A stretch of DNA of 63,384 nucleotides, counting the filler, from Stramenopiles sp. TOSAG23-6 (taxonomy: Eukaryota): assembly GCA_900128565.1 (NCBI GenBank). It is 12 parts of 12 records of this genome, joined end to end, with 100 filler letters (N's around TTAATTAATTAA, not from the genome) between each part and the next. Parts side by side here need not be neighbours in the genome. Positions count along the whole stretch, not along the records: positions 1 to 6,626 come from LT636671.1; positions 6,727 to 13,347 come from LT636672.1; positions 13,448 to 20,051 come from LT636673.1; positions 20,152 to 26,745 come from LT636674.1; positions 26,846 to 33,418 come from LT636675.1; positions 33,519 to 40,089 come from LT636676.1; positions 40,190 to 46,744 come from LT636678.1; positions 46,845 to 53,392 come from LT636679.1; 4 more parts are not named here. One strand, written 5' to 3'. Under the pieces are notes generated by a model that ran no database searches, was not told where the DNA came from, and was given only the letters and a program-made list of their open reading frames with translations. Below, piece by piece: positions 1 through 63,384 of the stretch. The number at the start of each line of letters is the position of its first letter. Within the stretch, counting starts at the first letter, position 1. A program made the translations under genes and the position numbers.

Positions 1-53
1 ACAAAATTTCGTATGAAAAATAAATTCGAAATTGAAAAAAAAATAAAACATAC

Positions 54-3000
54 ATGCTTCCCTCAATAGAATGTTTCAACGCAACTTTGGCACCTGCCTC
101 AGCGGCAAGCTCAGCACGAGCTGCGGCAGCTTCTGCTTCAGCCTTGAACTTTTTGCTTTCATTCGCTTTCTGCTCTTCTCGTTGAGCTTTTTGTAAAAGA
201 AGATTTTCACTTCGATGCTGATTTTCGAATGCCCAATTAGCAGCTTGATTGGAATTGCCACTGCTCCGCTCTAATGCTAATTCACAAAATGCCTCAGACA
301 TGCCAATCATCGCAGATAACATCTTTGCATTTTCTTTCATTTGAGGATTTCCAACATCCTCCACTGGGTTACTTTTGATTTCAGATTTTTCTTTTTCGTC
401 TATTCTGGCAGAATTTTGTTTCTGATTCTGAGAAAGAGACAACGAACTATCCTTGTCTTGGCATTGAACTAATTGTAGAGTTATGACGAGAGTTTTAGCA
501 CGCAGTAAAGCTAATTCAAGTCCCGGAACATCAACAGATGTAGGAAGTATTAAATTGGATAAAGGACTTGGCAGAGGAATACTTGCTCGTTCGATTATTG
601 AGCGTAAAAGATTTGGACGTTGAATTAGAAGTGAGTCAAACTTCGAATCACAAGTAGTGTTAAAAGAATCAAGTTGTAACTCCCTTTCTATGCATAATTC
701 CATTACCTTGCATACAGATCTACGCAATTGAGACCATAGTAGTTTCCAAGATGACTTAATGTTTTCATATTTTTCACCATGGTCAACCTGAACATTTTCT
801 TTTAAGCAAACATTACTCGATTCAAAATTATCATTCATCTTATTCTTTATACCTATAGGAAGCTTCATTATTGGGGTTGATAAAATATCATCATTCGAAG
901 TTGAATCCATACCAAATTTAGTACCAGACACTTTTTCACGATATGGTTTGTTTTCTATATTATCCATTTTAATAGCTTCTTCTGCATTTGCTGAAGAATT
1001 CACACACGGTAAAGATGATCGCAATAAAGATAACACAAACGGCATAACGTCATTCAATATATCGTCATGTAATGCGGGACCGCCAGCTTTAATCATCGCA
1101 GGATCAATATATTCACTATTATGAAGATTGCCATCCCACACTACGCCAATACCTCTTGATTCGCGATATGGTTCGTCTTCATCAAGAGGGTGCATGAGAG
1201 TACCTTCCTCCTTATTCACTGGCATAAACGGTGATGAAAGTTGTACACGACCACCCACACGTAAATGTTCGACTAAACCTCCATACACATGTAATACAGC
1301 AATCCCTTTCGTTAAGATTGATATAGATGGCGCATGATCTTTTCTACTATTCGAAAATTTCTCATGGTCGTCTTTATTTCTGAATGCACTATTATTTGTG
1401 GTTTCCCGAAGAGTAGAAAGTAGAAATTCTTTCGTTGACTTTGACCAATCAATGCCACAATTACCATTCAAAAGCAAACGGAAAAACTTACTTGCTTCAG
1501 AAGCACGCTCAAGACATCGTTCACCAATACCACCATCATCCTGTTTCACATAATTCTCTATAAAGTAATCAATAGTTTTTTTCGTATATTTCTTTGATCT
1601 CCGACGTATCGGATGAGACTCACCTGTTTCATCATTGTATTGTAATGCAGATGAAAAATCAATGCCATATAATTTGGAATCTATACAGAGACCTTGGTAA
1701 GCTTTATTCGCTTTAAATGCTTTCTCTAGTTGACAAGATGAATCTCGGTCATACGACTTCCAATCGCCAGTATATTTTTGCCATTCCCAAATAAAGTTTT
1801 GATCGGTATTGTTAGATGTAGATTTACTCGATTTAGATTCAAAATTGTCTAAAAGATAAAGAGACGCTGGAGTAAATTCCAAAGTTTCCCCGTCATCAAA
1901 AGTTACATCAACAGTTCGGCGAAGCTGATTTAAGGATTTGATTTTGCCATTACACCCCGCGCGACTTAGTCGTTTTCGATCAAGCGCTTGTCTTTTTCTA
2001 AGAGATAACTCAAATAAAGCTTTTTTGTCAGATATCTTCGATTTGCTTTTATTCTTTGATGATCGGTCAGGCAAAGACAGAACCTGTTCCCAGTGCCCAC
2101 CAACTCGAGCTCTCAATTCTAATAATGTAGAATAATTTACAACTATCACAGCTTGAGAAGATTTACAAGTTGAAAATTTGAGCCTAGTAAGCGGCGAAAC
2201 AAAATTCTTCATATGCTTACACTTATCTACACGCCCGCCGGATCTAATCGAATCTTTCATACCATGAGTAACGGATGCTTCGACAGCTTTCAGCATGGTT
2301 GAAGATATCACTGAGAATAAATCTGACCACATGTCAAAAGTATTATCGCCTGACTCACATGAAGCTACAAAGAGTCTTGCCTGGCGGGCTCTTTCCTCAT
2401 GATTGGGTGATAAAGGAGAACGCGGAGGCAGGTTCGGGTTAAATGTACGCGGAGACTTTGGCAACGCTGACCTTGGAGGCAACACACATAAAAATAGTTC
2501 CACAACACGTCGCTGAAGTCTACCTGAACCAAAAGTGAACAACTGCAATAAACTGTTGACATTATCAGGCGCAATCGCAAGAACAGCAATACTTCGAGAA
2601 TGAACTGGATATAATAATCTAAGGAGCTCAAAACAATGATCATCAATTCTACTTCTTTCAAAGTCAAATTCTGCGACAGTCAGACATGTTTTACTCGTTT
2701 TATAAGATTCTATCAGCTCTTTTAATTGCTCGGCCCATCGGCGAATCTCAGAATAAACGACTAAAGTAATTTGTTGAGATACTCTACACGACACTGCGTC
2801 TTGTTTATGTTTATAAACATATCCAAATTCATTTGATACCTCGGAATTTTCGCGCTTATTTACTGCTAGTTGTAACAACATCAAACGCAATGTAGTCAAA
2901 GCCATTGGCATAAGAGTATGAGGAAGAGTTGGAGATGGTGTACGTTTTTTCATTTCGTGGACGTTTGGCCGAGTAACACAATTTTCAGCCAAAGCATTCG

Positions 3001-6000
3001 TTGAAGCATTACTTTTTGAATTCATAGTTGTCAAATTACTTCCAATAGAAGGTTCGCCTAGATGTTCAAGTTTTTGTGCCAGTACAGCCAATAGCCCAGT
3101 TTCCTCTGGTACAGACCTAGATATAATAGGAAAAAGACCCCAAAGTGCCATTGCATGTTTTTGTATTGAAATGGTATTATCGTTGTTAATAAATGATACA
3201 AGAGCACCTAATAATTTGTTCCATGATGAAAAAACTTCAAAAGAAATTTTAGGATCACACAAAGGGAGGTCCGATAAGACTCCGCGACAATCAAACTTCA
3301 CTAAATGTGTATTTCTAAGAAATACAGAATCTCTTGAATACGTGCCATTTTCACTGTCTGCTCTTTGGATCATAGAGGCGTTCATTTTTACATCCGATAT
3401 AATTTGACCCATCGATGCTCGAATACAACAAAATAAAGGCTCAACGGCCAACGGACCACCAACTAAAAAAAACGATCTAGCTGCTTGAATTCCAGCAGAA
3501 CGACGCACACCACGAGCAGTAGATAAACGTTGTAGATGTTGTAACGACAAAGTGGGCAATACATCAGGAGATGTGATGAATGATTGAATTGCTTCCAATA
3601 TTTCACAGCGATGTTTGAATGTATACAAATTTTCACTTTCTTCTACATATATTTTCTTTACAATAAGATCTTTATCATCATCAAGATAATCATTTTTAGG
3701 CTCTGACCACCAATTATCTATTAAACTATCTAAAAAGGCAACACGCAAAAGAACAGGTTCAATGAGTGAAGATACAGCTGGAGGATGCTCGCCAATATGC
3801 AATTTTGACGTCAAAGTTTGTTTTCGTAAATAAATAGTTTTTTTGACTACCAAAGAAAAGTTCCAAATTTGCATTACAATACTTGATGGTCTTTTTGAAA
3901 TGAGTTCCTCATCATTTTCCTCAGAATTTTCTTTAGCTAATATATTAGAAATTTTNCGGAAGAATCCAACAAGCTGAAAACGTTTCATGGCCAATATGAC
4001 TATTTCTCTGCATAGTCCTTTCATTTCAGAACCACCAAAACGACGTAACCCGAGATTTTCTCTAGAGTGGTTTTTAAACCACATTTCCAACGGACAATTT
4101 CCAGATCGAAATTGAGATAAAAACACTTTATTCTTTTCATCAACATCANATACTTGTTTCTTCTCACTATTAAAACTATTTACATTATTTGATGCATACA
4201 AATCAGGCAACAATGGATATCTCAAGCTATGGCAACACTTTGCCAATGAGATTTGAGTAACACCTTTTTGTCTGACAAAAAAAAGTTCATCATCCACTAA
4301 TTTGTTTATCAAGTTTCTTTCACTATCTATAATAGATGTTGTGGCAACAGATGCCTTGATCATATTATTTATAACACCACTAAAAGCGCAACCCACCGCG
4401 GATTCTAAAAAATCAAATGATTGCTCACCAAATGCACTGATTACTTTACTGTTGCGTGAACTCTTTATATAAGATAATTGTGATGCTAATAACGATAATT
4501 GTGGCAAAGAAGTTACCGAAACATTATCAGATAACTCATCAAAGTGAATGTATTTTGGAAAAATATTTCAAAGAAAATCGTTAGGTACAATTTTTCGTAC
4601 GAAAAATAAATTCGAAATTGAAAAAAAAAATAAAACATACATGCGAAGTACCAAAAGCGCTACACTACAAAATTCAAATGACACTTCTGCAGATCGTATG
4701 AGATTCATAACAGTCACGTTCTTTTTAGTTTCATCACTTAGTTTGTCTTTCGTTTCGGGTGATGTAATATTTTCTACACAATTAGATTGATTTGCGAAAT
4801 CATACTTATCAGAAATATCTACAAGAGATTTCATCATATTTAGAATTTCAGCAACAATTAGTCCAGCAAAACGCACAATAGAGGACACACACGCCAGTTT
4901 GAGAGAACTTTCGCCCCTGAGAGGTATCATTTTTAATAATGTAAATAATATTACACGGGGAAGTCTCAAATAAGAGGAGCATTGTTTTGTGTCTTTTCCT
5001 GTTTTTGCTTCTTTCGATGTTTTGGATACTTTTTCGCTTGTCGTTGTATTGTCAAAATTTCTAACGCTATTCAAAGAAAATTCAAATTCAGAACAAACAT
5101 GCTTCGTATTTGCCCGAATAAGAACTGTAAGAAGTTTGTAGAGATTATCAGTTTCCAATAGATATATCGATTGAGGAATGTTGTTACCTTTTTTCTTATT
5201 TTCTAAAATTTTGTTTTTGTCATAATNTTTTTCCATTGTATCAGAAATCGTCGCAACATCAGATGTACCAGATATTCCATTTTTACTCACGACACGAAAC
5301 CAAGATGTATTTTGGAAAAATATTTCAAAAAACAAATTGTTAGGTATAAAATTTCATACGAAAAAAAATTGGAATTTGAAAAAAAAAAAAACATACATGT
5401 TTTCCCATTGATAAATTTAGAAACCCAAAAAGATTTAACACCTAAAATATCTTTTTCATTCAATTTTGCAGAAACAATTTTTAACCAATGCGGGTTTATT
5501 GGATCTTCGTACGCTGATATAACTGTACCATTGGTAAATTTTGTTTTAGAAGAAGACTTTTTAGATGGACTCGAGCGGACGGTGCTATGAAGTTTTAGAG
5601 TTTTTAGTTTCCATTGGCAAATTTTTGACCAGCCTCCTAACAAAAATCTTAGATCATCCGTTTTCCACCAAGGTTCCATCAGTTGGGATATGTGTTTCGA
5701 TGTAGCATACAATTTAGCCACAGATGCATGTACCATAGGTATTTCAAGTATTTCAGTAATATTTTCAATATTGGCTCGACTACGAATTAAATTAAATTCT
5801 AATTTAGATGTACTACTCGATGATTTTTTACGCTTTTTTGTTTCTAATGGCAAATTTGTTTTTTTTAAAGAAATCTTTGAGATAGAATCTTGACCAATGT
5901 AAAGTAAAAAAATATTTGTTTTAAGTAAAAATTCATTAGGTACAAAATAATTTTGCAAAACATTAAAAGAATAAAATTGAAATATGTGAGAAAACGTACA

Positions 6001-6626
6001 TATATACATTCTCATTCACAACTTTCCGTAAGCTTTCCAATTCTACATTTGATATTTCTGTATTAAAATCAGCTGCGACACAATCCGGAGTCTGCGTAAT
6101 TAATATTCTATATTTACCACAACTATTAATAAACTCCATTATTTTACAACGTACCCATATGTGCTGTTCATTTTGATTATCATCATTATTCATCAAGAGT
6201 TTAAACTCAGCGACTTCATCTACTTCATAGAAATGAAAAGTATTGGATGTAGAAACACTACTATTACCAATAGAAGCAACAGTTTCATTTTCTTCATGAT
6301 TATTTTTAATTATCGATGACGTAACTGGGACTGATTCATTGACTTCTTCAAGGAGACTTCCACCTGGAGGTGGACCAGTCTCAAGACGTATCCAACAATC
6401 ACCATCATTGAATTGAATTTCATTATTACACACTTTTACACTATACTTGACCTGATCATTTTCCAGCCATGTCGCATTCAACCCATCCGATTGTAACACA
6501 ATTCGAGCCCACACCCGAGAGCCTATCTGTGCGTGTCTCACAATGTAATAACGTTCTCCATTGTTTTTCGATCGTGGTGAATGATCTATAAATATACTAG
6601 CGACAGCGACACCATCAATGCCACTA
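54..6626 (-). CDS. Giant protein fragment with UBA-like domain, possibly a HERC/HECT-type E3 ligase (partial at both ends; exons 6000-6626, 5397-5896, 4641-5304, 54-4547)
   Basis: Three track ORFs and a long frame running off the window edge are joined in frame by GT-AT introns. UBA-like AKMLSAMIGMSEAFCELALERSSGNSNQAANWAFEN lies near 220-330. GGLVEHLRVGGRV is reminiscent of HERC-family proteins. The long exon was checked at its ends, not codon by codon. Confidence 0.6.
4548..4640 (-). other. GT-AT intron (93 nt)
   Basis: CGCAT|GTATGT...TACCTAAC...AATACAT|TCAC; contains an in-frame stop; join gives LRIHFDEL. Confidence 0.8.
5305..5396 (-). other. GT-AT intron (92 nt)
   Basis: ACAT|GTATGT...AATACAT|CTTGG; joins ORF 5287..6015 to ORF 4568..5335 (GKTSWFRV). 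Confidence 0.85.
5897..5999 (-). other. GT-AT intron (103 nt)
   Basis: TATAT|GTACGT...TACCTAAT...TTTACAT|TGGT; joins ORF 5963..6541 to ORF 5287..6015 (NVYIGQDS). Confidence 0.8.
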
Positions 6627-6726
6627 NNNNNNNNNNNNNNNNNNNNNNNNNNNNNNNNNNNNNNNNNNNNTTAATTAATTAANNNNNNNNNNNNNNNNNN
6701 NNNNNNNNNNNNNNNNNNNNNNNNNN
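6627..6726. other. Artificial 100-nt contig linker (N run + TTAATTAATTAA + N run); also at 13348, 20052, 26746, 33419, 40090, 46745, 53393, 60040, 61155, 62270
   Basis: Identical six-frame-stop spacer each time; contig lengths never increase (6626, 6621, 6604, 6594, 6573, 6571, 6555, 6548, 6547, 1015, 1015, 1015). Confidence 0.98.
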
Positions 6727-6814
6727 ACAAAAAAATCGAATTTTTTTTTCGTACGAAATTTTGTACCTAACAATTTTTTTTAGATTTTTTTAAAAATATT
6801 TTTCCAAAATACAT

Positions 6815-7167
6815 GTCGAATGCTGATAAAGATATTGGTACATCATTCAATATCCTCGATCCAGATTCTGATGGCATTGCTTCTCTAGCAGAAGTTGAAC
6901 GGGCTGCGTCGTCTGTTTTAAAAGATGTAAATTCGAGGGATATGTACGTTTTTTTTTTTTTTTTTTTTTGTAATTGTTTTTTTCATACGAAATTTTGTAC
7001 CTAACAAATGTTTTAGAATTTTTTTTAATATTTTTCCAAAATACATGGAGAAAGTTATGAAGTTACTTGACCCAGATGAGGATGGTTTAGTTTCAAAGGA
7101 AGAAATTGAAAATATTTTAGATAAACTTAGAGACAAAGAAAACAAAGAAAAACCTCAGGATCCATAA
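6815..7167 (+). CDS. C-terminus of a paired EF-hand protein (exons 6815-6943, 7047-7167)
   Basis: EF loops DPDSDGIASLAE and DPDEDGLVSKEE are joined in frame after removing intron 6944-7046; preceded by a truncated intron 6727-6814. Confidence 0.75.
6944..7046 (+). other. GT-AT intron (103 nt)
   Basis: GATAT|GTACGT...TACCTAAC...AATACAT|GGAG; use of the next AG (7050) gives a stop within four codons. Confidence 0.85.
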
Positions 7168-7412
7168 ATAAAAAGTATCAAAGAAAACACAAAGAAAACA
7201 CAAAGAAAACAAAGAAGAACCAAAATAACCAAAAGAACCAAAAGAACCAAAAGAACCAAATAGATAGGATATGTATTGTATTGTAGTAAAACGATATTTC
7301 CCAGAGTTTTGTTGATTTGTTGAGAAAATATAACATTTATTGAAATTTTTATTGGTCGATAAAATATACTAAATAAGTTTCTATATATTTTTCTATATGA
7401 GATAGATAGAAT

Positions 7413-10400
7413 TTACTTCCCATTGTCAGAATCTATTTTAATTGAAAGCTGTTTTCGAATTTTGAAAGAATTTGTTTTATTTTTTGTTGTTTTTGTTGTT
7501 TTTGTTGTTTTTGTTTTATTTTTTGTTGTTTTTGTTTTATTTTTTGTTGTGTTTGTGTCAATATCAATGATGTTTTCATTATCATTTGTTGTACTTTCTT
7601 TGTAGTCTTTACTTAGTAAGGAAGAAGAAACATCATCTTTGAATATAGCATCTCGTGTTTCATTACTTTTTTGTCTTGCTTTCTCATTCTGAAAATGTTT
7701 TTTATTCTGCTCTCCATGTGTTTTGAAAAAATATTTCAAAAAAAATTAAAAAAATTTGTTAGGTACAAAATTTACTATAAAAAAAAATGTAGACAAAAAA
7801 TTGAAAAAAAAAAAAAAACATACATACACCATATTAGCAGCACTTTGCAAACGTATTAATAGCTTAAACCCAGCAATCCAGTTATCGCGCTCTGTCTCCG
7901 TATAATACACTATATGAAATATTACATCATCTTTTAGTATAATTGACAAATATAAGTTTTCATCAATGTTTCTCACAACCTTGCCTTTTTTTTTTACTTG
8001 TATTTCAGAGAATTCAGGAGATTTTTTTCCCTGGATAATTTGGACAATATCATTCACTGGCATAGATTTATTGTACAAATCTTTGACATTTCCTTTCGAC
8101 CAATGTAAGCACCAACTACTACTACATTGACCAGATGTATCATTTTCAGTTGCGTCAAGATTACTTGGGGCAACCCAAATGTATCTAGAATGAAATTTTA
8201 TTTCTTGACCCATCTTTTTTTCTACTGCGCATCCTTTAAGGATACTTTTCAATGCTTTCTGTTTGCTTTCATTTAATTCGCACAAATTTGTTAAATCTGT
8301 CAAAATTTTTTCCATTTGAATCCTTGGTAATAGAGCTTCAGGATTACACTTCCGTTTATACATTCTCTGTTTTAGTAACCATGAAAACATTCGACTCGTA
8401 GTTTGAGATTTATTTTTGGAATGATTTTTATTCGATGGTTTCGGGATACTACCAGTACTTCCAACAGAATCAGTGCTATCCATACGTTCAATATTTACTA
8501 CATCTTTACAATCGTTACTCTTTATACCTTTAATAATTTTTCCATTTTCGATATTTTTTTTCATAGTAAATTTTGTACCTAACAATTTTTTACTTTCATT
8601 TTCTGTATTTTCTGTATTTTTTGTATTTTCTGTATTTTTTGTATTGACGACACTATTTGGACAATTTTTATCACTTGTACTACCCGCAGTATCAGTTGTA
8701 GAAATATCTGTAGTTAGTGCAAAAAAACTTTTATCTTTTCTTGTAGGAGTCTTTAACGTACGAAATCTACTTGCAACTAAAGACCAACGATCTCTAGCTT
8801 TTCCTACAGCTATTCGTCCAAGGCATGTATTGTGAAAAAATATTTCAAAAAAAAAAAATATCGTTAGGTACGAATTTTTCAAAAAAAAAAAACTTGGAAA
8901 AAAAAAATTGAAAAAAAAACCTACACTGTTGACAGACACATGAACCACCAATATTACACGAAATACTACATGAAACCTTACCGTGTTGACTACAAAAGAC
9001 ATCATTGCACATATAACAATAATGTACTCGCTTACCCCAAAATTTAAAAGAAACGTTGCATGTATTACAGACATTGGCTACAAACTGAGGGGAGTCAGGA
9101 ACTAGAGGATCGGATTTCAGTGATGCTGTTTTTCTATTACGAATCGTGTAATAATAATAACCAAATCTCACGGTCAATAGTATAGACATACAGAAAACAC
9201 ATAATTGTATCACTTGAAAAGTCATTTCAATCGATGTTGCAATGAAATTAAAAATTGCCCAAGGATTAGTTGACGAAATTTCTTCCATTGAGATTATTGT
9301 GTCATTAGGGTTAGGGCTATCTTCAACACTAATCGATCCTTGGGTCAAAACATTTGAAATACTATTCCCTGATTGGCATATTTCAGATTCTCTGCGTTCA
9401 GTGTTTCTTTCAACACTTCCAGGAATGAAACATTGTTTTTCGGGTGGATCACATTCATCTACTCGTGCTGTATCGCATGAAGTCACCATTGTCCAGTCAC
9501 TACCACCGGCCATATTCCACACTTGCACCCGAAAGTCGTACGAAACGTCTGAAGCTAAATTTTTACACAAAAACTTTAAACTTTCTGTTCCCTTTACTGA
9601 TAGCACACGCCACGTGGCATTACTTGGATCATCATCAGAATCAACTTGGACTCTATAAGTGTGAAGGGGTAAACCATGAGGTTTCCGAGATGGAGGAGTC
9701 CATTTAAGCAAAATTTCACCGCATTTTTTAGGAATACAGACAAGCGAAGCAGGTTTTGCTGGAACATCAGCAATTCCCATAGATCGAATTTTGATTCCTC
9801 GAAGTAATTTTATACGGTCTAATTTTGACTCAATTTGAAGTTCTTCTTTTAATGCTAATCCATTTTTTTCCATCAAAAGTGGAAAATCAAATCCAGTTAT
9901 GGCATGATTTCGAAATATTTCAGCATATTTTGGGAGCTGTACAGCAAACTTCACCCAGTCTACGACTTTCTCTACGGTCAATAAATGTTCTAAATTAGTC
10001 ATAAATGTCCTAACATCAGATTTTCCAATATTTGAATCCGAGTCATCTCTACTTTCAAGATTTTCAAGCATTTGTGATACAGCATGATCAATTTCTTCCG
10101 CTTCATCAAAATTACTTCCACCTAACGCGGCCACAATTTCTCGAACTTCATGCTCCTCAATTTTCCCATTACTATCCGTGTCAACAGAGTCAAAAACTGA
10201 GTCACTTGCATTCATTGAAGCGAGGAGCCGATCTCCAGGTATATTAGTTACAGTTCCCAACGTGGATTCAATACATAAATATAGACACATTATTGATAGG
10301 ATAAAATTATAGTTTAAAGAGTATACACCTAAATGACGTTGACATTGTTTCTTTTCAAATGGGTTTGTCATTATTCCAAGAGATCCAATAATTTCGTCGC

Positions 10401-10422
10401 TATGCAAAGAATAAGTTCCCAC
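7413..10422 (-). CDS. STIM-like EF-hand/SAM + FN3 + TM + FYVE-like zinc finger + PH-like protein (exons ~10422-8925, 8824-7824, 7715-7413; start uncertain)
   Basis: EF-hand DTDSNGKIEEHE; SAM TVEKVVDWVKFAVQLPKYAEIFRNHAITGFDFPLL; FN3 YDFRVQVWNMAGGSDW; hydrophobic helix; CxxC..HYCxxC..FCxxH..CxC..C; PH-like ERDNWIAGF. Confidence 0.75.
7716..7823 (-). other. GT-AT intron (108 nt)
   Basis: GTGTAT|GTATGT...TACCTAAC...AACACAT|GGA; in-frame stop inside. Confidence 0.75.
8825..8924 (-). other. GT-AT intron (100 nt)
   Basis: CAGT|GTAGGT...TACCTAAC...AATACAT|GC; join reconstitutes the last Cys of the finger (CVCQQCLGR) and switches to the downstream ORF frame. Confidence 0.85.
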
Positions 10423-10801
10423 TAAGAACAGGCTACACGAATACCATAGAAGATTGTACTACGATCTCTATTACAGCTTGCTAATCCATGAGAATGACGA
10501 TAGACAATACCACTGTCTACTCTCCTAGCTAGAATTGAAGATATTCAATAAAGGTTTTGTGTGAGAGATAGATAGACACTAACCCGAAACCTAAGAAAAT
10601 TCGAAGAAACGTTGCAGTGCAATGATAGTATAGGGTTAGGGTATGACGTCATAATTTTTCATATTTCGTTTTTTTTTCTTCATATTTCGTGTTTCAATTC
10701 AGTCCAGCTCGAATGTTCACAAGTCTTTTTCGTTGTGTCCGTCTTGCGGGTTTCGCCCGTCTCTATTGCTTCTTCAAGTCGACTAAACTAATCTATTCAA
10801 A

Positions 10802-11170
10802 ATGGCAAAAGGAGACCAACAGCGTCGCACTAAATCGGCTGAAATCGTCAGCCGTGATTACACAATCAATCTTCACAAACGCCTTCACCGTGTTGGCTTC
10901 AAGAAGAAGGCTCCACGTGCTGTCAAAGAATGCAAGAAATTCGCAACTCTTCACATGGGAACCAAGGATGTCCGTATTGACGCTCGTCTTAACAAATTTC
11001 TCTGGTCTAAAGGTATCCGCAATGTGCCATACCGTGTCCGCGTACGTTTGTCCCGCAAGCGTAACGAAGATGAAGAATCTAAGGAATCTTTGTATACCTT
11101 GGTTCAGTTGGTTGAAGTTCCAACCTTCAAAGGACTTCAAACTGAGACCGTTGATGAAAATGTCGAATAA
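10802..11170 (+). CDS. RPL31: 60S ribosomal protein L31 (eL31)
   Basis: [12 protein letters not shown]...[11 protein letters not shown]...[28 protein letters not shown]; intronless. Confidence 0.97.
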
Positions 11171-11731
11171 ATGACTCGTTTATAAGAATGTAATATAGTA
11201 AATATACATTAATTAGTATGGCTTGCTGTGCTAAATTGTTATATGTACTATATTACTGACTTGTAGTGAGCTGTTTTTAGTTATATTTTACGATAATGTT
11301 ATCGCAAAATATGGCTCTATTTCAAAGACTTTGAATTAGGCACCGGGTAACCATGGAGACTTGTCATCTCTTGCCTGGTGGTAAGACGACCTGTTATATT
11401 AAGAACTCTGTTCTGATACATAGGCGCTGGCAAACAATAAAACAAATTGAAAAAATATTGGTTTTTAAAGTATTGTATGATTTCGAGATTGTGATTTACA
11501 TTTTGTTTTTTTTTTGTTTTTTACTCATTGTCATGTGTATACCCGGTAACACTTGTAACTGACAAATTTATTATTTTTTTTGTAGAATACTACGACTATT
11601 TATTGTGTAAAGAATCATCATTCTTTAGAAAAATAGTCCAAATTTATATACCTGAGCACTAAAAATACATATCACTAAACCTTATAATGTTATAAACTAT
11701 TCCTCGTTAGTTATTTACATTGTATACAAAA

Positions 11732-13257
11732 ATGCCAAGTGGAAGGGGTACATTATCAACACCTGAGACAGACGTTGAAACCAAGGAAAACTTCGCACGT
11801 GTAAAGGATAAATTGACATCTCCTGATGTTGCTCTACTTGCTGCTGCAGCTGCGGCAATCAGTTCAAGTCCAGAACCACAAGCCGAACCTGATAGTGCAT
11901 TTGATAATGCTTCTAATGATTTTGAAGATAACATGTTACCTCTCCCACTACCAATCCGAATACATCCTCCACCAACACCCTCTTCAGGATTATTATCACC
12001 AAAGCGGACATTTTTAGCATTAGATCTTGGCAGTGCGAGAGAGAGTAGAGGACGATTAAGAAGTCTTTCTCAATCAAAAATAGGAACTATTCCACCAAGA
12101 GATAGTCGTTTTAGTATAAAGAGGAAGAAAACACCACCACAAAATATGACTTCATCAAATGATATTTTCCGTAAAAAAACAAAAATGCAACGATGTATAG
12201 TTCCAGTTGATGTAAATTTTCGTATTACAAAAGTACGGGAAATAAATGCTATTCGAAGTCAAGTCGATTTAACTTTTACTGTACTTCTACGATGGCTTCC
12301 GAATGATGTTTTCTTTGAAAAAGACGAAATTGAAATGCGAAAGATAGGAAAGAATAAAATATACAGAAAACACGTACGTTTTCATCATGAATTTTTTACC
12401 GTACACTTTTTTCATACGAAATTTTGTACCTAACGAAGTTGTTTTTACTAAAAAAAAAATATATTTTTTCACAATACATTCTTCTAGCATGAATGTTCTT
12501 CATGAAGATATAGATAAAGAAGATGACGATAATGTACTTTTACATAGTCAGAATAGTGCGTCAAATGCTCAAAATGATCAAAACAAAGATTTGATTGATC
12601 AGAAAAATGAGATGACTAGGAATACTATTGACAATTCGACTAAAAGTAAAGTTCTCTCTGAGGATAAACAGACAATTATACCTTCAATTTCGAATAGTAA
12701 AAACTCAGCCAAGGGTAAAAATAGTGGATATGATGAAAAGATTTTGACTGATCGATCTAGCTCTCATGCCTCTGTAATTTCTTCAGTGTCTGTAACGCCG
12801 CCAGAATACGCAACTGTTGCAGTTATGTATGTTTTTTTTTTTTTTGTATGATTTTTTTTTTCGTACGAAATTTTGTACCTAACGATATTTTTTTTTTTGA
12901 AATATTTTTCCAAAATACATGTACCTTTTGACTCTTCTAATACGCTAAATGAAAAACAACTAAAGAAACTTAATCATGACGGTGGTGCGTGGTGGATACA
13001 AAAAGCTGCAAGAGCTGTGGTCAATTATTTGTTTTATAAGAAAAAAACAGAAAACAAAAAAAAGACAATGATTTTAAAACAATTTATTTCTGAAGATACA
13101 GAAATTTATGATCAAAAGGAAAACAAAATTGTAGCAGCTGTAACTTTTTCCAAACAGTTATCCAAACAGTTACCTCTATCAATCAACACATTACAAGGAT
13201 ATATTCATCAAACACACGTTGATTATAGAGCCGGTGGGTATTACATAAACAAAGCAT
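11732..13257 (+). CDS. Hypothetical protein(s); exons 11732-12373, 12480-12826 and 12921-13257 (the last may belong to another gene)
   Basis: Open frames separated by GT-AT introns. VPVDVNFRITKVREIN...TFTVLLRW is weakly reminiscent of a Cys-loop channel N-terminus. There is a phase mismatch at the second intron. Confidence 0.45.
12374..12479 (+). other. GT-AT intron (106 nt)
   Basis: CAC|GTACGT...TACCTAAC...AATACAT|TCT; joins ORF 11720 to ORF 12387. Confidence 0.8.
12827..12920 (+). other. GT-AT intron family copy (94 nt) with mismatched flanking phases
   Basis: Full consensus is present, but the phase-2 donor meets a phase-0 downstream ORF. Confidence 0.6.
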
Positions 13258-13528
13258 GTATGTTTTATTTTTTTTCAATTTTTTATCTACTTTTTTTTTT
13301 CATACGAAATTTTGTACCTAACAAATTTTAGTTTTTTTTTTTGAAATNNNNNNNNNNNNNNNNNNNNNNNNNNNNNNNNNNNNNNNNNNNNTTAATTAAT
13401 TAANNNNNNNNNNNNNNNNNNNNNNNNNNNNNNNNNNNNNNNNNNNNAAAATATTTGAAAAAAAAAATCGTTAGGTACAAAATTTCGTACGAAAAAAAAT
13501 TCATAGTAAAAAAAAAATTAAAACGTAC

Positions 13529-14000
13529 ATGCTGTACGATCATTACGTACGGTGTCTGTACATGAGAAAGTGCAGTTTTAACGGCAAAGCCAAAGCCTTG
13601 ACGCTCATCAGGAATAAGAACTTGTGTAGAGTGAAAATTCCCTTTACCATTCTCAGCAAGGGATTTGACACGGGAAATAAATTCTTTGTACTTATTCTCC
13701 CCCTCGAGATTTATACGTCCACGCTTGTTAATTCGGTTGTGCACTTTTCCAGAGCCTACGACATATCCATCCAGTACTATAATTTTTTCACAGTTACTTA
13801 GACCTTTGACGAGTGAAAAACTATCAAATACGGTTTCCAACATCCGAGTACTTGGATTTGAAGGAACTGGCGAAGAAGTGATGATAATTGTGAGAAGTGT
13901 TTCTACAAAAACGGCCGCTGGTCCCCCAGGCATTTCTCTTGGCGGTGCCTTAGGAGGAGCTGCAACAAAAAGATCTGGCTGGCCTCTTTTTAACGAAGAC
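13529..14000 (-). CDS. GT-A fold (GT2-like) glycosyltransferase exon, partial
   Basis: TIIITSSPVPSNPST..KIIVLDG..GFGFAVKTALSHVQTPYVMIVQH, followed by family donor GTACGT at 13528; probable upstream canonical intron 14001-14066 (GTATGA...TATAG). Confidence 0.65.
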
Positions 14001-14307
14001 CTATATAATGAAAACAGCTTTAATTATGTCAATGTCCGTAGACGAATAGTCACAAATGTCTCATACAGGCTTGAAATTCGACAACGGAATGCATGCGCCT
14101 ATATAAGTATTTGATCTAGGAGCAACTAAACTGAGGCTAAATAAATTGCGAGCGACGATTTCAGATTTGATTGAGATTTGAGATTTGACTCGATTTTGAC
14201 TACCTTTTTTTTATTTCCTTGTTATTACCGGGTTACGCGCCATTTTGGTCATTTAATTTTTTTTATTTATGTCCCTGGTCCAACATATAATGTCCTATAG
14301 GAACATA

Positions 14308-14430
14308 TTCATATCATGGAATTTTTAATTTTAAATCACAATATTAGTAGTTTTGAAATATTATGTTTTCATCATCTTTATTAGATATAAATAGATAAAT
14401 GAAAACGGGATTTTAGATAATATTTGAATT
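14308..14430. repeat. 123-bp direct repeat, copy 1 (copy 2 at 17900-18022)
   Basis: TTCATATCATGGAATTTTTAATTTTAAATCAC...ATATTTGAATT; 5 mismatches by eye. Confidence 0.9.
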
Positions 14431-14609
14431 GCATGCATTTTGTAAGTGGCTATTAGTACTGCATATTCCTGTAATTTACCTGTCGGAAACGTTTCAGCAG
14501 CAGAGGTAGATTTACATTTTTCACCAAAGGCTAATGATTCCTCGCAAAATGCCCATGCTGCCGATGTAATTGAAGGACACAGGAACACACCGGACGCGAT
14601 AGCTTAGCC

Positions 14610-17462
14610 TCATTTGCGTAAAGCTAATTCGATAACGTCACCTATCGTTCTGGGAATATCGAGGCCTTCGGATTCTAGCGACGTTCTTATCCGATCGGTA
14701 AATTGAATAAACGTTCTTGTACCATTTTGTCCCAATTCAAATTGAAACATTTTAGATAATGGGTTCTGCATATTTGGGTCTATAATTATATCCCAAGCAG
14801 AATGGAGCGCCTGAATTTCTTTAGGAAGAGTATCAATCCATATTTTTGGTCCTTCTGGTCCTTCTGGTCCTGAAATACTCCCCCTTGGTGCTTTGCGCTT
14901 TTCTTTTCTCTGTTTTCTCTGTTCAATCACTAAATACTGTGCACAAGTTAGAATTAAACTATATATATTTTCTCTATATGTGTTTTCAAGTTCAAATTTA
15001 CCATTTACATTCTGATGAAGTACATCATTATCTAAGAAATACACGAGAAAAGCCTCTACAATTTGATTGAAAACTTCACTTCTATTCTTTTGCTCTTGCT
15101 CACGACATTGCATACCCAGCAGAGATTTCAGCTTATCTCTCATCGCGTCATACGCCTCGTCAAATACTTTGCGAACCTGTATTTTATTTACAAAAGCTTT
15201 GATCTCGTGAATTCCAACATTCAACTCATTTAAATGTTTGACATAATCAGTGGTGCCAGCAGCACGGGTAGTACTTAACCCTAAGCTACTACCCGTGGTG
15301 GCAGTGGCTGCAGGGTTTACAGAAAAGCAAAAGAAATAGTCTACAATCTTATTCCGTATCCTCCGAATAACAGATCCTTGAAGATATGGTTGTAGATTAT
15401 CTAGCAATATTTTGATGCGGTCTTTGTGAGCCATTTCAGCGAGTTCGTTGACTGTTTCATTGTACAATTTAGCATTTGCCATTAATTTGTCAAAATCCTC
15501 TTCGTCATTAGTGCTAGCAGCTATCTTGGCCTGGGGCTTTTTATTTTTTTTATTTCCTTTTTTATTTCCCTTTTTTTTTGTTTTCGGCGTAAAATTTGCA
15601 GGTTTTAAAGGACCTTGATTATCTCCACCTGGAATTGACACATATACCTGTCGTGTATCATCTCCCTTTGGAGTTGTTGATTGTGCTGAAGGTGACGCAT
15701 CTAATTTTTCTCCTGCACTATCATCAGGTTCACTTTCTGGTTCACTCATCGCATCGCGGGCACCGGTGACGGAGGTCGTGGTGGTGTCGGCTGGTTCAGC
15801 ACCAGCACCACCAACAACTCCATCATGACCTCCTCCTCCAGCAGCAGCAGCAGCATCAGCATCTCTACCAGGAGGGCGGCGACCAGTAGCGGCTGCTTCT
15901 GCTGCTGCACTTTCGGAGCCGGTAACAGGCATCTGTGGTAGAGAAAACGCCATTTCTAAATCATCAAGTTTACCATGTATAATACTATTGTATAAATCTT
16001 CAAATGCCATTTTCAAATCTGGAGCTAAAAACACATTCTTACACACATTGCTATATGTATTTTGAGGGTTTTGAAGGAATATGTGTTCATTAGGAAATCT
16101 CACCATACCTTTACCGCAATATGCTTTAAATATTTTCTTTGTACCATCTTCCTCAGTAATGGTTGGGTCAAACATCATTCCAATAGAATCATCTTTAATA
16201 AATGGACTGTTTTGACCAAACATCTTCAAAAAATGGACCAATATTTCAGTGACACTTTTGCCTTCCAAAACGGCATTATACTGGCCAAGGAAAAATCGTG
16301 TCATTTGAACAATCATATATGATGTCAATGCACCAGGACCATTTAGATTTCGGCTTGTAAGATACAGTTTCAAGAGTTGGTTCAGTTTGCGTATATTCCA
16401 CCGTTTAAATACCCTCAATGTATTTCGAGTATCCTGTGTACTCCACGTTTCATTCACAGAGGGTTTTTTAAGTAATATTTCAATTTTATCACCATTCAAA
16501 GTGAATGAAACCATTGGGAAGTTTGAACCCGGTATAAACTTGACATTAGCTATTCCTTCACCCTTTTTTTGTAGAAATTGTTCTCTCAATTTCTTCAAAT
16601 ATTCCGTTCCCTCGCTTTTATCGTCAAAGACGGGATTTGTGATAAGCACATCAACATCCGATAAGTATCGTATGAATAAACCATACTCGGAGGATCCAGA
16701 AAAAACGACTCGAACATCGGGTTGTATTGTCTTCAGCAATTTCTGAACCTTGACTTTTATTTCATCCCCCCACTTACCTGCTGGCTGAGCTTCTAGCTCT
16801 TTCAATTTACGCTCTATCAAATCTTTTGATTCTTCTGGAATCTGAGTTTCTGGAGGGTGTTGTAATACAGGACAATCCACGGGTACAACTGTATTATGGT
16901 TGGGTTCAGGTTGGACTTGAGAATGATCTGACACACGTAGATTCGGATTTCGTGGTGAATGGCCCCATAGAACTGCTTGTGATGGATGTGGTAGATTGAA
17001 GCGTGTGTGTGCTAAATTGTACGGCAACTGAGTTACTTGTTGTGAATATGGTGGAGAGAAGGCTGAGGGTCTTGCACTATATGGCACTGAAAATCCAGTA
17101 AAAGAAGACCCACCGAATACCTCCTGATTATACGTCGTCTCTAAACCTGATCTCTCCTCTTTTATCTTCTGACACAAATAATTGAAATTTTTACGGTCTT
17201 CTTCATTTGATGACGATGCGTATGCTTTTTGAAGTGTTCTTAATACGGAATCCAAAGAAATCTGATGACTCAATGATAATCCAGCACGTAGATGNGGATA
17301 TGGTGTTGAACGGCCCAACGAACGTAAATGTGATAGTTCGCAGGCTGACTCAACTGCTGGTTGTTGATGGACGGTTGAATGTCCCACACTATAATGACTA
17401 TGACTGCTCAATACTATATGCACGCATTGATATAAACATGCGATCAATAAAATGTTTCCCAT
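14610..17462 (-). CDS. TRF4/Cid1-like (pol-beta family) nucleotidyltransferase with predicted signal peptide
   Basis: VVFSGSSEYGLFIRYLSDVDVLI (GS..DxD); PAP-associated-like IFLQNPQNTYSNVCKN; hydrophobic N-terminus; intronless 950 aa. Confidence 0.75.
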   Translation of the reverse strand: MGNILLIACLYQCVHIVLSSHSHYSVGHSTVHQQPAVESACELSHLRSLGRSTPYXHLRAGLSLSHQISLDSVLRTLQKAYASSSNEEDRKNFNYLCQKIKEERSGLETTYNQEVFGGSSFTGFSVPYSARPSAFSPPYSQQVTQLPYNLAHTRFNLPHPSQAVLWGHSPRNPNLRVSDHSQVQPEPNHNTVVPVDCPVLQHPPETQIPEESKDLIERKLKELEAQPAGKWGDEIKVKVQKLLKTIQPDVRVVFSGSSEYGLFIRYLSDVDVLITNPVFDDKSEGTEYLKKLREQFLQKKGEGIANVKFIPGSNFPMVSFTLNGDKIEILLKKPSVNETWSTQDTRNTLRVFKRWNIRKLNQLLKLYLTSRNLNGPGALTSYMIVQMTRFFLGQYNAVLEGKSVTEILVHFLKMFGQNSPFIKDDSIGMMFDPTITEEDGTKKIFKAYCGKGMVRFPNEHIFLQNPQNTYSNVCKNVFLAPDLKMAFEDLYNSIIHGKLDDLEMAFSLPQMPVTGSESAAAEAAATGRRPPGRDADAAAAAGGGGHDGVVGGAGAEPADTTTTSVTGARDAMSEPESEPDDSAGEKLDASPSAQSTTPKGDDTRQVYVSIPGGDNQGPLKPANFTPKTKKKGNKKGNKKNKKPQAKIAASTNDEEDFDKLMANAKLYNETVNELAEMAHKDRIKILLDNLQPYLQGSVIRRIRNKIVDYFFCFSVNPAATATTGSSLGLSTTRAAGTTDYVKHLNELNVGIHEIKAFVNKIQVRKVFDEAYDAMRDKLKSLLGMQCREQEQKNRSEVFNQIVEAFLVYFLDNDVLHQNVNGKFELENTYRENIYSLILTCAQYLVIEQRKQRKEKRKAPRGSISGPEGPEGPKIWIDTLPKEIQALHSAWDIIIDPNMQNPLSKMFQFELGQNGTRTFIQFTDRIRTSLESEGLDIPRTIGDVIELALRK

Positions 17463-17899
17463 TTTTAGGTTGTAACTGGCTGGGTATACTTGGTAAAATT
17501 ATAGAAGGATACGTAGTGCAAGGCAAGCGCAAGCGTACCCTAAGCAAAGCCTTCAAAAATGCGTTAAAAATAGCTGTTCATTTCGGTTAAAAATTACCAG
17601 GTAACAACAAGTAGCATCTGAGACAATTTCCTATGTGCATTTCCAATTTTCGTATGACAATGTATTGATAATGCAAAAAGTATTGGTAGTTATGTATATT
17701 CGTTTTAATAACATGTTGGGCGTAACAATTGTACGGTAGTTCATGATTTGAAGCACAACACATAACTACCAATACTTTACAAATTACAGCGTTTTCATTT
17801 TTTTTCCAAGATGCTAGTCTTTTGGAAAAATTTAAATTTTACAGCTGTGTTTGATGCAGGACACACGAAATCGGGTGACACACACCGGTACTGGGTATG

Positions 17900-18022
17900 T
17901 TCATATCATGGAATTTTTAATTTTAAATCACAATATTAGTAGTTTTGAAATATTATGTTTTCATCATCTTTATAAGTTATAAATAGATAAATTAAAACGG
18001 AATTTTGGATAATATTTGAATT
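17900..18022. repeat. 123-bp direct repeat, copy 2
   Basis: Matches 14308-14430. Confidence 0.9.
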
Positions 18023-18041
18023 TAAATTTGGTTTGTCTCAT

Positions 18042-19996
18042 TCACCTGAGCCCGAATCGTTTACTATTGTACATTTGTTGTTGGGCACCCCAAGCTGTTT
18101 TCCTACCTTTTGGTTTCTCTCTTTTACTGTAGAAACTTTTAGAGACTCTTGAGGATACTTCACTAGAGCTATTACGATGTTTGTTGCGGCGCTGTTGTCT
18201 CCGTGCAGCTGCTGATGCAAGTTTAGCTCTACGATCTGCAATAGCACTCGCTCTCCTTGCTGCAGCTTGCTTCGCTCGAGAAATATGGCTTATTGCCTCT
18301 TTCCTCACTGGTTTTTTATCACTACCTCTACTATTATGTCTCCTGGAACGAATAATTCCGATGTGGTTATGGTTACTTTTTTTTTGTCTTGTATTATAAT
18401 TATTGGCAACTTTTCTCCTGTTAAATGTTCTACTATTATTCGTATCTCTCACACTTGTACGAGTGTTCTTAGAAGATGTACGAGACTTTACCCGATTAGC
18501 CCTGATGCCACCGTCGGTTCGCTTTCTAGTTTTTATCTTCTCAATCTTTTCTACACGTTCTTCCAATTTTTCAATGACTTCATTATACAAAGTTTCCATT
18601 TCATTTATTTTGTCTCGTCCAACATAATCTTTTAAAACTCTATTTTTTATTTCAAGAATATCATTTTGTCTCATTTCTTCGGCTTCTTCCATTTTTTCCG
18701 CGATTCCGTTGCACTTGTTCAACTCCGTCTGGAGTTTCTTTATTTCTTCAAGTAAAGCACCCACTCGAGCATCTTTATCCTTTTCTTGTTCTAGTAATTG
18801 AAGTCTTGTTCTGGAAAATTCCTGTAAAGTTTCCAAGTGTTCTTGCTTCTCCTGTTTCAGTTCAAAGTCCAAGTGATTGTACTCAGCAATAGCATCCTCT
18901 GCGCGGGCATTAGCCTTGGCTTCATTCTCTTCTGCTTGGCGCCGAATTTGGTTTACTACAATATTGTGATTTTCTAATATAGATGATTTTTCATCACTCC
19001 AAATTTTCTTTACTTCACGCATTGTTTGATTTGACTTTCCAATTCCAGTCAATGAAAAAACTCCTCGACTATTATTTTTACCTTTTTCAAAGTTTGAAAC
19101 AATATCTTCCAATTTTTGGACCCGTTCTTCCGCCAGTTGAGTACGGTTTTGTTGATCAATTAATTTGGATTCAAGTGTTTCACTGCGCTCTTTCATTTCT
19201 GAAATAAATTGCTGGGCTTTGCTAAATTTAATCTCTATTTTCCGTGATACCGTTTCAGCTATATCGACTTTCTTCTGTAAACCTTCATATAAACTCTGGT
19301 AATCAACAGTGACATGCAGTTTTGGCAAAGATGCAATTTGTTTTGCTTTCTGACCAAATTCAAGCGTGCGCAATGTTTCACTAGCGTCATTAACATCAGG
19401 GCTAACCGTTATTACAAAGGCAGTATTGTTATTGCCTTGCAAAGTATCTTGTAATAATCGAGTTAACTTTGAATCTCTGAAAGGAATTTGCTCTCGATGC
19501 GTACTCGTAGTGTGCAAAATACAATTTTGTAGAGCTGAAATTGACAAATTTACAGACTTGAGCGGAGTAAAGTTAAAGTGTCCTCCTCTTTGTTTTGTCC
19601 CTTTTGGATTCTGTTCTGATCCAGCAAGATCCATAAAAGTAATTTTACTTGTATAAATTTTAGGCTTGATATTTTTTCTAGGATAAGAAGAGTTGCCTAT
19701 CTTTCTCTTTTTGATAGTGATAGTTAATATAGTGTGAAAAAATATTTCGAAAAAAAATCGTTAGGTACAAATTTTCGTACGAAACAAAATAAATTAAAAT
19801 TTTGAAATTGCAAACGTACATATAGTGTGACACCTTGCTTTTTCAAACTCCATTTCTGCACACATTATTTCATTATTTCGTTGCCCTTTGAGTAAACATT
19901 GAAAACATTCCGCTGTTGTTGATACAGGAAATTCTGAGACGCCTTCAACAAAAACTCCATTGGTCTTATTCTCTCGAATGCAAAGTGTCGAATCGC
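18042..19996 (-). CDS. Kinesin motor protein, 5' partial (exons 19996-19820, 19726-18042)
   Basis: LCIRE..GVFVEGV, DLAGSE, IPFRDSKLTRLLQDTLQGN, ETLRTLEFG, then coiled coil and basic tail. Confidence 0.92.
19727..19819 (-). other. GT-AT intron (93 nt)
   Basis: No AG inside; two in-frame stops; join gives RCHTILTITI (kinesin RSHxIxTI motif). Confidence 0.9.
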
Positions 19997-20238
19997 ATGT
20001 ATTTTGGAAAAATATTTCAAAAAAAAAAAACTAAAATTTGTTAGGTACAAANNNNNNNNNNNNNNNNNNNNNNNNNNNNNNNNNNNNNNNNNNNNTTAAT
20101 TAATTAANNNNNNNNNNNNNNNNNNNNNNNNNNNNNNNNNNNNNNNNNNNNAAAAAAAAATTTTGAAAATTTGTTAGGTACAAAATTTCGTACGAAAAAA
20201 AAAATTTAGGAAAAAAATTTAAAAAAAATAAAACATAC

Positions 20239-20758
20239 ATGATGCGCGATATACTGAATGAAAATAAAAATTCTCAGTTATAGCTTTTGCTGCCATGCAT
20301 AAACCCAAAATAACTGCATAAAAATATCCTTTATGTTGTTCCGTCCATGAGTCTGATGTAGATATTCTGCCATTTTGCCAATTTGAAATAAATTCTAGGA
20401 TTAGTTTTAGTAATATTGGAAATGCAAATTGAAGGGACGTATTCAGGAATTTGACAACACCAGCAAAGTAAAATCGAGTACCTAAAACGGCCAAAATTGC
20501 AGAACGAAGTACTTTCTCACGTTCCTTCTTTGTTAATGAGTTTGGATCTCTTCCGTGTAATCCAAGAAGCCACGCATCATGAAACATTTTTTGAAGAGGT
20601 GCTCCACAATCCAATTCATTCAACTGTAGAAGGTCTTCCGCTTCAAGAGCTGTCCCATCATTGTGTCGAGCCGATGCTCTTGAAAATAATGGTTGAACCC
20701 ATTGGAAGAATAACTGTGATACACACCCAGCATTGTCCTCTTCACAATTAGAAACCAT
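20239..20758 (-). CDS. ABCC/MRP transporter N-terminal exon (mirror copy)
   Basis: EEDNAGCVSQLFFQWVQPLF...LEAEDL lasso-like motif and first TMD1 helices; ends at GTATGT donor. Confidence 0.8.
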
Positions 20759-20995
20759 TTCTGTTAATTATATATATAGCACAATAAAAGTTTGTGTTTC
20801 GATAATTTCACGAAGTTTTTTGTACACTGTGTTTTTCATTTTTGGTTTCTTGACTCGTTTTGAAAAACACGAGTTTCATTTTTTTTTTTTTAAATTTAAT
20901 TTAACGTATGTACGTTTTTGTCATTTGATTTGTGGTGGTACCCAGAATCTATACCATTCAATTCTTGCATAAAATAAAAATCAAATATAATCAAA

Positions 20996-23071
20996 ATGTC
21001 ACGCGATATACCGGATCACTTGTGCTGTAATATTACAATGGATTTGTATGAAGATCCAGTGTTTACCGCTGATGGTCATACGTATGAACGAGCTGCAATT
21101 GAGGAGCACTTTCGTACAAATAATACATCGCCAAACACAAAATTAGCATTGCCTAATAAAAATCTCACACCGAATATTCTTTTGAGAAAACAATGTATCA
21201 AATGGAAGGAAAAGAAAACTAGAACACGGAAAAACATTGATGCATTATACCAGAAATGTTTCCAAGGAAATAATAGTGGTGATATTATTATTGAAACATT
21301 ATGGCAAATGATCGAGTTGGTGACAAAGTCTGATTTGTGCATTCTTCGACTGTCTCAACTCGATAAGGTCAAACATTTTTTTACCCAAACAGAAAAATTA
21401 ACAAATGACGTTGAATCTGCTTTTAATACTTTGTATACCAATTGTAAAGAAAAGCACAATAAAGTAATTCAAAAAGTTACGAAAGTGCAACAAATGAGAA
21501 AAGTCAATGAAGAATCCGTTGTTGTTTTAGAAGAGAAGATTAAAGGGAAATTATTGAATCATGTGATGAAAGCAAATGCTGCACTTGAAGAAGCTAAACA
21601 GAAATTATCAGCTGCAAAGAAACAATTTGAAGCAGCAGAAACAAATATTAAAAAGACAGGGAAAGCTATTAGAGATGAGACTGATTGTTTGAATGGTTTA
21701 AAAGAGTTGACAAAGTCATTTCAAGAAGAGGAGACAATACTATCTGCTGCAGTGGAATCATTTGATGATAATGTTTATAAGAATGTACCACCTGCAGTAT
21801 CAGATAGTAGTAGTAGTGGAAAAAAACGAAAATCGAGTTCAGCATCATCTACTACTGAAGTGAAACGTCAAAAGATAGAAAACAAACGCCAAGATTTATA
21901 TGAACTTGGTTATGCAAAACGCAGTGGCATAGACTTTGAGAAAATTGATAAAGTGAAAGGACGACGAATGATTGAATCCGCCGCTATTGCTGGTTTTCCA
22001 ATGGCTATTGCAGATCTCGCATGTTGTAAAAAGGATTATGAAAAAGCATTTAAAATGTTTATGGATATTAGTGATTATAGTTATGCACAATTTTATATTG
22101 GTCATTGCTATGATTACGGTCATGGTGTTGCTGAAGACAAAGAAGAAGCTTTTAATTGGTTTACTAAATCGGCTAAAGCAGGTCATAGTACAGCACAGTT
22201 AAGACTTGGTCAATGCTATTATTATGGTCATGGTGTTGATAAAAACAAAGAAGAAGCTTTTAATTGGTTTACTAAATCGGCTATAGCAGGCAATAGTGGT
22301 GGACAGTTAAAACTTGGTGATTGTTATTATTATGGTCATGGTGTTGCTCAAGACTCAAACGAAGCTTTCAAGTGGTTAACTAAATCTGCTGCTGCTGGTA
22401 ATAGTGGTGGACAGTTAAGACTTGGTCATTGCTATTTTCATGGTCATGGTGTTGCTCAAGACAAAGAANAAGCTTTTAATTGGTTTAATAAATCGGCTAA
22501 AGCAGGNAATAGTAGTGGACAGTTATGGCTTGGTAATTGCTATTTTTATGGTGATGGTGTTGCTCAAGACAAAAAAGAAGCTTTCAAGTGGTATTCTAAA
22601 TCGGCTAATTCAGGTAATAATGTGGCACAAAATAATCTTGGTGATTACTATTATAATGGTCGTGGTGTCGCTGAAGATTATAAAGAAGCTTTCAAGTGGT
22701 TTACTAAATCAGCTAATGCTGGCAATAGTCGTGGACAAAATAGTCTTGGTGATTGCTATTGTTATGGTCATGGTGTTGCAGTAGACAAAAAAGAAGCTTT
22801 TAATTGGTTTATTAAATCGGCTAAAGCAGGCAATAATGATGGACAGTTAAGTGTTGGTCAATGCTATTGTTTTGGTCATGGTGTTGCTAAAGACAAAAAA
22901 GAAGCTTTTAATTGGTTTACTAAATCGGCTATAGCAGGCAATAGTGAAGGACAGTTTCATCTTGGAATGTGTTATTTTCATGGTGATGGTGTTGCTGTAG
23001 ACAAAAAAGAAGCTTTTAAGTGGTTTACTAAATCTGGTCATCCGATGGCACACAAATTTTATTTAAATTAA
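20996..23071 (+). CDS. U-box + coiled-coil + Sel1-repeat protein
   Basis: IPDHLCCNITMDLYEDPVFTADGHTYERAAI; about nine 36-aa repeats LGxCYxxGxGVxxDKxEAFxWFxKSAxxG. Confidence 0.92.
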   Translation: MSRDIPDHLCCNITMDLYEDPVFTADGHTYERAAIEEHFRTNNTSPNTKLALPNKNLTPNILLRKQCIKWKEKKTRTRKNIDALYQKCFQGNNSGDIIIETLWQMIELVTKSDLCILRLSQLDKVKHFFTQTEKLTNDVESAFNTLYTNCKEKHNKVIQKVTKVQQMRKVNEESVVVLEEKIKGKLLNHVMKANAALEEAKQKLSAAKKQFEAAETNIKKTGKAIRDETDCLNGLKELTKSFQEEETILSAAVESFDDNVYKNVPPAVSDSSSSGKKRKSSSASSTTEVKRQKIENKRQDLYELGYAKRSGIDFEKIDKVKGRRMIESAAIAGFPMAIADLACCKKDYEKAFKMFMDISDYSYAQFYIGHCYDYGHGVAEDKEEAFNWFTKSAKAGHSTAQLRLGQCYYYGHGVDKNKEEAFNWFTKSAIAGNSGGQLKLGDCYYYGHGVAQDSNEAFKWLTKSAAAGNSGGQLRLGHCYFHGHGVAQDKEXAFNWFNKSAKAXNSSGQLWLGNCYFYGDGVAQDKKEAFKWYSKSANSGNNVAQNNLGDYYYNGRGVAEDYKEAFKWFTKSANAGNSRGQNSLGDCYCYGHGVAVDKKEAFNWFIKSAKAGNNDGQLSVGQCYCFGHGVAKDKKEAFNWFTKSAIAGNSEGQFHLGMCYFHGDGVAVDKKEAFKWFTKSGHPMAHKFYLN

Positions 23072-23135
23072 CAATGATGAAATTTTTATTTTTTTCCATT
23101 CCATAGTATTATGATCATCAAAAAAACTTAAAAAA

Positions 23136-23324
23136 TCATTTTAAATATGGACTATTTTTTGGTTCTTCAAAAGTGCTTTCATCAGTATTTGGATTATACC
23201 AATATGTTTTATGTGTATTTGGACAACTTCCCATTAACCATCCTTCATATGGACTCTCATATAATGTTGATTCAATGACGTCATTAGGGTTAGGGTTTGG
23301 ATGATCTTTGTAATTTTTATACAT
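23136..23324 (-). CDS. Terminal exon with WW-like domain
   Basis: GWLMGSCPNTHKTYWYNPNTDESTFEEP; preceded by a family intron 3' end (TACCTAAC...ATATTTGTCCAACAAT). Confidence 0.6.
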   Translation of the reverse strand: MYKNYKDHPNPNPNDVIESTLYESPYEGWLMGSCPNTHKTYWYNPNTDESTFEEPKNSPYLK

Positions 23325-23385
23325 TGTTGGACAAATATTTTTTTTTCTAATTTTTTTTTTGTTAGGTATACAATTTTGTACTAAG

Positions 23386-23420
<35 letters not shown>

Positions 23421-23476
23421 GAAAAAAAAAATATTTAAAATTTTTTTTAAAAAAAATTTTAAATATTTTTTTTTTC

Positions 23477-23511
<35 letters not shown>

Positions 23512-23572
23512 CTTAGTACAAAATTGTATACCTAACAAAAAAAAAATTAGAAAAAAAAATATTTGTCCAACA

Positions 23573-23761
23573 ATGTATAAAAATTACAAAGATCATCCAA
23601 ACCCTAACCCTAATGACGTCATTGAATCAACATTATATGAGAGTCCATATGAAGGATGGTTAATGGGAAGTTGTCCAAATACACATAAAACATATTGGTA
23701 TAATCCAAATACTGATGAAAGCACTTTTGAAGAACCAAAAAATAGTCCATATTTAAAATGA
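23573..23761 (+). CDS. Terminal exon with WW-like domain (mirror copy)
   Basis: Mirror of 23136-23324. Confidence 0.55.
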   Translation: MYKNYKDHPNPNPNDVIESTLYESPYEGWLMGSCPNTHKTYWYNPNTDESTFEEPKNSPYLK

Positions 23762-23825
23762 TTTTTTAAGTTTTTTTGATGATCATAATACTATGGAATG
23801 GAAAAAAATAAAAATTTCATCATTG

Positions 23826-25901
23826 TTAATTTAAATAAAATTTGTGTGCCATCGGATGACCAGATTTAGTAAACCACTTAAAAGCTTCTTTTTTGTCTAC
23901 AGCAACACCATCACCATGAAAATAACACATTCCAAGATGAAACTGTCCTTCACTATTGCCTGCTATAGCCGATTTAGTAAACCAATTAAAAGCTTCTTTT
24001 TTGTCTTTAGCAACACCATGACCAAAACAATAGCATTGACCAACACTTAACTGTCCATCATTATTGCCTGCTTTAGCCGATTTAATAAACCAATTAAAAG
24101 CTTCTTTTTTGTCTACTGCAACACCATGACCATAACAATAGCAATCACCAAGACTATTTTGTCCACGACTATTGCCAGCATTAGCTGATTTAGTAAACCA
24201 CTTGAAAGCTTCTTTATAATCTTCAGCGACACCACGACCATTATAATAGTAATCACCAAGATTATTTTGTGCCACATTATTACCTGAATTAGCCGATTTA
24301 GAATACCACTTGAAAGCTTCTTTTTTGTCTTGAGCAACACCATCACCATAAAAATAGCAATTACCAAGCCATAACTGTCCACTACTATTNCCTGCTTTAG
24401 CCGATTTATTAAACCAATTAAAAGCTTNTTCTTTGTCTTGAGCAACACCATGACCATGAAAATAGCAATGACCAAGTCTTAACTGTCCACCACTATTACC
24501 AGCAGCAGCAGATTTAGTTAACCACTTGAAAGCTTCGTTTGAGTCTTGAGCAACACCATGACCATAATAATAACAATCACCAAGTTTTAACTGTCCACCA
24601 CTATTGCCTGCTATAGCCGATTTAGTAAACCAATTAAAAGCTTCTTCTTTGTTTTTATCAACACCATGACCATAATAATAGCATTGACCAAGTCTTAACT
24701 GTGCTGTACTATGACCTGCTTTAGCCGATTTAGTAAACCAATTAAAAGCTTCTTCTTTGTCTTCAGCAACACCATGACCGTAATCATAGCAATGACCAAT
24801 ATAAAATTGTGCATAACTATAATCACTAATATCCATAAACATTTTAAATGCTTTTTCATAATCCTTTTTACAACATGCGAGATCTGCAATAGCCATTGGA
24901 AAACCAGCAATAGCGGCGGATTCAATCATTCGTCGTCCTTTCACTTTATCAATTTTCTCAAAGTCTATGCCACTGCGTTTTGCATAACCAAGTTCATATA
25001 AATCTTGGCGTTTGTTTTCTATCTTTTGACGTTTCACTTCAGTAGTAGATGATGCTGAACTCGATTTTCGTTTTTTTCCACTACTACTACTATCTGATAC
25101 TGCAGGTGGTACATTCTTATAAACATTATCATCAAATGATTCCACTGCAGCAGATAGTATTGTCTCCTCTTCTTGAAATGACTTTGTCAACTCTTTTAAA
25201 CCATTCAAACAATCAGTCTCATCTCTAATAGCTTTCCCTGTCTTTTTAATATTTGTTTCTGCTGCTTCAAATTGTTTCTTTGCAGCTGATAATTTCTGTT
25301 TAGCTTCTTCAAGTGCAGCATTTGCTTTCATCACATGATTCAATAATTTCCCTTTAATCTTCTCTTCTAAAACAACAACGGATTCTTCATTGACTTTTCT
25401 CATTTGTTGCACTTTCGTAACTTTTTGAATTACTTTATTGTGCTTTTCTTTACAATTGGTATACAAAGTATTAAAAGCAGATTCAACGTCATTTGTTAAT
25501 TTTTCTGTTTGGGTAAAAAAATGTTTGACCTTATCGAGTTGAGACAGTCGAAGAATGCACAAATCAGACTTTGTCACCAACTCGATCATTTGCCATAATG
25601 TTTCAATAATAATATCACCACTATTATTTCCTTGGAAACATTTCTGGTATAATGCATCAATGTTTTTCCGTGTTCTAGTTTTCTTTTCCTTCCATTTGAT
25701 ACATTGTTTTCTCAAAAGAATATTCGGTGTGAGATTTTTATTAGGCAATGCTAATTTTGTGTTTGGCGATGTATTATTTGTACGAAAGTGCTCCTCAATT
25801 GCAGCTCGTTCATACGTATGACCATCAGCGGTAAACACTGGATCTTCATACAAATCCATTGTAATATTACAGCACAAGTGATCCGGTATATCGCGTGACA
25901 T
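23826..25901 (-). CDS. U-box + Sel1-repeat protein (mirror copy)
   Basis: Identical to 20996-23071. Confidence 0.85.
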   Translation of the reverse strand: MSRDIPDHLCCNITMDLYEDPVFTADGHTYERAAIEEHFRTNNTSPNTKLALPNKNLTPNILLRKQCIKWKEKKTRTRKNIDALYQKCFQGNNSGDIIIETLWQMIELVTKSDLCILRLSQLDKVKHFFTQTEKLTNDVESAFNTLYTNCKEKHNKVIQKVTKVQQMRKVNEESVVVLEEKIKGKLLNHVMKANAALEEAKQKLSAAKKQFEAAETNIKKTGKAIRDETDCLNGLKELTKSFQEEETILSAAVESFDDNVYKNVPPAVSDSSSSGKKRKSSSASSTTEVKRQKIENKRQDLYELGYAKRSGIDFEKIDKVKGRRMIESAAIAGFPMAIADLACCKKDYEKAFKMFMDISDYSYAQFYIGHCYDYGHGVAEDKEEAFNWFTKSAKAGHSTAQLRLGQCYYYGHGVDKNKEEAFNWFTKSAIAGNSGGQLKLGDCYYYGHGVAQDSNEAFKWLTKSAAAGNSGGQLRLGHCYFHGHGVAQDKEXAFNWFNKSAKAXNSSGQLWLGNCYFYGDGVAQDKKEAFKWYSKSANSGNNVAQNNLGDYYYNGRGVAEDYKEAFKWFTKSANAGNSRGQNSLGDCYCYGHGVAVDKKEAFNWFIKSAKAGNNDGQLSVGQCYCFGHGVAKDKKEAFNWFTKSAIAGNSEGQFHLGMCYFHGDGVAVDKKEAFKWFTKSGHPMAHKFYLN

Positions 25902-26138
25902 TTTGATTATATTTGATTTTTATTTTATGCAAGAATTGAATGGTATAGATTCTGGGTACCACCACAAATCAAATGACAAAAACGTACATACGTTAAATTA
26001 AATTTAAAAAAAAAAAAATGAAACTCGTGTTTTTCAAAACGAGTCAAGAAACCAAAAATGAAAAACACAGTGTACAAAAAACTTCGTGAAATTATCGAAA
26101 CACAAACTTTTATTGTGCTATATATATAATTAACAGAA

Positions 26139-26658
26139 ATGGTTTCTAATTGTGAAGAGGACAATGCTGGGTGTGTATCACAGTTATTCTTCCAATGGGT
26201 TCAACCATTATTTTCAAGAGCATCGGCTCGACACAATGATGGGACAGCTCTTGAAGCGGAAGACCTTCTACAGTTGAATGAATTGGATTGTGGAGCACCT
26301 CTTCAAAAAATGTTTCATGATGCGTGGCTTCTTGGATTACACGGAAGAGATCCAAACTCATTAACAAAGAAGGAACGTGAGAAAGTACTTCGTTCTGCAA
26401 TTTTGGCCGTTTTAGGTACTCGATTTTACTTTGCTGGTGTTGTCAAATTCCTGAATACGTCCCTTCAATTTGCATTTCCAATATTACTAAAACTAATCCT
26501 AGAATTTATTTCAAATTGGCAAAATGGCAGAATATCTACATCAGACTCATGGACGGAACAACATAAAGGATATTTTTATGCAGTTATTTTGGGTTTATGC
26601 ATGGCAGCAAAAGCTATAACTGAGAATTTTTATTTTCATTCAGTATATCGCGCATCAT
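26139..26658 (+). CDS. ABCC/MRP transporter N-terminal exon
   Basis: As for the mirror copy; followed by truncated family intron 26659-26745. Confidence 0.8.
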
Positions 26659-26845
26659 GTATGTTTTATTTTTTTTAAATTTTTTTCCTAAATTTTTTTT
26701 TTCGTACGAAATTTTGTACCTAACAAATTTTCAAAATTTTTTTTTNNNNNNNNNNNNNNNNNNNNNNNNNNNNNNNNNNNNNNNNNNNNTTAATTAATTA
26801 ANNNNNNNNNNNNNNNNNNNNNNNNNNNNNNNNNNNNNNNNNNNN

Positions 26846-29800
26846 TTCATTGTTGTATGCTAAATCACATCCGTTTCCTACTATTGAACTACACGGCATA
26901 CGTGGCGATACTTTTCCCTCCATTGCTTCTATTGAAATAATTTCGCCAACATTAATCCCTTTCAAGGTAAAACGAGAGATACCATTCAAGTCACCACCAT
27001 CATATGGGCAGTCCCAGGTTGTTCTTAGCCAAATACACTCTACGTTACCATTCGGACAAGGTTTGTTTTTCTTAGATATCAACACAATCTCTGCATTTCG
27101 TGGTGGTGATGGTGCTGCAGCTCCCATCTTAATTCTTGTGATTTTACTAAATTGTGACCATCCAGCATAACCCAAAATGCGAACGCGACTACTTAAATCA
27201 ACACCAGAGGGAATACGCTCTATATCTTGATTATTACCTTTGATCACAGCAATATTATTGGTACTATCATTTATAGTTGAAAACCATGGTTGAAATATTT
27301 TTGAGCTGCTCCACATGACTTGAAATTCAAATTTTTGAATTCCATTGGCATTTTTTTGTTCAGGATGCATTAACATATACACAGGCGCCCCAATTATATA
27401 TTCTGCATTTGCAGCTGGCGACACAGAAAAAGCTGGGTCTACAACCACAAGGCGTCGCATATCTGCAACGATGTACCTTATTATTTTTCTTTGCTCAGAA
27501 CCTATTGTGATATATGATTCTGTATAATAATTAGATGCCTCTGAAGCCATCGCAACAGCAAGATTCACAGTAGTTCGTGAATGGTGGGTATGTCCACTTA
27601 CTAATGCAAGAGATCCTTTTGTAAAAGGCAAATTAATATCTGCAACATTTTTGACAGGTATAAATGTATTTGTTCTTTCACCATACAAATGCACCAATGG
27701 CACCGTCATATTTACTTCAGGGATAATATGAATTTTTGCAATTTTTGTACTTTCTGAAGAGACTCCGACCCCACTTACATATCCTAATACTACGAAATTC
27801 CCTCCATCACGAATGACAACCGAATTGCCGTATGGGAAGTATATGGAAGCTTCCCCGTCAGTCTGCTCCGTTACGGTAAGTGCTTGAGGCACACCTTTTG
27901 AAATTGTAACACTTTCTTTGATTGTAATATCAGTTCTGGCATATTTTGCTACTGTTGCAAGAAGGCGCATATTTGCTTTTACTAATCTCTCCCCACGAGC
28001 AATCGGCGCTTCAATTAGAGACTTAAATGTAATTGACTGATTGTTCTGGATTATATTTCCTGTAAGAGATGTAACCAATCCAAGAAAACGCCCTGAGCTA
28101 GTGAAAATTTGATCTCCGATGGAAAATACATCACGAATATCAGCAGCTTCCATGATAGGTGTGGTAAAAACGTCTAATAGAATACTATTAGTTAACAATG
28201 GATTGCTAGACATTCTTGATTTAACATGTATATCACTAATAACATCTAGTTCTCGAAGATATAATACACTTCCTTCAGCGATTGTCTCACTGCTTCGCTT
28301 TTCAATAGCATGAAAATATTTGGATTTTATAAATCTTGATTCACCATCTAAAGATGGATAAATCTGTTGCACCAAAAATCCAGAATCTTCAAAAACTGAG
28401 ATGTGACTCCATTGTGTACCTGTTACAACTGGAGACTTTAAGACTACCAAATCATCAGTTTTTGCAAGAACGTTTACTGAATTTATTTGATTTCTGTCAG
28501 GTAAAACACCTTTCCAAACAGGAACAGAAATTTCACTTGTACTTACAGTCAAGCTTGTAATACTTACACAAATATTTAAATTTCTATCGAATATACAATG
28601 AGGATTAACACTTTCACATGCTTCAACAAACAATGCCAAGGATGTATAATTGTTGTGGCGTATGTTGCTACAACTATTCATACAAGTTCCGCGGCTCACA
28701 TTCATAGCAACCGATCTTACTTTAATGAAAGTGCCACTCATTGAAAATGAAGTTTTAAGCTCTGGACTACTTATATACCAGAACAAATAATCCGGATCAG
28801 TTAGAACTGCACTATGAATCAAGCCAATTGTGTTGCCCTCCACATCAACAAGGTAATTATTAGGATGGGAAATAAGATGAAGATTGAAGGTTCTGCGTAT
28901 TTTGCCATTAATTGCAACATATTTATCACCGCTGGAGAATGGACTGCAATCTGGACAATCTACTGTTGATGTGCATCCTTTGGGGGTTGGCGAATTTTTA
29001 CAAGTTCCTACAACCTCAACTCCAGATAAAATATCACCACGACGCACGAAAAGCATTGTGTCTGCAGGAAACACATGATTTGAAGTAGGTACAATTTCTA
29101 TTTCCTGGGTTGTAACTTCAGCCACGCGAAATGAAAGGTCAATGTCCCCATTTCCTAACTCTGAAGCCTTGATGACAAATTCATCATTTGGGGAATAATC
29201 GCTACCACCATTTACAATTTGAACATCTACTACGCCTTCAGTATCAATAACTGCATCAAAAATAGCAGATTGATTTCCACTTGTGCAAGTATAGGGTATA
29301 CTACGAATTGTACGTGAAAAGTCACGCCCATGGATATTTAAACTTTTCACAATAATTATTGATGTCCCGTCTTTAATATTTTCTTCTACCTGTATCCAAC
29401 TTGCTCTAGGATGAGGAACTGTTCGTTTTTCATCAAGAATAAGTCTATCACCAACCATGTACCCAATACCCCCTTCATCCAATTTACACGAAAATAAAAC
29501 GCAATGTTGCTCAGAGCTAAAGCATCGATTGATGGATGAAATGTAATAACAACTGCTGTGAGCTGCTGCGCAAACATCAGAACCATCGCCATCCTTTTCT
29601 TTACATTGACATTGTATCTCACATGCAGGGGGCTTTGTCTGTGAATTACAGTCACAATTTTCAGGACCGATATAGATTTCAAAATTTGCCCCATTGGCAC
29701 TCCCTGGACAAGGTTGGGAATTTCGTGTACACCTAGTAGCCTTCCAATTGTTGGATCGACCTTTTGACCACCCACTACCGACTTGATTATAACCAATGCC

Positions 29801-30142
29801 TTTCCTTTCATGTTTTGTGTTTTCTGAAATTTTCCCACTCCATGTGTCCTCGTTTTCGAAATCCAAAATTGATGTCTTCTCGTTACCGACAAAACTCCCT
29901 AAAGCAGCAATTCCACCTGAATCAGATGGATTTGACGAGGTACCTGCCGAAGAAACACGCGCAAACCACCCTATGTGGCTTCCACTTTCTGTCTCTATCA
30001 TGTTACCATGAGAGAAAACAGTTGATAAATCATTCTCTGTTGTAAAAACAGGAAATATGTATTTAATTTCTCCAAATGCATAGGTATTTTCTGAATCATC
30101 TACTGAGAATGAGTCCCCTTGATTTATACCAAGCCACGACAA
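26846..30142 (-). CDS. Giant beta-rich, Cys-containing extracellular-type protein, downstream part (3' partial; FN3-like end)
   Basis: Open frame of about 1100 aa; GGxGY repeats; PSPPRN..WDCPYDGG FN3-like segment. Confidence 0.7.
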
Positions 30143-33100
30143 TACATTGGCTATTTGTTAATCCAGAATAATCTGGTGTCAAATTTTTAATAACATGCTT
30201 GGAGTCGTCATTCAAATTAATGGTGGCTACAGAATTCCAGTTTACACTTGAACTTAATCCAGAAATTTTAATTTTAGGAGGCCCGGATAGTAATGTTTTT
30301 CTTTCTTGTATATCAAGATTTACATAAAATGTATTCTTTGTGTGCCACGAGCCTGCTGATTTTATATAAAGCTCGGAGTTTTTAGGGATTGATCCAGGGT
30401 AATCTAACAAATGTAAAATAGTCATCGAATCGCTGTATGAATAAGTACCAGCTCTACCAATAAGTTTGTGCCTCGTGCACTTGGAATCCATCATCTCTGT
30501 ACAAATATAGAGTCTATCATCCGTCTTTATCCTACTTGAAATGAAATTAAATTTGTCTTCTGTCAATATTGATGTGTCAACTTTGATATAACTGTTTGCT
30601 CTTCCCGTAGACACAAAATCTACCAAACTCACGACATTAGTATTCATATATCCTGAATCACCTCCCACACACCGTTTATGAGTTGTTGTTGTGATTTTTC
30701 CTTTAAAGACACAATGTGAACTAATGCATTCTGCCTCTGTGTCTGTATCTGATCCATCACTGCACGCATCAAGAAGTCTGATATTTCCAACACCGATTCG
30801 AAAAGAACCTGAATCAACCATAACATTTACAGATGTAGTTTCCTTGAAAATGGCGGATAGAACTTTTCCTTGCGCAACTTTAACCCATTCACCTTGTTCG
30901 ACACATGAGCCAATTGTTCTAACCGACTCGATAATTTCTAAATTCTTCAAACACGCATATTGTGCAATAATCTGGTCATTTTGATACACACGCCGGACAA
31001 GGCCACTTAGTTGAATCACACGATCATTCCAATGACAGACTTCCAAACTATTGCAACCCAACGAAGAAGGTAAAAACATGCATGGACGAATCAATGATTC
31101 CCAACTTCGTTTAATTGTATATTTTGAAACTTTTTTTGTACCCAGGAAATTAGAGCTCGCAATGGTCGCAATTCTATTTAATCCGTAATAAGCGTCTATT
31201 TTATATCGCTGATTTGTCCCCAAACCACTCTCCAAAATTAGTACATCTCCAGAGTATTCATCTGTTATGGGAGAAGTTTCGTTCCATGTATACCCCATAG
31301 CTTCACAATCATATTTCATCAAATTCAATTCATCATAGAACTCATTTATACAAATACCCGAATCGAGCTGAACAGCAGGGTGGATAACATACTTGGTGAG
31401 AAATTTGGTCCCAGGAAACGGTATACCCCAAAGTGGAGGATACACACCAACCCTTCTATACTTTGTGTAAGCCACTACATACCTCATATGAGATAAAGTA
31501 ATATCTCGATTAATAAAGTATCCTACTTCATTTGTTTCCTTAGGAGCAAGGGTAAACTTTGAACTAGTATTACCCCCGATCCCTACAACACCCTCTATAT
31601 CCGGCATTTCAATGGGAGAATTTTTACCTGGGGTAATAGAGTAGGTTGTGGATGATCTTGGATCAGTGCCTCCTATTGGTACAAAGGAAAATGCAAAATC
31701 TACTGTCACCCGTCGATCTGCATCATAATTTGTTATTGTTCGTGTTTCACTAATTGTAATATAACGACCCACAAAATAATCCGGTATAGAGGGCTCTGTA
31801 TCATGTAGATAAAAACTAGTCCTCTCCTTTATACCATGAGGTTTATGATTATGATAGAAACCAGCAGTTTCATTATTCAGTGTTTCCACCTCATAGCTAC
31901 CGGCTAATATTTTTTTGTCGCTAGGAGGTAGCAAGCAATCACCATTTTGAACATTTGAAGAGAATGAATCTACAACTACGACACGGAGAAATTCTTTACA
32001 TGAACCAGGGTCATATGAGCCACCAATTTCTGAAATTTTTCCAAAGTATTCTGGAGTCATACTTTGAGCATTAACATGTTCGACGATAATATCTTTATCC
32101 TGCTGAAAGTCACCCATTGCAACAACTTGTGGAGGAATTGCCTTAAATTCAAACAACGACCATGTGGTTAACAATTTAATATGATCCCCAATTTTATATC
32201 CTATTCCTTTATCGCGGATTACACAAGATGCAAGGATGCCGTTAAGAATAGAAATATCAAACGTAGCTCCCTCACCTTGACAAGTACCTGAGGGAAAAGA
32301 ACAACTTGAAGCAATACCTATATATTCTCCATCTTTAGCTGAATAGAGAGAAGTTATTGGTGCTTCTTCGCTATCCTTTAAAGAAATAGAAGCAATTTCA
32401 CCGTGAGAATTTTTGGACTGAATAAAAACCGAGTCGCCGGCAAAATGACTTTCACGAACTGAGATTATTTCATTCTTGTTGTTTTTTGGACATACAGGAA
32501 TATCTTGTGTACTTGAGGTATTGACCTGAATAACTTGTTTGGATGAGTATGCGCTAAAACATTCTTGTTTTACTTCAACAGATCCATTAGATTCATATTT
32601 GAAGTCGTTGCAGACAGTTGTATCTTCTTTAAAGAGACCGTATTTCACTATCCAACCTGCTGAAGCAATGGGTTTATCCATACGTGTTGGTGATTTGAGT
32701 TTTACACCATTACAATTTACATTAAGTAAAGAATCCTCTGATTTTCCACTGTATGAGCATATAATACCATTTTCCCCAGGTTTACAGGGTGTATTAGTCC
32801 CAGCAATAGCTTTAACGCGAATTTCCACTCTAAATTTATAGTAACTGTCTACACGGAATTCCATAAAATCACCAACTTTATATCCGCGGCCCCCATTTAA
32901 AATATAAACTATGGATTCTGATTCTTGGTTATTGACGTGAATCAAGAATTTCGCACTAAAATTATTAATACCCTGCACCATTTTACAAAACATGGCATTG
33001 TTGTTTTCATTTTGCTTTTTCATATGACTATCCAATATAGACCAATCATCTATAGTATTTACATCCACAATTCGACAGAAGAAAGAATCTACGGCGTTAA

Positions 33101-33374
33101 AAAACGAATCTGAACGGGTGCGATCTGCATTTTTAGAGTTCAAATTCTTCCATTCGGACGCCCGCCACGATGAAACAGAATCAGTAACAAATGTTTGTTT
33201 GCCAATCAGTCCTTCAGTATTGAAAAATTTTGCTTCAACTTCTGTAATTGCAGACGGATCAACAATACATATTTCCCCACTACTGGGAAAGTGACTCGCA
33301 GATTCAATCACCAATTTCTTGCCCCGAATGTGGGATGTGCAACCAGCATCCAGAACACCATCATTTTCAACCAT
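30096..33374 (-). CDS. Giant beta-rich protein, upstream part (probably the same gene as 26846-30142 with a frameshift)
   Basis: 1092-aa ORF sharing repeat types with the downstream ORF; the two overlap out of frame at 30096-30157. Confidence 0.7.
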   Translation of the reverse strand: MVENDGVLDAGCTSHIRGKKLVIESASHFPSSGEICIVDPSAITEVEAKFFNTEGLIGKQTFVTDSVSSWRASEWKNLNSKNADRTRSDSFFNAVDSFFCRIVDVNTIDDWSILDSHMKKQNENNNAMFCKMVQGINNFSAKFLIHVNNQESESIVYILNGGRGYKVGDFMEFRVDSYYKFRVEIRVKAIAGTNTPCKPGENGIICSYSGKSEDSLLNVNCNGVKLKSPTRMDKPIASAGWIVKYGLFKEDTTVCNDFKYESNGSVEVKQECFSAYSSKQVIQVNTSSTQDIPVCPKNNKNEIISVRESHFAGDSVFIQSKNSHGEIASISLKDSEEAPITSLYSAKDGEYIGIASSCSFPSGTCQGEGATFDISILNGILASCVIRDKGIGYKIGDHIKLLTTWSLFEFKAIPPQVVAMGDFQQDKDIIVEHVNAQSMTPEYFGKISEIGGSYDPGSCKEFLRVVVVDSFSSNVQNGDCLLPPSDKKILAGSYEVETLNNETAGFYHNHKPHGIKERTSFYLHDTEPSIPDYFVGRYITISETRTITNYDADRRVTVDFAFSFVPIGGTDPRSSTTYSITPGKNSPIEMPDIEGVVGIGGNTSSKFTLAPKETNEVGYFINRDITLSHMRYVVAYTKYRRVGVYPPLWGIPFPGTKFLTKYVIHPAVQLDSGICINEFYDELNLMKYDCEAMGYTWNETSPITDEYSGDVLILESGLGTNQRYKIDAYYGLNRIATIASSNFLGTKKVSKYTIKRSWESLIRPCMFLPSSLGCNSLEVCHWNDRVIQLSGLVRRVYQNDQIIAQYACLKNLEIIESVRTIGSCVEQGEWVKVAQGKVLSAIFKETTSVNVMVDSGSFRIGVGNIRLLDACSDGSDTDTEAECISSHCVFKGKITTTTHKRCVGGDSGYMNTNVVSLVDFVSTGRANSYIKVDTSILTEDKFNFISSRIKTDDRLYICTEMMDSKCTRHKLIGRAGTYSYSDSMTILHLLDYPGSIPKNSELYIKSAGSWHTKNTFYVNLDIQERKTLLSGPPKIKISGLSSSVNWNSVATINLNDDSKHVIKNLTPDYSGLTNSQCIVVAWYKSRGLILSR

Positions 33375-33571
33375 TTCTTTGTATGTATTTATATCTGTAT
33401 TATTTTGATTATTTTGATNNNNNNNNNNNNNNNNNNNNNNNNNNNNNNNNNNNNNNNNNNNNTTAATTAATTAANNNNNNNNNNNNNNNNNNNNNNNNNN
33501 NNNNNNNNNNNNNNNNNNAAAAAATAAATTCGATTTTTTTTTTACCGGAAAAAAAAAAAAATAAAACATAC

Positions 33572-34691
33572 ATACACATTGGACAAAATCACAAATAATT
33601 CTGATTCGGCTTGTTCTTCCATGACTTGAAGGTGTGTTTCTTCTTGTGAACCAGATAATAATCCAAGATGGGGTAAATGCTGAATATATAATTGTAGGAA
33701 ATATTGATGTACATAAAGTATTTGTTTGTTAGGTACAAACAAAATTGAAATTCAATTTTTTATTTACCGGAAAAAAAAAATCGAATTTTTTTTTCGTACG
33801 AAATTTTGTACCTAACGATTTTTTTAAAAAAAAATCGAATTTTTTTTTCGTACGAAATTTTGTACCTAACGATTTTTTTTTGAAATTTGAAATTCAATTG
33901 TAAAAACGTATATGTCTTAAAGTTTGTTCACGAGACTCTGGTGGAGGAAATCCCATACTATGCACAGAAAAAACATCTCCATCTGATGTTATTTCACCTT
34001 CGACTAATACTACACAACGTTCTGTAAAGAGCCCCCCATGAGGCACACAATTAGATAAATCTAACTTAATATGTGAGTTTAGATCTTCGAGGAAATATTG
34101 TCCTTCTTCCAACTGAGAAAGGAATCCAAGCATACACTTTGCACCTAAACTACTTTTTACTGATTCAATTGGTGTAAGCTGCACGAAATCACGTTTTGTT
34201 GATCCTATAGAAGAGGCACTAAATAAAGGATGTCGCATGACCCTCTGCCGTATTAACTCCAAACGATCACGACACATTCTAATTTTATCTTCTGCGGTAC
34301 CATGTAGGCGATTGCCATTTTCTGCACTCACCATAAAAAAATCCTTTCGGCTTTGGTTCCATCGAAGTTTCGGAAGTTGGAAAGCGTTAAATACTTGTAA
34401 AGACTCTTGAGCCCGATCTTCATCGTCTTTTGTGAGGTCTGCAACAACAGCGAGAACATTTTCGACAGTGACTAGATTTCCAGTGGCTGGATTGAGACGA
34501 TCAATACGCTCCTTCAACTTTTCTATAACAATTCGCAAAGCTCTTAATTTTCCATGCTCAGGCTCTGCACGCAACTGTGACTCTAGACCTAATGCAGCAG
34601 CCTTTGAAATTGTGAGACCTTCTAAACGAAATGCACGGCAAATTTTTCCGACAACTACTTTCTTTTGTCTTGCATCGTGTGCAGAAGGCAT
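33572..34691 (-). CDS. POLE2: DNA polymerase epsilon subunit 2, 3' partial (exons 34691-33912, 33685-33572)
   Basis: LGFLSQLEEGQYFLEDL, GLFTERCVVLVEG, MGFPPPE, then FVILSNVY. Confidence 0.9.
33686..33911 (-). other. Family intron with AT donor (ATACGT...TAT, 226 nt) carrying an antisense insertion
   Basis: CAT|ATACGTTTTT...TACCTAAC...CAATTATAT|ATT joins the two POLE2 frames. Confidence 0.75.
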
Positions 34692-34962
34692 CTTAAATGT
34701 ACGACTATCAAGTAATGATTATTTACTTTGGAAATAGATGGAAAGCTGTAGACAAAACAATCTTAATCTAATCTTATATTTTACTATTTTTTATGTACGT
34801 AGGTAACAAACATCAACCATCAAAACGAAAAACCACAATCAAAAAAATGACTTGAGCAAAAATGACACGTCAACTTTCTTTTTTTCAGTTGTGTGGTCAA
34901 AAGTTTCAAACTCCAAAAACACGACAACTTGTAGAAAAAAATCGATTCTTCGATTCTAAATA

Positions 34963-35800
34963 ATGGCTGAACGCACACGCAAACGAACAAAACATGAAGA
35001 AGAGGTCATGCAAAAAGCGTTAAGCGGGTTAGGTCCTGCTATTGTTATCACCAGCTATCTATGTCTGGGAGATAGACTCTCAGGGAGAGCTGTATCAAAC
35101 GATCAGCACAGACCTTGGATGGTCGGTGTCGGTTGGGGTGAAGTGACGTGTACTGAGACAGTGAAGCACGGCGACTTAAATTTTTTACAATGATTAAGAA
35201 GTCAAAATCCACCTCGTCCATGGGATAGATGGACGTGTGCTTATGCAGCTGAAAATGGTCATTTGGAAGTATTGAAATGGGCAAGAAGTCAAAATCCACC
35301 TTGTCCATGGGATAGATGGATGTACATGTCAATTGGCAGCTTTGAATGGTCACTTGGAAATATTAAAATGGGTAAGAAGTCAAAATCCACCTTGTCCATG
35401 GGATGGATGTACATGTAGTTGGGCGGCTTTTAATGGTCACTTGGAAATATTAAAATGGTTGAGAAGTCAAAATCCACCTTGTCCATGGGATGGATGTACA
35501 TGTCAATTGGCAGCTTTGAATGGTCACTTGGAAATATTAAAATGGGTAAGAAGTCAAAATCCACCTTGTCCATGGGATAGAGCTGAAAATGGTGACTTGG
35601 GAGTATTATGTCCATATAATGGAGATACGTGTTTTTTGGCAGCTAAGAATGGTCACTTGGAAGTATTGAAATGGTTAAGAAGTCAAAATCCACCTTGTCC
35701 ATGGGATGACAGTAGGTGTCATGCAGCAGCTCGTGAAAGTGGGCACTTTCATGTTTTAGAATGGATTGATCAGCTATTCCCCAACATGTTTAGATTTTAG
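34963..35800 (+). pseudogene. Ankyrin-like repeat (AAxNGHLExLKWxRSQNPPCPWD) pseudogene
   Basis: TGA at a Trp position (35191-35193) and a 4-nt insertion (GATAGATGG vs GATGG) near 35311-35320; 81-nt tandem units. Confidence 0.8.
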
Positions 35801-36020
35801 AATGTATTGAAATGAATATCCTGTTGACATCATCATCTACAAAACAAATGTAAAAAAAAAATAATATTAAAATATTTAGACAGTTTTTATTGATTTGTTC
35901 TTTATTACATATACATGTATGTTGATCACATCATCCAAGGTAAACTCTATTTTTTTGTAAAGTACAAAATTTCGTACAAAAAAAATAAATTCGATATACG
36001 TAGTACGTACCCCTAAACGT

Positions 36021-37139
36021 TTACTGTTCTTCAAAAGGTGCAGCAGCCATCGTCCTAGCTACTTCAGTTCCTACAACCTTTGCAAGTTGAGTACGTCTTG
36101 TCGTTTCATTATGAATAATTTGTGATGTCACGAAATCAAAGGCTTTGGTAATATCGTCCGTAAAAAATAATCGTTTGCGATCAGAAGGTGATACAGTGCC
36201 TCTTTCTACAAGTAAATCCCAATTAATTGCTGATTTCCAATATTTTTCTCCAAATAATACAACAGGAATGGATGAAGTCTTTCCACATTGCATTAAGGTC
36301 ATGGCTTCAAATAATTCATCACAAGTACCTAATCCTCCAGGCATCACTACAATAGCACGTGCTGGCATAGTCATCCAAAATTTACGTGTAAAAAAATAAT
36401 GAAATTCAAAAGCTAACTCAGGATGAACGTACGGATTACGAAGTCTATATTCCCCAACCCTAGTCAAATTTTCTTGTACGCCGAAAGGCTTTGGCATTGT
36501 CACTGACATTCCGATACTTTTTGCACCAGGAACTAAAGATGCACCATGATTAGCAGCTGCCATAAACCCTGGTCCACCTCCTGTACATATATAATGCTTG
36601 TCAATCGCAAAGTTACCACCTCTATTTGAACCCCAGAATGCCAAACGATGAGCTAAATCTTTGGCTTTTTCATAGTACGAACATAACCAAGACGTCTTTT
36701 GGAGACGTTTTATTTGTTTTTCTAGATTATCTTTTGTCGCTGTAGTCGTTGTAGAAGATGCTAATTCTGATTCTAGTCTTTTTAACGTACTTGTGTGTTC
36801 GTCTTTAGGAAGAGCGGTACTACTACCCATGAACAGAATAGTGTTGAACACTGCATGCTTCTTTAACTGGTCTTTTGGATACTGTATGAGAATAATATAT
36901 TATTACTATAATGAAACATGAGCGAAATGAAGTATACATGATATATAAATGTATGTGGAAACAATTTTAAATGGGAAACGAACCTGGTATTCACAAAGAA
37001 CTCGTATGGGACGCGCAGCTGGCGATAATAGAAATTCTTCATTGTCGTACGCTTTAGTAGTTGGTACATAATCACGTGAACTAAAGAACTCCGCAGTAGG
37101 TGGTTCGTCACCACTAGAAAATGCTTTTGAACTCGACAT
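36021..37139 (-). CDS. LOG family / lysine-decarboxylase-like nucleotide phosphoribohydrolase (exons 37139-36984, 36881-36021)
   Basis: ICTGGGPGFMAAAN, FEFHYFFTRKFWM, PGGLGTCDELFE. Confidence 0.88.
36882..36983 (-). other. Canonical GT-AG intron (102 nt)
   Basis: CAG|GTTCGT...CATACAG|TAT; in-frame join CEYQYPKDQL; lacks TACCTAAC. Confidence 0.85.
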
Positions 37140-37387
37140 TTTTACTTGTCCGATGATTCTTTTAAATCTATATTGAAAACTTTTTCTTTTCTACGAAAAA
37201 AATTATTGTTTTTTTTTGACTTCGTTCGTTCGCAAATTTTTCTTCTCCGTTTCTTCGAATCGACGAAGAATCAAAAAAGGTACCGGGTACCCAAAAAAAA
37301 ATAACGGTTTCCGGTTACTATTTTTTTACACTACAAATCATATTGCATTCTTTATTACTTTATAGTTCCAAAACATACAACAAGAAC

Positions 37388-38403
37388 ATGAGTGCAGCTC
37401 TTAAAGCGAGACTCGCAAAATTGAAGGCTGCAAAGGCAGCGTCAATGCTCGCCAAAAATGAAGACAGTCCATCTCCTCGAAAAGATACAGCTGAAGGAAT
37501 GAATACAACGTCAATGGGGTCAATGGGTAATATGAGAGTGAGCACAGACTCAACATTGGGTACACAACTAGATAGTCCAGTAAACGTGGGATCTCCCGTA
37601 AATCGCATGCGTATGTCACGGAAGAGTTCACTTACATCACAGAGAAAGTCTGAAGGATTTATTTTAAGCCAATCGGACGCAGATAAAACTCCAGAAGTTC
37701 ATATAATGGGATCCATTGTTGGTGGACTCGGTTTTGAGTCTGGCGTATCCGTTCGTTGGTCTCTAGTCACAGGTCGTGGATGGAAACATCTAGAGGGTAA
37801 GCTAAGTGGTCAAACACAATTTGATTATCCTGAAGGACGTTATGATGATAATACGCAAATGTGTGTCTGGGCTCATCCAATTGATGCTCATTATACTACG
37901 CGAACTTTACAAGGATGGCCTCGTCTGTTAGTTCATGTTTGGCAACTTGATCAACATGGTTGTTGTTCTTTGACAGGTTATGGCCAGTGTAGTATCCCAT
38001 GTAGAGCAGGACATCATAAAGTGGAATGTCATACTTGGAGACCAGCAGGTAGTACAGGAGAAGAATTGTTAAATTATTTTATAGGCGGTACGTTTCCATC
38101 ATTATTACTATTTTCAATCATTCAACTATAATTATTATTTTAGTTACGTAGTCGTGTAATTTTATGTTGTAACAAAACAATACGCAAAATAGAGTACTGA
38201 GCATATACCTAACAAACTATATTGAACTCTTTGACATATTCTCTTACAATAAATGAACCCCCCGGTTAAAAACGGATGAAATTTTATTTAAGAAAGCCTG
38301 GGAGGATCGATGTAGAATCAACACTGTTGGTTCTGGAAAGATGATGGTTGAAGTATCAGTATTACTCAAACACTTTGGAGATGCAGATATTGATATATTA
38401 TAA
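37388..38403 (+). CDS. B9D2: B9 domain protein 2, ciliary transition zone (exons 37388-38087, 38255-38403)
   Basis: EVHIMGSIVGG, GQTQFDYP, WAHPIDAHY, GWPRL, TWRP; C-terminal FIGGTPRL...RCRINTVGSG..VSVLLKHF recovered after splicing. Confidence 0.88.
38088..38254 (+). other. Divergent GT-AT intron (167 nt)
   Basis: G|GTACGT...TACCTAAC...ACATATTCTCTTACAATAAAT|GA. Confidence 0.85.
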
Positions 38404-38728
38404 CTAGGTTATTGTTGCATTATTAATTGGTTATTATTAGGTTATTTTTAGGTTATTATTAGGTTATTATTAGGGGTTATTAGTAGCTTGTATAATACAA
38501 TTTGTTGTAGTGAAATAGGTTTTTGTACTGTTACACACGCACAAGTGCGGTGTTTATATACAAGAATCCATCTATGAGATCTATGTTGATTGTATACTGG
38601 TCTAAAATACGAATAAAATTTACTATTAAAATCATAATTTTAATGGCATAAAGCACAGTGTATCAAGGAGTTGTTCATTTATAATTGTTAAGCATTGTTT
38701 TGGTACACAATGTACACGAAGTAAAAAG

Positions 38729-39232
38729 TTAAACTGTTGATTCAAGATTCTGACGAATATCTTTAGCAACTTTTTTAACCAAACTGGTTCTTTCTTTATC
38801 TGTCTTTCCAAGTGAATCAAGTTCATCTCTCACTGGATTCTGTCCTACAAAACCTTTCCGCAAGTGTTTCGTCATTCTAATTCCTTTTTTCTTTTGGAGG
38901 TGCGCTTGCCACTCTTCTGCCGATACTATATTACACCACTGCCTCTTTTTTATCTTATCCTTTGTAAAATGAACATGACCCTCATGTAATGCAAATAGAG
39001 TGTGATCCTTTCCCATGCCCATGCCTTTTCCAGGATGAAATTTCGTCCCTCTCTGGCGGACAATGATATTTCCTGGCTTGACCCAATGACCGCCAAATCT
39101 CTTGACGCCTAGATATTTTGGAAGCGAAGATCTACCATTATTTGTTGACCCACCTGCTTTTTTCGTCGCAAATCGAACCAATCGTGGGCATATAAACATT
39201 GGAGATTGTAGACGAAGTATTGAACATGACAT
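38729..39232 (-). CDS. MRPL27: Mitochondrial ribosomal protein bL27
   Basis: Presequence, then [47 protein letters not shown]. Confidence 0.93.
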
Positions 39233-39464
39233 GTTGAAGGACTATTGCTGCTGTTGTATATCAATGATTACGTACTACTAGGTACTATGTATACTACGTA
39301 ATTGCTCAAGAGAGAGAGAGAAAATGAGCTTGTTTGTTTGTGAACACGTGCNANCAAAAAAAAANCACAGATTTNGTGTTTTTNACTGTTTTTTATTACC
39401 AAAAAAAACATTTTTTTTGTCTTCAAAAAATTAAATGATTCAATCATTAAACCCTAACCCTAAA

Positions 39465-40019
39465 TTAAACAGCCGGATTCCTATTGATGTAAGGCAATCG
39501 ACTTGCTTCAGCTTTAGGCCCTATTCTATCAATTTCAATATTTGTTACAATTTTAGGTGGTTGATAAGCTGGGATAGAGTCACTTTCTTGAATGGATTCT
39601 AAATTCAATTTCTTACGATTTTCTGTAGTTAATTTTGACTTTGATTCCATTTTTTTTAAGTGTTTAATTCGATTACGTAATGCATTTATACTCTTTGCTG
39701 AATGAATGGATTTTAGAGATTTCGATTCAGACATTAAACTTTGTATAACACTGACATATATTGTGAAAAATATTTTTTTTTGGAAAATTTGTTAGGTACG
39801 AAATTTCGTATGAAAAATTTTAAATTAAAAAAAAAAAATAAAACATATATCATCATCAAAACCATCGTTATATTTCTCTTCCAAATTAGGGTTAGGGTTA
39901 TCTTCGCCTAATTGTTCCCAATTTCGAATTATATCTTTACTTAGCTTCACACGGCTACTAGTATTTGATCTTCTTTCGGCTATTTTCTGAGTAATGGCTC
40001 GTTCTAGAGCATCTACCAT
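39465..40019 (-). CDS. Hypothetical protein, last two exons (40019-39849, 39755-39465)
   Basis: Two ORFs joined by intron 39756-39848; preceded by a truncated family intron. Confidence 0.6.
39756..39848 (-). other. Family intron with AT donor (ATATGT...TAT, 93 nt)
   Basis: GAT|ATATGTTTT...TACCTAAC...CACAATATAT|GTC; in-frame stop inside. Confidence 0.75.
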
Positions 40020-40237
40020 ATATATTGTATAAAAATATTTTTTTTTTTTTTTTTTTTTTTAGTAAAAAAAATCGTTAGGTAAAAATTTTNNNNNNNNNNN
40101 NNNNNNNNNNNNNNNNNNNNNNNNNNNNNNNNNTTAATTAATTAANNNNNNNNNNNNNNNNNNNNNNNNNNNNNNNNNNNNNNNNNNNNAATTTCTTACG
40201 AAAAAAATTAAATTTGAAATTAATTGTGAAAACGTAC

Positions 40238-41902
40238 ATATCCCTCACTACTATCGCCACCAACATACTGGTTCGGATTGATACGTCGAAGCGTTGCAGT
40301 ACAAACACCATGTACCGGGGATCCATTTTCTTTATACTGTATCCAACTTCCTTTAAATATGTCACCACCAGAATATTCCACTTCTTTTAATTTTATTGTT
40401 CTACGATTTTTTTCAGTATTTTTAGATTTTTCAAATGATGATGGAAAGCAGGCCAATTCAAATCTATCGGGGGCGAATAAGTTCATACGATTCGTATTAC
40501 TCAATGAGCAAATACGTTTTCCAGAAATTAAAATGTTTGTTTTATCATCCGTGTTTTTTGTTACACCAGTTATAGTTCTTGAATGTTTTGCTACGCCCGT
40601 TATCGTTCCTGAAATAGTTTGATTAAAATCAAGATGTTGTCTTTCAATGAAATTCTCTGTATTTGTATTTGATATCTGGGACGCATTTGAAAAAAAACAA
40701 ATATCCAATTCTCCAGGACCACTTGTTAAATGTAAACGAACATCTGCACGATTTAAATTTGCCGTGTTTGTCTCTGTAGAAGAACTTTTACTTGAACTAT
40801 TTTGTGTTTTTTTACTATATATATTACGATTTTCAATAGATTTGGCCCTGAGTATTTCCCATTCGCCCTCAATCCTATCAGCTTGAAAAGAAACTAGACG
40901 TACAGCAGATGATGCATCGCTTGTACCATTATTACAACTAAGGGCAATGTAATTAGAAAATACTTGTACTACACATGTACCATCCGCAACTTGTCCAGGT
41001 TTTAGTAGAAACGGAGCGGGACAACTTTTTGCTGATGAAGCATTTGACAGTGAAGAAGAATTAGGACTATTTTGAATTTGAACACTATTGCTTCTACTTC
41101 GAGCTCTACTACGGCTACGTTTTCGGACAGATGTTTGGTTCGTGATTGATTCGGCTTCTTGAGGCGGTAACAGTTGGAGAGTTGCAGACCCAAGAATATC
41201 ACTTGGGCAATGAGGATTAGCACTAGCTTTGGAGTTTCCACCGTTGATTGCTGTATGGAGACAAAGCCATACTGGAGATGAGGTATTTTTTTTATTATTA
41301 TTGACAACATTTTCATTATTAGGCCCCCCCATGACGACTACACGAACCCGCCAGAGTCCATTAGGTAGTTGGAGACGCCATCGAAGAGCTTTATCGCTTG
41401 AGAGATTTCGTCCTGGTAGTAAAGTGACTGTATTTTCAAGTATTAACTCAGTATCATTCGTTCCATTAGTAGTCGACGTGAGAGGGGCTTCACTACCACG
41501 TGTAGATGGGTATCTGCGATCAAAACTCATTGAATAGGGTTTGGAACTATCTGTGGTATGATCAAACTCTTTATCAAATTCGTGACCATCAAATGAGTGT
41601 GTCCAACCGAAACGAACAGGTACAGAACAATCGTATCGCTGAGAAGTATTATCTAAAGTAGCCCATGGAGAAGTATCGTATGATTGGGGATCTACAGGTA
41701 ATTCTATTGAAGGGGAAGAATGAAACGATTTCCCCGAGTCGTTTAAATACTTTCGCCCGTTCAGACCTTGAAGGTCAGTGTCCGACTCTAAATCTGTAGT
41801 AAAGTTTATGTATACACTAGAAGTATTACTCATTACACGGCGGACGGCAGCATCGGATAACTCTGGGAGTGCTACACCACAAGTACTTTGAGATATACCC
41901 AT
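40238..41902 (-). CDS. Hypothetical protein, first exon (possible N-myristoylation MGISQS)
   Basis: 555-codon open frame ending at family donor GTACGT (40237). Confidence 0.65.
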
Positions 41903-42139
41903 TATAAAAAGAGAAAAATCGCAAAGACGGGATTACCGTCTATTCATCAAAATACCTGATAGATAGTAAGTGATTTTATATAGGATTCAAAAATCTCACG
42001 CATTGGATTAGTAGCTAAAGTTGTGGAAATACAAATACCCTTTTCAATTTCAAAGCTTTTTCAAAGAAGAACGATTCAAGAACTTTCTCCCTTTTTTATT
42101 ATAACAGGTTTGTTCCACAAAATTTTTTTCTCCAAAAAA

Positions 42140-42212
42140 AGCAACTTGACGGAATCGAACCGTCGACCTACACATTACAAGTGTGTCGCTCTACCAACTG
42201 AGCTAAAGCTTT
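42140..42212 (-). tRNA. tRNA-Thr(UGU) with mismatched first two acceptor pairs
   Basis: TAGCTCAGTTGGTAGAGC D-arm; ACACA-CTTGTAA-TGTGT anticodon arm; GACGG-TTCGATT-CCGTC T-arm; followed by a T run. Confidence 0.75.
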
Positions 42213-42639
42213 TTTTTTCTGATGCGACAACAACACCATACACAAAAAACTGACATTGACACTAAATATTTTTGTTTTACCATTTTTGTAATTATAACTA
42301 GTTTTTTTTTTGCTAATCGGATGAACCTTTTACATTTTTATTTTTTAGTTATGTAGTCTATAGAGATGCTTTTATATCGTTTGATAATATTATATTTCTG
42401 TAATATTATGATTAATATGTTTATCAAGGCTTGCGGCTTGATATTGATTTGATTGCTTCGAAAAAAAAACTAAAACAAATAGGGTTAGGGCAAAAAACGC
42501 GAACGTTGCTCCTACGTATATGTTCGATTTCAAATCAAAAGCTTTTTTTTGTCTGGCTTTCATAAAAAGAAGTCTTTTTAGGTAATAAATATTTCTCATC
42601 TCATCCCAAGATTGCCTGTTATCAACGCATTGGATTACA

Positions 42640-45600
42640 ATGGGACAATCTCTTGGTAAAAATGTCTTGGTTTTTCAATCAGGAAAATTTCACCATCCCG
42701 GTGGAATTTTTCCTTTTGTTGAAGGAAAAGATTGGGACGAAGCAAAGGCGAAGCACTCAGCTTTCATTCGCGCGGTACAAAAAAATCTTTTAAATACAAC
42801 TTTCTTATCCAGCATATTAAAGGGCGATGCTGCATTTGTTACATCTGCGATTGAATATTATCAAAATTCATCTGATGAGTACACATCGGAACATTCTGTA
42901 AACAGTGCACACCTCAGCGCAAAATTAGATGCGGAGCATCTTCTCGAAGGTCTTTCTAGTTCACGCCCTCCGAGTTCTCCATTTGTGTCTACCTTACAAC
43001 GTCGATTAATGGCTCTCTTGGCACTAAATCCGCTTATAAAAGCAGAGAGAAAATCTGTGGGCCAACGATACGTGAAGCGTACTTTAGGTGCACCTGCAGC
43101 TACAGTTACTACAACAGAAATCTGTCTATCCACTATGTCTGCACTCGTACAACATTTAAGCTTTGAAAAATCACAGCAATATACTTTATCACACACAATC
43201 AATGTTCTTGAAGATGCGTTGTCCCAATACAAACCATTGTCTTTATTTAAAGATTGGTGTATGTTTTACTTTTTTTCAATTTCGAATTTATTTTTTGTAC
43301 GAAGTTTTGTACCTAACAAATTTAAGTTTTTTTTTTTTGAAATATTTTTCCAACGTACATCACCGCCTCCAGCAGCTCCTGAAACCTCACTTTGTTTGGA
43401 TCCAAAATGGGTTCGCTCAACCGTACAAGACTCAAATTTCCCAGCAACACGCGCTATAGATGGCCGAGGTCGAGATTCTTACTGGAAGACATGTATGTTT
43501 TATTTTTTTTTTCAACAAAAAAAATCGATTTTTTTTTCATACGAAATTTTGTACCTAACAAATTTTTTAAGATTTTTTTTTGAAATATTTTTCCAAAATC
43601 CATATTCATCTCCAGCTAATGCAGAGTTCTATATAACTCTAGAAAAGCCTAAAAAAATTGCATCTCTAGTGATTTTTTGGGCACAGGATGACTATGGCAG
43701 TCTTTGGGCACCCGAAAGTTGGAGTATCAGCTCTTCTTCGGATGGAAAAACTTGGAAAAAAGTATCAACTTTTTCAAACAAACAAACTATTTCCAGAATT
43801 AAAGCTTCACAACAACGTCTTCCTTTGAAAGGATTGTTCACTCGGTACATTCGTATTTCATTCCATGGATTTCATTCTTTCAACTCAGAAGGGGCGCGAT
43901 ACTATGGAATTTGGAGAATGTCGGTAAATGTTGCAAAACCAGGTATACTACTGAATAATAGTAAAAGTGTAATCGAAGACCTTCAAAAGTGGTTACTGCG
44001 TGCTTCCAAGCAGTCTAAATTAAGATCAGGCGCTTTATCGTGCATGTTTTCTTTATATATTGCTTCGGGTTCTCTGCAATCTGCTCTCATGTTAGTTTTG
44101 GCTCTTCTACGAGGCGATCCGTTCATAAAAAAGGGGGATATCTATGAAAATAACCCTCTCGCTACCCGCAAAGGTTCAAAGAAATTAAAGTGTAAAGATA
44201 CCAATACCAAACCCAACGCAGGAGGTAAAGTTATCATCTCAGCATCTACTAGTCCAAAATCAAATCCATTGACGAAGACTTTGATCTGTAAAACAGAAGC
44301 ATACTTCAAAGATGTTTTTCAGAGGGAACGTAATGCTAAGAATAAATATGGGTATCTTGGTAAGAATAAGTCTATAGCAACCGCCTGTTTTGATAGAAAA
44401 TGTATGACTCGTTCATGTCTTGAGTTATCAAATTCGAATACTCGAGTGCACTCCAAGGAAGGATGTCATGATTCATATGTTTTGCTCAATATGGGTTTTG
44501 AAACTGGTCGGTGGGCATGGGAATTTGAATTGGCGACTCAAATTAGTTTTGGTGACGAATGTGTCGCATTAGGTATTGCGCGAAAGCCTGTTCATTCGGC
44601 ATCGTACCAAAGTAGTAAAGAATTTTGGATGTATCGTTGTTACAACGGGGAACTGTATGAGCATGGTCTGAAGAAATCACGGCGATGTGATCCTATTCAT
44701 GCGGGCGATACGGTTCGTTGTTGTCTAGATATGTATGCTGGGACACTCTCGTATAAAATAAAAGGTGGGAAATCGCAAGGCGTCGTCTTTGAAGGAATTA
44801 CGGGTAAAGTATGGCCTGCAGTGAGCATATACAGTTCTCAACAAGGAGTTACTTTTATTGCTTTAGAACAATGCGATGCAAGTTATACATCTTCTTGTAT
44901 GACGGAGCTGTCAGCATTGGACCCACATGCGCTTCCAGGTTGTGGTGAAATTTCAAGTACAAATAATCAAGAACAAGTCACATCGATCGGGAATTCTCCA
45001 AAACGTGAATCATTGCCATTAGATTTTCCATCTCGATCGAGAACTAGTAATATTCGCAATCACCAAAGAAATAATCAGGAGTTTTGGTTTGGTCATTTAC
45101 GTGAAGGTCTCCGTCATGGCGAAGCTGTTTTCTTTGACCCTGACATGGAGTGTTTTTGGTATGGGACATGGATTGATGGTAGACAACATGGCTTAAGTAT
45201 ACGAAAAAAAATAAAGAAAGGTAAAACGCCGGACGTACAAATAGCTGCTTTTGCAAATTTTACCACCTGGCCGAATTTAGATGCAATTTCGGATGATGAT
45301 ATAGAAAATAGTATCATCTGCTTATTCAATTATGGTCGTAATATTCGACGAGCCACGAGCAGAGATATAGAAAGCCAAATCGATTTTATGTCACCAAAGT
45401 GGCGACGTTTCTGTGGCTTTTCTGAGAATATATATAGTGGTATGAAGTACAATACTGATATTACTGGCCAACTATTTGAAAATGTCTCAGGTATAGATGA
45501 ATTTAATATCTCTTTTTCAGATGAATTTAATGTTTCTCACGAGGAACAATATCTTGCTAGTCGAATATTACTTTCACTTGCGCGTCTTTCCAGTGCAAAC

Positions 45601-46687
45601 TCGATTGGCTCGGACAAGATCAATAATCATAGCAATATGATTGGTATTAACTTGGATGAAGAATATTGTTTTGAGCCGAGTCTTTCGACCTTTAAAATCT
45701 TGTTACCTCTTTTAACAATGATTGTTCGACGTTTGGATTGTTTGAATAGTTATATAGCCGTTGCAACCGCGAGTAATCAAGAAATAAATGAAAAACAAGA
45801 AGAAGAAAACGGCAATCAAAATGAAAAGACAAAATTCAAAGTAGAAATCAAACGTATTGAGAATCTAATACGTTCGACACTCCGACTATTAGAAAGTAAC
45901 TTTGATCGCATTGTTGCTTTAAATATTGATCCAGTCGAGGTTGATTTACAATGCAATAATGATTACAACGACAAAAAAGATGTGGACAAAAATGTATGTT
46001 TTATTTTTTTCAAATTCGATTTTTTTTCGTACGAAATTGTGTACCTAACGATATTTTTTTGAAATATTTTTCCAAAATACATCCGTCGTCCAACCCAAAT
46101 GAAGTAATGGAAAAATTCCACAATATATTAGAACAATTACTTGTAAAGCCATATCCACATATTTTACAATATAGAGCAGCAAAAGTAATTTCATCTGGTT
46201 TACTTTTCTTATATCCAACGCCAAATCAACGAGCTGAGTTGTTACATTCTTTGATTGTACAACAAGCATCTACCCCCTTTAAGCCTGTAAGTGCTCGTTA
46301 TGTCCTTCTTGTCCAATTACTTCGTCGATTCAGCAATACATCAGGAATAGTTACTCTCCTTCCCATAAATAGCGACGATGTGAATACGCATAGACCAAAA
46401 AATGTAAAAAAACTGTCTTTTCCAATTATAAAACTTTTATCGCAAGTATTTGAGGTTGTCGTATCAGAAAGCTTGAAAGAAATCAATGATAATATTGAGT
46501 ACTTTCAAAATCAAAAAGATGGTAATACAAAAAATAGAAATGATTCTACAAGTGAGTACGATAAAAACGGTAACTTTAACAGAACCATTGGAATAAATTG
46601 CACTGATAACTCAAGTAATAACCTATGGTCGACCACACTAGTAAGTAAGGCATTTACTTCCGAAATGCTAGATTATGAAGAGTCCGT
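42640..46687 (+). CDS. Giant protein with F5/8-type C (discoidin), SPRY and MORN-like segments, likely E3-ligase-type (exons 42640-43258, 43361-43492, 43604-45993, 46083-46687; 3' partial)
   Basis: RAIDG..SYW, SSDGKTW, TRYIRI; GRWAWEF..VALGIA..GDTVRCCLDMYAGTLSY..WPAVS; WYGTWIDGRQHG. Confidence 0.72.
43259..43360 (+). other. GT-AT intron (102 nt, stopless, read through by the ORF track)
   Basis: T|GTATGT...TACCTAAC...CGTACAT|CA. Confidence 0.8.
43493..43603 (+). other. GT-AT intron (111 nt, stopless, read through by the ORF track)
   Basis: ACAT|GTATGT...AATCCAT|AT; removal gives a compact discoidin segment SYWKTYSSPANAEF. Confidence 0.8.
45994..46082 (+). other. GT-AT intron (89 nt)
   Basis: No AG inside; the next AG (46104) is followed by an in-frame TAA; the AT end joins both ORFs. 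Confidence 0.88.
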
Positions 46688-46844
46688 GCATGTTTTATTT
46701 TTTTTCAAATTCGATTTTTTTTTCGTACGAAATTTTGTACCTAANNNNNNNNNNNNNNNNNNNNNNNNNNNNNNNNNNNNNNNNNNNNTTAATTAATTAA
46801 NNNNNNNNNNNNNNNNNNNNNNNNNNNNNNNNNNNNNNNNNNNN

Positions 46845-47818
46845 TGTGTATGATGATGTATGTTTCAGATTTCAATTTTTTTTTTTTTTTTTTTTTTTTA
46901 TACGAAATTTTTTACCTAACCAAAAAAAAAATGTTTTTTTTTTTTTGAAATATTTTCCCAAAATACATTCTTGCCACTGTTTTATATTATTATATTAATT
47001 TAAAAGGTGCTAAAAAAGATTATGGAGATACTGTTAGAGGTATCCAATTAGCTGCAGCAAAGAAAGCTTTATTAGCCCTTAGAAATAAAGATATTAATGA
47101 TGATCGACCAGAACATTCAAAAAACTGGCGGCCACAATTACTTGTTTTAGTGAAATTAGTAGAAAAAAAAACACCTAACCCTAACCCTAACATTGATTTG
47201 AATACAGTTAATTTTTCAGAGTATTCCAAAAATCAAAATGGTAATGAAAATGTAAAAAATAAAAGTGTTTTTACAGTGAGTAGACCAGCATTATTAGATG
47301 TCGCACAAATGATGAAAAAAGGACGAGGATTAACGATGTACGTTTTCAAAAATTAATTTTTTTTAATTTTTTTTAATTTTTTTAATTTTTTTTTTTTTAC
47401 TATGAAAATTTTGTACCTAACAAATATTTGTACTACACTTTTTTTTGACAATACATGATTCGTTCTTTTATACATGGTAGTGTTGTTACTCCTCATGATA
47501 ATGAACATAGACGTCCTGCGGCTATTTCATCATTAAATACTGCAGTAACAAAAGCAAAGATTAATGGATTTGTTGGTGTTACTGTACGTTTTATTTTTTT
47601 TTCAATTTTTTTTTCGTACGTAATTTCGTACCTAACAAATTTTACAAAACACAAAATTTTAATTTTTTTTTCAATTTTTTTTTCGTACGCAATTTCGTAC
47701 CTAACAAATTTTACAAAACACAAAATTTCATAATACATGTGGCAAGAGAATTTAAAACTGGAATGGATTGTATTCTTCAAGAAGTCGGCTTAGCAGGACT
47801 TACACCAAATGCTATAAT
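46845..47818 (+). CDS. SLC12 cation-chloride cotransporter fragment (exons 46845-46857, 46969-47337, 47457-47583, 47739-47818)
   Basis: KGAKKDYGDTVRG, HSKNWRPQLLVL, KKGRGLTM, KINGFVGVTVAREFKTGMDCILQEVGLAGLTPNAI. Confidence 0.88.
46858..46968 (+). other. GT-AT intron (111 nt)
   Basis: GAT|GTATGT...TACCTAAC...AATACAT|TC; little upstream context to test the frame. Confidence 0.75.
47338..47456 (+). other. GT-AT intron (119 nt)
   Basis: No AG inside; join GLTMIRSFIHG. Confidence 0.85.
47584..47738 (+). other. GT-AT intron (155 nt) with tandemly duplicated branch module
   Basis: ACT|GTACGT...AATACAT|GTG; the next AG would give a stop. Confidence 0.88.
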
Positions 47819-47919
47819 GTATGTTTTAGTTTTTTTTTCAAATTCGATTTTTTTTCGTACGAAATTTCGTACCTAATGATTTTTTTAGATTTTTTTTTAA
47901 ATATTTTTCCAAAATACAT
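47819..47919 (+). other. GT-AT intron (101 nt) joining two apparently different genes
   Basis: Full consensus (branch motif TACCTAAT); in frame. Confidence 0.75.
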
Positions 47920-48983
47920 GATAGTCAAAGAATGGCAAAAAGACATAGAGTTTACACCATCACCTGATGATACTGTATTGGGAATGTTAATGGCTCTTTT
48001 ATTTTCAACACCATCACCAGAGTCCATACAAAGACTCGAAACAATGCATGTTCACTTTCACAATATACCTAAATGGTGGCGAAATTCTTTACCCCGAAAC
48101 CAACCCATTGTGGGATTGCATTTACGACTTTTTGATACACAATCAACAAGTCCAAAATATGTACCTTTTTTATATTATACATTTCAAATTTATTTATTTA
48201 TGGTAGTACCAAATTGTATACCAAATATTTTTTTTTTTTTAACAAATTTCGATTGTCTCATACTTTTTTGTTGTACCTAATGATTTTTTTACGAAAAAAA
48301 ATAATATTTTACACAATTCAAGGTGGAGACAAACTAGGCCATTGGAAACCTGAAGCACGTGACTGGAACCTAGATGTTACTTCATTTATTGATTGTGCAG
48401 TTGAGTTATTAGATGAAGTGTATAAAGTTGACCGTCGACGGCCAATTATTCATCTTGCCACAGATAGCATTCAGTATCAGAGTGTAATCCAACGAAAGTT
48501 ACACGGACGAGGAGACGTTATTTGGTTGAGCAATCAAATAGTTCATACAACGGCAGAGAGCAAAATAAGTCCTGATAATTTAAATTCTGCAATATTAGAT
48601 GCTGCTTTAGATTGGTGGTTACTATCGGAAGTCGATCATATTCTGATAACTGGGGACTCCACGTATTTCCTAACTCTAACCCTAAAGCATTTTTTACTTG
48701 TGATACTTTCATTATTTTTTCATGAGAGACATATTTGTTGTATATACGAAACCACAGGTACTCCAGAACAGCATTACATCGAGGGTACTCCCGAGATGAA
48801 TCCTCCAGAACAAAAATCGCTTATCGTTGGGTCCAATGTTGCTGGTGGGAGGGTGATACAATTTGGGATAAAGATACAGTAACAGTAGATTTGCCGGGAA
48901 AGAAAAAAGAGCCTTTGTCGACTAGAAATTCTTGTAGGAAGCAATCAGTTCCAAGTAACCTCATGAATTATGCAGGGCCATAA
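47920..48983 (+). CDS. Fucosyltransferase-like C-terminal part (exons 47920-48160, 48322-48662, 48758-48983)
   Basis: IVGLHLR, IHLATD, ALDWWLLSEVDHILITGDSTYSRTA correspond to motifs I-III of alpha-2/alpha-6/O-fucosyltransferases. Confidence 0.7.
48161..48321 (+). other. Family intron apparently ending in AA (161 nt)
   Basis: TAT|GTACCT...TACCTAAT...CACAATTCAA|GGT; the adjacent AG (48322) gives a stop after four codons. Confidence 0.6.
48663..48757 (+). other. Canonical GT-AG intron (95 nt)
   Basis: AC|GTATTT...CCACAG|G; join gives STYSRTA. Confidence 0.8.
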
Positions 48984-49057
48984 AAGATAAAAAAAATTAC
49001 AAATGAAAAGTACACTCTCTTGATATTTTATATTCAAAGATTCGTTTTATGTTATCA

Positions 49058-49294
49058 TCACTGAATCGTGATTTCACCGGTTTCGTTATAAGTTTGACAG
49101 GTAAAGGTCTCTGGGCCTCCTATGACGAACGACATCGGACTCCTTGTGCTTTTGCAACGGGTTCCTGCTGGGCACAATTCTACTATATTTTCGCCTTTGG
49201 GAGGGTTACAAATGTCACCAAGGTTTAATATACTAAACGCCTGGTTAATAAAGGCGCACAAAAGAAGAAAAACATGTAATATTACCTTTCTCAT
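49058..49294 (-). CDS. Small secreted Cys-rich protein
   Basis: Signal peptide MRKVILHVFLLLCAFINQAFS; four Cys in the mature part. Confidence 0.65.
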   Translation of the reverse strand: MRKVILHVFLLLCAFINQAFSILNLGDICNPPKGENIVELCPAGTRCKSTRSPMSFVIGGPETFTCQTYNETGEITIQ

Positions 49295-49542
49295 GATAAT
49301 TTACAATGACCAGTACCTTGTACCACTAAACCCGAACGTTTACAAAGCAAGAGCTTTCTACAAAATGAACCTTCGTCGGAACTTTTTCATTTTTTTTTGA
49401 TGTCTGTCGATGATGTGTAACTGTTTTCTTGCTTAACCTCTCTCCACATATATATCGTTGTTATTTGTCTGTGATACAAAAACCTTGCCTATAGTATATA
49501 TATTGACAATGGTTCATTTTCAAAAAGTTTGGTGCATCTAAA

Positions 49543-52500
49543 ATGTCGTCCGAAGACTCATCAGATGAGGAACCAGAAACTATCCGTCCAACTTCTGTCT
49601 GGGATGGGCATTATACTGTCTCCTCAGGAGATATTTATGCAACAAAAACAATCCAAGGTATACACGCTACTAGCCGTATACAGTCTAAAAAGGATTATGA
49701 TAGAGAGCGTTTCAAAGCACGGGTAGAAAAGGAAGAGAAAATGCTATCACAATTTTCTCCGGATAAACTTGAATCACGTCTTGCGTCCACGAAAGGCAAA
49801 AAGGTAGCATATAGTGGTTCCACTGATTGCTTTGTAGAAAATGTGATTGACGGTAACCTTCAGGCTGTGATGCGGTTCATCAACTTAGGATTCGATGTAA
49901 ACTATCCTCACAATGACCTGAAGTATGGTGCACTTCATGCCGCATCAAACTTTGGACATTTGAGAATTATGCGCGTTTTGATCAGTGCAGGTGCAGAAAT
50001 TGATATCCGACGTCCTTTGATTTTAAATAGGCTAACAAAATGCTCCTACTGTGAAACACCATTAATGATGGCTGCTGCAAATGGACGAATTGAATCCCTC
50101 CGGATTCTTCTCGCAGCTGGAGCCGATAAACATTTGAAGGACTCGCAAGGTCGTACTTCTCTTGATTTGGCAATATTATACGGAAAACGAGAAACTGAAC
50201 TGTTTCTGTTGGAACCTCCAGGTTCAACAGTAGCACCTCACTGGTGTCCTTTCCGGTCAGATTTTGTTTCTTCACGCAAAGGCAAGATAACTTTTCGACC
50301 GCCCGAAGAGAATGGTGGTATCATGATAGATCAATTTGAGTTCAGATGGCGACAAGATGAGGAAATTGGTGGTTGGTATGCTCCAGGAAATGATGATATA
50401 ACGCGATATGAAACTCCAGAAGGTGCAGCTCAATATGGTGGTGACTTACGCCCTCCCAAATGTTCCACTGAAATTTCGACTACGCATCCTTGGCATTTGT
50501 ATGTAGTAGCAGGTCAGTATACAGATCAAGCCGTAGATGATGTTACGAGACGGCGTGAAGAAGCAGAAGCAAAACGACTTAAAGCCATTCATGATAAAAA
50601 TGCAAAAGAAGAAGCAGAAAAGGCTAAAAAAGAACAAGAAAAGACACAGAAAATTGCTTTAGCTGTTGGTACAATCCAGTGTTTTTTTCATTGTTGGAAA
50701 GCTCGAAAGACTGTGAAAGCTGTAAAACTTTTACGTAAACAAGAAAGGCAAGACCGAAGAGATAGGAGAAATGCGAGGAAAATGGAAGGTCTTTCAAGTG
50801 GGTCTGAGTGGGGCTCGAATGATTTCACTGAAAGTGATGAGGAAGATAAATTAGAAATGGCCCGTGCAAAAGCAGCGTTGAAAGCGGCACAAGAAGATGC
50901 TGATAAATGGGATGATGACGCAAACGAAGTTAAAAGAGAGAAAGAAATACCAGAAATGGGAGAATCAATAAAAGATTCCCCAGGTACGCCACATAGAAGT
51001 AAAAGAAGGAAAGGTAGAAGACGTAGAAAAACTCGAAAGAGTCGAAAACATAAAAATACGGATAGCGATTCAATCAAAGATGATAAGAATACAAAACAAA
51101 AAAATAGTGTCAATGCTTGTAATAATGATATTCATGAAACAAAGGAGCAGCGTTATCAAAGATTATTTCGCGAAGATCCACAATCAAACGACCTTATTCG
51201 AACCACAGGTCCATATATTGCACCAAATGTACCACCTATTGATTTACCCCGAGGCCCACAGCCTGAAGATTTAGATATAGTGGCAACTGGTCTTGTTAAA
51301 TGCAAGCCAGCTCATCGTAGTGTACATCGTGTCCGAACATCACGTTTGAAACGTGACTTTAGAGAAACTACATATAGTTTCGTGTTAAAAATGCTACCGT
51401 ATACTTGGTATAGAGCAGAGGTACGAGCGCACAATTTCCATGGCTTTGGTTCGTGGAGTCCACAATTGGTTTTCCGAACACCGGCATGTGAACCAGAGAA
51501 ACCAAATTCTCCATTCATTGTCGCATCAACTCCAACAACAATAAAGTTTCGATGGGAGGTTCCTCGCGACAATGGATCACTTATTGAAGCTTTTAGTATA
51601 CAGTCACAGGAAGAGAAATATATAAAGGGCAAGCGTGTCGAGGGTGAATGGTCAAATTGGAGGAGATTGATTGTAACATTGGAAACAGAATATTTAGTAC
51701 AATTCTTGAAACCTGGACGTGGTTATAGATTTAGAGTTCAAGCACGCAATCGAATTGCCTATGGTCCATTCTCCGATGCTTCCGAGATAATGTATACGTA
51801 TAAATCTTTAATCATATCAGATTTAACTCCAACATCTGTAACACTCTCATGGGAAACTTCAGATACGAGTAATATTGAGCGATATGAGATGCAACAGTTA
51901 GATTATAATACAGATCAATGGGTAAAAATTTCAGATTCATTGACTCAAAATTTTATCAAATTGAGGGTATTGTATCCTGATACAGAGTACTGTTTCAGAG
52001 TTCGTTGGTTTACGAAGGAAACTGGGTGGGCACCTTGGGAAGATTGTGTTGCTGCTGAACCTTTTAGAACTCTCAAGTCTGCACCAATGAAGATGCCAAA
52101 GCCAACTATTTTTCATAAATGTTATAATCAAGTTACTCTAACTTGGAAGGAACCAAGGAACAATGGTTATCTCATAGATAAATACCGTGTAGAAATTCGA
52201 CACCAATCTTCTAAAGAATGGGAATTAGTAAAGGAATTGGATCAGCACGAGTTCAAGTTGTGTATTCCTGGGTTGCAGAGAATAACAGCTTATTCATTTC
52301 GTGTTTCTGCAAAGAATAAGCTTGGATGGGGCGAACCTGGTTCTAGCACAGGTGCTGTCTTGACATGTGCAACATCTCCACCCCTCCAGCCATATACAGA
52401 TGAGAGAAAGACTGATAGTTTAATAGTACTAAAATGGATGCAGCCAAAGTGGCAGTTTAATGTACCTATAAAGTTTTATACCGTCGAAATTAAAGAAAAG

Positions 52501-52671
52501 GAAAATGGGGAATGGGAACTCATGGAAGGTGAAATTGATGGTACTAGTGTGCTAGTTGACGACTTATTTCCAGTCCTTTTTTATTTTTTCAGAGTCAGAT
52601 GTTTCACTGAATACGGTTGGAGTGCTTACAGTAAAGTTAGCAAACCAATAAAAACACGCAGAAAGTTATAA
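49543..52671 (+). CDS. Ankyrin + IQ-like + fibronectin type III repeat protein
   Basis: ALHAASNFGH, TPLMMAAANG; IQCFFHCWKARK; several YxFRVxAxN FN3 units; intronless. Confidence 0.88.
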   Translation: MSSEDSSDEEPETIRPTSVWDGHYTVSSGDIYATKTIQGIHATSRIQSKKDYDRERFKARVEKEEKMLSQFSPDKLESRLASTKGKKVAYSGSTDCFVENVIDGNLQAVMRFINLGFDVNYPHNDLKYGALHAASNFGHLRIMRVLISAGAEIDIRRPLILNRLTKCSYCETPLMMAAANGRIESLRILLAAGADKHLKDSQGRTSLDLAILYGKRETELFLLEPPGSTVAPHWCPFRSDFVSSRKGKITFRPPEENGGIMIDQFEFRWRQDEEIGGWYAPGNDDITRYETPEGAAQYGGDLRPPKCSTEISTTHPWHLYVVAGQYTDQAVDDVTRRREEAEAKRLKAIHDKNAKEEAEKAKKEQEKTQKIALAVGTIQCFFHCWKARKTVKAVKLLRKQERQDRRDRRNARKMEGLSSGSEWGSNDFTESDEEDKLEMARAKAALKAAQEDADKWDDDANEVKREKEIPEMGESIKDSPGTPHRSKRRKGRRRRKTRKSRKHKNTDSDSIKDDKNTKQKNSVNACNNDIHETKEQRYQRLFREDPQSNDLIRTTGPYIAPNVPPIDLPRGPQPEDLDIVATGLVKCKPAHRSVHRVRTSRLKRDFRETTYSFVLKMLPYTWYRAEVRAHNFHGFGSWSPQLVFRTPACEPEKPNSPFIVASTPTTIKFRWEVPRDNGSLIEAFSIQSQEEKYIKGKRVEGEWSNWRRLIVTLETEYLVQFLKPGRGYRFRVQARNRIAYGPFSDASEIMYTYKSLIISDLTPTSVTLSWETSDTSNIERYEMQQLDYNTDQWVKISDSLTQNFIKLRVLYPDTEYCFRVRWFTKETGWAPWEDCVAAEPFRTLKSAPMKMPKPTIFHKCYNQVTLTWKEPRNNGYLIDKYRVEIRHQSSKEWELVKELDQHEFKLCIPGLQRITAYSFRVSAKNKLGWGEPGSSTGAVLTCATSPPLQPYTDERKTDSLIVLKWMQPKWQFNVPIKFYTVEIKEKENGEWELMEGEIDGTSVLVDDLFPVLFYFFRVRCFTEYGWSAYSKVSKPIKTRRKL

Positions 52672-52714
52672 GAAAATATAATAGTAACTGTACCATTTAT
52701 AAATAAAATTAAAA

Positions 52715-53337
52715 TTAAGAAGAACTAAATGATTCTCCAAATATACCTCCCCACTTATTAGGAATAGCCTGAGCAAGCGCAGCTCCTTTTAATAAGTATG
52801 CCATCGTTTGAAGAGCAACAATAGTTGCAGTGTCTTTTGTACGTTCTAGAGCAGATTCTGCCTGTTCCAAAGTGTACCAATCATACAAGTCATCCTCATC
52901 CTCCTCCAAAACATCATCATCCATATTTGGTGGTGGTGGATTCGCAGCATAGATTGCATGCAATTCAATAATTATGGCTTCCCCACGAGGTTTGTAGATT
53001 GTGATTGGGGGAATATGAGGAAGTGGAATTAATTCTGTAGAGTCTATCTCACAGAACACACTTGCACTTTGTATAGCTGATTCTTTTGGATCTTCATCAA
53101 CATCAAAATCCACAAATGGCACACTCATTCCTTCCCATTCGCCATCAAGCGAACGACAGAGGACACAACGTTTGCCTCTTAAAATTAGACCACCTACTTT
53201 TCTGGCACACTTTTCCAATGATACTATGTTATCTGATGAAGAAACAACCTCTGGCTTTTGCATTTCTAATGTAATATCTGTACTCACCTGTTCCCGCTGT
53301 TTTGTATTTGGGTTCATCACAAGACACAACTCCGAGA
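52715..53337 (-). CDS. Last exon of a protein with a NUDIX-fold-like domain
   Basis: VGGLILRGKRCVL..EDPKESAIQS..YDWYT; preceded by a truncated family intron ending at 53338. Confidence 0.55.
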
Positions 53338-53544
53338 ATGTATTTTGGAAAAATATTTCAAAAAAAAAACTTAAATTTGTTAGGTACGAAATNNNNNNNN
53401 NNNNNNNNNNNNNNNNNNNNNNNNNNNNNNNNNNNNTTAATTAATTAANNNNNNNNNNNNNNNNNNNNNNNNNNNNNNNNNNNNNNNNNNNNTACGAAAT
53501 TTTGTACCTAACGATTTTTTTTGAAATATTTTTCCAAAATACAT

Positions 53545-55668
53545 GTTCTAGCATCTGTTGGAGCTCTTACAAATGAAGGTACAGAACTGTCTACCTATAA
53601 TAATATAAATAGTGGTCGTTATCTATTAGTTGGTGGTGATCACGTAGCTATATATGATCTTGTAAATAGATTTATTGCTTTTCATATGAACCTAGGAAAA
53701 GTGACACAGTCATCAATGAATGAAGAAAGTCATACTATTTCATTTGCAGTTAATGTAAGTTTATGGAATGGTCGTGTTATAATGCTTACATCTACAAATC
53801 AGATGTGGGCACTGCAGGAGAAAAGTACTAATTTGAAACTTGAATACTTATTCAAAAAGAATATGTATTCATTAGCTTTATCAATATTGGAAAATGAATC
53901 CTTGATGCTTGCTAATAGTCCTTTTATTGAAGATGCAAATATGTTAGACAGTCTACGGCGTTCTATTAATGATGTCCATAGAATGTTTGGTGACCATTTA
54001 TATAAACGTGGCGACTTCAAAGCGTCAATGTCTCAATATATTTTAACTATTGGGTATCTAGAGCCATCATATGTTATAGATAGATTTCTGGGCTCAACAG
54101 CAAAAATGTCTTTATTAACAAAGTATACAGAAGAATTATATCTATATCATTCAAGTGTTGAACACACTGCTTTGTTATTAAGTTGTTATATTAAAACACG
54201 TGATGATGATGAATTAAGACGTTTTATTCGACGGGAGGGGAAATGGAAAATACGAGGTGATGGTATAGAAGCTGTCGTATCTAATTATGATGTAGCTGTG
54301 GCCATAAAAACACTTCGAGAACATGAATATTACGATGAAGCTTTATTTCTTGCCGATAGACATCATAAACATCAATTACATATACAGATACAACTTGAAG
54401 ATCTTTCATGTCATGGTGATGCATTAGAATATATATCTAGACTTTCTTTTGATTCAGCAAATGCAGCGATGATGAAATATGGAAAAACACTTGTGAAAAT
54501 GATGCCACGACGTGCAAGTGATCTTTTGCAACGATTATGTACTACGTATGCAGCAGATATGAATGATGACTCAGAGGATAATACAGACTCGAATGTATTT
54601 TGTGAACCAGAAGATTTTTTTCATTGTTTTGCAGACAAACCTGTTGCACTTCAAGAATTTTTACAATTTGTTTTGAAAAAGCGAGGAAGTAATATTTCTA
54701 GTTCTATTACACGTACTGTTCCTTGGGATACATTACTTGAATTGTTACTGTGTACATGGGAAGATATATCAAAACCATCAGATAATAGTAGTGATATTGA
54801 TGATAGCAATGATTTGACCATTAACGTGAAGGGCGATGATAGTCAAGCGCGTAAAGATATTATGGATTTGTTGACAAATCCAGATGCTTGTTATGATGTA
54901 GATTATGCTTTATGCCTTGTTCAAATTCATGGGTTCGTAGAAGGTCAATTGTTTTTGTTTACAAAGCTTCGATTGTATTCCAGTGTATTAGAATTATACA
55001 CTGATCGTGAAAGTGATGTTGGTATAATACAAATGTGTAAGGAGTATGGTGAAAATGATCCAAATTTGTGGGTACATTTACTGACACATTTATCGTCAAA
55101 ATATTGTAATTCTTCTACGGATTCAACAGAAATATATGAAAAGGAAGAAGAACTGACTGAAGTTCTTGAACATATTGATTCTCATGATCTCATACCTGCT
55201 ATAATGGTACTCAATATTTTATCATCGAATACAAATATACCGGTTCGTGTCGTAAAACCATATCTACTTTTTCGTTTTGAGAGAGAAGATGAACAGCTGA
55301 ATGACGATTTGATGGAAACAAATGAGTTTATCAAAGAATCTGATAGGATGAAAGAGAGAATAAAAATTCTTCAGACTGAGGCACAAATATTTTCTAATAG
55401 AAAATGTGCAAAGACAGGATTTCCATTGGAATTACCATCTGTTCATTTTATGAATGGTAAGTCGTATAATTTAGAAGCAATTGGTGAAGATGGGCAATGT
55501 CCTTCCCTGGGACCTCAGATACAACATGTACACGAAATAAGACAGCAATTAAAACGAAAAGCACAAAAACATGAAAAGTTTTTCGAAGAGTTAGAAAGTT
55601 CAGCGGATGGTTTTGGTAAGATTGCAGAGTATTTTGGTCGAGGGACACTTGATATTATGGGCACTTAA
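53545..55668 (+). CDS. VPS11: Vacuolar protein sorting 11, last exon
   Basis: LQEKSTNLKLEYLFKKNMY, GDHLYKRGDF..QYILTIGYLEPSYVI, LELPSVHF, IAEYFGRG. Confidence 0.92.
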   Translation, partial: VLASVGALTNEGTELSTYNNINSGRYLLVGGDHVAIYDLVNRFIAFHMNLGKVTQSSMNEESHTISFAVNVSLWNGRVIMLTSTNQMWALQEKSTNLKLEYLFKKNMYSLALSILENESLMLANSPFIEDANMLDSLRRSINDVHRMFGDHLYKRGDFKASMSQYILTIGYLEPSYVIDRFLGSTAKMSLLTKYTEELYLYHSSVEHTALLLSCYIKTRDDDELRRFIRREGKWKIRGDGIEAVVSNYDVAVAIKTLREHEYYDEALFLADRHHKHQLHIQIQLEDLSCHGDALEYISRLSFDSANAAMMKYGKTLVKMMPRRASDLLQRLCTTYAADMNDDSEDNTDSNVFCEPEDFFHCFADKPVALQEFLQFVLKKRGSNISSSITRTVPWDTLLELLLCTWEDISKPSDNSSDIDDSNDLTINVKGDDSQARKDIMDLLTNPDACYDVDYALCLVQIHGFVEGQLFLFTKLRLYSSVLELYTDRESDVGIIQMCKEYGENDPNLWVHLLTHLSSKYCNSSTDSTEIYEKEEELTEVLEHIDSHDLIPAIMVLNILSSNTNIPVRVVKPYLLFRFEREDEQLNDDLMETNEFIKESDRMKERIKILQTEAQIFSNRKCAKTGFPLELPSVHFMNGKSYNLEAIGEDGQCPSLGPQIQHVHEIRQQLKRKAQKHEKFFEELESSADGFGKIAEYFGRGTLDIMGT

Positions 55669-56092
55669 GTTTTTCTATAGTTTAACTTTTAAATAATACA
55701 AAACTGCTATTTTTGAGTCAAAAAAATAAAAAATAAAAAGCAAAACTTATGATATATGATTATACATATGATATATTGGGCCAATCCAGAACTTTTATTT
55801 CTAATTCCAATATAAACAGAAAGCAGATGTTACTGCAATATTGAAAACGGAAATAAAAGCAGCGTCAAAATTTATACCTCCACTATACTAATGACGTATA
55901 CACTGAAATGGTTGTATTTGCAATTTGGCGAAAATACAACACATTTTCCACGACATTGAATAAAACAGATATAAATTTCGTCCTCCTTCGACAGAGATTT
56001 TTACGAGTTAAATGAGAAACATTCCTATTAAATAATCTTATAAAGAGTTATATATATACAAATGGCTCTCTAAAGGTTTACACACTAGAGCG

Positions 56093-56428
56093 TTATCCGT
56101 CTCTCTTCTCCATCTTTGGGCGACGGCGCTCTGGTGGGGAACGATTCTTACGATCTTTAACAGCGCGACCACGGACGATACGGCGATGAACAGCACAATC
56201 AATGCAGTAAGACATCTTGTAGTACATCTTAGGAATCTGGTAGTTCTCGTAAGCAGAAGCTTCTTTAATATCGCGCACAGATGACTGATCACAGATGTTG
56301 CGGACTTGGAAACGCTTTACAGCCTTATCTTTAGCGACACGGCAACTGCATCCATCACAGTCAAGGAGCTTTCCGACGGAACCGCAGTTCTTGCGGGATC
56401 TTCCATGATTACGGCGTTTGACAGTCAT
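56093..56428 (-). CDS. RPS26: 40S ribosomal protein S26 (eS26)
   Basis: MTVKRRNHGRS..KDKAVKRF..PKMYYKMSYCIDCAVHRRIVR. Confidence 0.96.
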   Translation of the reverse strand: MTVKRRNHGRSRKNCGSVGKLLDCDGCSCRVAKDKAVKRFQVRNICDQSSVRDIKEASAYENYQIPKMYYKMSYCIDCAVHRRIVRGRAVKDRKNRSPPERRRPKMEKRDG

Positions 56429-56758
56429 TTTCGTTTTGAGTGATTTGGTCGATGGCTGGTTGGTGGAGCAAAAAAGAGACCAAAAAACAGAAGGACAACA
56501 CGAACAAAACGCCTGGAAGAGGAAAAAGACATAAAATTCGCTGAAATCATCAGTGAACCGGGTAACAACTTTATAAAAAGTCCTTTTTCTAACTAAATGT
56601 CTGGGACCTTCCCACTCCTAAATATCTTCAGAAGCCAATCAGGATGACAAAAACGAACTCTCGGTCGTTTATCAGAAAAAGGAATATATTTAATACCCAA
56701 TCCTCTGAGTACATCTTCTTTTGTACTCAAAGTGATGACGTGAGAGGCATCACAAATA

Positions 56759-57912
56759 TCAGTGACAAACTTTGCTCCAATTTTTTTTTGCTTTTGTCAT
56801 CAAGTTATGAACATTTTCCACATTAAATAAAAGTATTCTAGCACCTGAGAGACATCCACTTGGATATAAAGGCTGAATTTTCTGACCACATTCTTGACAT
56901 TCGAAAGTCCAATGAACCCAGGGACAAGGATGTGGAAGTTTAAAAAGTGTGTTACATTTTGGACATGTATTGTGAAAAAAACATTTAAAAAAAATATTTT
57001 TTTTAATCCGTTAGGTACAAAATGTCGTACGAAAAAACTTTCAAAAAAAAATAATTTTGAAAATGTACATTTTGTAGAAAAATGCAACGATTTTTCCTTA
57101 TCTCCACGAATGGGAAGAGCTGAATGAGACAGAGCATTTTTTTTGTTTCCATCTTCATTATCAGAGTCGTTCTTAACTTTTTGTATAGGAGGAGACGACA
57201 TTGGACTTAACAAATTTTGAGTCTCAGACATTGGACTTGACAAATTTTGAGTCTCAGACGATTCATCTGAAACTTTTTGTGGTTCGTTCTTATTATTTGT
57301 TACGACTATAGGCTCAGGTTCATCTTCAGTATCTGATGCATCACCCTGGTCTGTAATGTCCGTCGAATTAATGGTCTTCAAATTGTTTGAAGATTGAGAA
57401 CTTGAAACAGATGGTGATGTACTAGAGTTCGTCCACATGATGGCTGTGGCTTGAACTTTTGCCATAGCAGCCTCTTCTTTGACTAAACACTTTTTCAATT
57501 GTTCCATTGCAAGATTTTGATTCTGCCGTATGTTCTTTATTTGTACACTCATATGAGCCGCCTTTTGGAAAGAATCTGCAGCATGTATAATATCCTCAGT
57601 TGTCGATAGTGGATGAACACTAGAACTCAATTGCTTCGCGTAGTCTAAACAATCTCGGAAAGCTTGTCCAGTTTTCTTCCAAATGGTACTAGCTTTTGCT
57701 TCGTCCTCTTTTGCACGAGCCACTTTCTCTTGAGCATTTGCCAATTCCTGAAATGCGGCCATGGCATCCAGCGCACTGGGTGCTCGGACAGTCAACATAT
57801 CCTTTTCAAGATGATGAGTGACTGTCTTTTGCTTCTTCCGAGCTTGGGTTTTTGGTTGAATGACATCGTCTAAAAGACGCTTCGTTGGACGAGACATGTG
57901 TGCACATGACAT
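56759..57912 (-). CDS. Coiled-coil protein with C-terminal C4 zinc ribbon (exons ~57912-57069, 56964-56759)
   Basis: Spliced frame gives TKCPKCNTLFKLPHPCPWVHWTFECQECGQKI. Confidence 0.7.
56965..57068 (-). other. GT-AT intron (104 nt)
   Basis: AAAT|GTACAT...TACCTAAC...CAATACAT|GTCC. Confidence 0.85.
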
Positions 57913-58256
57913 TTTATAAATCAAACACAGTGGCACAGTGTATATGTCAGTTTTAATGGGGTAAATAGATATAGACTTGGTAATAATATATTGTAAAGAC
58001 GAAAACTAAAAAACTAAAAAGGTACATTGACAAATTCTTCACAAAGNTTTCGAGNAAAAAAAACGNTTTGAGNTTTGNCCGAAACACAATCTCAAAAATA
58101 ACCCCGAACCCGAACCCTAGCCTAAAATAGTAGTTAACCGTCCGAATATAACGTCTTTTTGTTTTTATGTTTTTTTACATTTAGTATATACTATACATAG
58201 TTCTGGCCGGCTTACGCTATTCTCTCCATTCCACACAAACGTTCGAGTCATTTACA

Positions 58257-59950
58257 ATGGCTAAGAAAGGGGGTACAACTACAATTAAGCTGGATTCTAG
58301 TATTGATTACTGCGAAAAAACTGAAGAATATCTCATTGAACATAAAGTGGAAAGTAAAATTAATGATATTTTGAATCGAACTCTACGAGAGCAACCGGAC
58401 GACCCAATTGGTTTTATTGGGGCGAAGTTTGCTGATCAAGCTTTAAGTTTAAAAGGTATCCTTAATGTTGATGTTCATACTTCTGTTGATGGATATGGTA
58501 GACCTGCTGTAACTGCACAATTAAAAACCTCACGGGGTACCTTTGTTGCTTCTGTATGCTGCGCTTCTGTAGAGCAGTCTGCAGTATTAATGCCTCTTCC
58601 TGCAACCAAAGAAGAGGGCAGCAATCTTGATGATGGTAACATTCGACCTACTTCAGCATTTGATTCTGGGGATGTTGATGAAGAAGCCAGTTGGCCAAGT
58701 GTATCTGTTCCTCCTTTTCATCCAAACATGGAAAGGATTGCACGAAAAAGAGCACTAACAGAAGCCATCAATTTTTTTAAGAAGAAAGAGGTATTGAGTT
58801 CTATACTTGGAAAAGATCCTGAAGCTGATCAAAAAAGCATTGATGATGCTATTACAGATCTAAGGAATGAATATGTAGATGATGAAAGAACCCGAGTCTC
58901 GGAATTTAAGCATGACGAAGATAACGTAGTTGAAGCAAAAAAAACAGCACTTGAAGATGGAAAAGTTTCTGATGGTGAAGAAAAGGGAGATGACAATGAC
59001 AACAACAAGTCTGTACCATTATTTGATTTGTCCATTAAAGGAATCTCAAATGCATATGATACTCTACACAAAAAACAATATGCAATGAACGAGACTTTAG
59101 AGGTAGATCTTATGCTTCGCCATGTTTCCCTTGCTATATCTATTGCTTGCGCAAGAGCTGGTGCTGCTGATAAACAATGTCCACTATATAAGCATATTGC
59201 CTCCCTCGCTGATAAAGCAGATGAAATATATTTACCCGTCCCAGTGGTGGGTGTTATAAACGGTGGCATTTTATCCTCGAGTGTGTTACCATTCAAAACT
59301 GTATATATTATACCAATGGTTCAAGACTCATTTGCAAATGCAATAAAAGACGCTACCTCTGTCGATTCAAAAGTTCGGGCAGTTGCAAAATCATTTGGTA
59401 CTGTAACTGAATCAGATTGTGGTGCTATTGAAGTTGCGTTTACTTTGACAGAAACATCACAAGATGAAGAATCTGACGGAATTGGTGCATTGGTCTCTGA
59501 GAAGTGTATGGATATTGTATTTAAAGCATTAGTTGAGTGTAATGCACCTGAAGAAGGTGTGTCAAAAGAAGTTGAAGAAAAAGACACCACTGCGGATGAT
59601 AATACAGAAAATGCAGAGGAGGAAACAGAAAATGTAGAAGTTGAAGTTGATAAGTTGAAACTTGTTGGGGGCATGAGAATGGCGTTGGGCTGCTCCGCAC
59701 AAACATTGTTTTCTCCGCCAACTGAACAAGATATCCGAAGTGGACAAAATTTAAGTGGAAGTTATAATATGGCATATAAAATTGAGACTAAAGAAGACAA
59801 AGAAAATGAAACTATTAATGAAGAAACTCTGGGTAAAATATACAGAAAATATATAGAAAAATACCCAATAGTAATGATTGAGGACGCATTTGAATCTCAG
59901 GGATGGGTTGGCTCTTCAGAAATTGTTGAAGAGTTTGGTAGAGATATCAT
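58257..59950 (+). CDS. Enolase-like (ENO4-type) protein with N-terminal docking domain, 3' partial
   Basis: YLIEHKVESKINDILNRTLREQPDDPIGFI; DGYGRPAV; AISIACARAGA..PLYKHIA..LPVP..VINGG; KYPIVMIEDAF; ends at donor 59951. Confidence 0.82.
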
Positions 59951-60141
59951 GTATGTTTTATTTTTTTTCAATTTTTTGTCTACATTTTTTTTCGTACGAA
60001 ATTTTGTACCTAACAAATTTAAGTTTTTTTTTTGAAATANNNNNNNNNNNNNNNNNNNNNNNNNNNNNNNNNNNNNNNNNNNNTTAATTAATTAANNNNN
60101 NNNNNNNNNNNNNNNNNNNNNNNNNNNNNNNNNNNNNNNAT

Positions 60142-60579
60142 TGGATTTATTATGCATCAACACGAAATCATGGGAAATATGAAATGTTAGGAAAACTTCA
60201 ACCTGATTTAAATACTCCAGAATTATTACAAAAACGTGCAATGAAAAAAAGGATGTCTTCATTTTCTCTTCGACTTCGTGAATTTAATCTAAACAAAGAG
60301 AAAAAACGAATAAAAACAAAAAAAGTAATTTCAGATAAAAATACAAAAAATACTAAAAATACTAAAAATACAATTTCTAAAAGTCCATTAACAAAACGAG
60401 AGAAAGCTCTGCAATATGATGCGAAAAGACCAAAAATAAAATTGAAACAAAAACATCATAAAATAAAACAAAAATATTTTGTACCACCAAAACCAACAAA
60501 ACTTGAGGAACTTGAAGAAAAACACGAAATATTAAGGAAACAAGTGAATGCAATACGACAAATGTTTGATGTTGGATAA
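60142..60579 (+). CDS. JHY-like ciliary protein C-terminus
   Basis: LGKLQPD..REKALQY..LEELEEKH..VNAIR pattern, recalled from JHY; not verified by search. Confidence 0.6.
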   Translation, partial: WIYYASTRNHGKYEMLGKLQPDLNTPELLQKRAMKKRMSSFSLRLREFNLNKEKKRIKTKKVISDKNTKNTKNTKNTISKSPLTKREKALQYDAKRPKIKLKQKHHKIKQKYFVPPKPTKLEELEEKHEILRKQVNAIRQMFDVG

Positions 60580-61329
60580 AATATTTTTGTTGTACTCTAT
60601 ATAATACTATATGATAAGTATAAATTGATACATTTCTTTGTAGTAAAGTATATGATGAAATATATGCTGTTGTTCTTTGTAGTAAAATATATAATATATA
60701 ATATATGATGTCAGTATTTTTTCTATTTTATTTTTATATATATATATATACAGTATTATCTTGAAAATATCATTTCTGTTTCATGTTTGTACAATCAAGC
60801 ATAAAATGTCTTCTCTCTCTACATAATACTCAATACTAAATACTAAATACTCAATTATTTTCTCTTTCTCTTTCTTTTCTTCTTTTCTTCTTTTCTTCTT
60901 TTTTTGTTTTTTTAAATACAATATTGTTGGTATTGTATTATTTTTCAAAATGTTTTTTTTTCTTTTTCAAATTTTTTTTTGAAAGATTGAAATTCAAATT
61001 GTGTTAAATATCTCTCAAAACATCTTTTTTATTTCTTTGTTTTTTTCATTTTCGTTTTCGTGTAAAAGCATCATTTGATCTGGTACCGGGTTTGAATTGT
61101 TTTGACCTTTGTAACTGACTCTCTTTTTCATCCAGTGAATTTTCTAGTTCTACGNNNNNNNNNNNNNNNNNNNNNNNNNNNNNNNNNNNNNNNNNNNNTT
61201 AATTAATTAANNNNNNNNNNNNNNNNNNNNNNNNNNNNNNNNNNNNNNNNNNNNTATCCTATATAGGTTTTTCATTATTAATTTTTTTTTTTTTGTAATT
61301 TTTTTTTCATACGAAATTTTGTTCCTAAC

Positions 61330-61365
<36 letters not shown>

Positions 61366-61384
61366 AATATTTTTTTTACAATAT

Positions 61385-62269
61385 TTGATGTCAACACGAA
61401 ATATTGTATGACTGGATCATATGACAGAACATTGAAAATATGGGACACGAAATCTTGTAAATGTATATTAACAATTCCAGGGTCAAAATGCGAATTGGGA
61501 ATGTCTTATATACATGTTTGTTTTCATCATAAATTTAAAATTTATTTTTTTTTTTTCATACGAAATTTTGTACCTAACGATTTTTTTTTTTTAAATTTAT
61601 ATTTTCATCATTTTAAATTTTTTTTTTTTTTGGTAGAAAATTTTGTACCTAACAAAAAAATGTTTTGACATATTTTCACAAAAATATACGGGTGCAATTA
61701 CAGCATGTACATTCTCATCTTGTACTACATGTATGTTTTCATCATGAATTTTAAATTTATTTGTGTTTGTATGAAAATTAACAAATTTTTTTTTTTTTTT
61801 TGTATGAAAATTTCATACCTAATAAATTTTTTTTTTTTTTTTTACGAAATTTCATACCTAAATATTTTGTTTTTGAAATATTTATTTCCTACACATATGC
61901 TTTAAGTGGATCAAATGACATGACTGTAAAATTATGGCATTTAATTGGCCTCTCCTCAAATCCTAAAAATGATTTGAATAATTCAGATTTAGGGTTAGGG
62001 TTAAATAATTTAGGGTTAGGGTTGAATAATTTAGGGTTAGGGTTGAATAATTTAGGGTTAGGGTTAGACTTTACTTGTTTAGCAACTTTTTCAGGACATA
62101 CTGCACCGATTTCGTGTTGTATATTTATTCGTAATTCTGAAATAGATACAAGAATAGCTACTTCAAGTTGGGATTCTACTATAAAATTATGGAGTATTAC
62201 AAATATAAGTACAAAAAATTTTGAAAAAAATTNTGAAAAAAATTTTGAAAAAAATTNTGAAAAAAATTT
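61385..62269 (+). CDS. WD40-repeat protein fragment (exons 61385-61515, 61688-61730, 61897-62269)
   Basis: TGSYDRTLKIWD; spliced HTGAITACTFSSCTTYALSGSNDMTVKLW; GHTAPISCC..TSSWDSTIKLW. Family introns at 61263-61384 (ATAGGT donor), 61516-61687 and 61731-61896. Confidence 0.85.
61989..62067 (+). repeat. 21-bp tandem repeat built from TTAGGG (encodes LGLGLNN)
   Basis: TTAGGGTTAGGGTTRAATAAT, about 3.7 copies. Confidence 0.9.
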
Positions 62270-62369
62270 NNNNNNNNNNNNNNNNNNNNNNNNNNNNNNN
62301 NNNNNNNNNNNNNTTAATTAATTAANNNNNNNNNNNNNNNNNNNNNNNNNNNNNNNNNNNNNNNNNNNN

Positions 62370-62444
62370 TATCCTATATAGGTTTTTCATTATTAATTTT
62401 TTTTTTTTTGTAATTTTTTTTTCATACGAAATTTTGTTCCTAAC

Positions 62445-62480
<36 letters not shown>

Positions 62481-63384
62481 AATATTTTTTTTACAATATT
62501 TGATGTCAACACGAAATATTGTATGACTGGATCATATGACAGAACATTGAAAATATGGGACACGAAATCTTGTAAATGTATATTAACAATTCCAGGGTCA
62601 AAATGCGAATTGGGAATGTCTTATATACATGTTTGTTTTCATCATAAATTTAAAATTTATTTTTTTTTTTTCATACGAAATTTTGTACCTAACGATTTTT
62701 TTTTTTTAAATTTATATTTTCATCATTTTAAATTTTTTTTTTTTTTGGTAGAAAATTTTGTACCTAACAAAAAAATGTTTTGACATATTTTCACAAAAAT
62801 ATACGGGTGCAATTACAGCATGTACATTCTCATCTTGTACTACATGTATGTTTTCATCATGAATTTTAAATTTATTTGTGTTTGTATGAAAATTAACAAA
62901 TTTTTTTTTTTTTTTTGTATGAAAATTTCATACCTAATAAATTTTTTTTTTTTTTTTTACGAAATTTCATACCTAAATATTTTGTTTTTGAAATATTTAT
63001 TTCCTACACATATGCTTTAAGTGGATCAAATGACATGACTGTAAAATTATGGCATTTAATTGGCCTCTCCTCAAATCCTAAAAATGATTTGAATAATTCA
63101 GATTTAGGGTTAGGGTTAAATAATTTAGGGTTAGGGTTGAATAATTTAGGGTTAGGGTTGAATAATTTAGGGTTAGGGTTAGACTTTACTTGTTTAGCAA
63201 CTTTTTCAGGACATACTGCACCGATTTCGTGTTGTATATTTATTCGTAATTCTGAAATAGATACAAGAATAGCTACTTCAAGTTGGGATTCTACTATAAA
63301 ATTATGGAGTATTACAAATATAAGTACAAAAAATTTTGAAAAAAATTNTGAAAAAAATTTTGAAAAAAATTNTGAAAAAAATTT
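62370..63384 (+). repeat. Exact duplicate of contig 61255-62269
   Basis: Same length and sequence, offset 1115, including n positions. Confidence 0.95.

What the first reader, a model, noticed from the sequence alone, without database searches (positions are those of the whole stretch)
1..63011. A dominant class of non-canonical introns that end in AT instead of AG (GT-AT introns)
Seen: 24 distinct complete and about 14 truncated insertions share four parts: a GTAYGT-like donor, a T-rich tract, a near-invariant TACCTAAC about 30-55 nt before the end, and a 3' module AATATTT..CA(A)AATACAT. Whole copies are always sense to the host gene. Removing GT..AT restores the frame in 20 of 21 copies where both flanking frames can be checked, and 14 of these have lengths not divisible by 3. 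In a few copies I chose between neighbouring GT or AT dinucleotides to fit the frame. Several copies contain no AG at all, and the next AG gives a stop within a few codons (6944, 19727, 45994, 47584). Established: U2 introns end in AG almost without exception (recognised by U2AF35 and Prp8), GT-AT is only a rare U12 variant, and abundant non-canonical introns are known from few lineages (Fritillaria, Amoebophrya, euglenids) with other signatures. Inference: this organism splices most of its introns using an altered 3' splice-site code. I am not aware of a description of this class.
Basis: partly seen in the sequence, partly recalled or inferred. Interest (0 to 1): 0.96.

Follow-up and report, generated by a model that had tools for sequence, protein, structure and literature searches.

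The report
Repeated gene introns ending in AT
The genes of this uncultured marine protist are interrupted by dozens of copies of one roughly 100-base repeated insert that has to be removed from GT to AT, not the near-universal GT to AG, to give sensible proteins; if RNA data confirm it, this organism reads a different end-of-intron signal.

Summary
The window is 12 assembly contigs joined by N spacers. The best protein matches are EukProt models labelled GSMAST32, a name that suggests a MAST-3 marine stramenopile. I found 23 complete inserts, one unresolved insert and about 13 copies cut by contig ends. All share GTAYGT, T runs, TACCTAAC (38 hits against 1.4 expected) and an end like CAMAATACAT. 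Every genic copy is sense to its gene. Removing GT..AT joins the longest flanking frames in 20 of 21 checkable copies. It also restores conserved protein sequence in a kinesin, a B9 protein and a SPRY protein. The first AG after the branch motif is in frame in only 3 of 18. The copies form one diverged repeat family (55-89% best pairwise identity), so they look like mobile introns ("introners"). The exon before them also usually ends in AT. I found no RNA junction: the one read-laying run did not cover the intron-bearing gene. Splicing at AT is therefore strongly inferred but not shown. My searches found no published description, and existing gene models of this assembly force GT-AG and damage conserved residues.

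The parts
1..53 (-). 5' part of a copy, cut by the contig end
   Evidence: listing: the reverse complement reads exon ..GCAT then GTATGTTTTATTT...; sense to the minus-strand ORF 2-3955
4548..4640 (-). complete GT..AT insert, 93 nt
   Evidence: joins frames of 194 and 132 codons; no AG inside
5305..5396 (-). complete GT..AT insert, 92 nt
   Evidence: no AG inside
5897..5999 (-). diverged complete insert, 103 nt, branch motif TACCTAAT
   Evidence: joins 208 and 202 codons
6727..6814 (+). 3' part of a copy at a contig start
6944..7046 (+). complete insert, 103 nt; holds one in-frame AG 30 nt before its end
7716..7823 (-). complete insert, 108 nt
   Evidence: joins 418 and 100 codons; in-frame stop inside
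8825..8924 (-). complete insert, 100 nt, donor GTAGGT
   Evidence: joins 511 and 358 codons
12374..12479 (+). complete insert, 106 nt; GT..AT is the only possible boundary pair
   Evidence: no flanking repeat; joins 221 and 123 codons
12827..12920 (+). complete insert; in frame only as 12827-12916 or 12831-12920
13258..13347 (+). 5' part, cut by the contig end
13448..13528 (-). 5' part, cut by the contig end
19727..19819 (-). complete insert, 93 nt, inside the kinesin motor domain; 10-nt direct repeat CACACTATAT at the exon end and the insert end
19997..20051 (-). 3' part, cut by the contig end (same kinesin gene)
20152..20238 (-). 5' part, cut by the contig end; mirrored at 26659-26745 by the palindromic contig
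33519..33571 (-). 5' part, cut by the contig end
33707..33907 (-). 201-nt GT..AT insert holding a tandem pair of antisense family fragments plus its own sense TACCTAAC
   Evidence: joins 270 and 62 codons
38088..38254 (+). diverged 167-nt insert in the B9 gene; keeps GTACGT, TACCTAAC and ..ATATTCTCTTACAATAAAT
   Evidence: Pfam B9-C2 positions 2-131 before it and 134-166 after it
39758..39844 (-). complete insert, 87 nt, donor GTTTTA
40019..40089 (-). 3' part, cut by the contig end (the end lies among ATATAT; exact base not fixed)
40190..40237 (-). 5' part, cut by the contig end
43259..43360 (+). 102-nt in-frame, stop-free insert; absent from homologs
   Evidence: LFKDW[34 aa]SPPPAAPE aligns to LFKEW-SPPRAPPE; the split codon T|CA gives the conserved Ser
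43493..43603 (+). 111-nt in-frame, stop-free insert; gapped in homolog P0070
45994..46082 (+). complete insert, 89 nt
   Evidence: joins 1135 and 220 codons; no AG inside
46692..46744 (+). 5' part, cut by the contig end
46858..46968 (+). complete insert, 111 nt; upstream exon too short to check the frame
47338..47456 (+). complete insert, 119 nt, in a K-Cl cotransporter-like gene
47584..47738 (+). 155-nt insert with its branch module duplicated in tandem
47819..47919 (+). complete insert, 101 nt, branch motif TACCTAAT
48161..48322 (+). unresolved insert: GT48216..AT48307 and GT48216..AG48322 are both in frame
53338..53392 (-). 3' part, cut by the contig end
53493..53544 (+). 3' part at a contig start, in front of the VPS11 exon
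56965..57068 (-). complete insert, 104 nt, donor GTACAT
   Evidence: joins 312 and 67 codons
59951..60039 (+). 5' part, cut by the contig end
61267..61384 (+). 118-nt insert in a WD40 gene, branch motif TTCCTAAC; upstream exon too short to check
61516..61687 (+). 172-nt insert with two branch motifs; followed by a 43-nt exon
   Evidence: It fails the automatic longest-frame test; I judged the frame from its WD40-like translation
61731..61896 (+). 166-nt insert ending ..CTACACAT
62370..63384 (+). exact duplicate of contig 61255-62269, with the same three inserts

Best explanation
The inserts are copies, at various stages of decay, of one short non-coding element that creates introns (introner-like). 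The host is an uncultured marine stramenopile. They are most likely removed from the pre-mRNA by a major-type (U2-like) spliceosome. The 5' splice site would be GTAYGT. The branch site would be the near-invariant UACCUAAC, followed by a T-rich tract. The 3' splice site would read YAU instead of YAG and lies 33-49 nt after the branch motif in family copies, at the end of a conserved ATATTTTTY-CAMAATAYAT module. Because the exon in front also usually ends in AT, the terminal AT is probably a duplicated copy of the insertion target. This is the way other introners obtain their AG from a target-site duplication. Exact removal of element plus one target copy would then restore the gene. Shown here: the repeat family; the sense-only orientation; frame restoration at GT..AT; protein continuity at three junctions; failure of the first-AG rule. 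Inferred: that removal happens in RNA; that the spliceosome does it; that UACCUAAC is the branch site; that the AT comes from a target duplication.
For: (1) Motif excess: 38 TACCTAAC against 1.37 expected. TACCTAA is invariant in 22 of 22 aligned distinct copies, while mean column identity is 83%. (2) GT..AT joins the longest flanking frames in 20 of 21 checkable copies, P 4e-9, or 17 of 21 without any boundary choice, P 1e-5. (3) GT..AT is the only dinucleotide pair possible for all 19 copies examined. AT..AC is possible in 11 and TG..CA in 14 of the 19. For 12374-12479 GT..AT is the only option. (4) Kinesin: the exon ends ..ARCHTI at the SSRSH switch I. GT19819..AT19727 gives ARCHTILTITIKKRK, which aligns to SSRSHAVVILRLTRK in homologs. 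(5) B9 gene: Pfam PF07162 positions 2-131 end at the donor and 134-166 start at residue 2 after the AT. (6) SPRY gene: homologs P0070 and P0132 lack exactly the 34 insert-encoded residues, and the split codon gives their conserved Ser. (7) The first AG after the branch motif is in frame in 3 of 18 copies, about chance. Ten of 23 have no AG at all, and 18 of 23 have none between the last branch motif and the end. (8) All 23 complete copies are sense to the flanking ORFs (P 1e-7), as are the truncated ones. (9) Copies form a family with 55-89% best pairwise identity. The most diverged members (38088-38254, 5897-5999) keep only the donor, the branch motif and the 3' module, as expected for selected signals. 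(10) Independent seawater DNA runs hold 60-76% of the contig's words. A 4681-nt DNA contig runs through the unresolved insert at 48161-48322, so that one insert is present in wild DNA; DNA contigs broke at the repeated copies.
Against: No read or contig that joins exons across any insert was seen. In one search the intron-bearing cotransporter gene had depth 0 to about 2 in the three RNA runs. The RNA runs did contain contigs that cross exon-insert boundaries of other loci (loose ends at 47831 and 47920). Insert sequence is therefore present in RNA libraries, as unspliced RNA, excised intron or carried-over DNA. Three boundaries needed a choice between neighbouring AT dinucleotides. One insert (48161-48322) also fits GT..AG. 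One copy (6944-7046) has an in-frame AG upstream of the AT. Two copies (43259-43360, 43493-43603) are in frame and stop-free and could be translated. No snRNA or splicing-factor gene of this organism could be examined: Rfam found only a tRNA in the window and no whole genome is held. The target-duplication idea rests on a 2-nt repeat, with one 10-nt case, and on weak 4-6 nt terminal complementarity.
Confidence: 0.7

Rival explanations
1. They are ordinary GT-AG introns whose 3' ends were misplaced, and the real acceptor is a nearby AG. This is how the existing gene models of this assembly treat them.
For: The EukProt model P0220 of the kinesin gene uses GT19819 and an AG 30 nt beyond the AT. 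In-frame AGs exist within about 120 nt downstream in 15 of the 18 copies listed; none appears among the six AGs listed for 12374, 47584 and 47819. 48216-48322 fits GT..AG.
Against: The first AG after the branch motif is in frame in only 3 of 18. The AG model of the kinesin deletes 10 residues (LTITIKKRKI) that homologs keep. An AG acceptor in the SPRY gene would delete the conserved SPPP, and one in the B9 gene would delete profile positions from 133 onward. The conserved 10-nt end module stops exactly at the AT in 23 of 23.
Confidence: 0.05
2. The inserts are cut out of DNA, not RNA, like the internal eliminated sequences of ciliates or a precisely excising transposon. The assembly would then show an unprocessed genome.
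For: Short terminal complementarity (ATGTAT...ATACAT) and a 2-nt flanking repeat resemble transposon ends. No RNA junction was seen.
Against: All 23 complete genic copies are sense to the gene, which DNA excision would not require. They carry a donor, a branch motif and a T tract in spliceosomal order. Seawater DNA runs hold insert-bearing sequence, and a 4681-nt DNA contig runs through the unresolved insert at 48161-48322. No skip joint listed matches an insert's boundaries, though 47 joints were not shown. From general knowledge, no programmed DNA elimination is known in stramenopiles.
Confidence: 0.05
3. The inserts are not removed at all. They would be a recent transposon burst that has broken these genes, or they are translated where they happen to be open.
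For: RNA libraries contain exon-insert boundary contigs. Two copies are in frame and stop-free.
Against: Eighteen of the 23 copies have an in-frame stop inside; of the five that are open, 5396 and 57068 shift the frame and 46858 has too short an upstream exon to judge. Long ORFs continue in the frame predicted by GT..AT removal in 20 of 21. The sense-only orientation and the conservation of signals in diverged copies indicate selection for removal. Affected genes include conserved ones (kinesin, VPS11, B9, K-Cl cotransporter).
Confidence: 0.06
4. They are minor-spliceosome (U12-type) introns. That class tolerates non-AG ends, and GT-AT is a known rare U12 subtype that has expanded in Physarum.
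For: [quoted passage not shown] ACCTAAC resembles the U12 branch consensus CCTTAAC.
Against: The 5' ends are GTATGT or GTACGT in 17 of 23, and none is RTATCC. The branch motif lies 33-49 nt from the end in most copies, not the roughly 10-20 nt I recall as typical of U12 introns. A long T tract follows the branch motif.
Confidence: 0.05
5. They are removed from RNA by a non-spliceosomal route. The paired insert ends (AU|GUAU with AUACAU) would guide an endonuclease and a ligase, as proposed for the end-pairing introns of euglenids or Amoebophrya.
For: Six bases of potential pairing span the 5' junction and the 3' end in the consensus copy. The boundaries are not GT-AG.
Against: There is no compensation. 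Exons ending GT, AC, CG, CT or AG still face ..AT, and GTACGT copies still end ..ATACAT. A tested hairpin at the branch motif does not exceed shuffles: 67.4% of cells paired against 66.5%. The strict GT, the yeast-like branch motif and the T tract are spliceosomal features.
Confidence: 0.07

Closest known systems
Introners: intron-generating transposable elements of Micromonas, Aureococcus and many aquatic protists (Gozashti et al., PMC9860276 seen in listing only; PMC12130899 passages; Huff et al. 2016 recalled)
   Same: Many related copies of one short non-coding element sit inside unrelated genes in the sense orientation and appear to be precisely removable. One splice signal is carried by the element. 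The other coincides with a duplicated target, since here the exon also ends in AT.
   Different: Known introners are described with canonical ends. The curation step quoted accepts only AG or AC as 3' ends. Here 23 of 23 copies end in AT. Neither clear terminal inverted repeats, nor a target duplication longer than 2 nt, nor an autonomous copy was found.
Non-canonical introns and introner elements of Amoebophrya (PMC7789003, passages read)
   Same: Both are marine protists in which non-GT-AG introns dominate. Part of the introns are repeated elements with short direct repeats overlapping the boundaries and complementary ends.
   Different: Amoebophrya shows no preferred terminal dinucleotides and has 8-20 nt inverted repeats forming hairpins. 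Here the ends are uniform (GT..AT), a strong branch motif and T tract are present, and end complementarity is only 4-6 nt with no covariation.
Non-canonical introns of the tunicate Fritillaria and divergent U2AF (10.1101/2025.08.15.670264, abstract in the listing; Henriet et al. 2019 recalled)
   Same: A major spliceosome is thought to process abundant non-GT-AG introns, and altered 3' splice-site recognition is proposed.
   Different: The lineage is different (an animal). As I recall, those introns have diverse boundaries such as AG-AC and AG-AT rather than GT-AT, and no TACCTAAC-type branch motif.
U12-type GT-AT introns (Physarum, 10.1101/2020.10.12.336362, passages)
   Same: The terminal dinucleotides are the same.
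   Different: That class is a small minority there, carries the RTATCCTT donor and has a branch site about 10-12 nt from the end. Here the donor is GTAYGT and the branch motif lies 33-49 nt from the end.
Yeast-type U2 introns (GTATGT ... TACTAAC ... YAG; recalled textbook knowledge)
   Same: The donor GTATGT is identical. The branch motif differs by one inserted C (TAC-C-TAAC). The end is Y-A-N with A at position -2 in 23 of 23. The spacing from branch to end is comparable.
   Different: The last base is T, not G. A roughly 19-nt conserved module precedes the end. The exon base at position -1 is T rather than G.

Membership tests
Major (U2-type) spliceosomal introns | 5' splice site GT with an extended match to U1/U6 (GTRNGT) | tested here: met
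   GT in 23 of 23; GTATGT 10, GTACGT 7, other GT 6
Major (U2-type) spliceosomal introns | Branch-site motif with a bulged A upstream of the 3' end, followed by a pyrimidine tract | tested here: met
   T[AT]CCTAA[CT] is present in all 23, 22-74 nt from the end and 33-49 nt in 20 of the 23. A T run follows it. Pairing to this organism's U2 was not testable
Major (U2-type) spliceosomal introns | 3' terminal AG | tested here: not met
   AT in 23 of 23; 10 of 23 hold no AG at all; first AG in frame in 3 of 18
Major (U2-type) spliceosomal introns | Removal from the transcript through a lariat | tested here: inconclusive
   no exon-exon joint seen; the gene had depth 0 to about 2 in the RNA runs
Minor (U12-type) introns | Donor RTATCCTT | tested here: not met
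   0 of 23
Minor (U12-type) introns | Branch site TCCTTAAC close to the 3' end (about 10-20 nt, recalled) | tested here: not met
   The motif is TACCTAAC, 33-49 nt from the end in most copies
Introners (intron-generating mobile elements) | Many similar copies of one element acting as introns in unrelated genes | tested here: met
   23 complete and about 13 truncated copies in more than 12 genes; best pairwise identity 55-89%; contigs break inside the copies
Introners (intron-generating mobile elements) | Transposon hallmarks: target-site duplication, terminal repeats, or a coding autonomous copy | tested here: inconclusive
   Exon ends in AT in 16 of 23; one 10-nt direct repeat (19727-19819); ATGTAT/ATACAT complementarity only; no autonomous copy in the window
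Introners (intron-generating mobile elements) | Presence/absence differences between close relatives (recent mobility) | not testable with these tools
   No close relative's genome or protein was found
Programmed DNA elimination (ciliate IES type) | Insert absent from somatic DNA; orientation irrelevant | tested here: not met
   Sense orientation in 23 of 23; DNA runs hold insert-bearing sequence. A deep search for insert-free DNA was not possible
End-pairing non-conventional introns (euglenid or Amoebophrya type) | Extended complementarity of intron ends, maintained by compensatory change | tested here: not met
   At most 6 nt with no compensation; the branch-motif hairpin is no better than shuffles

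The most novel reading that the evidence does not exclude
A whole lineage of marine stramenopiles has shifted the 3' splice-site signal of its major spliceosome from YAG to YAU. A burst of thousands of intron-generating elements that duplicate an AT target drove or exploited the shift. Essentially all of its introns would then be GT-AT, and published gene sets for the group would be systematically wrong.
Probability: 0.4. Interest if true: 0.93.

Novelty: new variant of a known kind. Interest (0 to 1): 0.82.

Why it matters
The terminal AG is one of the most constant signals in eukaryotic gene expression. It is read by U2AF35 and then by the catalytic core, where the last G contacts the first G of the intron. 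A free-living, abundant ocean protist in which a U2-like intron class ends in AU would be a natural experiment on how the second step of splicing selects its site. It would also show how far an invading element can push the host machinery. There is a practical consequence. The existing gene models of this assembly force GT-AG. They delete a conserved kinesin strand and cut five pieces out of an intact VPS11 reading frame. Gene counts and reported gene losses for such genomes may therefore be annotation artefacts.

Tried and rejected
- RNA test. The look-up of sequencing runs found 4 RNA-labelled holders. The second, on contig 46845-53392 with three RNA runs and one DNA run, covered the intron-free Ank/fn3 gene thinly. 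The cotransporter exons had depth 0 to about 2. No exon-exon joint was listed, and 47 joints were not shown. This is neither support nor refutation.
- Depth ratios. Summed depth over the repeat bins, relative to exon contigs, was about 3000-fold in the DNA run, roughly 700-900-fold in two RNA runs and roughly 16-fold in the polyA run (my arithmetic). The tool warns that such depths cannot be compared, so I draw nothing from them.
- Transcript-derived proteins. The representative search with the SPRY ORF gave 35% as the best identity. The kinesin exon search returned only this assembly's own model and two distant hits. A search for short proteins with exon 52718-53335 gave one unrelated hit. 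No spliced fragment exists in those collections.
- Other copies elsewhere. Two pattern scans of metagenome contigs and one of viral contigs gave 0 hits.
- Whole genome. None is held for this window, so snRNAs, U2AF and copy number could not be examined. Rfam on the window found one tRNA only.
- Hairpin at the branch motif (GTACGAAATTTTGTAC). 67.4% of cells paired against 66.5% in shuffles, with 2 double changes. Not supported.
- AT..AC reading (boundaries shifted by 2). Possible in only 11 of 19 copies.
- Splitting the cotransporter exons against solved structures. Exon 46970-47335 matches KCC chains (E 1e-12). The 26-residue exon has a KCC domain as its top hit at E 0.23. Exons 47458-47583 and 47921-48160 gave no family hit. 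These are too weak to fix junctions.
- Earlier notes of this scan. Nothing on this genome; the word hits concerned Ostreococcus and human introns.


Full report
What the window is. The 63,384 bases are not one molecule. They are 12 contigs (nine of about 6.6 kb and three of 1,015 bases) joined by spacers of 44 N, TTAATTAATTAA and 44 N. Contig 20152-26745 equals its own reverse complement, and contig 62370-63384 repeats 61255-62269 exactly. Both are typical artefacts of amplified single-cell assemblies. The ORFs encode eukaryotic proteins: VPS11, kinesin, a B9 protein, a K-Cl cotransporter-like protein, U-box/Sel1, WD40, and ribosomal proteins S26e and L27. Two EukProt proteins labelled GSMAST32 (P0001, P0220) match the window's ORFs exactly outside annotated gaps. 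They are gene models of this same assembly, and the label suggests the MAST-3 group of marine stramenopiles. No other close relative appeared in any protein search.

The observation. TACCTAAC occurs 38 times against 1.37 expected; four of these are duplicates from the two artefacts above. Lining the hits up by strand shows one repeated unit. It runs: exon, usually ending AT; then GTAYGTTTT, a T run, often CAATTT, another T run, CGTACGAAATTTTG, TACCTAAC, RA, a T run, GAAATATTTTTY, and CAMAATACAT; then exon. I count 23 complete copies of 87-201 nt. One further insert is unresolved, and about 13 copies are cut by contig ends; the truncated coordinates are hand-counted from the, 16 and 75 outputs. 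Assemblers evidently break inside this repeat. All 23 start with GT and end with AT. The last three bases are CAT in 18, TAT in 4 and AAT in 1.

Are GT and AT the true boundaries? Four tests bear on this.

First, the reading frame. Removing GT..AT joins the longest open frame upstream to the longest downstream in 20 of 21 copies that can be checked (P 4e-9 against one in three). In three of the 20 I had to choose a neighbouring AT. Counting those as failures gives 17 of 21 (P 1e-5). The one automatic failure (61516-61687) precedes a 43-nt exon, so the longest downstream frame reads into the next insert. I judged its frame from the WD40-like translation.

Second, uniqueness. Short repeats at the boundaries allow shifted readings in some copies: AT..AC in 11 of 19, TG..CA in 14 of 19. 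Only GT..AT fits all 19, and for 12374-12479 it is the only option.

Third, AG alternatives. The first AG after the branch motif is in frame in 3 of 18, about chance. Ten of 23 copies contain no AG at all, and 18 of 23 have none between the last branch motif and the end.

Fourth, homology.
- In the kinesin, the upstream exon ends at the SSRSH switch motif (..ARCHTI, aligned to KIF15 residue 225). GT19819..AT19727 yields ARCHTILTITIKKRK, which aligns without a gap to SSRSHAVVILRLTRK and SSRSHVCVIINALRR in two homologs.
- In the B9 gene, the Pfam profile is matched at positions 2-131 up to the donor and at 134-166 from the second residue after the AT. The second match is weak on its own (E 0.16), but its position fits exactly.
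- In the SPRY gene, two inserts are in frame and stop-free, so one ORF runs through them. Homologs P0070 and P0132 lack exactly those residues. LFKDW, then 34 insert residues, then SPPPAAPE aligns to LFKEW-SPPRAPPE, and the codon rebuilt across the junction (T|CA) gives the conserved serine.

What kind of thing it is. The copies are not merely introns with similar signals. They share non-signal sequence and sub-variants of it. Best pairwise identities run from 89% down to about 55-60%. That is the pattern of a dispersed repeat family of mixed age, which is an introner in current usage.

The oldest-looking members (38088-38254, 5897-5999, 33707-33907) are unalignable except for the donor, the branch motif and the roughly 19-nt end module. 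TACCTAA is invariant in 22 of 22 distinct copies, against 83% mean column identity. This argues that these three parts are kept by selection and act as removal signals.

All 23 complete copies are sense to their gene (P 1e-7), and so are the truncated ones. Antisense pieces occur only as fragments. One sits inside another insert (about 33770-33880), one inside an open minus-strand frame (about 8540-8600), and one in a short intergenic stretch (about 35950-36000). Sense-only survival is what removal from the transcript predicts. Excision from DNA would not need it.

The exon in front ends in AT in 16 of 23, and in one case a 10-nt direct repeat brackets the insert (19727-19819). This suggests that the terminal AT is a copy of the target site, as in introners that gain their AG from a target duplication. 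That last step is inference.

RNA evidence. This was the decisive test, and it did not deliver. Of 13 runs holding part of contig 46845-53392, four are labelled RNA. Laying two metatranscriptomes, one polyA run and one independent DNA run on that contig gave thin RNA cover of the intron-free Ank/fn3 gene and of the gene at 52718-53337. Cover of the five-intron cotransporter gene was essentially nil, and no exon-exon joint was listed. Contigs from other copies of the repeat piled up on the insert bins in all runs. In the RNA runs some of them cross exon-insert boundaries, so insert-bearing molecules exist in those libraries. A 4681-nt DNA contig from seawater runs through the unresolved insert at 48161-48322, so that insert is present in wild DNA; DNA contigs broke at the repeated copies. 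Searches of the protein collections for transcript-derived fragments crossing a junction found nothing. Pattern scans of metagenome and viral contigs also found nothing.

Comparison with known classes.
- Yeast-type U2 introns (recalled). The donor (GTATGT/GTACGT), the branch motif (TACTAAC with one extra C), the T tract and the Y-A at positions -3 and -2 all match. Only the last base differs, T for G.
- U12-type introns. None of the 23 has an RTATCC donor, and the branch motif lies 33-49 nt from the end in most copies. GT-AT is, however, a known U12 subtype (Physarum passages).
- Amoebophrya and euglenid end-pairing introns. End complementarity here is at most 6 nt and shows no compensation, and the boundaries are uniform rather than variable. 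A hairpin I suspected at the branch motif is no better than shuffled controls.

Is it published? I searched full text for the motif, MAST-3 with introns, MAST single-cell genomics, introners with non-canonical sites and GT-AT. I found no description of a dominant GT-AT class or of introners in this group. The introner survey I read in passages accepts only AG or AC as 3' ends during curation, so it would have discarded such a family.

A side result supports the reading. The existing models of this assembly force GT-AG. P0220 splices the kinesin to an AG 30 nt past the AT and loses a conserved strand. P0001 removes five in-frame GT..AG pieces of 39-75 nt from the uninterrupted VPS11 frame, and at least three of them hold residues conserved in homologs.

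Verdict. The boundaries GT..AT are well supported, and the class is best described as an introner-like family with a non-AG 3' end. Splicing by a U2-like spliceosome at YAU is the most likely mechanism (about 0.7) but remains inferred until junction reads are seen.

Noticed in passing
61975-62070; also about 47180-47197, 48674-48690, 39455-39470, and near 39870 and 23400: Telomere-like units (TTAGGG or CCCTAA, two in a row) lie in frame inside open reading frames. In the WD40 gene four TTAGGGTTAGGGTT units separated by AATAAT encode a repeated LGLGLNN. No explanation was sought.
   Followed up: no
53716-55665 (VPS11) and 18045-19865 (kinesin): The EukProt gene models of this same assembly (P0001, P0220) contain forced GT-AG introns. 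Five in-frame pieces of 39-75 nt are removed from an intact VPS11 ORF, and at least three hold conserved residues. A 10-residue conserved kinesin strand is also lost.
   Followed up: yes
20152-26745: The whole contig equals its own reverse complement (0 mismatches in 6594 bases). This is probably an amplification or assembly chimera, and every feature in it appears twice.
   Followed up: partly
61255-62269 and 62370-63384: Two contigs are identical, so their three inserts must not be counted twice.
   Followed up: yes
30099-30157: Two ORFs of about 1100 codons on the minus strand overlap by 59 bases in different frames, with no insert or intron-like sequence between them. This is a frameshift, either real or a sequencing error.
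   Followed up: partly
14285-14434 and 17894-18042: Two AT-rich stretches share a long common string (CATATCATGGAATTTTTAATTTTAAATCACAATATT...). They lie on either side of the nucleotidyltransferase gene and form a separate repeat, unrelated to the inserts.
   Followed up: no
47584-47738, 61516-61687, 33790-33880: In three places the middle module (T run, CGTACGAAATTT, TACCTAAC) is duplicated in tandem, giving two branch motifs in one insert.
   Followed up: partly
8540-8600 (+) and 35950-36000: Fragments of the family lie outside normal inserts. One is antisense within an open minus-strand frame, and one sits in a short intergenic or 3' UTR stretch without the branch motif.
   Followed up: partly
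42143-42210 (-): A tRNA gene is the only Rfam match in the window (58.9 bits).
   Followed up: no

What the first reader, a model, noticed from the sequence alone, without database searches (positions are those of the whole stretch)
4548..60039. The GT-AT introns look like a recently expanded introner/MITE family
Seen: copies in unrelated genes are nearly identical apart from homopolymer lengths (compare 4548-4640, 43259-43360 and 45994-46082). The ends form a short inverted repeat ATGTAT...ATACAT. The upstream exon usually ends in AT, often CAT or TAT, duplicating the intron's last bases. Most contig ends fall inside a copy, implying high copy number. Established: introner elements in Micromonas and Aureococcus are TIR/TSD transposons whose target duplication can supply a splice site. 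Inference: the AT acceptor may originate as a target-site duplication. No transposase is visible in this window.
Basis: partly seen in the sequence, partly recalled or inferred. Interest (0 to 1): 0.78.

Follow-up and report, generated by a model that had tools for sequence, protein, structure and literature searches.

The report
Mobile introns with a retuned U1
A marine protist's genes are interrupted by thousands of copies of one roughly 95-base intron that ends in AT instead of the near-universal AG, and the cell's U1 splicing RNA has changed so that it matches these introns letter for letter.

Summary
The repeat is real and is spliced. In 0.85 Mb of this MAST-3-type stramenopile genome, cutting from GT to the family's 3' end best kept the frame in 215 of 236 confident copies. 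Of 199 frame-validated copies, 161 end in AT and 7 in AG. Contigs of one poly(A) run skip exactly 3 of 6 predicted introns in a test locus.

'Nearly identical MITE' overstates it: median identity is 76%, the inverted repeat only 3-4 nt, and no transposase with these ends was found.

New here: the only U1 snRNA found begins AAACGUACAUG, the exact complement of CAT|GTACGTTT, including the exonic T. U2, U5, U6 and the Prp8 alpha-finger look ordinary.

The scan noted this family before on other DNA of this genome (at least 8 notes); a word search found no note on U1. Verdict: an introner of unknown mobiliser, combining Fritillaria-like AT acceptors with an Entamoeba-like co-evolved U1.

The parts
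4548..4640 (-). complete family intron, GT-AT, exon ends CAT
   Evidence: frame open 237 codons on both sides at offset 0, against 10 and 8 at +1 and +2
5305..5396 (-). complete family intron, GT-AT
   Evidence: open 206 v 6/15
5897..5999 (-). older family intron, GT-AT
   Evidence: read by eye; joins two ORFs in frame; not in the scripted set
6944..7046 (+). complete family intron, GT-AT
   Evidence: open 39 v 15/6
7716..7823 (-). complete family intron, GT-AT
   Evidence: open 100 v 33/10
8545..8590 (+). family core fragment lying antisense inside a coding frame (approximate limits)
   Evidence: core at 8564-8583 inside minus-strand ORF 7746-9077
8825..8924 (-). complete family intron, GTAGGT donor, exon ends GT, intron ends AT
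   Evidence: open 358 v 9/51
12374..12479 (+). complete family intron, exon ends AC, intron ends AT
   Evidence: open 123 v 5/8
12827..12920 (+). young copy whose long flanking frames do NOT join at offset 0 (possible mis-join across near-identical copies; unexplained)
   Evidence: open 22 at offset 0 v 135 at +2
19727..19819 (-). complete family intron in a kinesin gene, ends TAT
   Evidence: open 70 v 15/15; Pfam kinesin
33718..33909 (.). rearranged mixed-orientation cluster of family pieces upstream of ORF 33894-34718; not a clean intron
39756..39848 (-). complete family intron, AT-AT termini
   Evidence: open 70 v 8/19
43259..43360 (+). complete family intron; the AT-AC register would create a stop here
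   Evidence: open 223 v 31/33; register test
43493..43603 (+). complete family intron, GT-AT
   Evidence: open 301 v 36/11
45994..46082 (+). complete family intron, GT-AT
   Evidence: open 221 v 10/23
46858..46968 (+). complete family intron 13 nt from a contig start (upstream frame untestable)
47338..47456 (+). complete family intron, GT-AT
   Evidence: open 91 v 25/18
47584..47738 (+). family intron with an internally duplicated core, exon ends CT
   Evidence: open 45 v 17/11
47819..47919 (+). complete family intron, GT-AT
   Evidence: open 84 v 21/14
48161..48321 (+). old, longer family intron; 3' end uncertain by a few bases
   Evidence: read by eye
56965..57068 (-). complete family intron, GTACAT donor
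   Evidence: open 67 v 53/46
1..53 (-). half copy at a contig end (5' half)
6727..6814 (+). half copy at a contig start (3' part)
13258..13347 (+). half copy at a contig end
46688..46744 (+). half copy at a contig end, GC donor
53493..53544 (+). half copy at a contig start (3' part)
59951..60039 (+). half copy at a contig end

Best explanation
A non-autonomous intron-making element (introner), GTAYGTTTT...TACGAAATTTTGTACCTAAC...CAATAC, about 95 nt, has inserted thousands of times over a long period. It duplicates two target bases, mostly AT in a CAT|G-like context. It carries its own donor and branch site (CCTAAC, 30-57 nt from the end). The downstream copy of the duplicated pair becomes the intron's last two bases, so excision restores the original mRNA exactly. 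The ordinary U2-type spliceosome removes it: U1 has changed at positions 2, 5 and 9 and now pairs with CAT|GTACGTTT, and the acceptor is chosen without AG.

SHOWN: family, sense orientation, frame restoration, skipping in RNA contigs (3 introns), 2-nt end covariation, U1 sequence. INFERRED: mobility, duplication at insertion, use of this U1, branch position, lariat chemistry. UNKNOWN: the mobilising enzyme, and whether U1 or the element changed first.
For: Frame: offset 0 is best in 215 of 236 copies. In an earlier 176-copy subset the sense frame was longer than the antisense in 164.

Homology: excision restores MAAS and FIPWGP of gamma-tubulin, which a public model labelled MAST-3 (P0005) lacks. 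Of 53 internal AGs, 45 would break the frame.

RNA: run X4 contigs skip 98, 93 and 105 nt at L029 3526-3623, 4584-4676 and 8249-8353. No equivalent register gives GT-AG.

Duplication: 25 of 38 non-AT ends match the exon end, against 3.1 expected (maximum 11 in 20,000 permutations). The inverted reading gives 0 of 25. Ends match in 76 of 83 copies with a neighbour at 90% or more, and in 72 of 113 older ones.

Register: AT-AC creates 2 stops. Upstream -1 deviations are enriched at wobble positions, 11 of 84 v 5 of 115, p=0.03.

U1: 9.2 of 11 Watson-Crick pairs on average, against 7.0 for the Rfam-consensus U1; better in 193 of 199 donors. It lies in a U5-U2-U1-U4 cluster.

Selection for a final T: matched TT+GT number 19, their reverse complements AA+AC number 1. 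Antisense and intergenic fragments exist.
Against: No transposase or long element with these ends was found; the ends of the one Helitron were not examined. No empty site was seen in a close relative or strain: the nearest gamma-tubulin DNA was 76% identical, and the joined-form-in-DNA table was not given.

The RNA support is three low-depth contigs (2.3-5.5) from one run of one study. Three of six introns were not bridged in the listed rows, the tables were cut, one X3 contig reads into an intron, and intron-less DNA in the library is not excluded.

Gamma-tubulin junction 2 gives K where 79 of 79 listed homologs have M; a cut one base to the left would give M. About five young copies do not join their long flanking frames. 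Full-length intergenic copies are nearly absent, odd for a randomly inserting DNA transposon. U1 scores 54.1 bits, below Rfam's 69.5 cut-off (E 3e-12), and its expression was not tested.
Confidence: 0.75

Rival explanations
1. RNA-based spread: excised lariats are reverse-spliced into other mRNAs at U1-compatible CAT|G sites and copied back to DNA, as proposed for fungal introner-like elements. No DNA transposase is involved.
For: Full copies are almost all sense and inside coding sequence. There is no true TIR and no partner transposase. The target consensus equals the U1 complement.
Against: Reverse splicing carries the intron's own last two bases and predicts no locus-specific match, yet 25 of 38 non-AT ends match. 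Antisense and intergenic fragments occur. No RVT_1 match in the assembly (incomplete assembly). Folding z-scores of five window copies are weak, -2.6 to +0.1.
Confidence: 0.1
2. Capture at staggered DNA breaks: copies of an abundant intron are pasted in by end-joining repair at breaks with 2-nt overhangs, and the retuned U1 filters which survive. This is a mechanism for the same outcome without a dedicated transposase.
For: It explains a 2-nt duplication without a TIR. The genome is rich in interstitial telomere repeats, which hints at templated insertion at breaks (102 v 1 control in 0.93 Mb).
Against: Both ends are precise and the duplication is always two bases; repair would usually give ragged ends (general knowledge). 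Discrete young subfamilies of 40, 19 and 8 copies suggest master elements.
Confidence: 0.1
3. Old introns whose similarity comes from strict splicing signals or gene conversion.
For: Much of the conserved sequence is splice signal. A control that keeps the signals and shuffles the rest still reaches 69%. One non-family cathepsin intron also needs an AT end.
Against: Non-signal arms are 71% and 68% alike, against 59% and 57% shuffled; linked copies 77.3% v unlinked 76.3%. Constraint does not predict matched TT/TT and GT/GT ends. None of 80 other gamma-tubulin loci has an intron-sized insert at the three positions (best 80 of 540, biased to intron-poor genes, so weak).
Confidence: 0.04
4. Not RNA introns: DNA-level eliminated sequences, or assembly artefacts.
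For: The assembly shows amplification-type artefacts (a 6.6-kb perfect palindrome), and contigs break at copies.
Against: Strict sense orientation, donor and branch motifs, a complementary U1, and skipping in a poly(A) library.
Confidence: 0.01

Closest known systems
Introners, Chrysochromulina type (PMC9860276, passages); also Micromonas IE1 (PMC11282704, parts 1-2 of 5)
   Same: [quoted passage not shown] The covariation test used here is the paper's own TSD criterion.
   Different: There the duplication is 3-4 bp and, in the Micromonas example, supplies AG. Here it is 2 bp and supplies AT, TT or GT, and AG in only 7 of 199.
Non-canonical introns of Fritillaria borealis and F. pellucida (PMC13326754: abstract, section 21, first part of section 26)
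   Same: Transposon-derived, U2-spliced; a YAY triplet at both the exon end and the 3' splice site; 3' AT is the commonest end (34% and 44%).
   Different: An unrelated lineage, so convergent. F. borealis main classes begin AG and its U1 5' end is unchanged, with duplicated U2AF. Here donors stay GT (about 92%), AT ends are 81%, one family dominates and U1 is altered.
Co-evolved U1 of Entamoeba (ACAAAC) and Mastigamoeba balamuthi (ACGUAC) (bioRxiv 10.1101/2022.06.08.495308, passages)
   Same: The U1 pairing region is changed to match an atypical donor. The ACGUAC core here equals the Mastigamoeba variant, and the extra A pairing with +7 recalls Entamoeba.
   Different: The passages read report changes opposite intron positions only. 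Here C9 to A faces the last exon base, and the change goes with a mobile family and a non-AG acceptor.
Amoebophrya invasive non-canonical introns (abstract listing; review PMC11282704 part 2)
   Same: A majority of non-canonical repeated introns with direct repeats at the borders.
   Different: 3-5 nt TSDs, TIRs and apparent loss of U1 there; U1 is retained and matched here.
ISL2EU DNA transposons (PMC4482050, passages)
   Same: 2-bp AT target duplication.
   Different: Their target is A|AT|T and they have TIRs. Here the context is C|AT|G, other dinucleotides are duplicated too, and no HTH_Tnp_4 match was found.

Membership tests
Introner (intron-generating element) | many similar introns in non-homologous genes, similarity running end to end | tested here: met
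Introner (intron-generating element) | removed from RNA, restoring the coding sequence | tested here: met
   3 of 6 predicted introns skipped exactly in X4 contigs; frame test; homology
Introner (intron-generating element) | positions are lineage-specific gains (empty sites in relatives or strains) | tested here: inconclusive
   0 of 80 distant gamma-tubulin loci interrupted at three sites, biased sample, no close relative
Introner (intron-generating element) | locus-specific target-site duplication (present in a subset of families) | tested here: met
   covariation at -2 and -1, none at -3 or +1
MITE / TIR DNA transposon | terminal inverted repeat of 6 nt or more (criterion of PMC9860276) | tested here: not met
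   3-4 nt only
MITE / TIR DNA transposon | autonomous partner with the same ends | tested here: inconclusive
   Harbinger and pogo-like elements have other ends; no TIR found at three further DDE loci; assembly incomplete
ISL2EU | A|AT|T target and HTH_Tnp_4 + DDE transposase | tested here: not met
   -3 is C in 59 of 132 and +1 is G in 58 of 132 AT sites; no PF13613 match
Helitron (A|T insertion, no TSD) | fixed element ends without duplication | tested here: not met
   intron end varies with the exon end; ends of the genome's Helitron not examined
U2-type spliceosomal intron | GT donor pairing with U1; branch motif pairing with U2; major snRNAs present | tested here: met
   U1, U2, U4, U5, U6 found; pairing counts
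U2-type spliceosomal intron | 3' YAG acceptor | tested here: not met
   AG in 7 of 199
U2-type spliceosomal intron | lariat formation at the branch A | not testable with these tools
   needs lariat reads
U12-type AT-AC intron | AT-AC register with the U12 donor motif and minor snRNAs | tested here: not met
   register creates stops and loses an invariant Phe; no U6atac match (control silent, so weak)

The most novel reading that the evidence does not exclude
An invading element with a 2-nt AT duplication has rewritten this lineage's splicing code from AG|GT...AG to AT|GT...AT. U1 changed at the position that reads the last exon base, the acceptor is set by branch distance and the family's 3' motif rather than by AG (perhaps without U2AF1), and the rule now also serves introns outside the family.
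Probability: 0.5. Interest if true: 0.87.

Novelty: new variant of a known kind. Interest (0 to 1): 0.76.

Why it matters
It is an independent case, far from tunicates, of a major spliceosome working mostly without the 3' AG. In the papers I could read it is the only one where the U1 5' end is matched to an invading intron family, down to the exonic base. That turns the question of how spliceosomes adapt to intron invasions into a two-component test (U1 plus intron), and gives natural substrates for asking what the terminal AG is needed for. In practice, GT-AG gene models for this lineage delete conserved residues at every copy (shown for one gene).

Tried and rejected
Core motif in viral contigs: 0 matches. 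Core in 80 metagenome gamma-tubulin loci: 0.

Partner element: the PIF/Harbinger on C2432 has 28-nt TIRs starting GGCC with TAA flanks, and the pogo-like element on C439 has TA flanks and other ends. Both carry a core-like motif inside, but neither has the intron's ends. No CACTA, HTH_Tnp_4 or RVT_1 match (not proof of absence). Long elements with family ends in about 0.9 Mb: none. Of 184 5' ends, 13 lacked a nearby core and most are chance coding matches; of 121 3' ends, 2 lacked one.

Standard U1: the 12-mer gave 3 hits against 2 control, and none is a U1. U2AF1: not found by a recalled zinc-finger motif, nor among the CCCH loci read (one hit on C452 not read); inconclusive in an incomplete assembly. 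The Prp8 alpha-finger region is human-like.

A TA-duplication reading was rejected because conserved proteins lose no residues at junctions. The FTHFS junction did not separate registers. A wobble test pooling -2 and -1 was not significant (p=0.37); only the -1 test was.

Runs X1-X3 gave no listed joint at the predicted introns, and their high depth over intron bodies cannot be read as copy number or expression. Parts of L029 without cover show nothing. RNA folding gave no consistent signal.
Full report
Setting. The window is 12 contigs joined by N spacers, from a 21.1-Mb, 6,236-contig eukaryote assembly. Its gamma-tubulin exon is 92-94% identical to its best public hits, one labelled MAST-3, so I call it a MAST-3-type stramenopile. 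All counts come from the window plus fetched stretches: 0.68 Mb and 0.85 Mb onward. This is not a random sample. It is mostly the largest contigs, plus hits chosen by likeness to the first copy, which enriches young copies.

The element. The consensus of 16 window copies is AT|GTATGTTTT, a T run, TACGAAATTTTGTACCTAAC, a T run, then GAAATATTTTTCCAAAATACAT|G. Median length is 97 nt at 19% GC. The core has 9,744 matches in the assembly against 2 for the control, so several thousand copies after allowing for redundancy. In one search, 406 core clusters fell to 340 after removing duplicates and those near ends or gaps; 236 had both ends confident. The 3' score ignored the last two bases and the 5' score ignored the exon, so the dinucleotide counts are not built in.

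It is an intron. Cutting at the called ends gave the longest joint open frame in 215 of 236 copies. In the earlier subset the sense frame beat the antisense in 164 of 176. The 199 copies kept as validated (30 or more codons open, offset 0 best; 37 dropped) have termini GT-AT 148, GT-GT 13, GT-TT 12, AT-AT 8, GT-AG 7, other 11. Most of the 37 dropped copies are still sense copies beside short exons. About five young ones, including window 12827-12920, do not join their long frames and may be mis-joins. The putative branch A lies 30-57 nt from the end; 45 of 53 internal AGs would break the frame. In gamma-tubulin, excision restores VMAAST and FIPWGP as in P0004 and P0006, whereas the public model P0005 lacks 3, 5 and 7 residues at the three junctions.

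RNA. A search with L029 listed 8 runs, each holding 5-13% of its words; four were laid. Contigs of poly(A) run X4 skip 98 nt (3520 to 3619, with 6 letters of slack), 93 nt (pieces 4528-4581 and 4675-4794) and 105 nt (pieces 8354-8468 and 8062-8248). These are the predicted lengths and places of 3 of the 6 introns. Two end in AT and one in GT; no equivalent register is GT-AG. The other three were not bridged in the rows shown, X1-X3 listed no such joints, one X3 contig runs into an intron, and depths are 2.3-5.5. Intron-less DNA of a strain cannot be excluded, but that would itself be an empty site with a single dinucleotide.

Register. Because the ends repeat, most cuts can slide. Sliding two bases left (AT-AC) creates 2 stops among the 199 and turns an invariant Phe to Val. 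Sliding one base left creates no stops. Against it, upstream -1 departures from T cluster at third codon positions (11 of 84 v 5 of 115, p=0.03), as expected if that base is exonic, and U1 pairing places the cut before G. For it, gamma-tubulin junction 2 would regain an M seen in 79 of 79 listed homologs; that loop is already two residues longer than in relatives. This remains open for that intron.

Duplication. The exon ends in AT in 132 of 199 copies (background 9.7%). Where the intron does not end in AT, the exon end matches it in 25 of 38 (TT 11, GT 8, AG 5, AA 1), against 3.1 expected. Covariation is confined to -2 and -1, and an inverted reading explains 0 of 25 in the earlier subset. 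This is the TSD criterion of PMC9860276 (passages). Matches fall from 76 of 83 in copies with a neighbour at 90% or more to 72 of 113 in older ones, as expected for duplication followed by decay. Matched TT+GT (19) far outnumber their reverse complements AA+AC (1), so survivors are filtered for a final T or for AG (inference).

Age and class. Median identity is 76% (control keeping the signals: 69%), the nearest-neighbour median 89%, with subfamilies of 40, 19 and 8 at 85%; linked copies are no closer than unlinked. The inversion is 3-4 nt, so 'MITE' fails. Transposase searches found Harbinger-type, pogo-like, two DDE_3 and one Helitron locus, none shown to have these ends. None of 80 other gamma-tubulin loci (48 of them 3.5 kb or longer) has an intron-sized insert at the three positions. 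They are the best 80 of 540, favour intron-poor genes and are at most 76% identical, so this is weak.

The spliceosome. U5, U2, U1 and U4 lie in one cluster and U6 lies elsewhere. The U2 branch-pairing region, U5 loop 1 and the U6 ACAGAGA box are standard. U1 aligns over the full model (54.1 bits, E 3e-12, below the 69.5 cut-off) but starts AAACGUACAUGG where the Rfam consensus has AUACUUACCUGG. The three changes face donor +7 (T in 97%), +4 (C or T in 95%) and exon -1 (T in 89%). Mean pairing is 9.2 of 11 against 7.0, and better in 193 of 199 donors. No standard U1 was found. The Prp8 segment matching human 1383-1632 is nearly identical except one patch of about 14 residues. A U2AF2-like gene is present; U2AF1 was not found, which is inconclusive. 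A crude screen found 105 intron-like gaps with the core and 27 without, most of the latter noise or decayed copies. One non-family cathepsin intron needs a TAT end to give the single residue between aligned positions 32 and 34; its neighbour is GT-AG.

Comparison and novelty. It works like a Chrysochromulina-type introner (donor carried, acceptor from the TSD, no TIR), with the AT acceptors of Fritillaria (PMC13326754, sections 21 and 26) and a co-evolved U1 like Entamoeba and Mastigamoeba (bioRxiv 2022.06.08.495308, passages). Six literature searches listed no report of such introns in stramenopiles or of a natural U1 C9A change; the library lacks most subscription papers. In PMC9860276's supplement the word 'Stramenopiles' occurs only in the list of surveyed genomes (file cut). 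It is absent from 12 of 14 supplements of PMC12130899. PMC5778133 has two passages on introns, neither on unusual ends, and PMC12614181 has none. PMC12621601 (passages) describes a variant U1 in one diplonemid that is not matched to its non-canonical introns. Earlier notes of this scan describe the same family on other contigs; word searches for U1 found none, though only short note texts are indexed.

Verdict. Observation partly confirmed, interpretation partly supported. Real non-AG spliceosomal introns about 0.93; introner with a 2-nt duplication 0.75; TIR-MITE membership not met. New variant of a known kind, interest 0.76.

Noticed in passing
window 20152-26745: The whole contig is a perfect inverted repeat (3,399-nt arms with spacers), so the U-box/SEL1-like gene appears twice; 61255-62269 and 62370-63384 are duplicates. 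Probably amplification or assembly artefacts.
   Followed up: partly
window 9290-9315, 47174-47192, 61987-62065 and genome-wide: Interstitial telomere repeats are common, also inside coding frames where they read as NPNPN: 102 12-mers against 1 control in 0.93 Mb.
   Followed up: partly
L123 (G000:C1146:9-645): U5, U2, U1 and U4 genes lie head to tail within 640 bases, a compact snRNA cluster.
   Followed up: yes
L087 502-3610 (G000:C2432): An intact two-ORF PIF/Harbinger-like element with 28-nt TIRs and TAA flanks carries a 26-nt match to the intron core between its convergent genes.
   Followed up: partly
L091 about 5850-9660 (G000:C439): An intact pogo-like DDE_1 element (1,080-codon frame, TA flanks) has a core-like motif about 40 nt inside its left end; related ends occur on C10 and C2000. 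Whether the intron core derives from it is unexplained.
   Followed up: partly
L207 1108-3069 (-): U2AF2-like protein whose two RRMs both resemble RRM1; by recall, the Trp motif that binds U2AF1 seems absent. Not tested.
   Followed up: no
L097 (minus-strand offset 7556): A family copy with both ends intact but the central core and branch motif deleted.
   Followed up: no
L034 (plus-strand offsets 7482-7678): Two family copies lie back to back with no exon between them, as if one inserted at the other's end.
   Followed up: no
window 10787-11170 and 56093-56617: Ribosomal protein genes L31-like and S26-like (named by recall) are intronless, and family introns sit in genes with low codon bias (median 0.2 v 0.47-0.63).
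   Followed up: partly
L119, L120 v L118: Redundant contigs of the gamma-tubulin gene differ near the first intron's 3' end (TAT v CAT), at a contig end, so possibly an assembly effect.
   Followed up: no
L227 (G000:C336): A Helitron-like ORF of 1,909 codons; ends not examined.
   Followed up: no

What the first reader, a model, noticed from the sequence alone, without database searches (positions are those of the whole stretch)
33686..48321. Terminal dinucleotides are relaxed (AT and GC donors, AA acceptor): a divergent minor-spliceosome-like system?
Seen: donors ATACGT (33911, POLE2), ATATGT (39848), ATAGGT (61263), GCATGT (46688) and GTACCT (48161), and an apparent CAA acceptor (48321), all with the family body; the complete ones carry the same strong branch motif. 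Established: interchangeable GT/AT starts, a highly constrained branch sequence and tolerance of non-AG ends characterise U12-type introns (RTATCCTT, TCCTTAAC). However, the donor here is U2-like, the branch motif is intermediate between TACTAAC and TCCTTAAC, and the branch-to-3' distance is longer than usual for U12. Inference: either a remodelled minor spliceosome with co-evolved snRNAs or a variant major spliceosome handles these introns.
Basis: inference. Interest (0 to 1): 0.85.

Follow-up and report, generated by a model that had tools for sequence, protein, structure and literature searches.

The report
Introns that end in AT

Summary
The five variant donors are in the sequence at the stated places. 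They matter less than what lies under them. The window is 12 short contigs of an AT-rich marine stramenopile, MAST-3-like by the label of an identical protein. I found one class of intron in it. The 5' site is GTAYGTTT(T), the branch box is TGTACCTAAC 33-49 nt before the 3' end, and the 3' end is ...A(C/T)AT|, not YAG|.

Counts: 5' ends are GT 28, AT 3, GC 1 of 32. 3' ends are AT 22, AA 1 of 23. The GT..AT cut is supported by reading frames (19 of 23), Pfam-profile colinearity at two junctions, one spliced metatranscriptome contig, and a register test that excludes an AT..AC reading at two introns.

Most introns are copies of one ~90-110-nt repeat with inverted ends, which also breaks the assembly. 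U12 membership fails on the 5' site, the branch-to-3' distance and rarity. snRNAs could not be tested because no genome is held.

Best reading: one major-type spliceosome with a shifted 3' site (AG to AU) acts on an introner-like family. It leans on a long 5' site and branch box, and so tolerates changes at +1 and +2. A derived minor spliceosome is not excluded. I found no report of this in the paper library.

The parts
33684..33911 (-). Intron in a DNA-polymerase B-subunit-like gene. Donor ATACGTTTT (G+1 to A), branch TGTACCTAAC at 33728-33736, 3' end ...ACAATTATATAT|. 228 nt. The body holds two antisense family fragments.
   Evidence: Frame-consistent (left ORF 269 codons); ends 3 or 6 nt further in are also in frame. 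Weak Pfam hint of a polymerase OB-fold, E 0.07. No RNA evidence.
39756..39848 (-). Family intron with donor ATATGTTTT (G+1 to A), branch TCGTACCTAAC, 3' end ...CACAATATAT|. 93 nt.
   Evidence: An in-frame stop inside the intron means it must be removed. No RNA evidence.
46688..46744 (+). 5' part of a family intron with donor GCATGTTTT (T+2 to C). The rest is lost at the contig end.
   Evidence: GC confirmed in independent DNA run X3 record 8 (46057-46689, 0 differences). Other family copies in X3 read GT at this place (loose-end consensus).
48161..48321 (+). Diverged intron with donor GTACCTTTT (G+5 to C), branch TGTACCTAAT, 3' region ...TACACAATTCAA|gg. It is the only one of 23 without an AT end.
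   Evidence: The frame allows ACA|, ATT| or CAA|. No RNA evidence.
61263..61385 (+). Intron with donor ATAGGTTTT and branch TGTTCCTAAC in a WD40 gene. The 3' end is uncertain (ACAATAT| or ACAATATTT|). Identical copy at 62378 in the duplicate contig.
   Evidence: Only 8 nt of upstream exon exist, so the frame cannot be tested.
43493..43603 (+). Reference family intron, GTATGT...ATCCAT|, 111 nt, seen spliced out in RNA.
   Evidence: Metatranscriptome run X7 record 9 reads 12 nt of the upstream exon joined to 43601 onward. Only one CAT is kept, so 111 nt are removed. No such joint appears in DNA run X3.
19727..19819 (-). Reference family intron inside a kinesin motor domain, GTACGT...CTATAT|, 93 nt.
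   Evidence: Pfam Kinesin profile: exon 1 ends at position 205, the junction codon takes 206, and exon 2 continues from 207.
38088..38254 (+). Intron with a largely unique body in a B9 (ciliary) gene: cg|GTACGTTTC...ATATACCTAAC...CAATAAAT|ga, 167 nt.
   Evidence: Pfam B9-C2 profile: exon 1 ends at 131, the junction codon takes 132, and exon 2 continues from 133 to the profile end at 166; the small piece has E 0.16. Cut registers -1, -2 and -3 give stops.
43259..43360 (+). Family intron not preceded by AT: ggt|GTATGT...GTACAT|, 102 nt.
   Evidence: Register -2 (the AT..AC-type reading) gives a stop codon.
45994..46082 (+). Typical compact family copy (89 nt), used as the first row of alignment A1.

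Best explanation
Shown: the window comes from a MAST-3-like marine stramenopile. About every 2 kb its genes are interrupted by one class of short introns. Most are copies of a single ~90-110-nt repeat, an introner-like family with inverted ends: 5' AT|GTAT is the reverse complement of 3' ATACAT|. Every intron has a long 5' site GTAYGTTT(T), an almost invariant branch box TGTACCTAAC 33-49 nt upstream of the 3' end, and ends in A(C/T)AT|.

Inferred: they are removed by the organism's single, major-type (U1/U2/U6-dependent) spliceosome, whose 3' site has shifted from YAG to YAU. Recognition rests mainly on the extended 5' site and the branch box. The terminal bases are therefore less critical. 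That is why copies with A at +1 (3 of 32), C at +2 (1 of 32) or C/A at +5 still sit in otherwise intact reading frames.

Speculative: a terminal U could partner either G or A at +1, which would make G+1 to A tolerable.

The family probably spread at the DNA level, since antisense fragments exist. It may have supplied most or all of the introns of this genome.
For: - One class. 32 distinct 5' ends show GT 28, AT 3, GC 1; T at +6, +7 and +8 in 32 of 32; exon -1 T in 30 and -2 A in 27 of 32. 23 complete introns all have a CCTAA branch box, at 33-49 nt for the 20 measured. I found no AG-ending intron in the ORF and intron map.
- 3' end AT in 22 of 23. In the alignment of 17 of the 23 complete introns the last A and T are invariant, while G+1 is 16 of 17. 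The 6 left out have long or composite bodies.
- Exact cut. 19 of 23 are frame-consistent (14 of 18, 5 more). The Pfam Kinesin and B9 profiles run on without a gap across two junctions.
- An RNA contig of X7 joins the exons around 43493-43603.
- The GT..AT register stays open in 7 of 7 tested introns. The -2 register gives stops at 38088 and 43259.
- Family. GTACCTAAC occurs 32 times against 0.25 expected. 14 of the 18 ends of the nine long contigs lie inside family copies. In DNA run X3, 6734 contig pieces were laid, piled on the intron stretches.
- Major-type signals, from established knowledge (recalled): GTAYGT is the U1/U6-type hexamer and CTAAC the U2-type branch core. GC donors are the commonest U2-type variant.
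- DNA-level spread: antisense fragments lie inside intron 33684-33911 and in frame in an exon at about 8545-8590.
Against: - No snRNA or splicing-factor gene could be examined. No genome is held and the window has none. The type of spliceosome is therefore inferred from intron signals only.
- Only one junction has RNA support, with a 12-nt anchor. None of the five variant introns has any, so they may be poorly spliced or dead copies.
- The frame fixes boundaries only modulo 3. The AT count therefore leans on the family alignment.
- Intron 12827-12920 needs 93, not 94, nt removed.
- Intron 48161-48321 does not end in AT.
- The branch box has one more C than the U2-type TACTAAC. As an 8-mer it matches the U12 box TCCTTAAC at 6 of 8 positions. 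The conserved +7 to +9 TTT also recalls U12-type donors.
- Blastocystis, another heterotrophic stramenopile, has hundreds of AT-AC-rich minor introns (PMC10639083, passages).
Confidence: 0.5

Rival explanations
1. A derived minor (U12-type) spliceosome, expanded to handle all or most introns, splices this family. Its U11/U6atac and U12 RNAs would have co-evolved to GTAYGTTTT and TGTACCTAAC.
For: - Long, almost invariant 5' site (+1 to +9) and branch box.
- Non-AG ends and interchangeable G/A at +1 are known traits of minor introns. AT-AA and AT-AT are the commonest non-canonical minor termini (PMC10639083, passages).
- GTATGTTTT differs from GTATCCTTT at only 2 of 9 places, and TACCTAAC from TCCTTAAC at 2 of 8 (consensus strings recalled).
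- Stramenopiles such as Blastocystis keep the minor system with many AT-AC introns (PMC10639083, passages).
- Physarum shows that a minor system can expand greatly (bioRxiv 10.1101/2020.10.12.336362; title and start of abstract only).
Against: - 0 of 32 donors carry TCC at +4 to +6.
- Branch-to-end distance is 33-49 nt, beyond the U12 range of 10-26 (the range is recalled).
- A T-rich tract follows the branch.
- The introns are the only class seen.
- The AT..AC register is excluded at two introns.
- GTAYGT and CTAAC fit unchanged U1/U6/U2 better.
Confidence: 0.2
2. The variant termini are not tolerated variants. They are assembly or amplification errors, or mutated copies that are no longer spliced, in genes that are decaying or in low-fitness alleles.
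For: - The assembly is poor. It has single Ns, an inverted-duplication chimera (20152-26745), a duplicated contig, and a frameshift between two long ORFs near 30096-30157.
- 4 of the 5 variants rest on this assembly alone.
- None has RNA support.
- The 48161 intron departs from the consensus at three signals at once.
Against: - The one variant that could be checked (GC at 46688) is identical in an independent metagenome.
- The flanking reading frames of 33911, 39848 and 48161 are intact and in phase.
- Three independent G-to-A changes at the same position among 32 sites are unlikely as random errors.
Confidence: 0.15
3. The elements are removed without the spliceosome. Their inverted ends pair and bring the exons together, as proposed for euglenozoan nonconventional introns and Amoebophrya introner elements.
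For: The ends are complementary: 87.6% of cells are paired over 9 positions. The pairing appears in the minimum-energy fold, and a short direct repeat (AT or CAT) overlaps the borders. Both G+1-to-A introns with a known 3' end have T instead of C at the paired -3 position. My hand calculation gives Fisher p about 0.02 on very small numbers.
Against: - The pairing is no better than shuffled controls (56 of 500 reach it).
- RNAalifold finds no structure, and the fold z-score is -0.94.
- Intron 38088-38254 has no end pairing, yet fits the B9 profile when removed.
- Invariant GTAYGT and TACCTAAC have no role in such a model.
Confidence: 0.07

Closest known systems
Introners: transposon-derived intron families (Micromonas, Aureococcus and many others)
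   Same: Many near-identical short introns sit at unrelated positions in unrelated genes, with inverted termini and a short direct repeat at the borders. Antisense fragments point to insertion at the DNA level. Source for the kind: PMC12130899, passages; the Micromonas and Aureococcus work is recalled.
   Different: Described introners are spliced at canonical or known minor termini. The survey accepted only AG or AC as 3' ends and worked from annotated introns (PMC12130899, Methods passage). This family ends in AT, and its signals are shared by every intron seen, including diverged copies.
Amoebophrya introner elements and non-canonical introns
   Same: A marine protist with introns that are repeats carrying inverted repeats between the 5' and 3' ends, 3-5-nt direct repeats over the borders, and non-GT-AG ends (PMC7789003, passages).
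   Different: Amoebophrya shows no clear terminal signature and no strong branch motif was reported. Here the borders are nearly invariant (GT..AT), with yeast-like 5' site and branch box.
U12-type (minor) introns, including the AT-AC-rich set of Blastocystis and the Physarum expansion
   Same: Long conserved 5' site and branch box, G or A at +1, and tolerance of non-AG ends. Present in some stramenopiles (PMC10639083, passages).
   Different: The 5' site lacks TCC, the branch lies 33-49 nt from the end, a T-rich tract is present, and these are the only intron class seen rather than a minority.
Non-GT/AG introns of tunicates (Fritillaria and relatives) spliced by a modified major spliceosome
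   Same: [quoted passage not shown] A transposon origin has been proposed there (recalled).
   Different: In tunicates both ends are diverse and branch signals are weak. Here only the last base differs from the rule (YAG to YAT), and the other signals are unusually strict.
Euglenozoan nonconventional introns (Euglena, hemistasiid diplonemids)
   Same: Non-canonical borders and base-pairing between intron ends (PMC6221363, PMC12621601; abstracts and passages).
   Different: Those lack conserved borders and U1 complementarity and are G+C-rich at the ends. These have a perfect U1/U6-type donor and a branch box. The organism is a stramenopile, not a euglenozoan.
Constrained splice signals of intron-poor yeasts and protists (GTATGT, TACTAAC)
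   Same: The same donor hexamer and the same CTAAC branch core, both nearly invariant (recalled).
   Different: Those introns end in YAG and are few. Here the branch box has an extra C, the end is YAT, and introns are frequent (about 1 per 2 kb).

Membership tests
U12-type (minor) introns | 5' site RTATCCTT(T) | tested here: not met
   0 of 32 donors have TCC at +4 to +6. The consensus is GTAYGTTTT, and the nearest single case is GTACCTTTT at 48161.
U12-type (minor) introns | Branch box TCCTTAAC placed about 10-26 nt from the 3' end, with no polypyrimidine tract | tested here: not met
   The box is TGTACCTAAC, matching the recalled U12 8-mer at 6 of 8. Its distance is 33-49 nt, and a T-rich tract follows it.
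U12-type (minor) introns | Termini AT-AC or GT-AG (rarely AT-AA, AT-AT and others) | tested here: not met
   GT..AT is the rule: 3' AT in 22 of 23 and 5' GT in 28 of 32. An AT..AC register is excluded at 2 introns. AT-AT is among the rare known minor termini (PMC10639083, passages).
U12-type (minor) introns | A rare second class beside major introns | tested here: not met
   Only one class was seen among 32 5' ends and 23 complete introns in about 59 kb.
U12-type (minor) introns | U11, U12, U4atac and U6atac snRNAs and minor-specific proteins in the genome | not testable with these tools
   No genome is held. Rfam finds only a tRNA in the window.
U2-type (major) spliceosomal introns | 5' site GTRNGT fitting U1 and U6 | tested here: met
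   GTAYGT or a one-base variant in 32 of 32; G+5 in 30 of 32; T+6 in 32 of 32. The fit to the snRNAs is judged from recalled consensus, not from this organism's snRNAs.
U2-type (major) spliceosomal introns | Branch site with YTNAY / CTAAC core upstream of a pyrimidine tract | tested here: met
   TACCTAA is invariant in 17 of 17 aligned introns, and T-rich sequence follows.
U2-type (major) spliceosomal introns | 3' end YAG | tested here: not met
   0 of 23 end in AG; 22 end in AT, with C or T at -3 in 22 of 23. AG dinucleotides inside introns 6944-7046 and 43493-43603 are not used.
Introner / transposon-derived intron family | Many near-identical introns at non-homologous sites in unrelated genes | tested here: met
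   17 aligned copies in kinesin, SPRY/F5-8C, EF-hand/SAM and other genes. The branch 9-mer occurs 32 times against 0.25 expected. Thousands of contig pieces in X3 pile on the family.
Introner / transposon-derived intron family | Terminal inverted repeats and target-site duplication | tested here: inconclusive
   Inverted ends of 6 nt (+3) are complementary in 87.6% of cells. The direct repeat is only AT or CAT, and is absent in 5 of 32 5' flanks. One copy has a 10-nt repeat (19727-19819). No transposase was seen.
Introner / transposon-derived intron family | Presence/absence differences between strains or relatives | not tested
   Only one contig was laid on reads. No family member was found in the other collections (0 of 56 loci; 0 of 37).
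Euglenozoan-type nonconventional introns | No conserved borders, no U1-complementary donor, stable pairing of the ends | tested here: not met
   The borders are nearly invariant. Pairing is not above controls.

The most novel reading that the evidence does not exclude
A whole eukaryotic lineage, an abundant uncultured marine stramenopile, has moved its standard 3' splice site from AG to AU. It would have done so together with an intron-generating repeat that brought its own 5' site, branch box and 3' end and now makes up most of the genome's introns. The spliceosome would have been remodelled to match: a U2 branch-binding stretch with an extra G, a changed or lost U2AF small subunit, and a catalytic core that accepts U opposite G or A at +1. 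Published gene models of this organism, built on GT-AG, would then be systematically wrong.
Probability: 0.4. Interest if true: 0.9.

Novelty: new variant of a known kind. Interest (0 to 1): 0.8.

Why it matters
The AG at the end of introns is one of the most constant signals in eukaryotic gene expression. It is read both early, by U2AF, and in the catalytic centre. A free-living, globally present protist in which the ordinary intron ends in AT, while keeping a textbook donor and branch box, would be a natural experiment on how the 3' site is chosen. It would also show how a spliceosome and a mobile intron family adapt to each other.

There is a practical side too. Gene finders that insist on GT-AG will mis-model such genomes. 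The one public model I could compare shows five in-frame gaps inside an uninterrupted ORF. The repeat also breaks assemblies: 14 of 18 contig ends lie in it. Low gene counts and apparent pseudogenes in such assemblies should therefore be re-examined.

Tried and rejected
- Whole genome and earlier findings: neither is available.
- snRNAs in the window: none at the gathering threshold or at E<=1.
- More family copies elsewhere: the 20-mer had 0 hits in metagenome contigs. The gapped branch-plus-tail pattern gave 56 loci, 0 with family features. The 17-mer gave 6 viral and 31 prokaryote-genome loci, 0 of 37 with donor or tail.
- Diplonemid origin: suggested by reports of odd introns in single-cell genomes, rejected by the stramenopile label of an identical protein.
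- Public gene models for the SPRY/F5-8C gene, to see which junctions they use: no hit.
- ESM Atlas for taxonomy: uninformative.
- A conserved RNA structure of the intron: none. The single-sequence fold is not better than shuffles, and end-pairing covariation is not above controls.
- AT..AC (shift -2) and TG..CA (shift -1) registers: each gives a stop in at least one intron.
- First AT after the branch as the 3' site rule: rejected on reading the sequences, since several ATs precede the used one.
- Depth as copy number or as a measure of intron depletion in poly(A) RNA: not used, because the tool states that contig depth cannot rank parts of a gene.
- RNA contigs of X8 and X9 gave no junction on this contig. 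Parts without cover say nothing.
- POLE2 identity of the 33912-34718 ORF: not confirmed; only a weak polymerase OB-fold hint, E 0.07.

Full report
**What the window is.** The 63,384 bases are 12 contigs, sorted by length and joined by N44-TTAATTAATTAA-N44 linkers. The contigs are 1-6626, 6727-13347, 13448-20051, 20152-26745, 26846-33418, 33519-40089, 40190-46744, 46845-53392, 53493-60039, 60140-61154 and 61255-62269, with 62370-63384 an identical copy of the last. Contig 20152-26745 is an inverted duplication of itself.

The DNA is about 65% A+T and densely coding, with long exons. The genes include a kinesin, VPS11, a B9 ciliary protein, a U-box/Sel1 protein and fibronectin-III/ankyrin proteins. 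The VPS11 ORF is 100% identical, wherever aligned, to a public protein labelled as a EukProt entry beginning GSMAST32. The organism is therefore a MAST-3-type marine stramenopile or something very close to it.

The stretch 40190-46744 is held by two runs of a coded organism and by several seawater metagenomes and metatranscriptomes.

**The observation.** They are ATACGT at 33911 (minus), ATATGT at 39848 (minus), ATAGGT at 61263, GCATGT at 46688 and GTACCT at 48161. Each is one base away from the family consensus cat|GTAYGTTTT.

- The GC at 46688 also stands, in its unique flank, in an independent seawater DNA run (X3 record 8: 633 nt without a difference). Other family copies in that run read GT at the same place.
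- The other four variants could not be checked in reads.

**The intron class.** Oriented views of every CCTAAC site, a scan for donor-like sites and an ORF and intron map show a single kind of intervening sequence.

- Among 32 distinct 5' ends, duplicates removed, GT occurs 28 times, AT 3 times and GC once.
- A at +3 is 31 of 32, G at +5 is 30 of 32, and T at +6, +7 and +8 is 32 of 32.
- The exon ends in T in 30 and in AT in 27 of 32.
- The branch box TGTACCTAAC, rarely ...AAT or TTCCTAAC, lies 33-49 nt before the 3' end. GTACCTAAC occurs 32 times against 0.25 expected.
- Most introns are 89-119 nt. They are copies of one repeat with the consensus ATGTATGTTTT...TTTTTTTCGTACGAAATTTTGTACCTAAC...TTTTGAAATATTTTTCCAAAATACAT (an alignment of 17 of the 23 complete introns; the six left out have long or composite bodies).
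- A few (5897-5999, 38088-38254, 48161-48321) have largely diverged bodies but keep the same three signals.

**The 3' end is AT, not AG.** This is the main point, and the finding does not state it. Five lines of evidence support it.

1. Reading frames. With the 5' cut placed before GT, the boundary right after ...AT keeps the long flanking frames in phase.
   - 14 of 18 introns pass.
   - 5 more pass: 5999, 47819, 61731, 38088 and 47584.
   - One more (61516-61687) ends in ...AAATAT| if exon B is read as the WD40 strand H-T-G-A-I-T-A-C-T-F. That is my reading of the sequence, not a tool result.
   - One (46858-46968) cannot be tested, because its upstream exon is only 13 nt.
   - One (12827-12920) conflicts by a single base: 93 nt would fit, not 94.
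   - One (48161-48321) ends in AA, TT or CA.
2. Profile colinearity.
   - The kinesin exon upstream of 19727-19819 ends at Pfam Kinesin position 205. The junction codon takes 206, and the next exon continues from 207.
   - The B9 exon ends at profile position 131. The junction codon takes 132, and the next exon runs from 133 to the profile's end at 166; the short piece has E 0.16. This second intron is cg|GTACGT...CAATAAAT|ga and has a largely unique body, so the AT end is not only a property of young copies.
3. RNA. A contig of metatranscriptome run X7 (record 9) carries 12 nt of the upstream exon joined to 43601 onward. Exactly 111 nt (43493-43603) are missing and only one CAT is kept. DNA run X3 shows the intron and no such joint.
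4. Register. Because most exons end in AT and the intron ends in AT, the cuts could in principle be shifted by 2 nt to read AT..AC. That shift gives stop codons at 38088 and 43259, and a 1-nt shift gives one at 38088. The GT..AT register is open in 7 of 7 tested introns.
5. Conservation. In the 17-row alignment the last A and T are invariant, more so than G+1 at 16 of 17.

With the boundaries so chosen, the ends are AT in 22 of 23 and AA in one. Position -3 is C 18, T 4 and A 1, so the site reads YAT where others have YAG.

One caveat applies to these counts. The frame fixes a boundary only modulo 3. Among those options I took the one homologous to the confirmed junctions, so the counts are partly circular. 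AG dinucleotides that lie between branch and 3' end in two introns (6944-7046, 43493-43603) are not used.

**A mobile family.**
- 14 of the 18 ends of the nine long contigs fall inside family copies, so the repeat is what breaks the assembly.
- In DNA run X3, 6734 contig pieces were laid on contig 40190-46744. They pile on its four intron stretches, and 1590 fit two places. I draw no copy number from the depths, as the tool warns against it.
- The ends are inverted: exon AT plus GTAT is the reverse complement of ATACAT, followed by TTT against AAA. 87.6% of cells are paired.
- AT or CAT is repeated directly at both borders.
- Antisense fragments of the family lie twice inside intron 33684-33911 and once, in frame, inside an exon of the minus-strand gene at about 8545-8590. 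This speaks for insertion at the DNA level in either orientation.
- I saw no transposase.

The end pairing is not shown to matter for RNA. RNAalifold predicts nothing. The single-sequence fold has z -0.94. The covariation measures are reached by 55-56 of 500 shuffles. The 38088 intron has no such pairing.

**The variants in this light.** G+1 to A (33911, 39848, 61263), T+2 to C (46688), G+5 to C or A (48161, 57068) and A+3 to T (61516) are single departures in copies of the family. The flanking frames stay intact and in phase wherever that can be tested.

- Non-GT donors make up 4 of 32 ends. From recall, that is well above the 1-2% usual elsewhere.
- Both A+1 introns with a known 3' end have T rather than C at -3, as do two G+1 introns. 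By hand, Fisher p is about 0.02. This may reflect the paired ends, or simply Y at -3. The numbers are too small to say.

**Which spliceosome.**
- The donor hexamer GTAYGT and the CTAAC core are those of U1/U6 and U2 recognition in intron-poor yeasts and protists (recalled). GC is the usual U2-type variant.
- Three defining features of U12-type introns were tested and not met. None of 32 donors has TCC at +4 to +6. The branch lies 33-49 nt from the end. The introns are the only class seen.
The 5' site is long and fixed up to +9, the branch 8-mer matches TCCTTAAC at 6 of 8, and the ends are non-AG.
- Some stramenopiles keep the minor system. Blastocystis has hundreds of AT-AC-rich minor introns (PMC10639083, passages).
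- The test that would decide, reading this organism's snRNAs, cannot be made here.

I therefore put about 0.5 on a single major-type spliceosome with a shifted 3' site. I put 0.2 on a derived minor system and 0.07 on spliceosome-free removal. I put 0.15 on the variants themselves being errors or dead copies; this last is not exclusive of the others.

**Is it in print?** These searches of the held library found no paper on non-canonical introns or introners in MAST-3:
- MAST-3 with intron and with single-cell genomics.
- MAST-3, Incisomonas and Nanomonadea with introner and non-canonical intron.
- GT-AT and GU-AU with introners.
- The branch string.

In the 2018 paper on uncultured stramenopile genomes (PMC5778133), the only two passages with the word intron concern methods. 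I did not read its supplements. A 2026 preprint on protist single-cell genomes mentions introns only as a share of the genome (passages). The large introner survey accepts only AG or AC as 3' ends and starts from annotated introns, so it would miss such a family (PMC12130899, Methods passage).

The closest described cases are:
- Amoebophrya introner elements (PMC7789003, passages).
- Tunicate genomes with 95% non-GT/AG introns (PMC13326754, listing only).
- Euglenozoan nonconventional introns (PMC6221363 and PMC12621601, passages).

None of them combines strict yeast-like signals with a fixed AT end.

**Verdict.** The finding points to something larger than relaxed termini: an introner-like family, and apparently a whole intron complement, with GT..AT borders.

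Noticed in passing
9306-9316, 10631-10641, 23285-23295 (= 23602-23612), 39452-39462, 39887-39897, 42480-42490, 47179-47189, 61990-62063 (= 63105-63178): The telomere-like 11-mer CCCTAACCCTA occurs 16 times against 0.00 expected. Inside ORFs it always reads Pro-Asn-Pro-Asn. In the WD40 gene a tandem array encodes (NNLGLGL)n. Three sites lie between genes, two of them upstream of ORFs.
   Followed up: partly
19727-19819 (-): The last 10 nt of this intron (CACACTATAT) are identical to the last 10 nt of the upstream kinesin exon. The two bases where the intron departs from the family consensus are those that match the exon. Other copies share only AT or CAT.
   Followed up: no
53512-55668 (+): The public gene model identical to this ORF (P0001) lacks five in-frame stretches of 13-25 residues that the uninterrupted ORF encodes. 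These are probably false GT-AG introns placed by a gene finder.
   Followed up: partly
20152-26745: The contig is an inverted duplication around about 23450: the same ORFs appear on both strands (697 aa and 182 aa twice). This looks like an amplification or assembly chimera.
   Followed up: no
61255-62269 and 62370-63384: Two contigs are identical in all matches listed, single Ns included. The same sequence was filed twice.
   Followed up: no
30096-30157 (-): Two ORFs of about 1100 codons each overlap by 62 nt in different frames, with no intron signal between them. This is probably a one-base assembly error, or a frameshift.
   Followed up: partly
8545-8590 (+ strand motif inside a minus-strand exon): An antisense fragment of the intron family (about 40 nt, including the branch box) lies in frame inside a coding exon and is read as ...KLLGTKFTMKKNIENG....
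   Followed up: partly
47584-47738, 61516-61687, 61731-61896, 33684-33911: The longer introns hold two branch boxes each. These arise from tandem or nested copies of the family core. The core contains the palindrome TTTCGTACGAAA.
   Followed up: no
12827-12920 (+): This family intron has consensus ends, but the flanking frames need 93, not 94, nt removed. Either there is an indel in the assembly or a cut one base off.
   Followed up: partly
42139-42213 (-): tRNA-Thr (TGT) lies between two divergently placed genes. It is the only RNA gene found in the window.
   Followed up: yes
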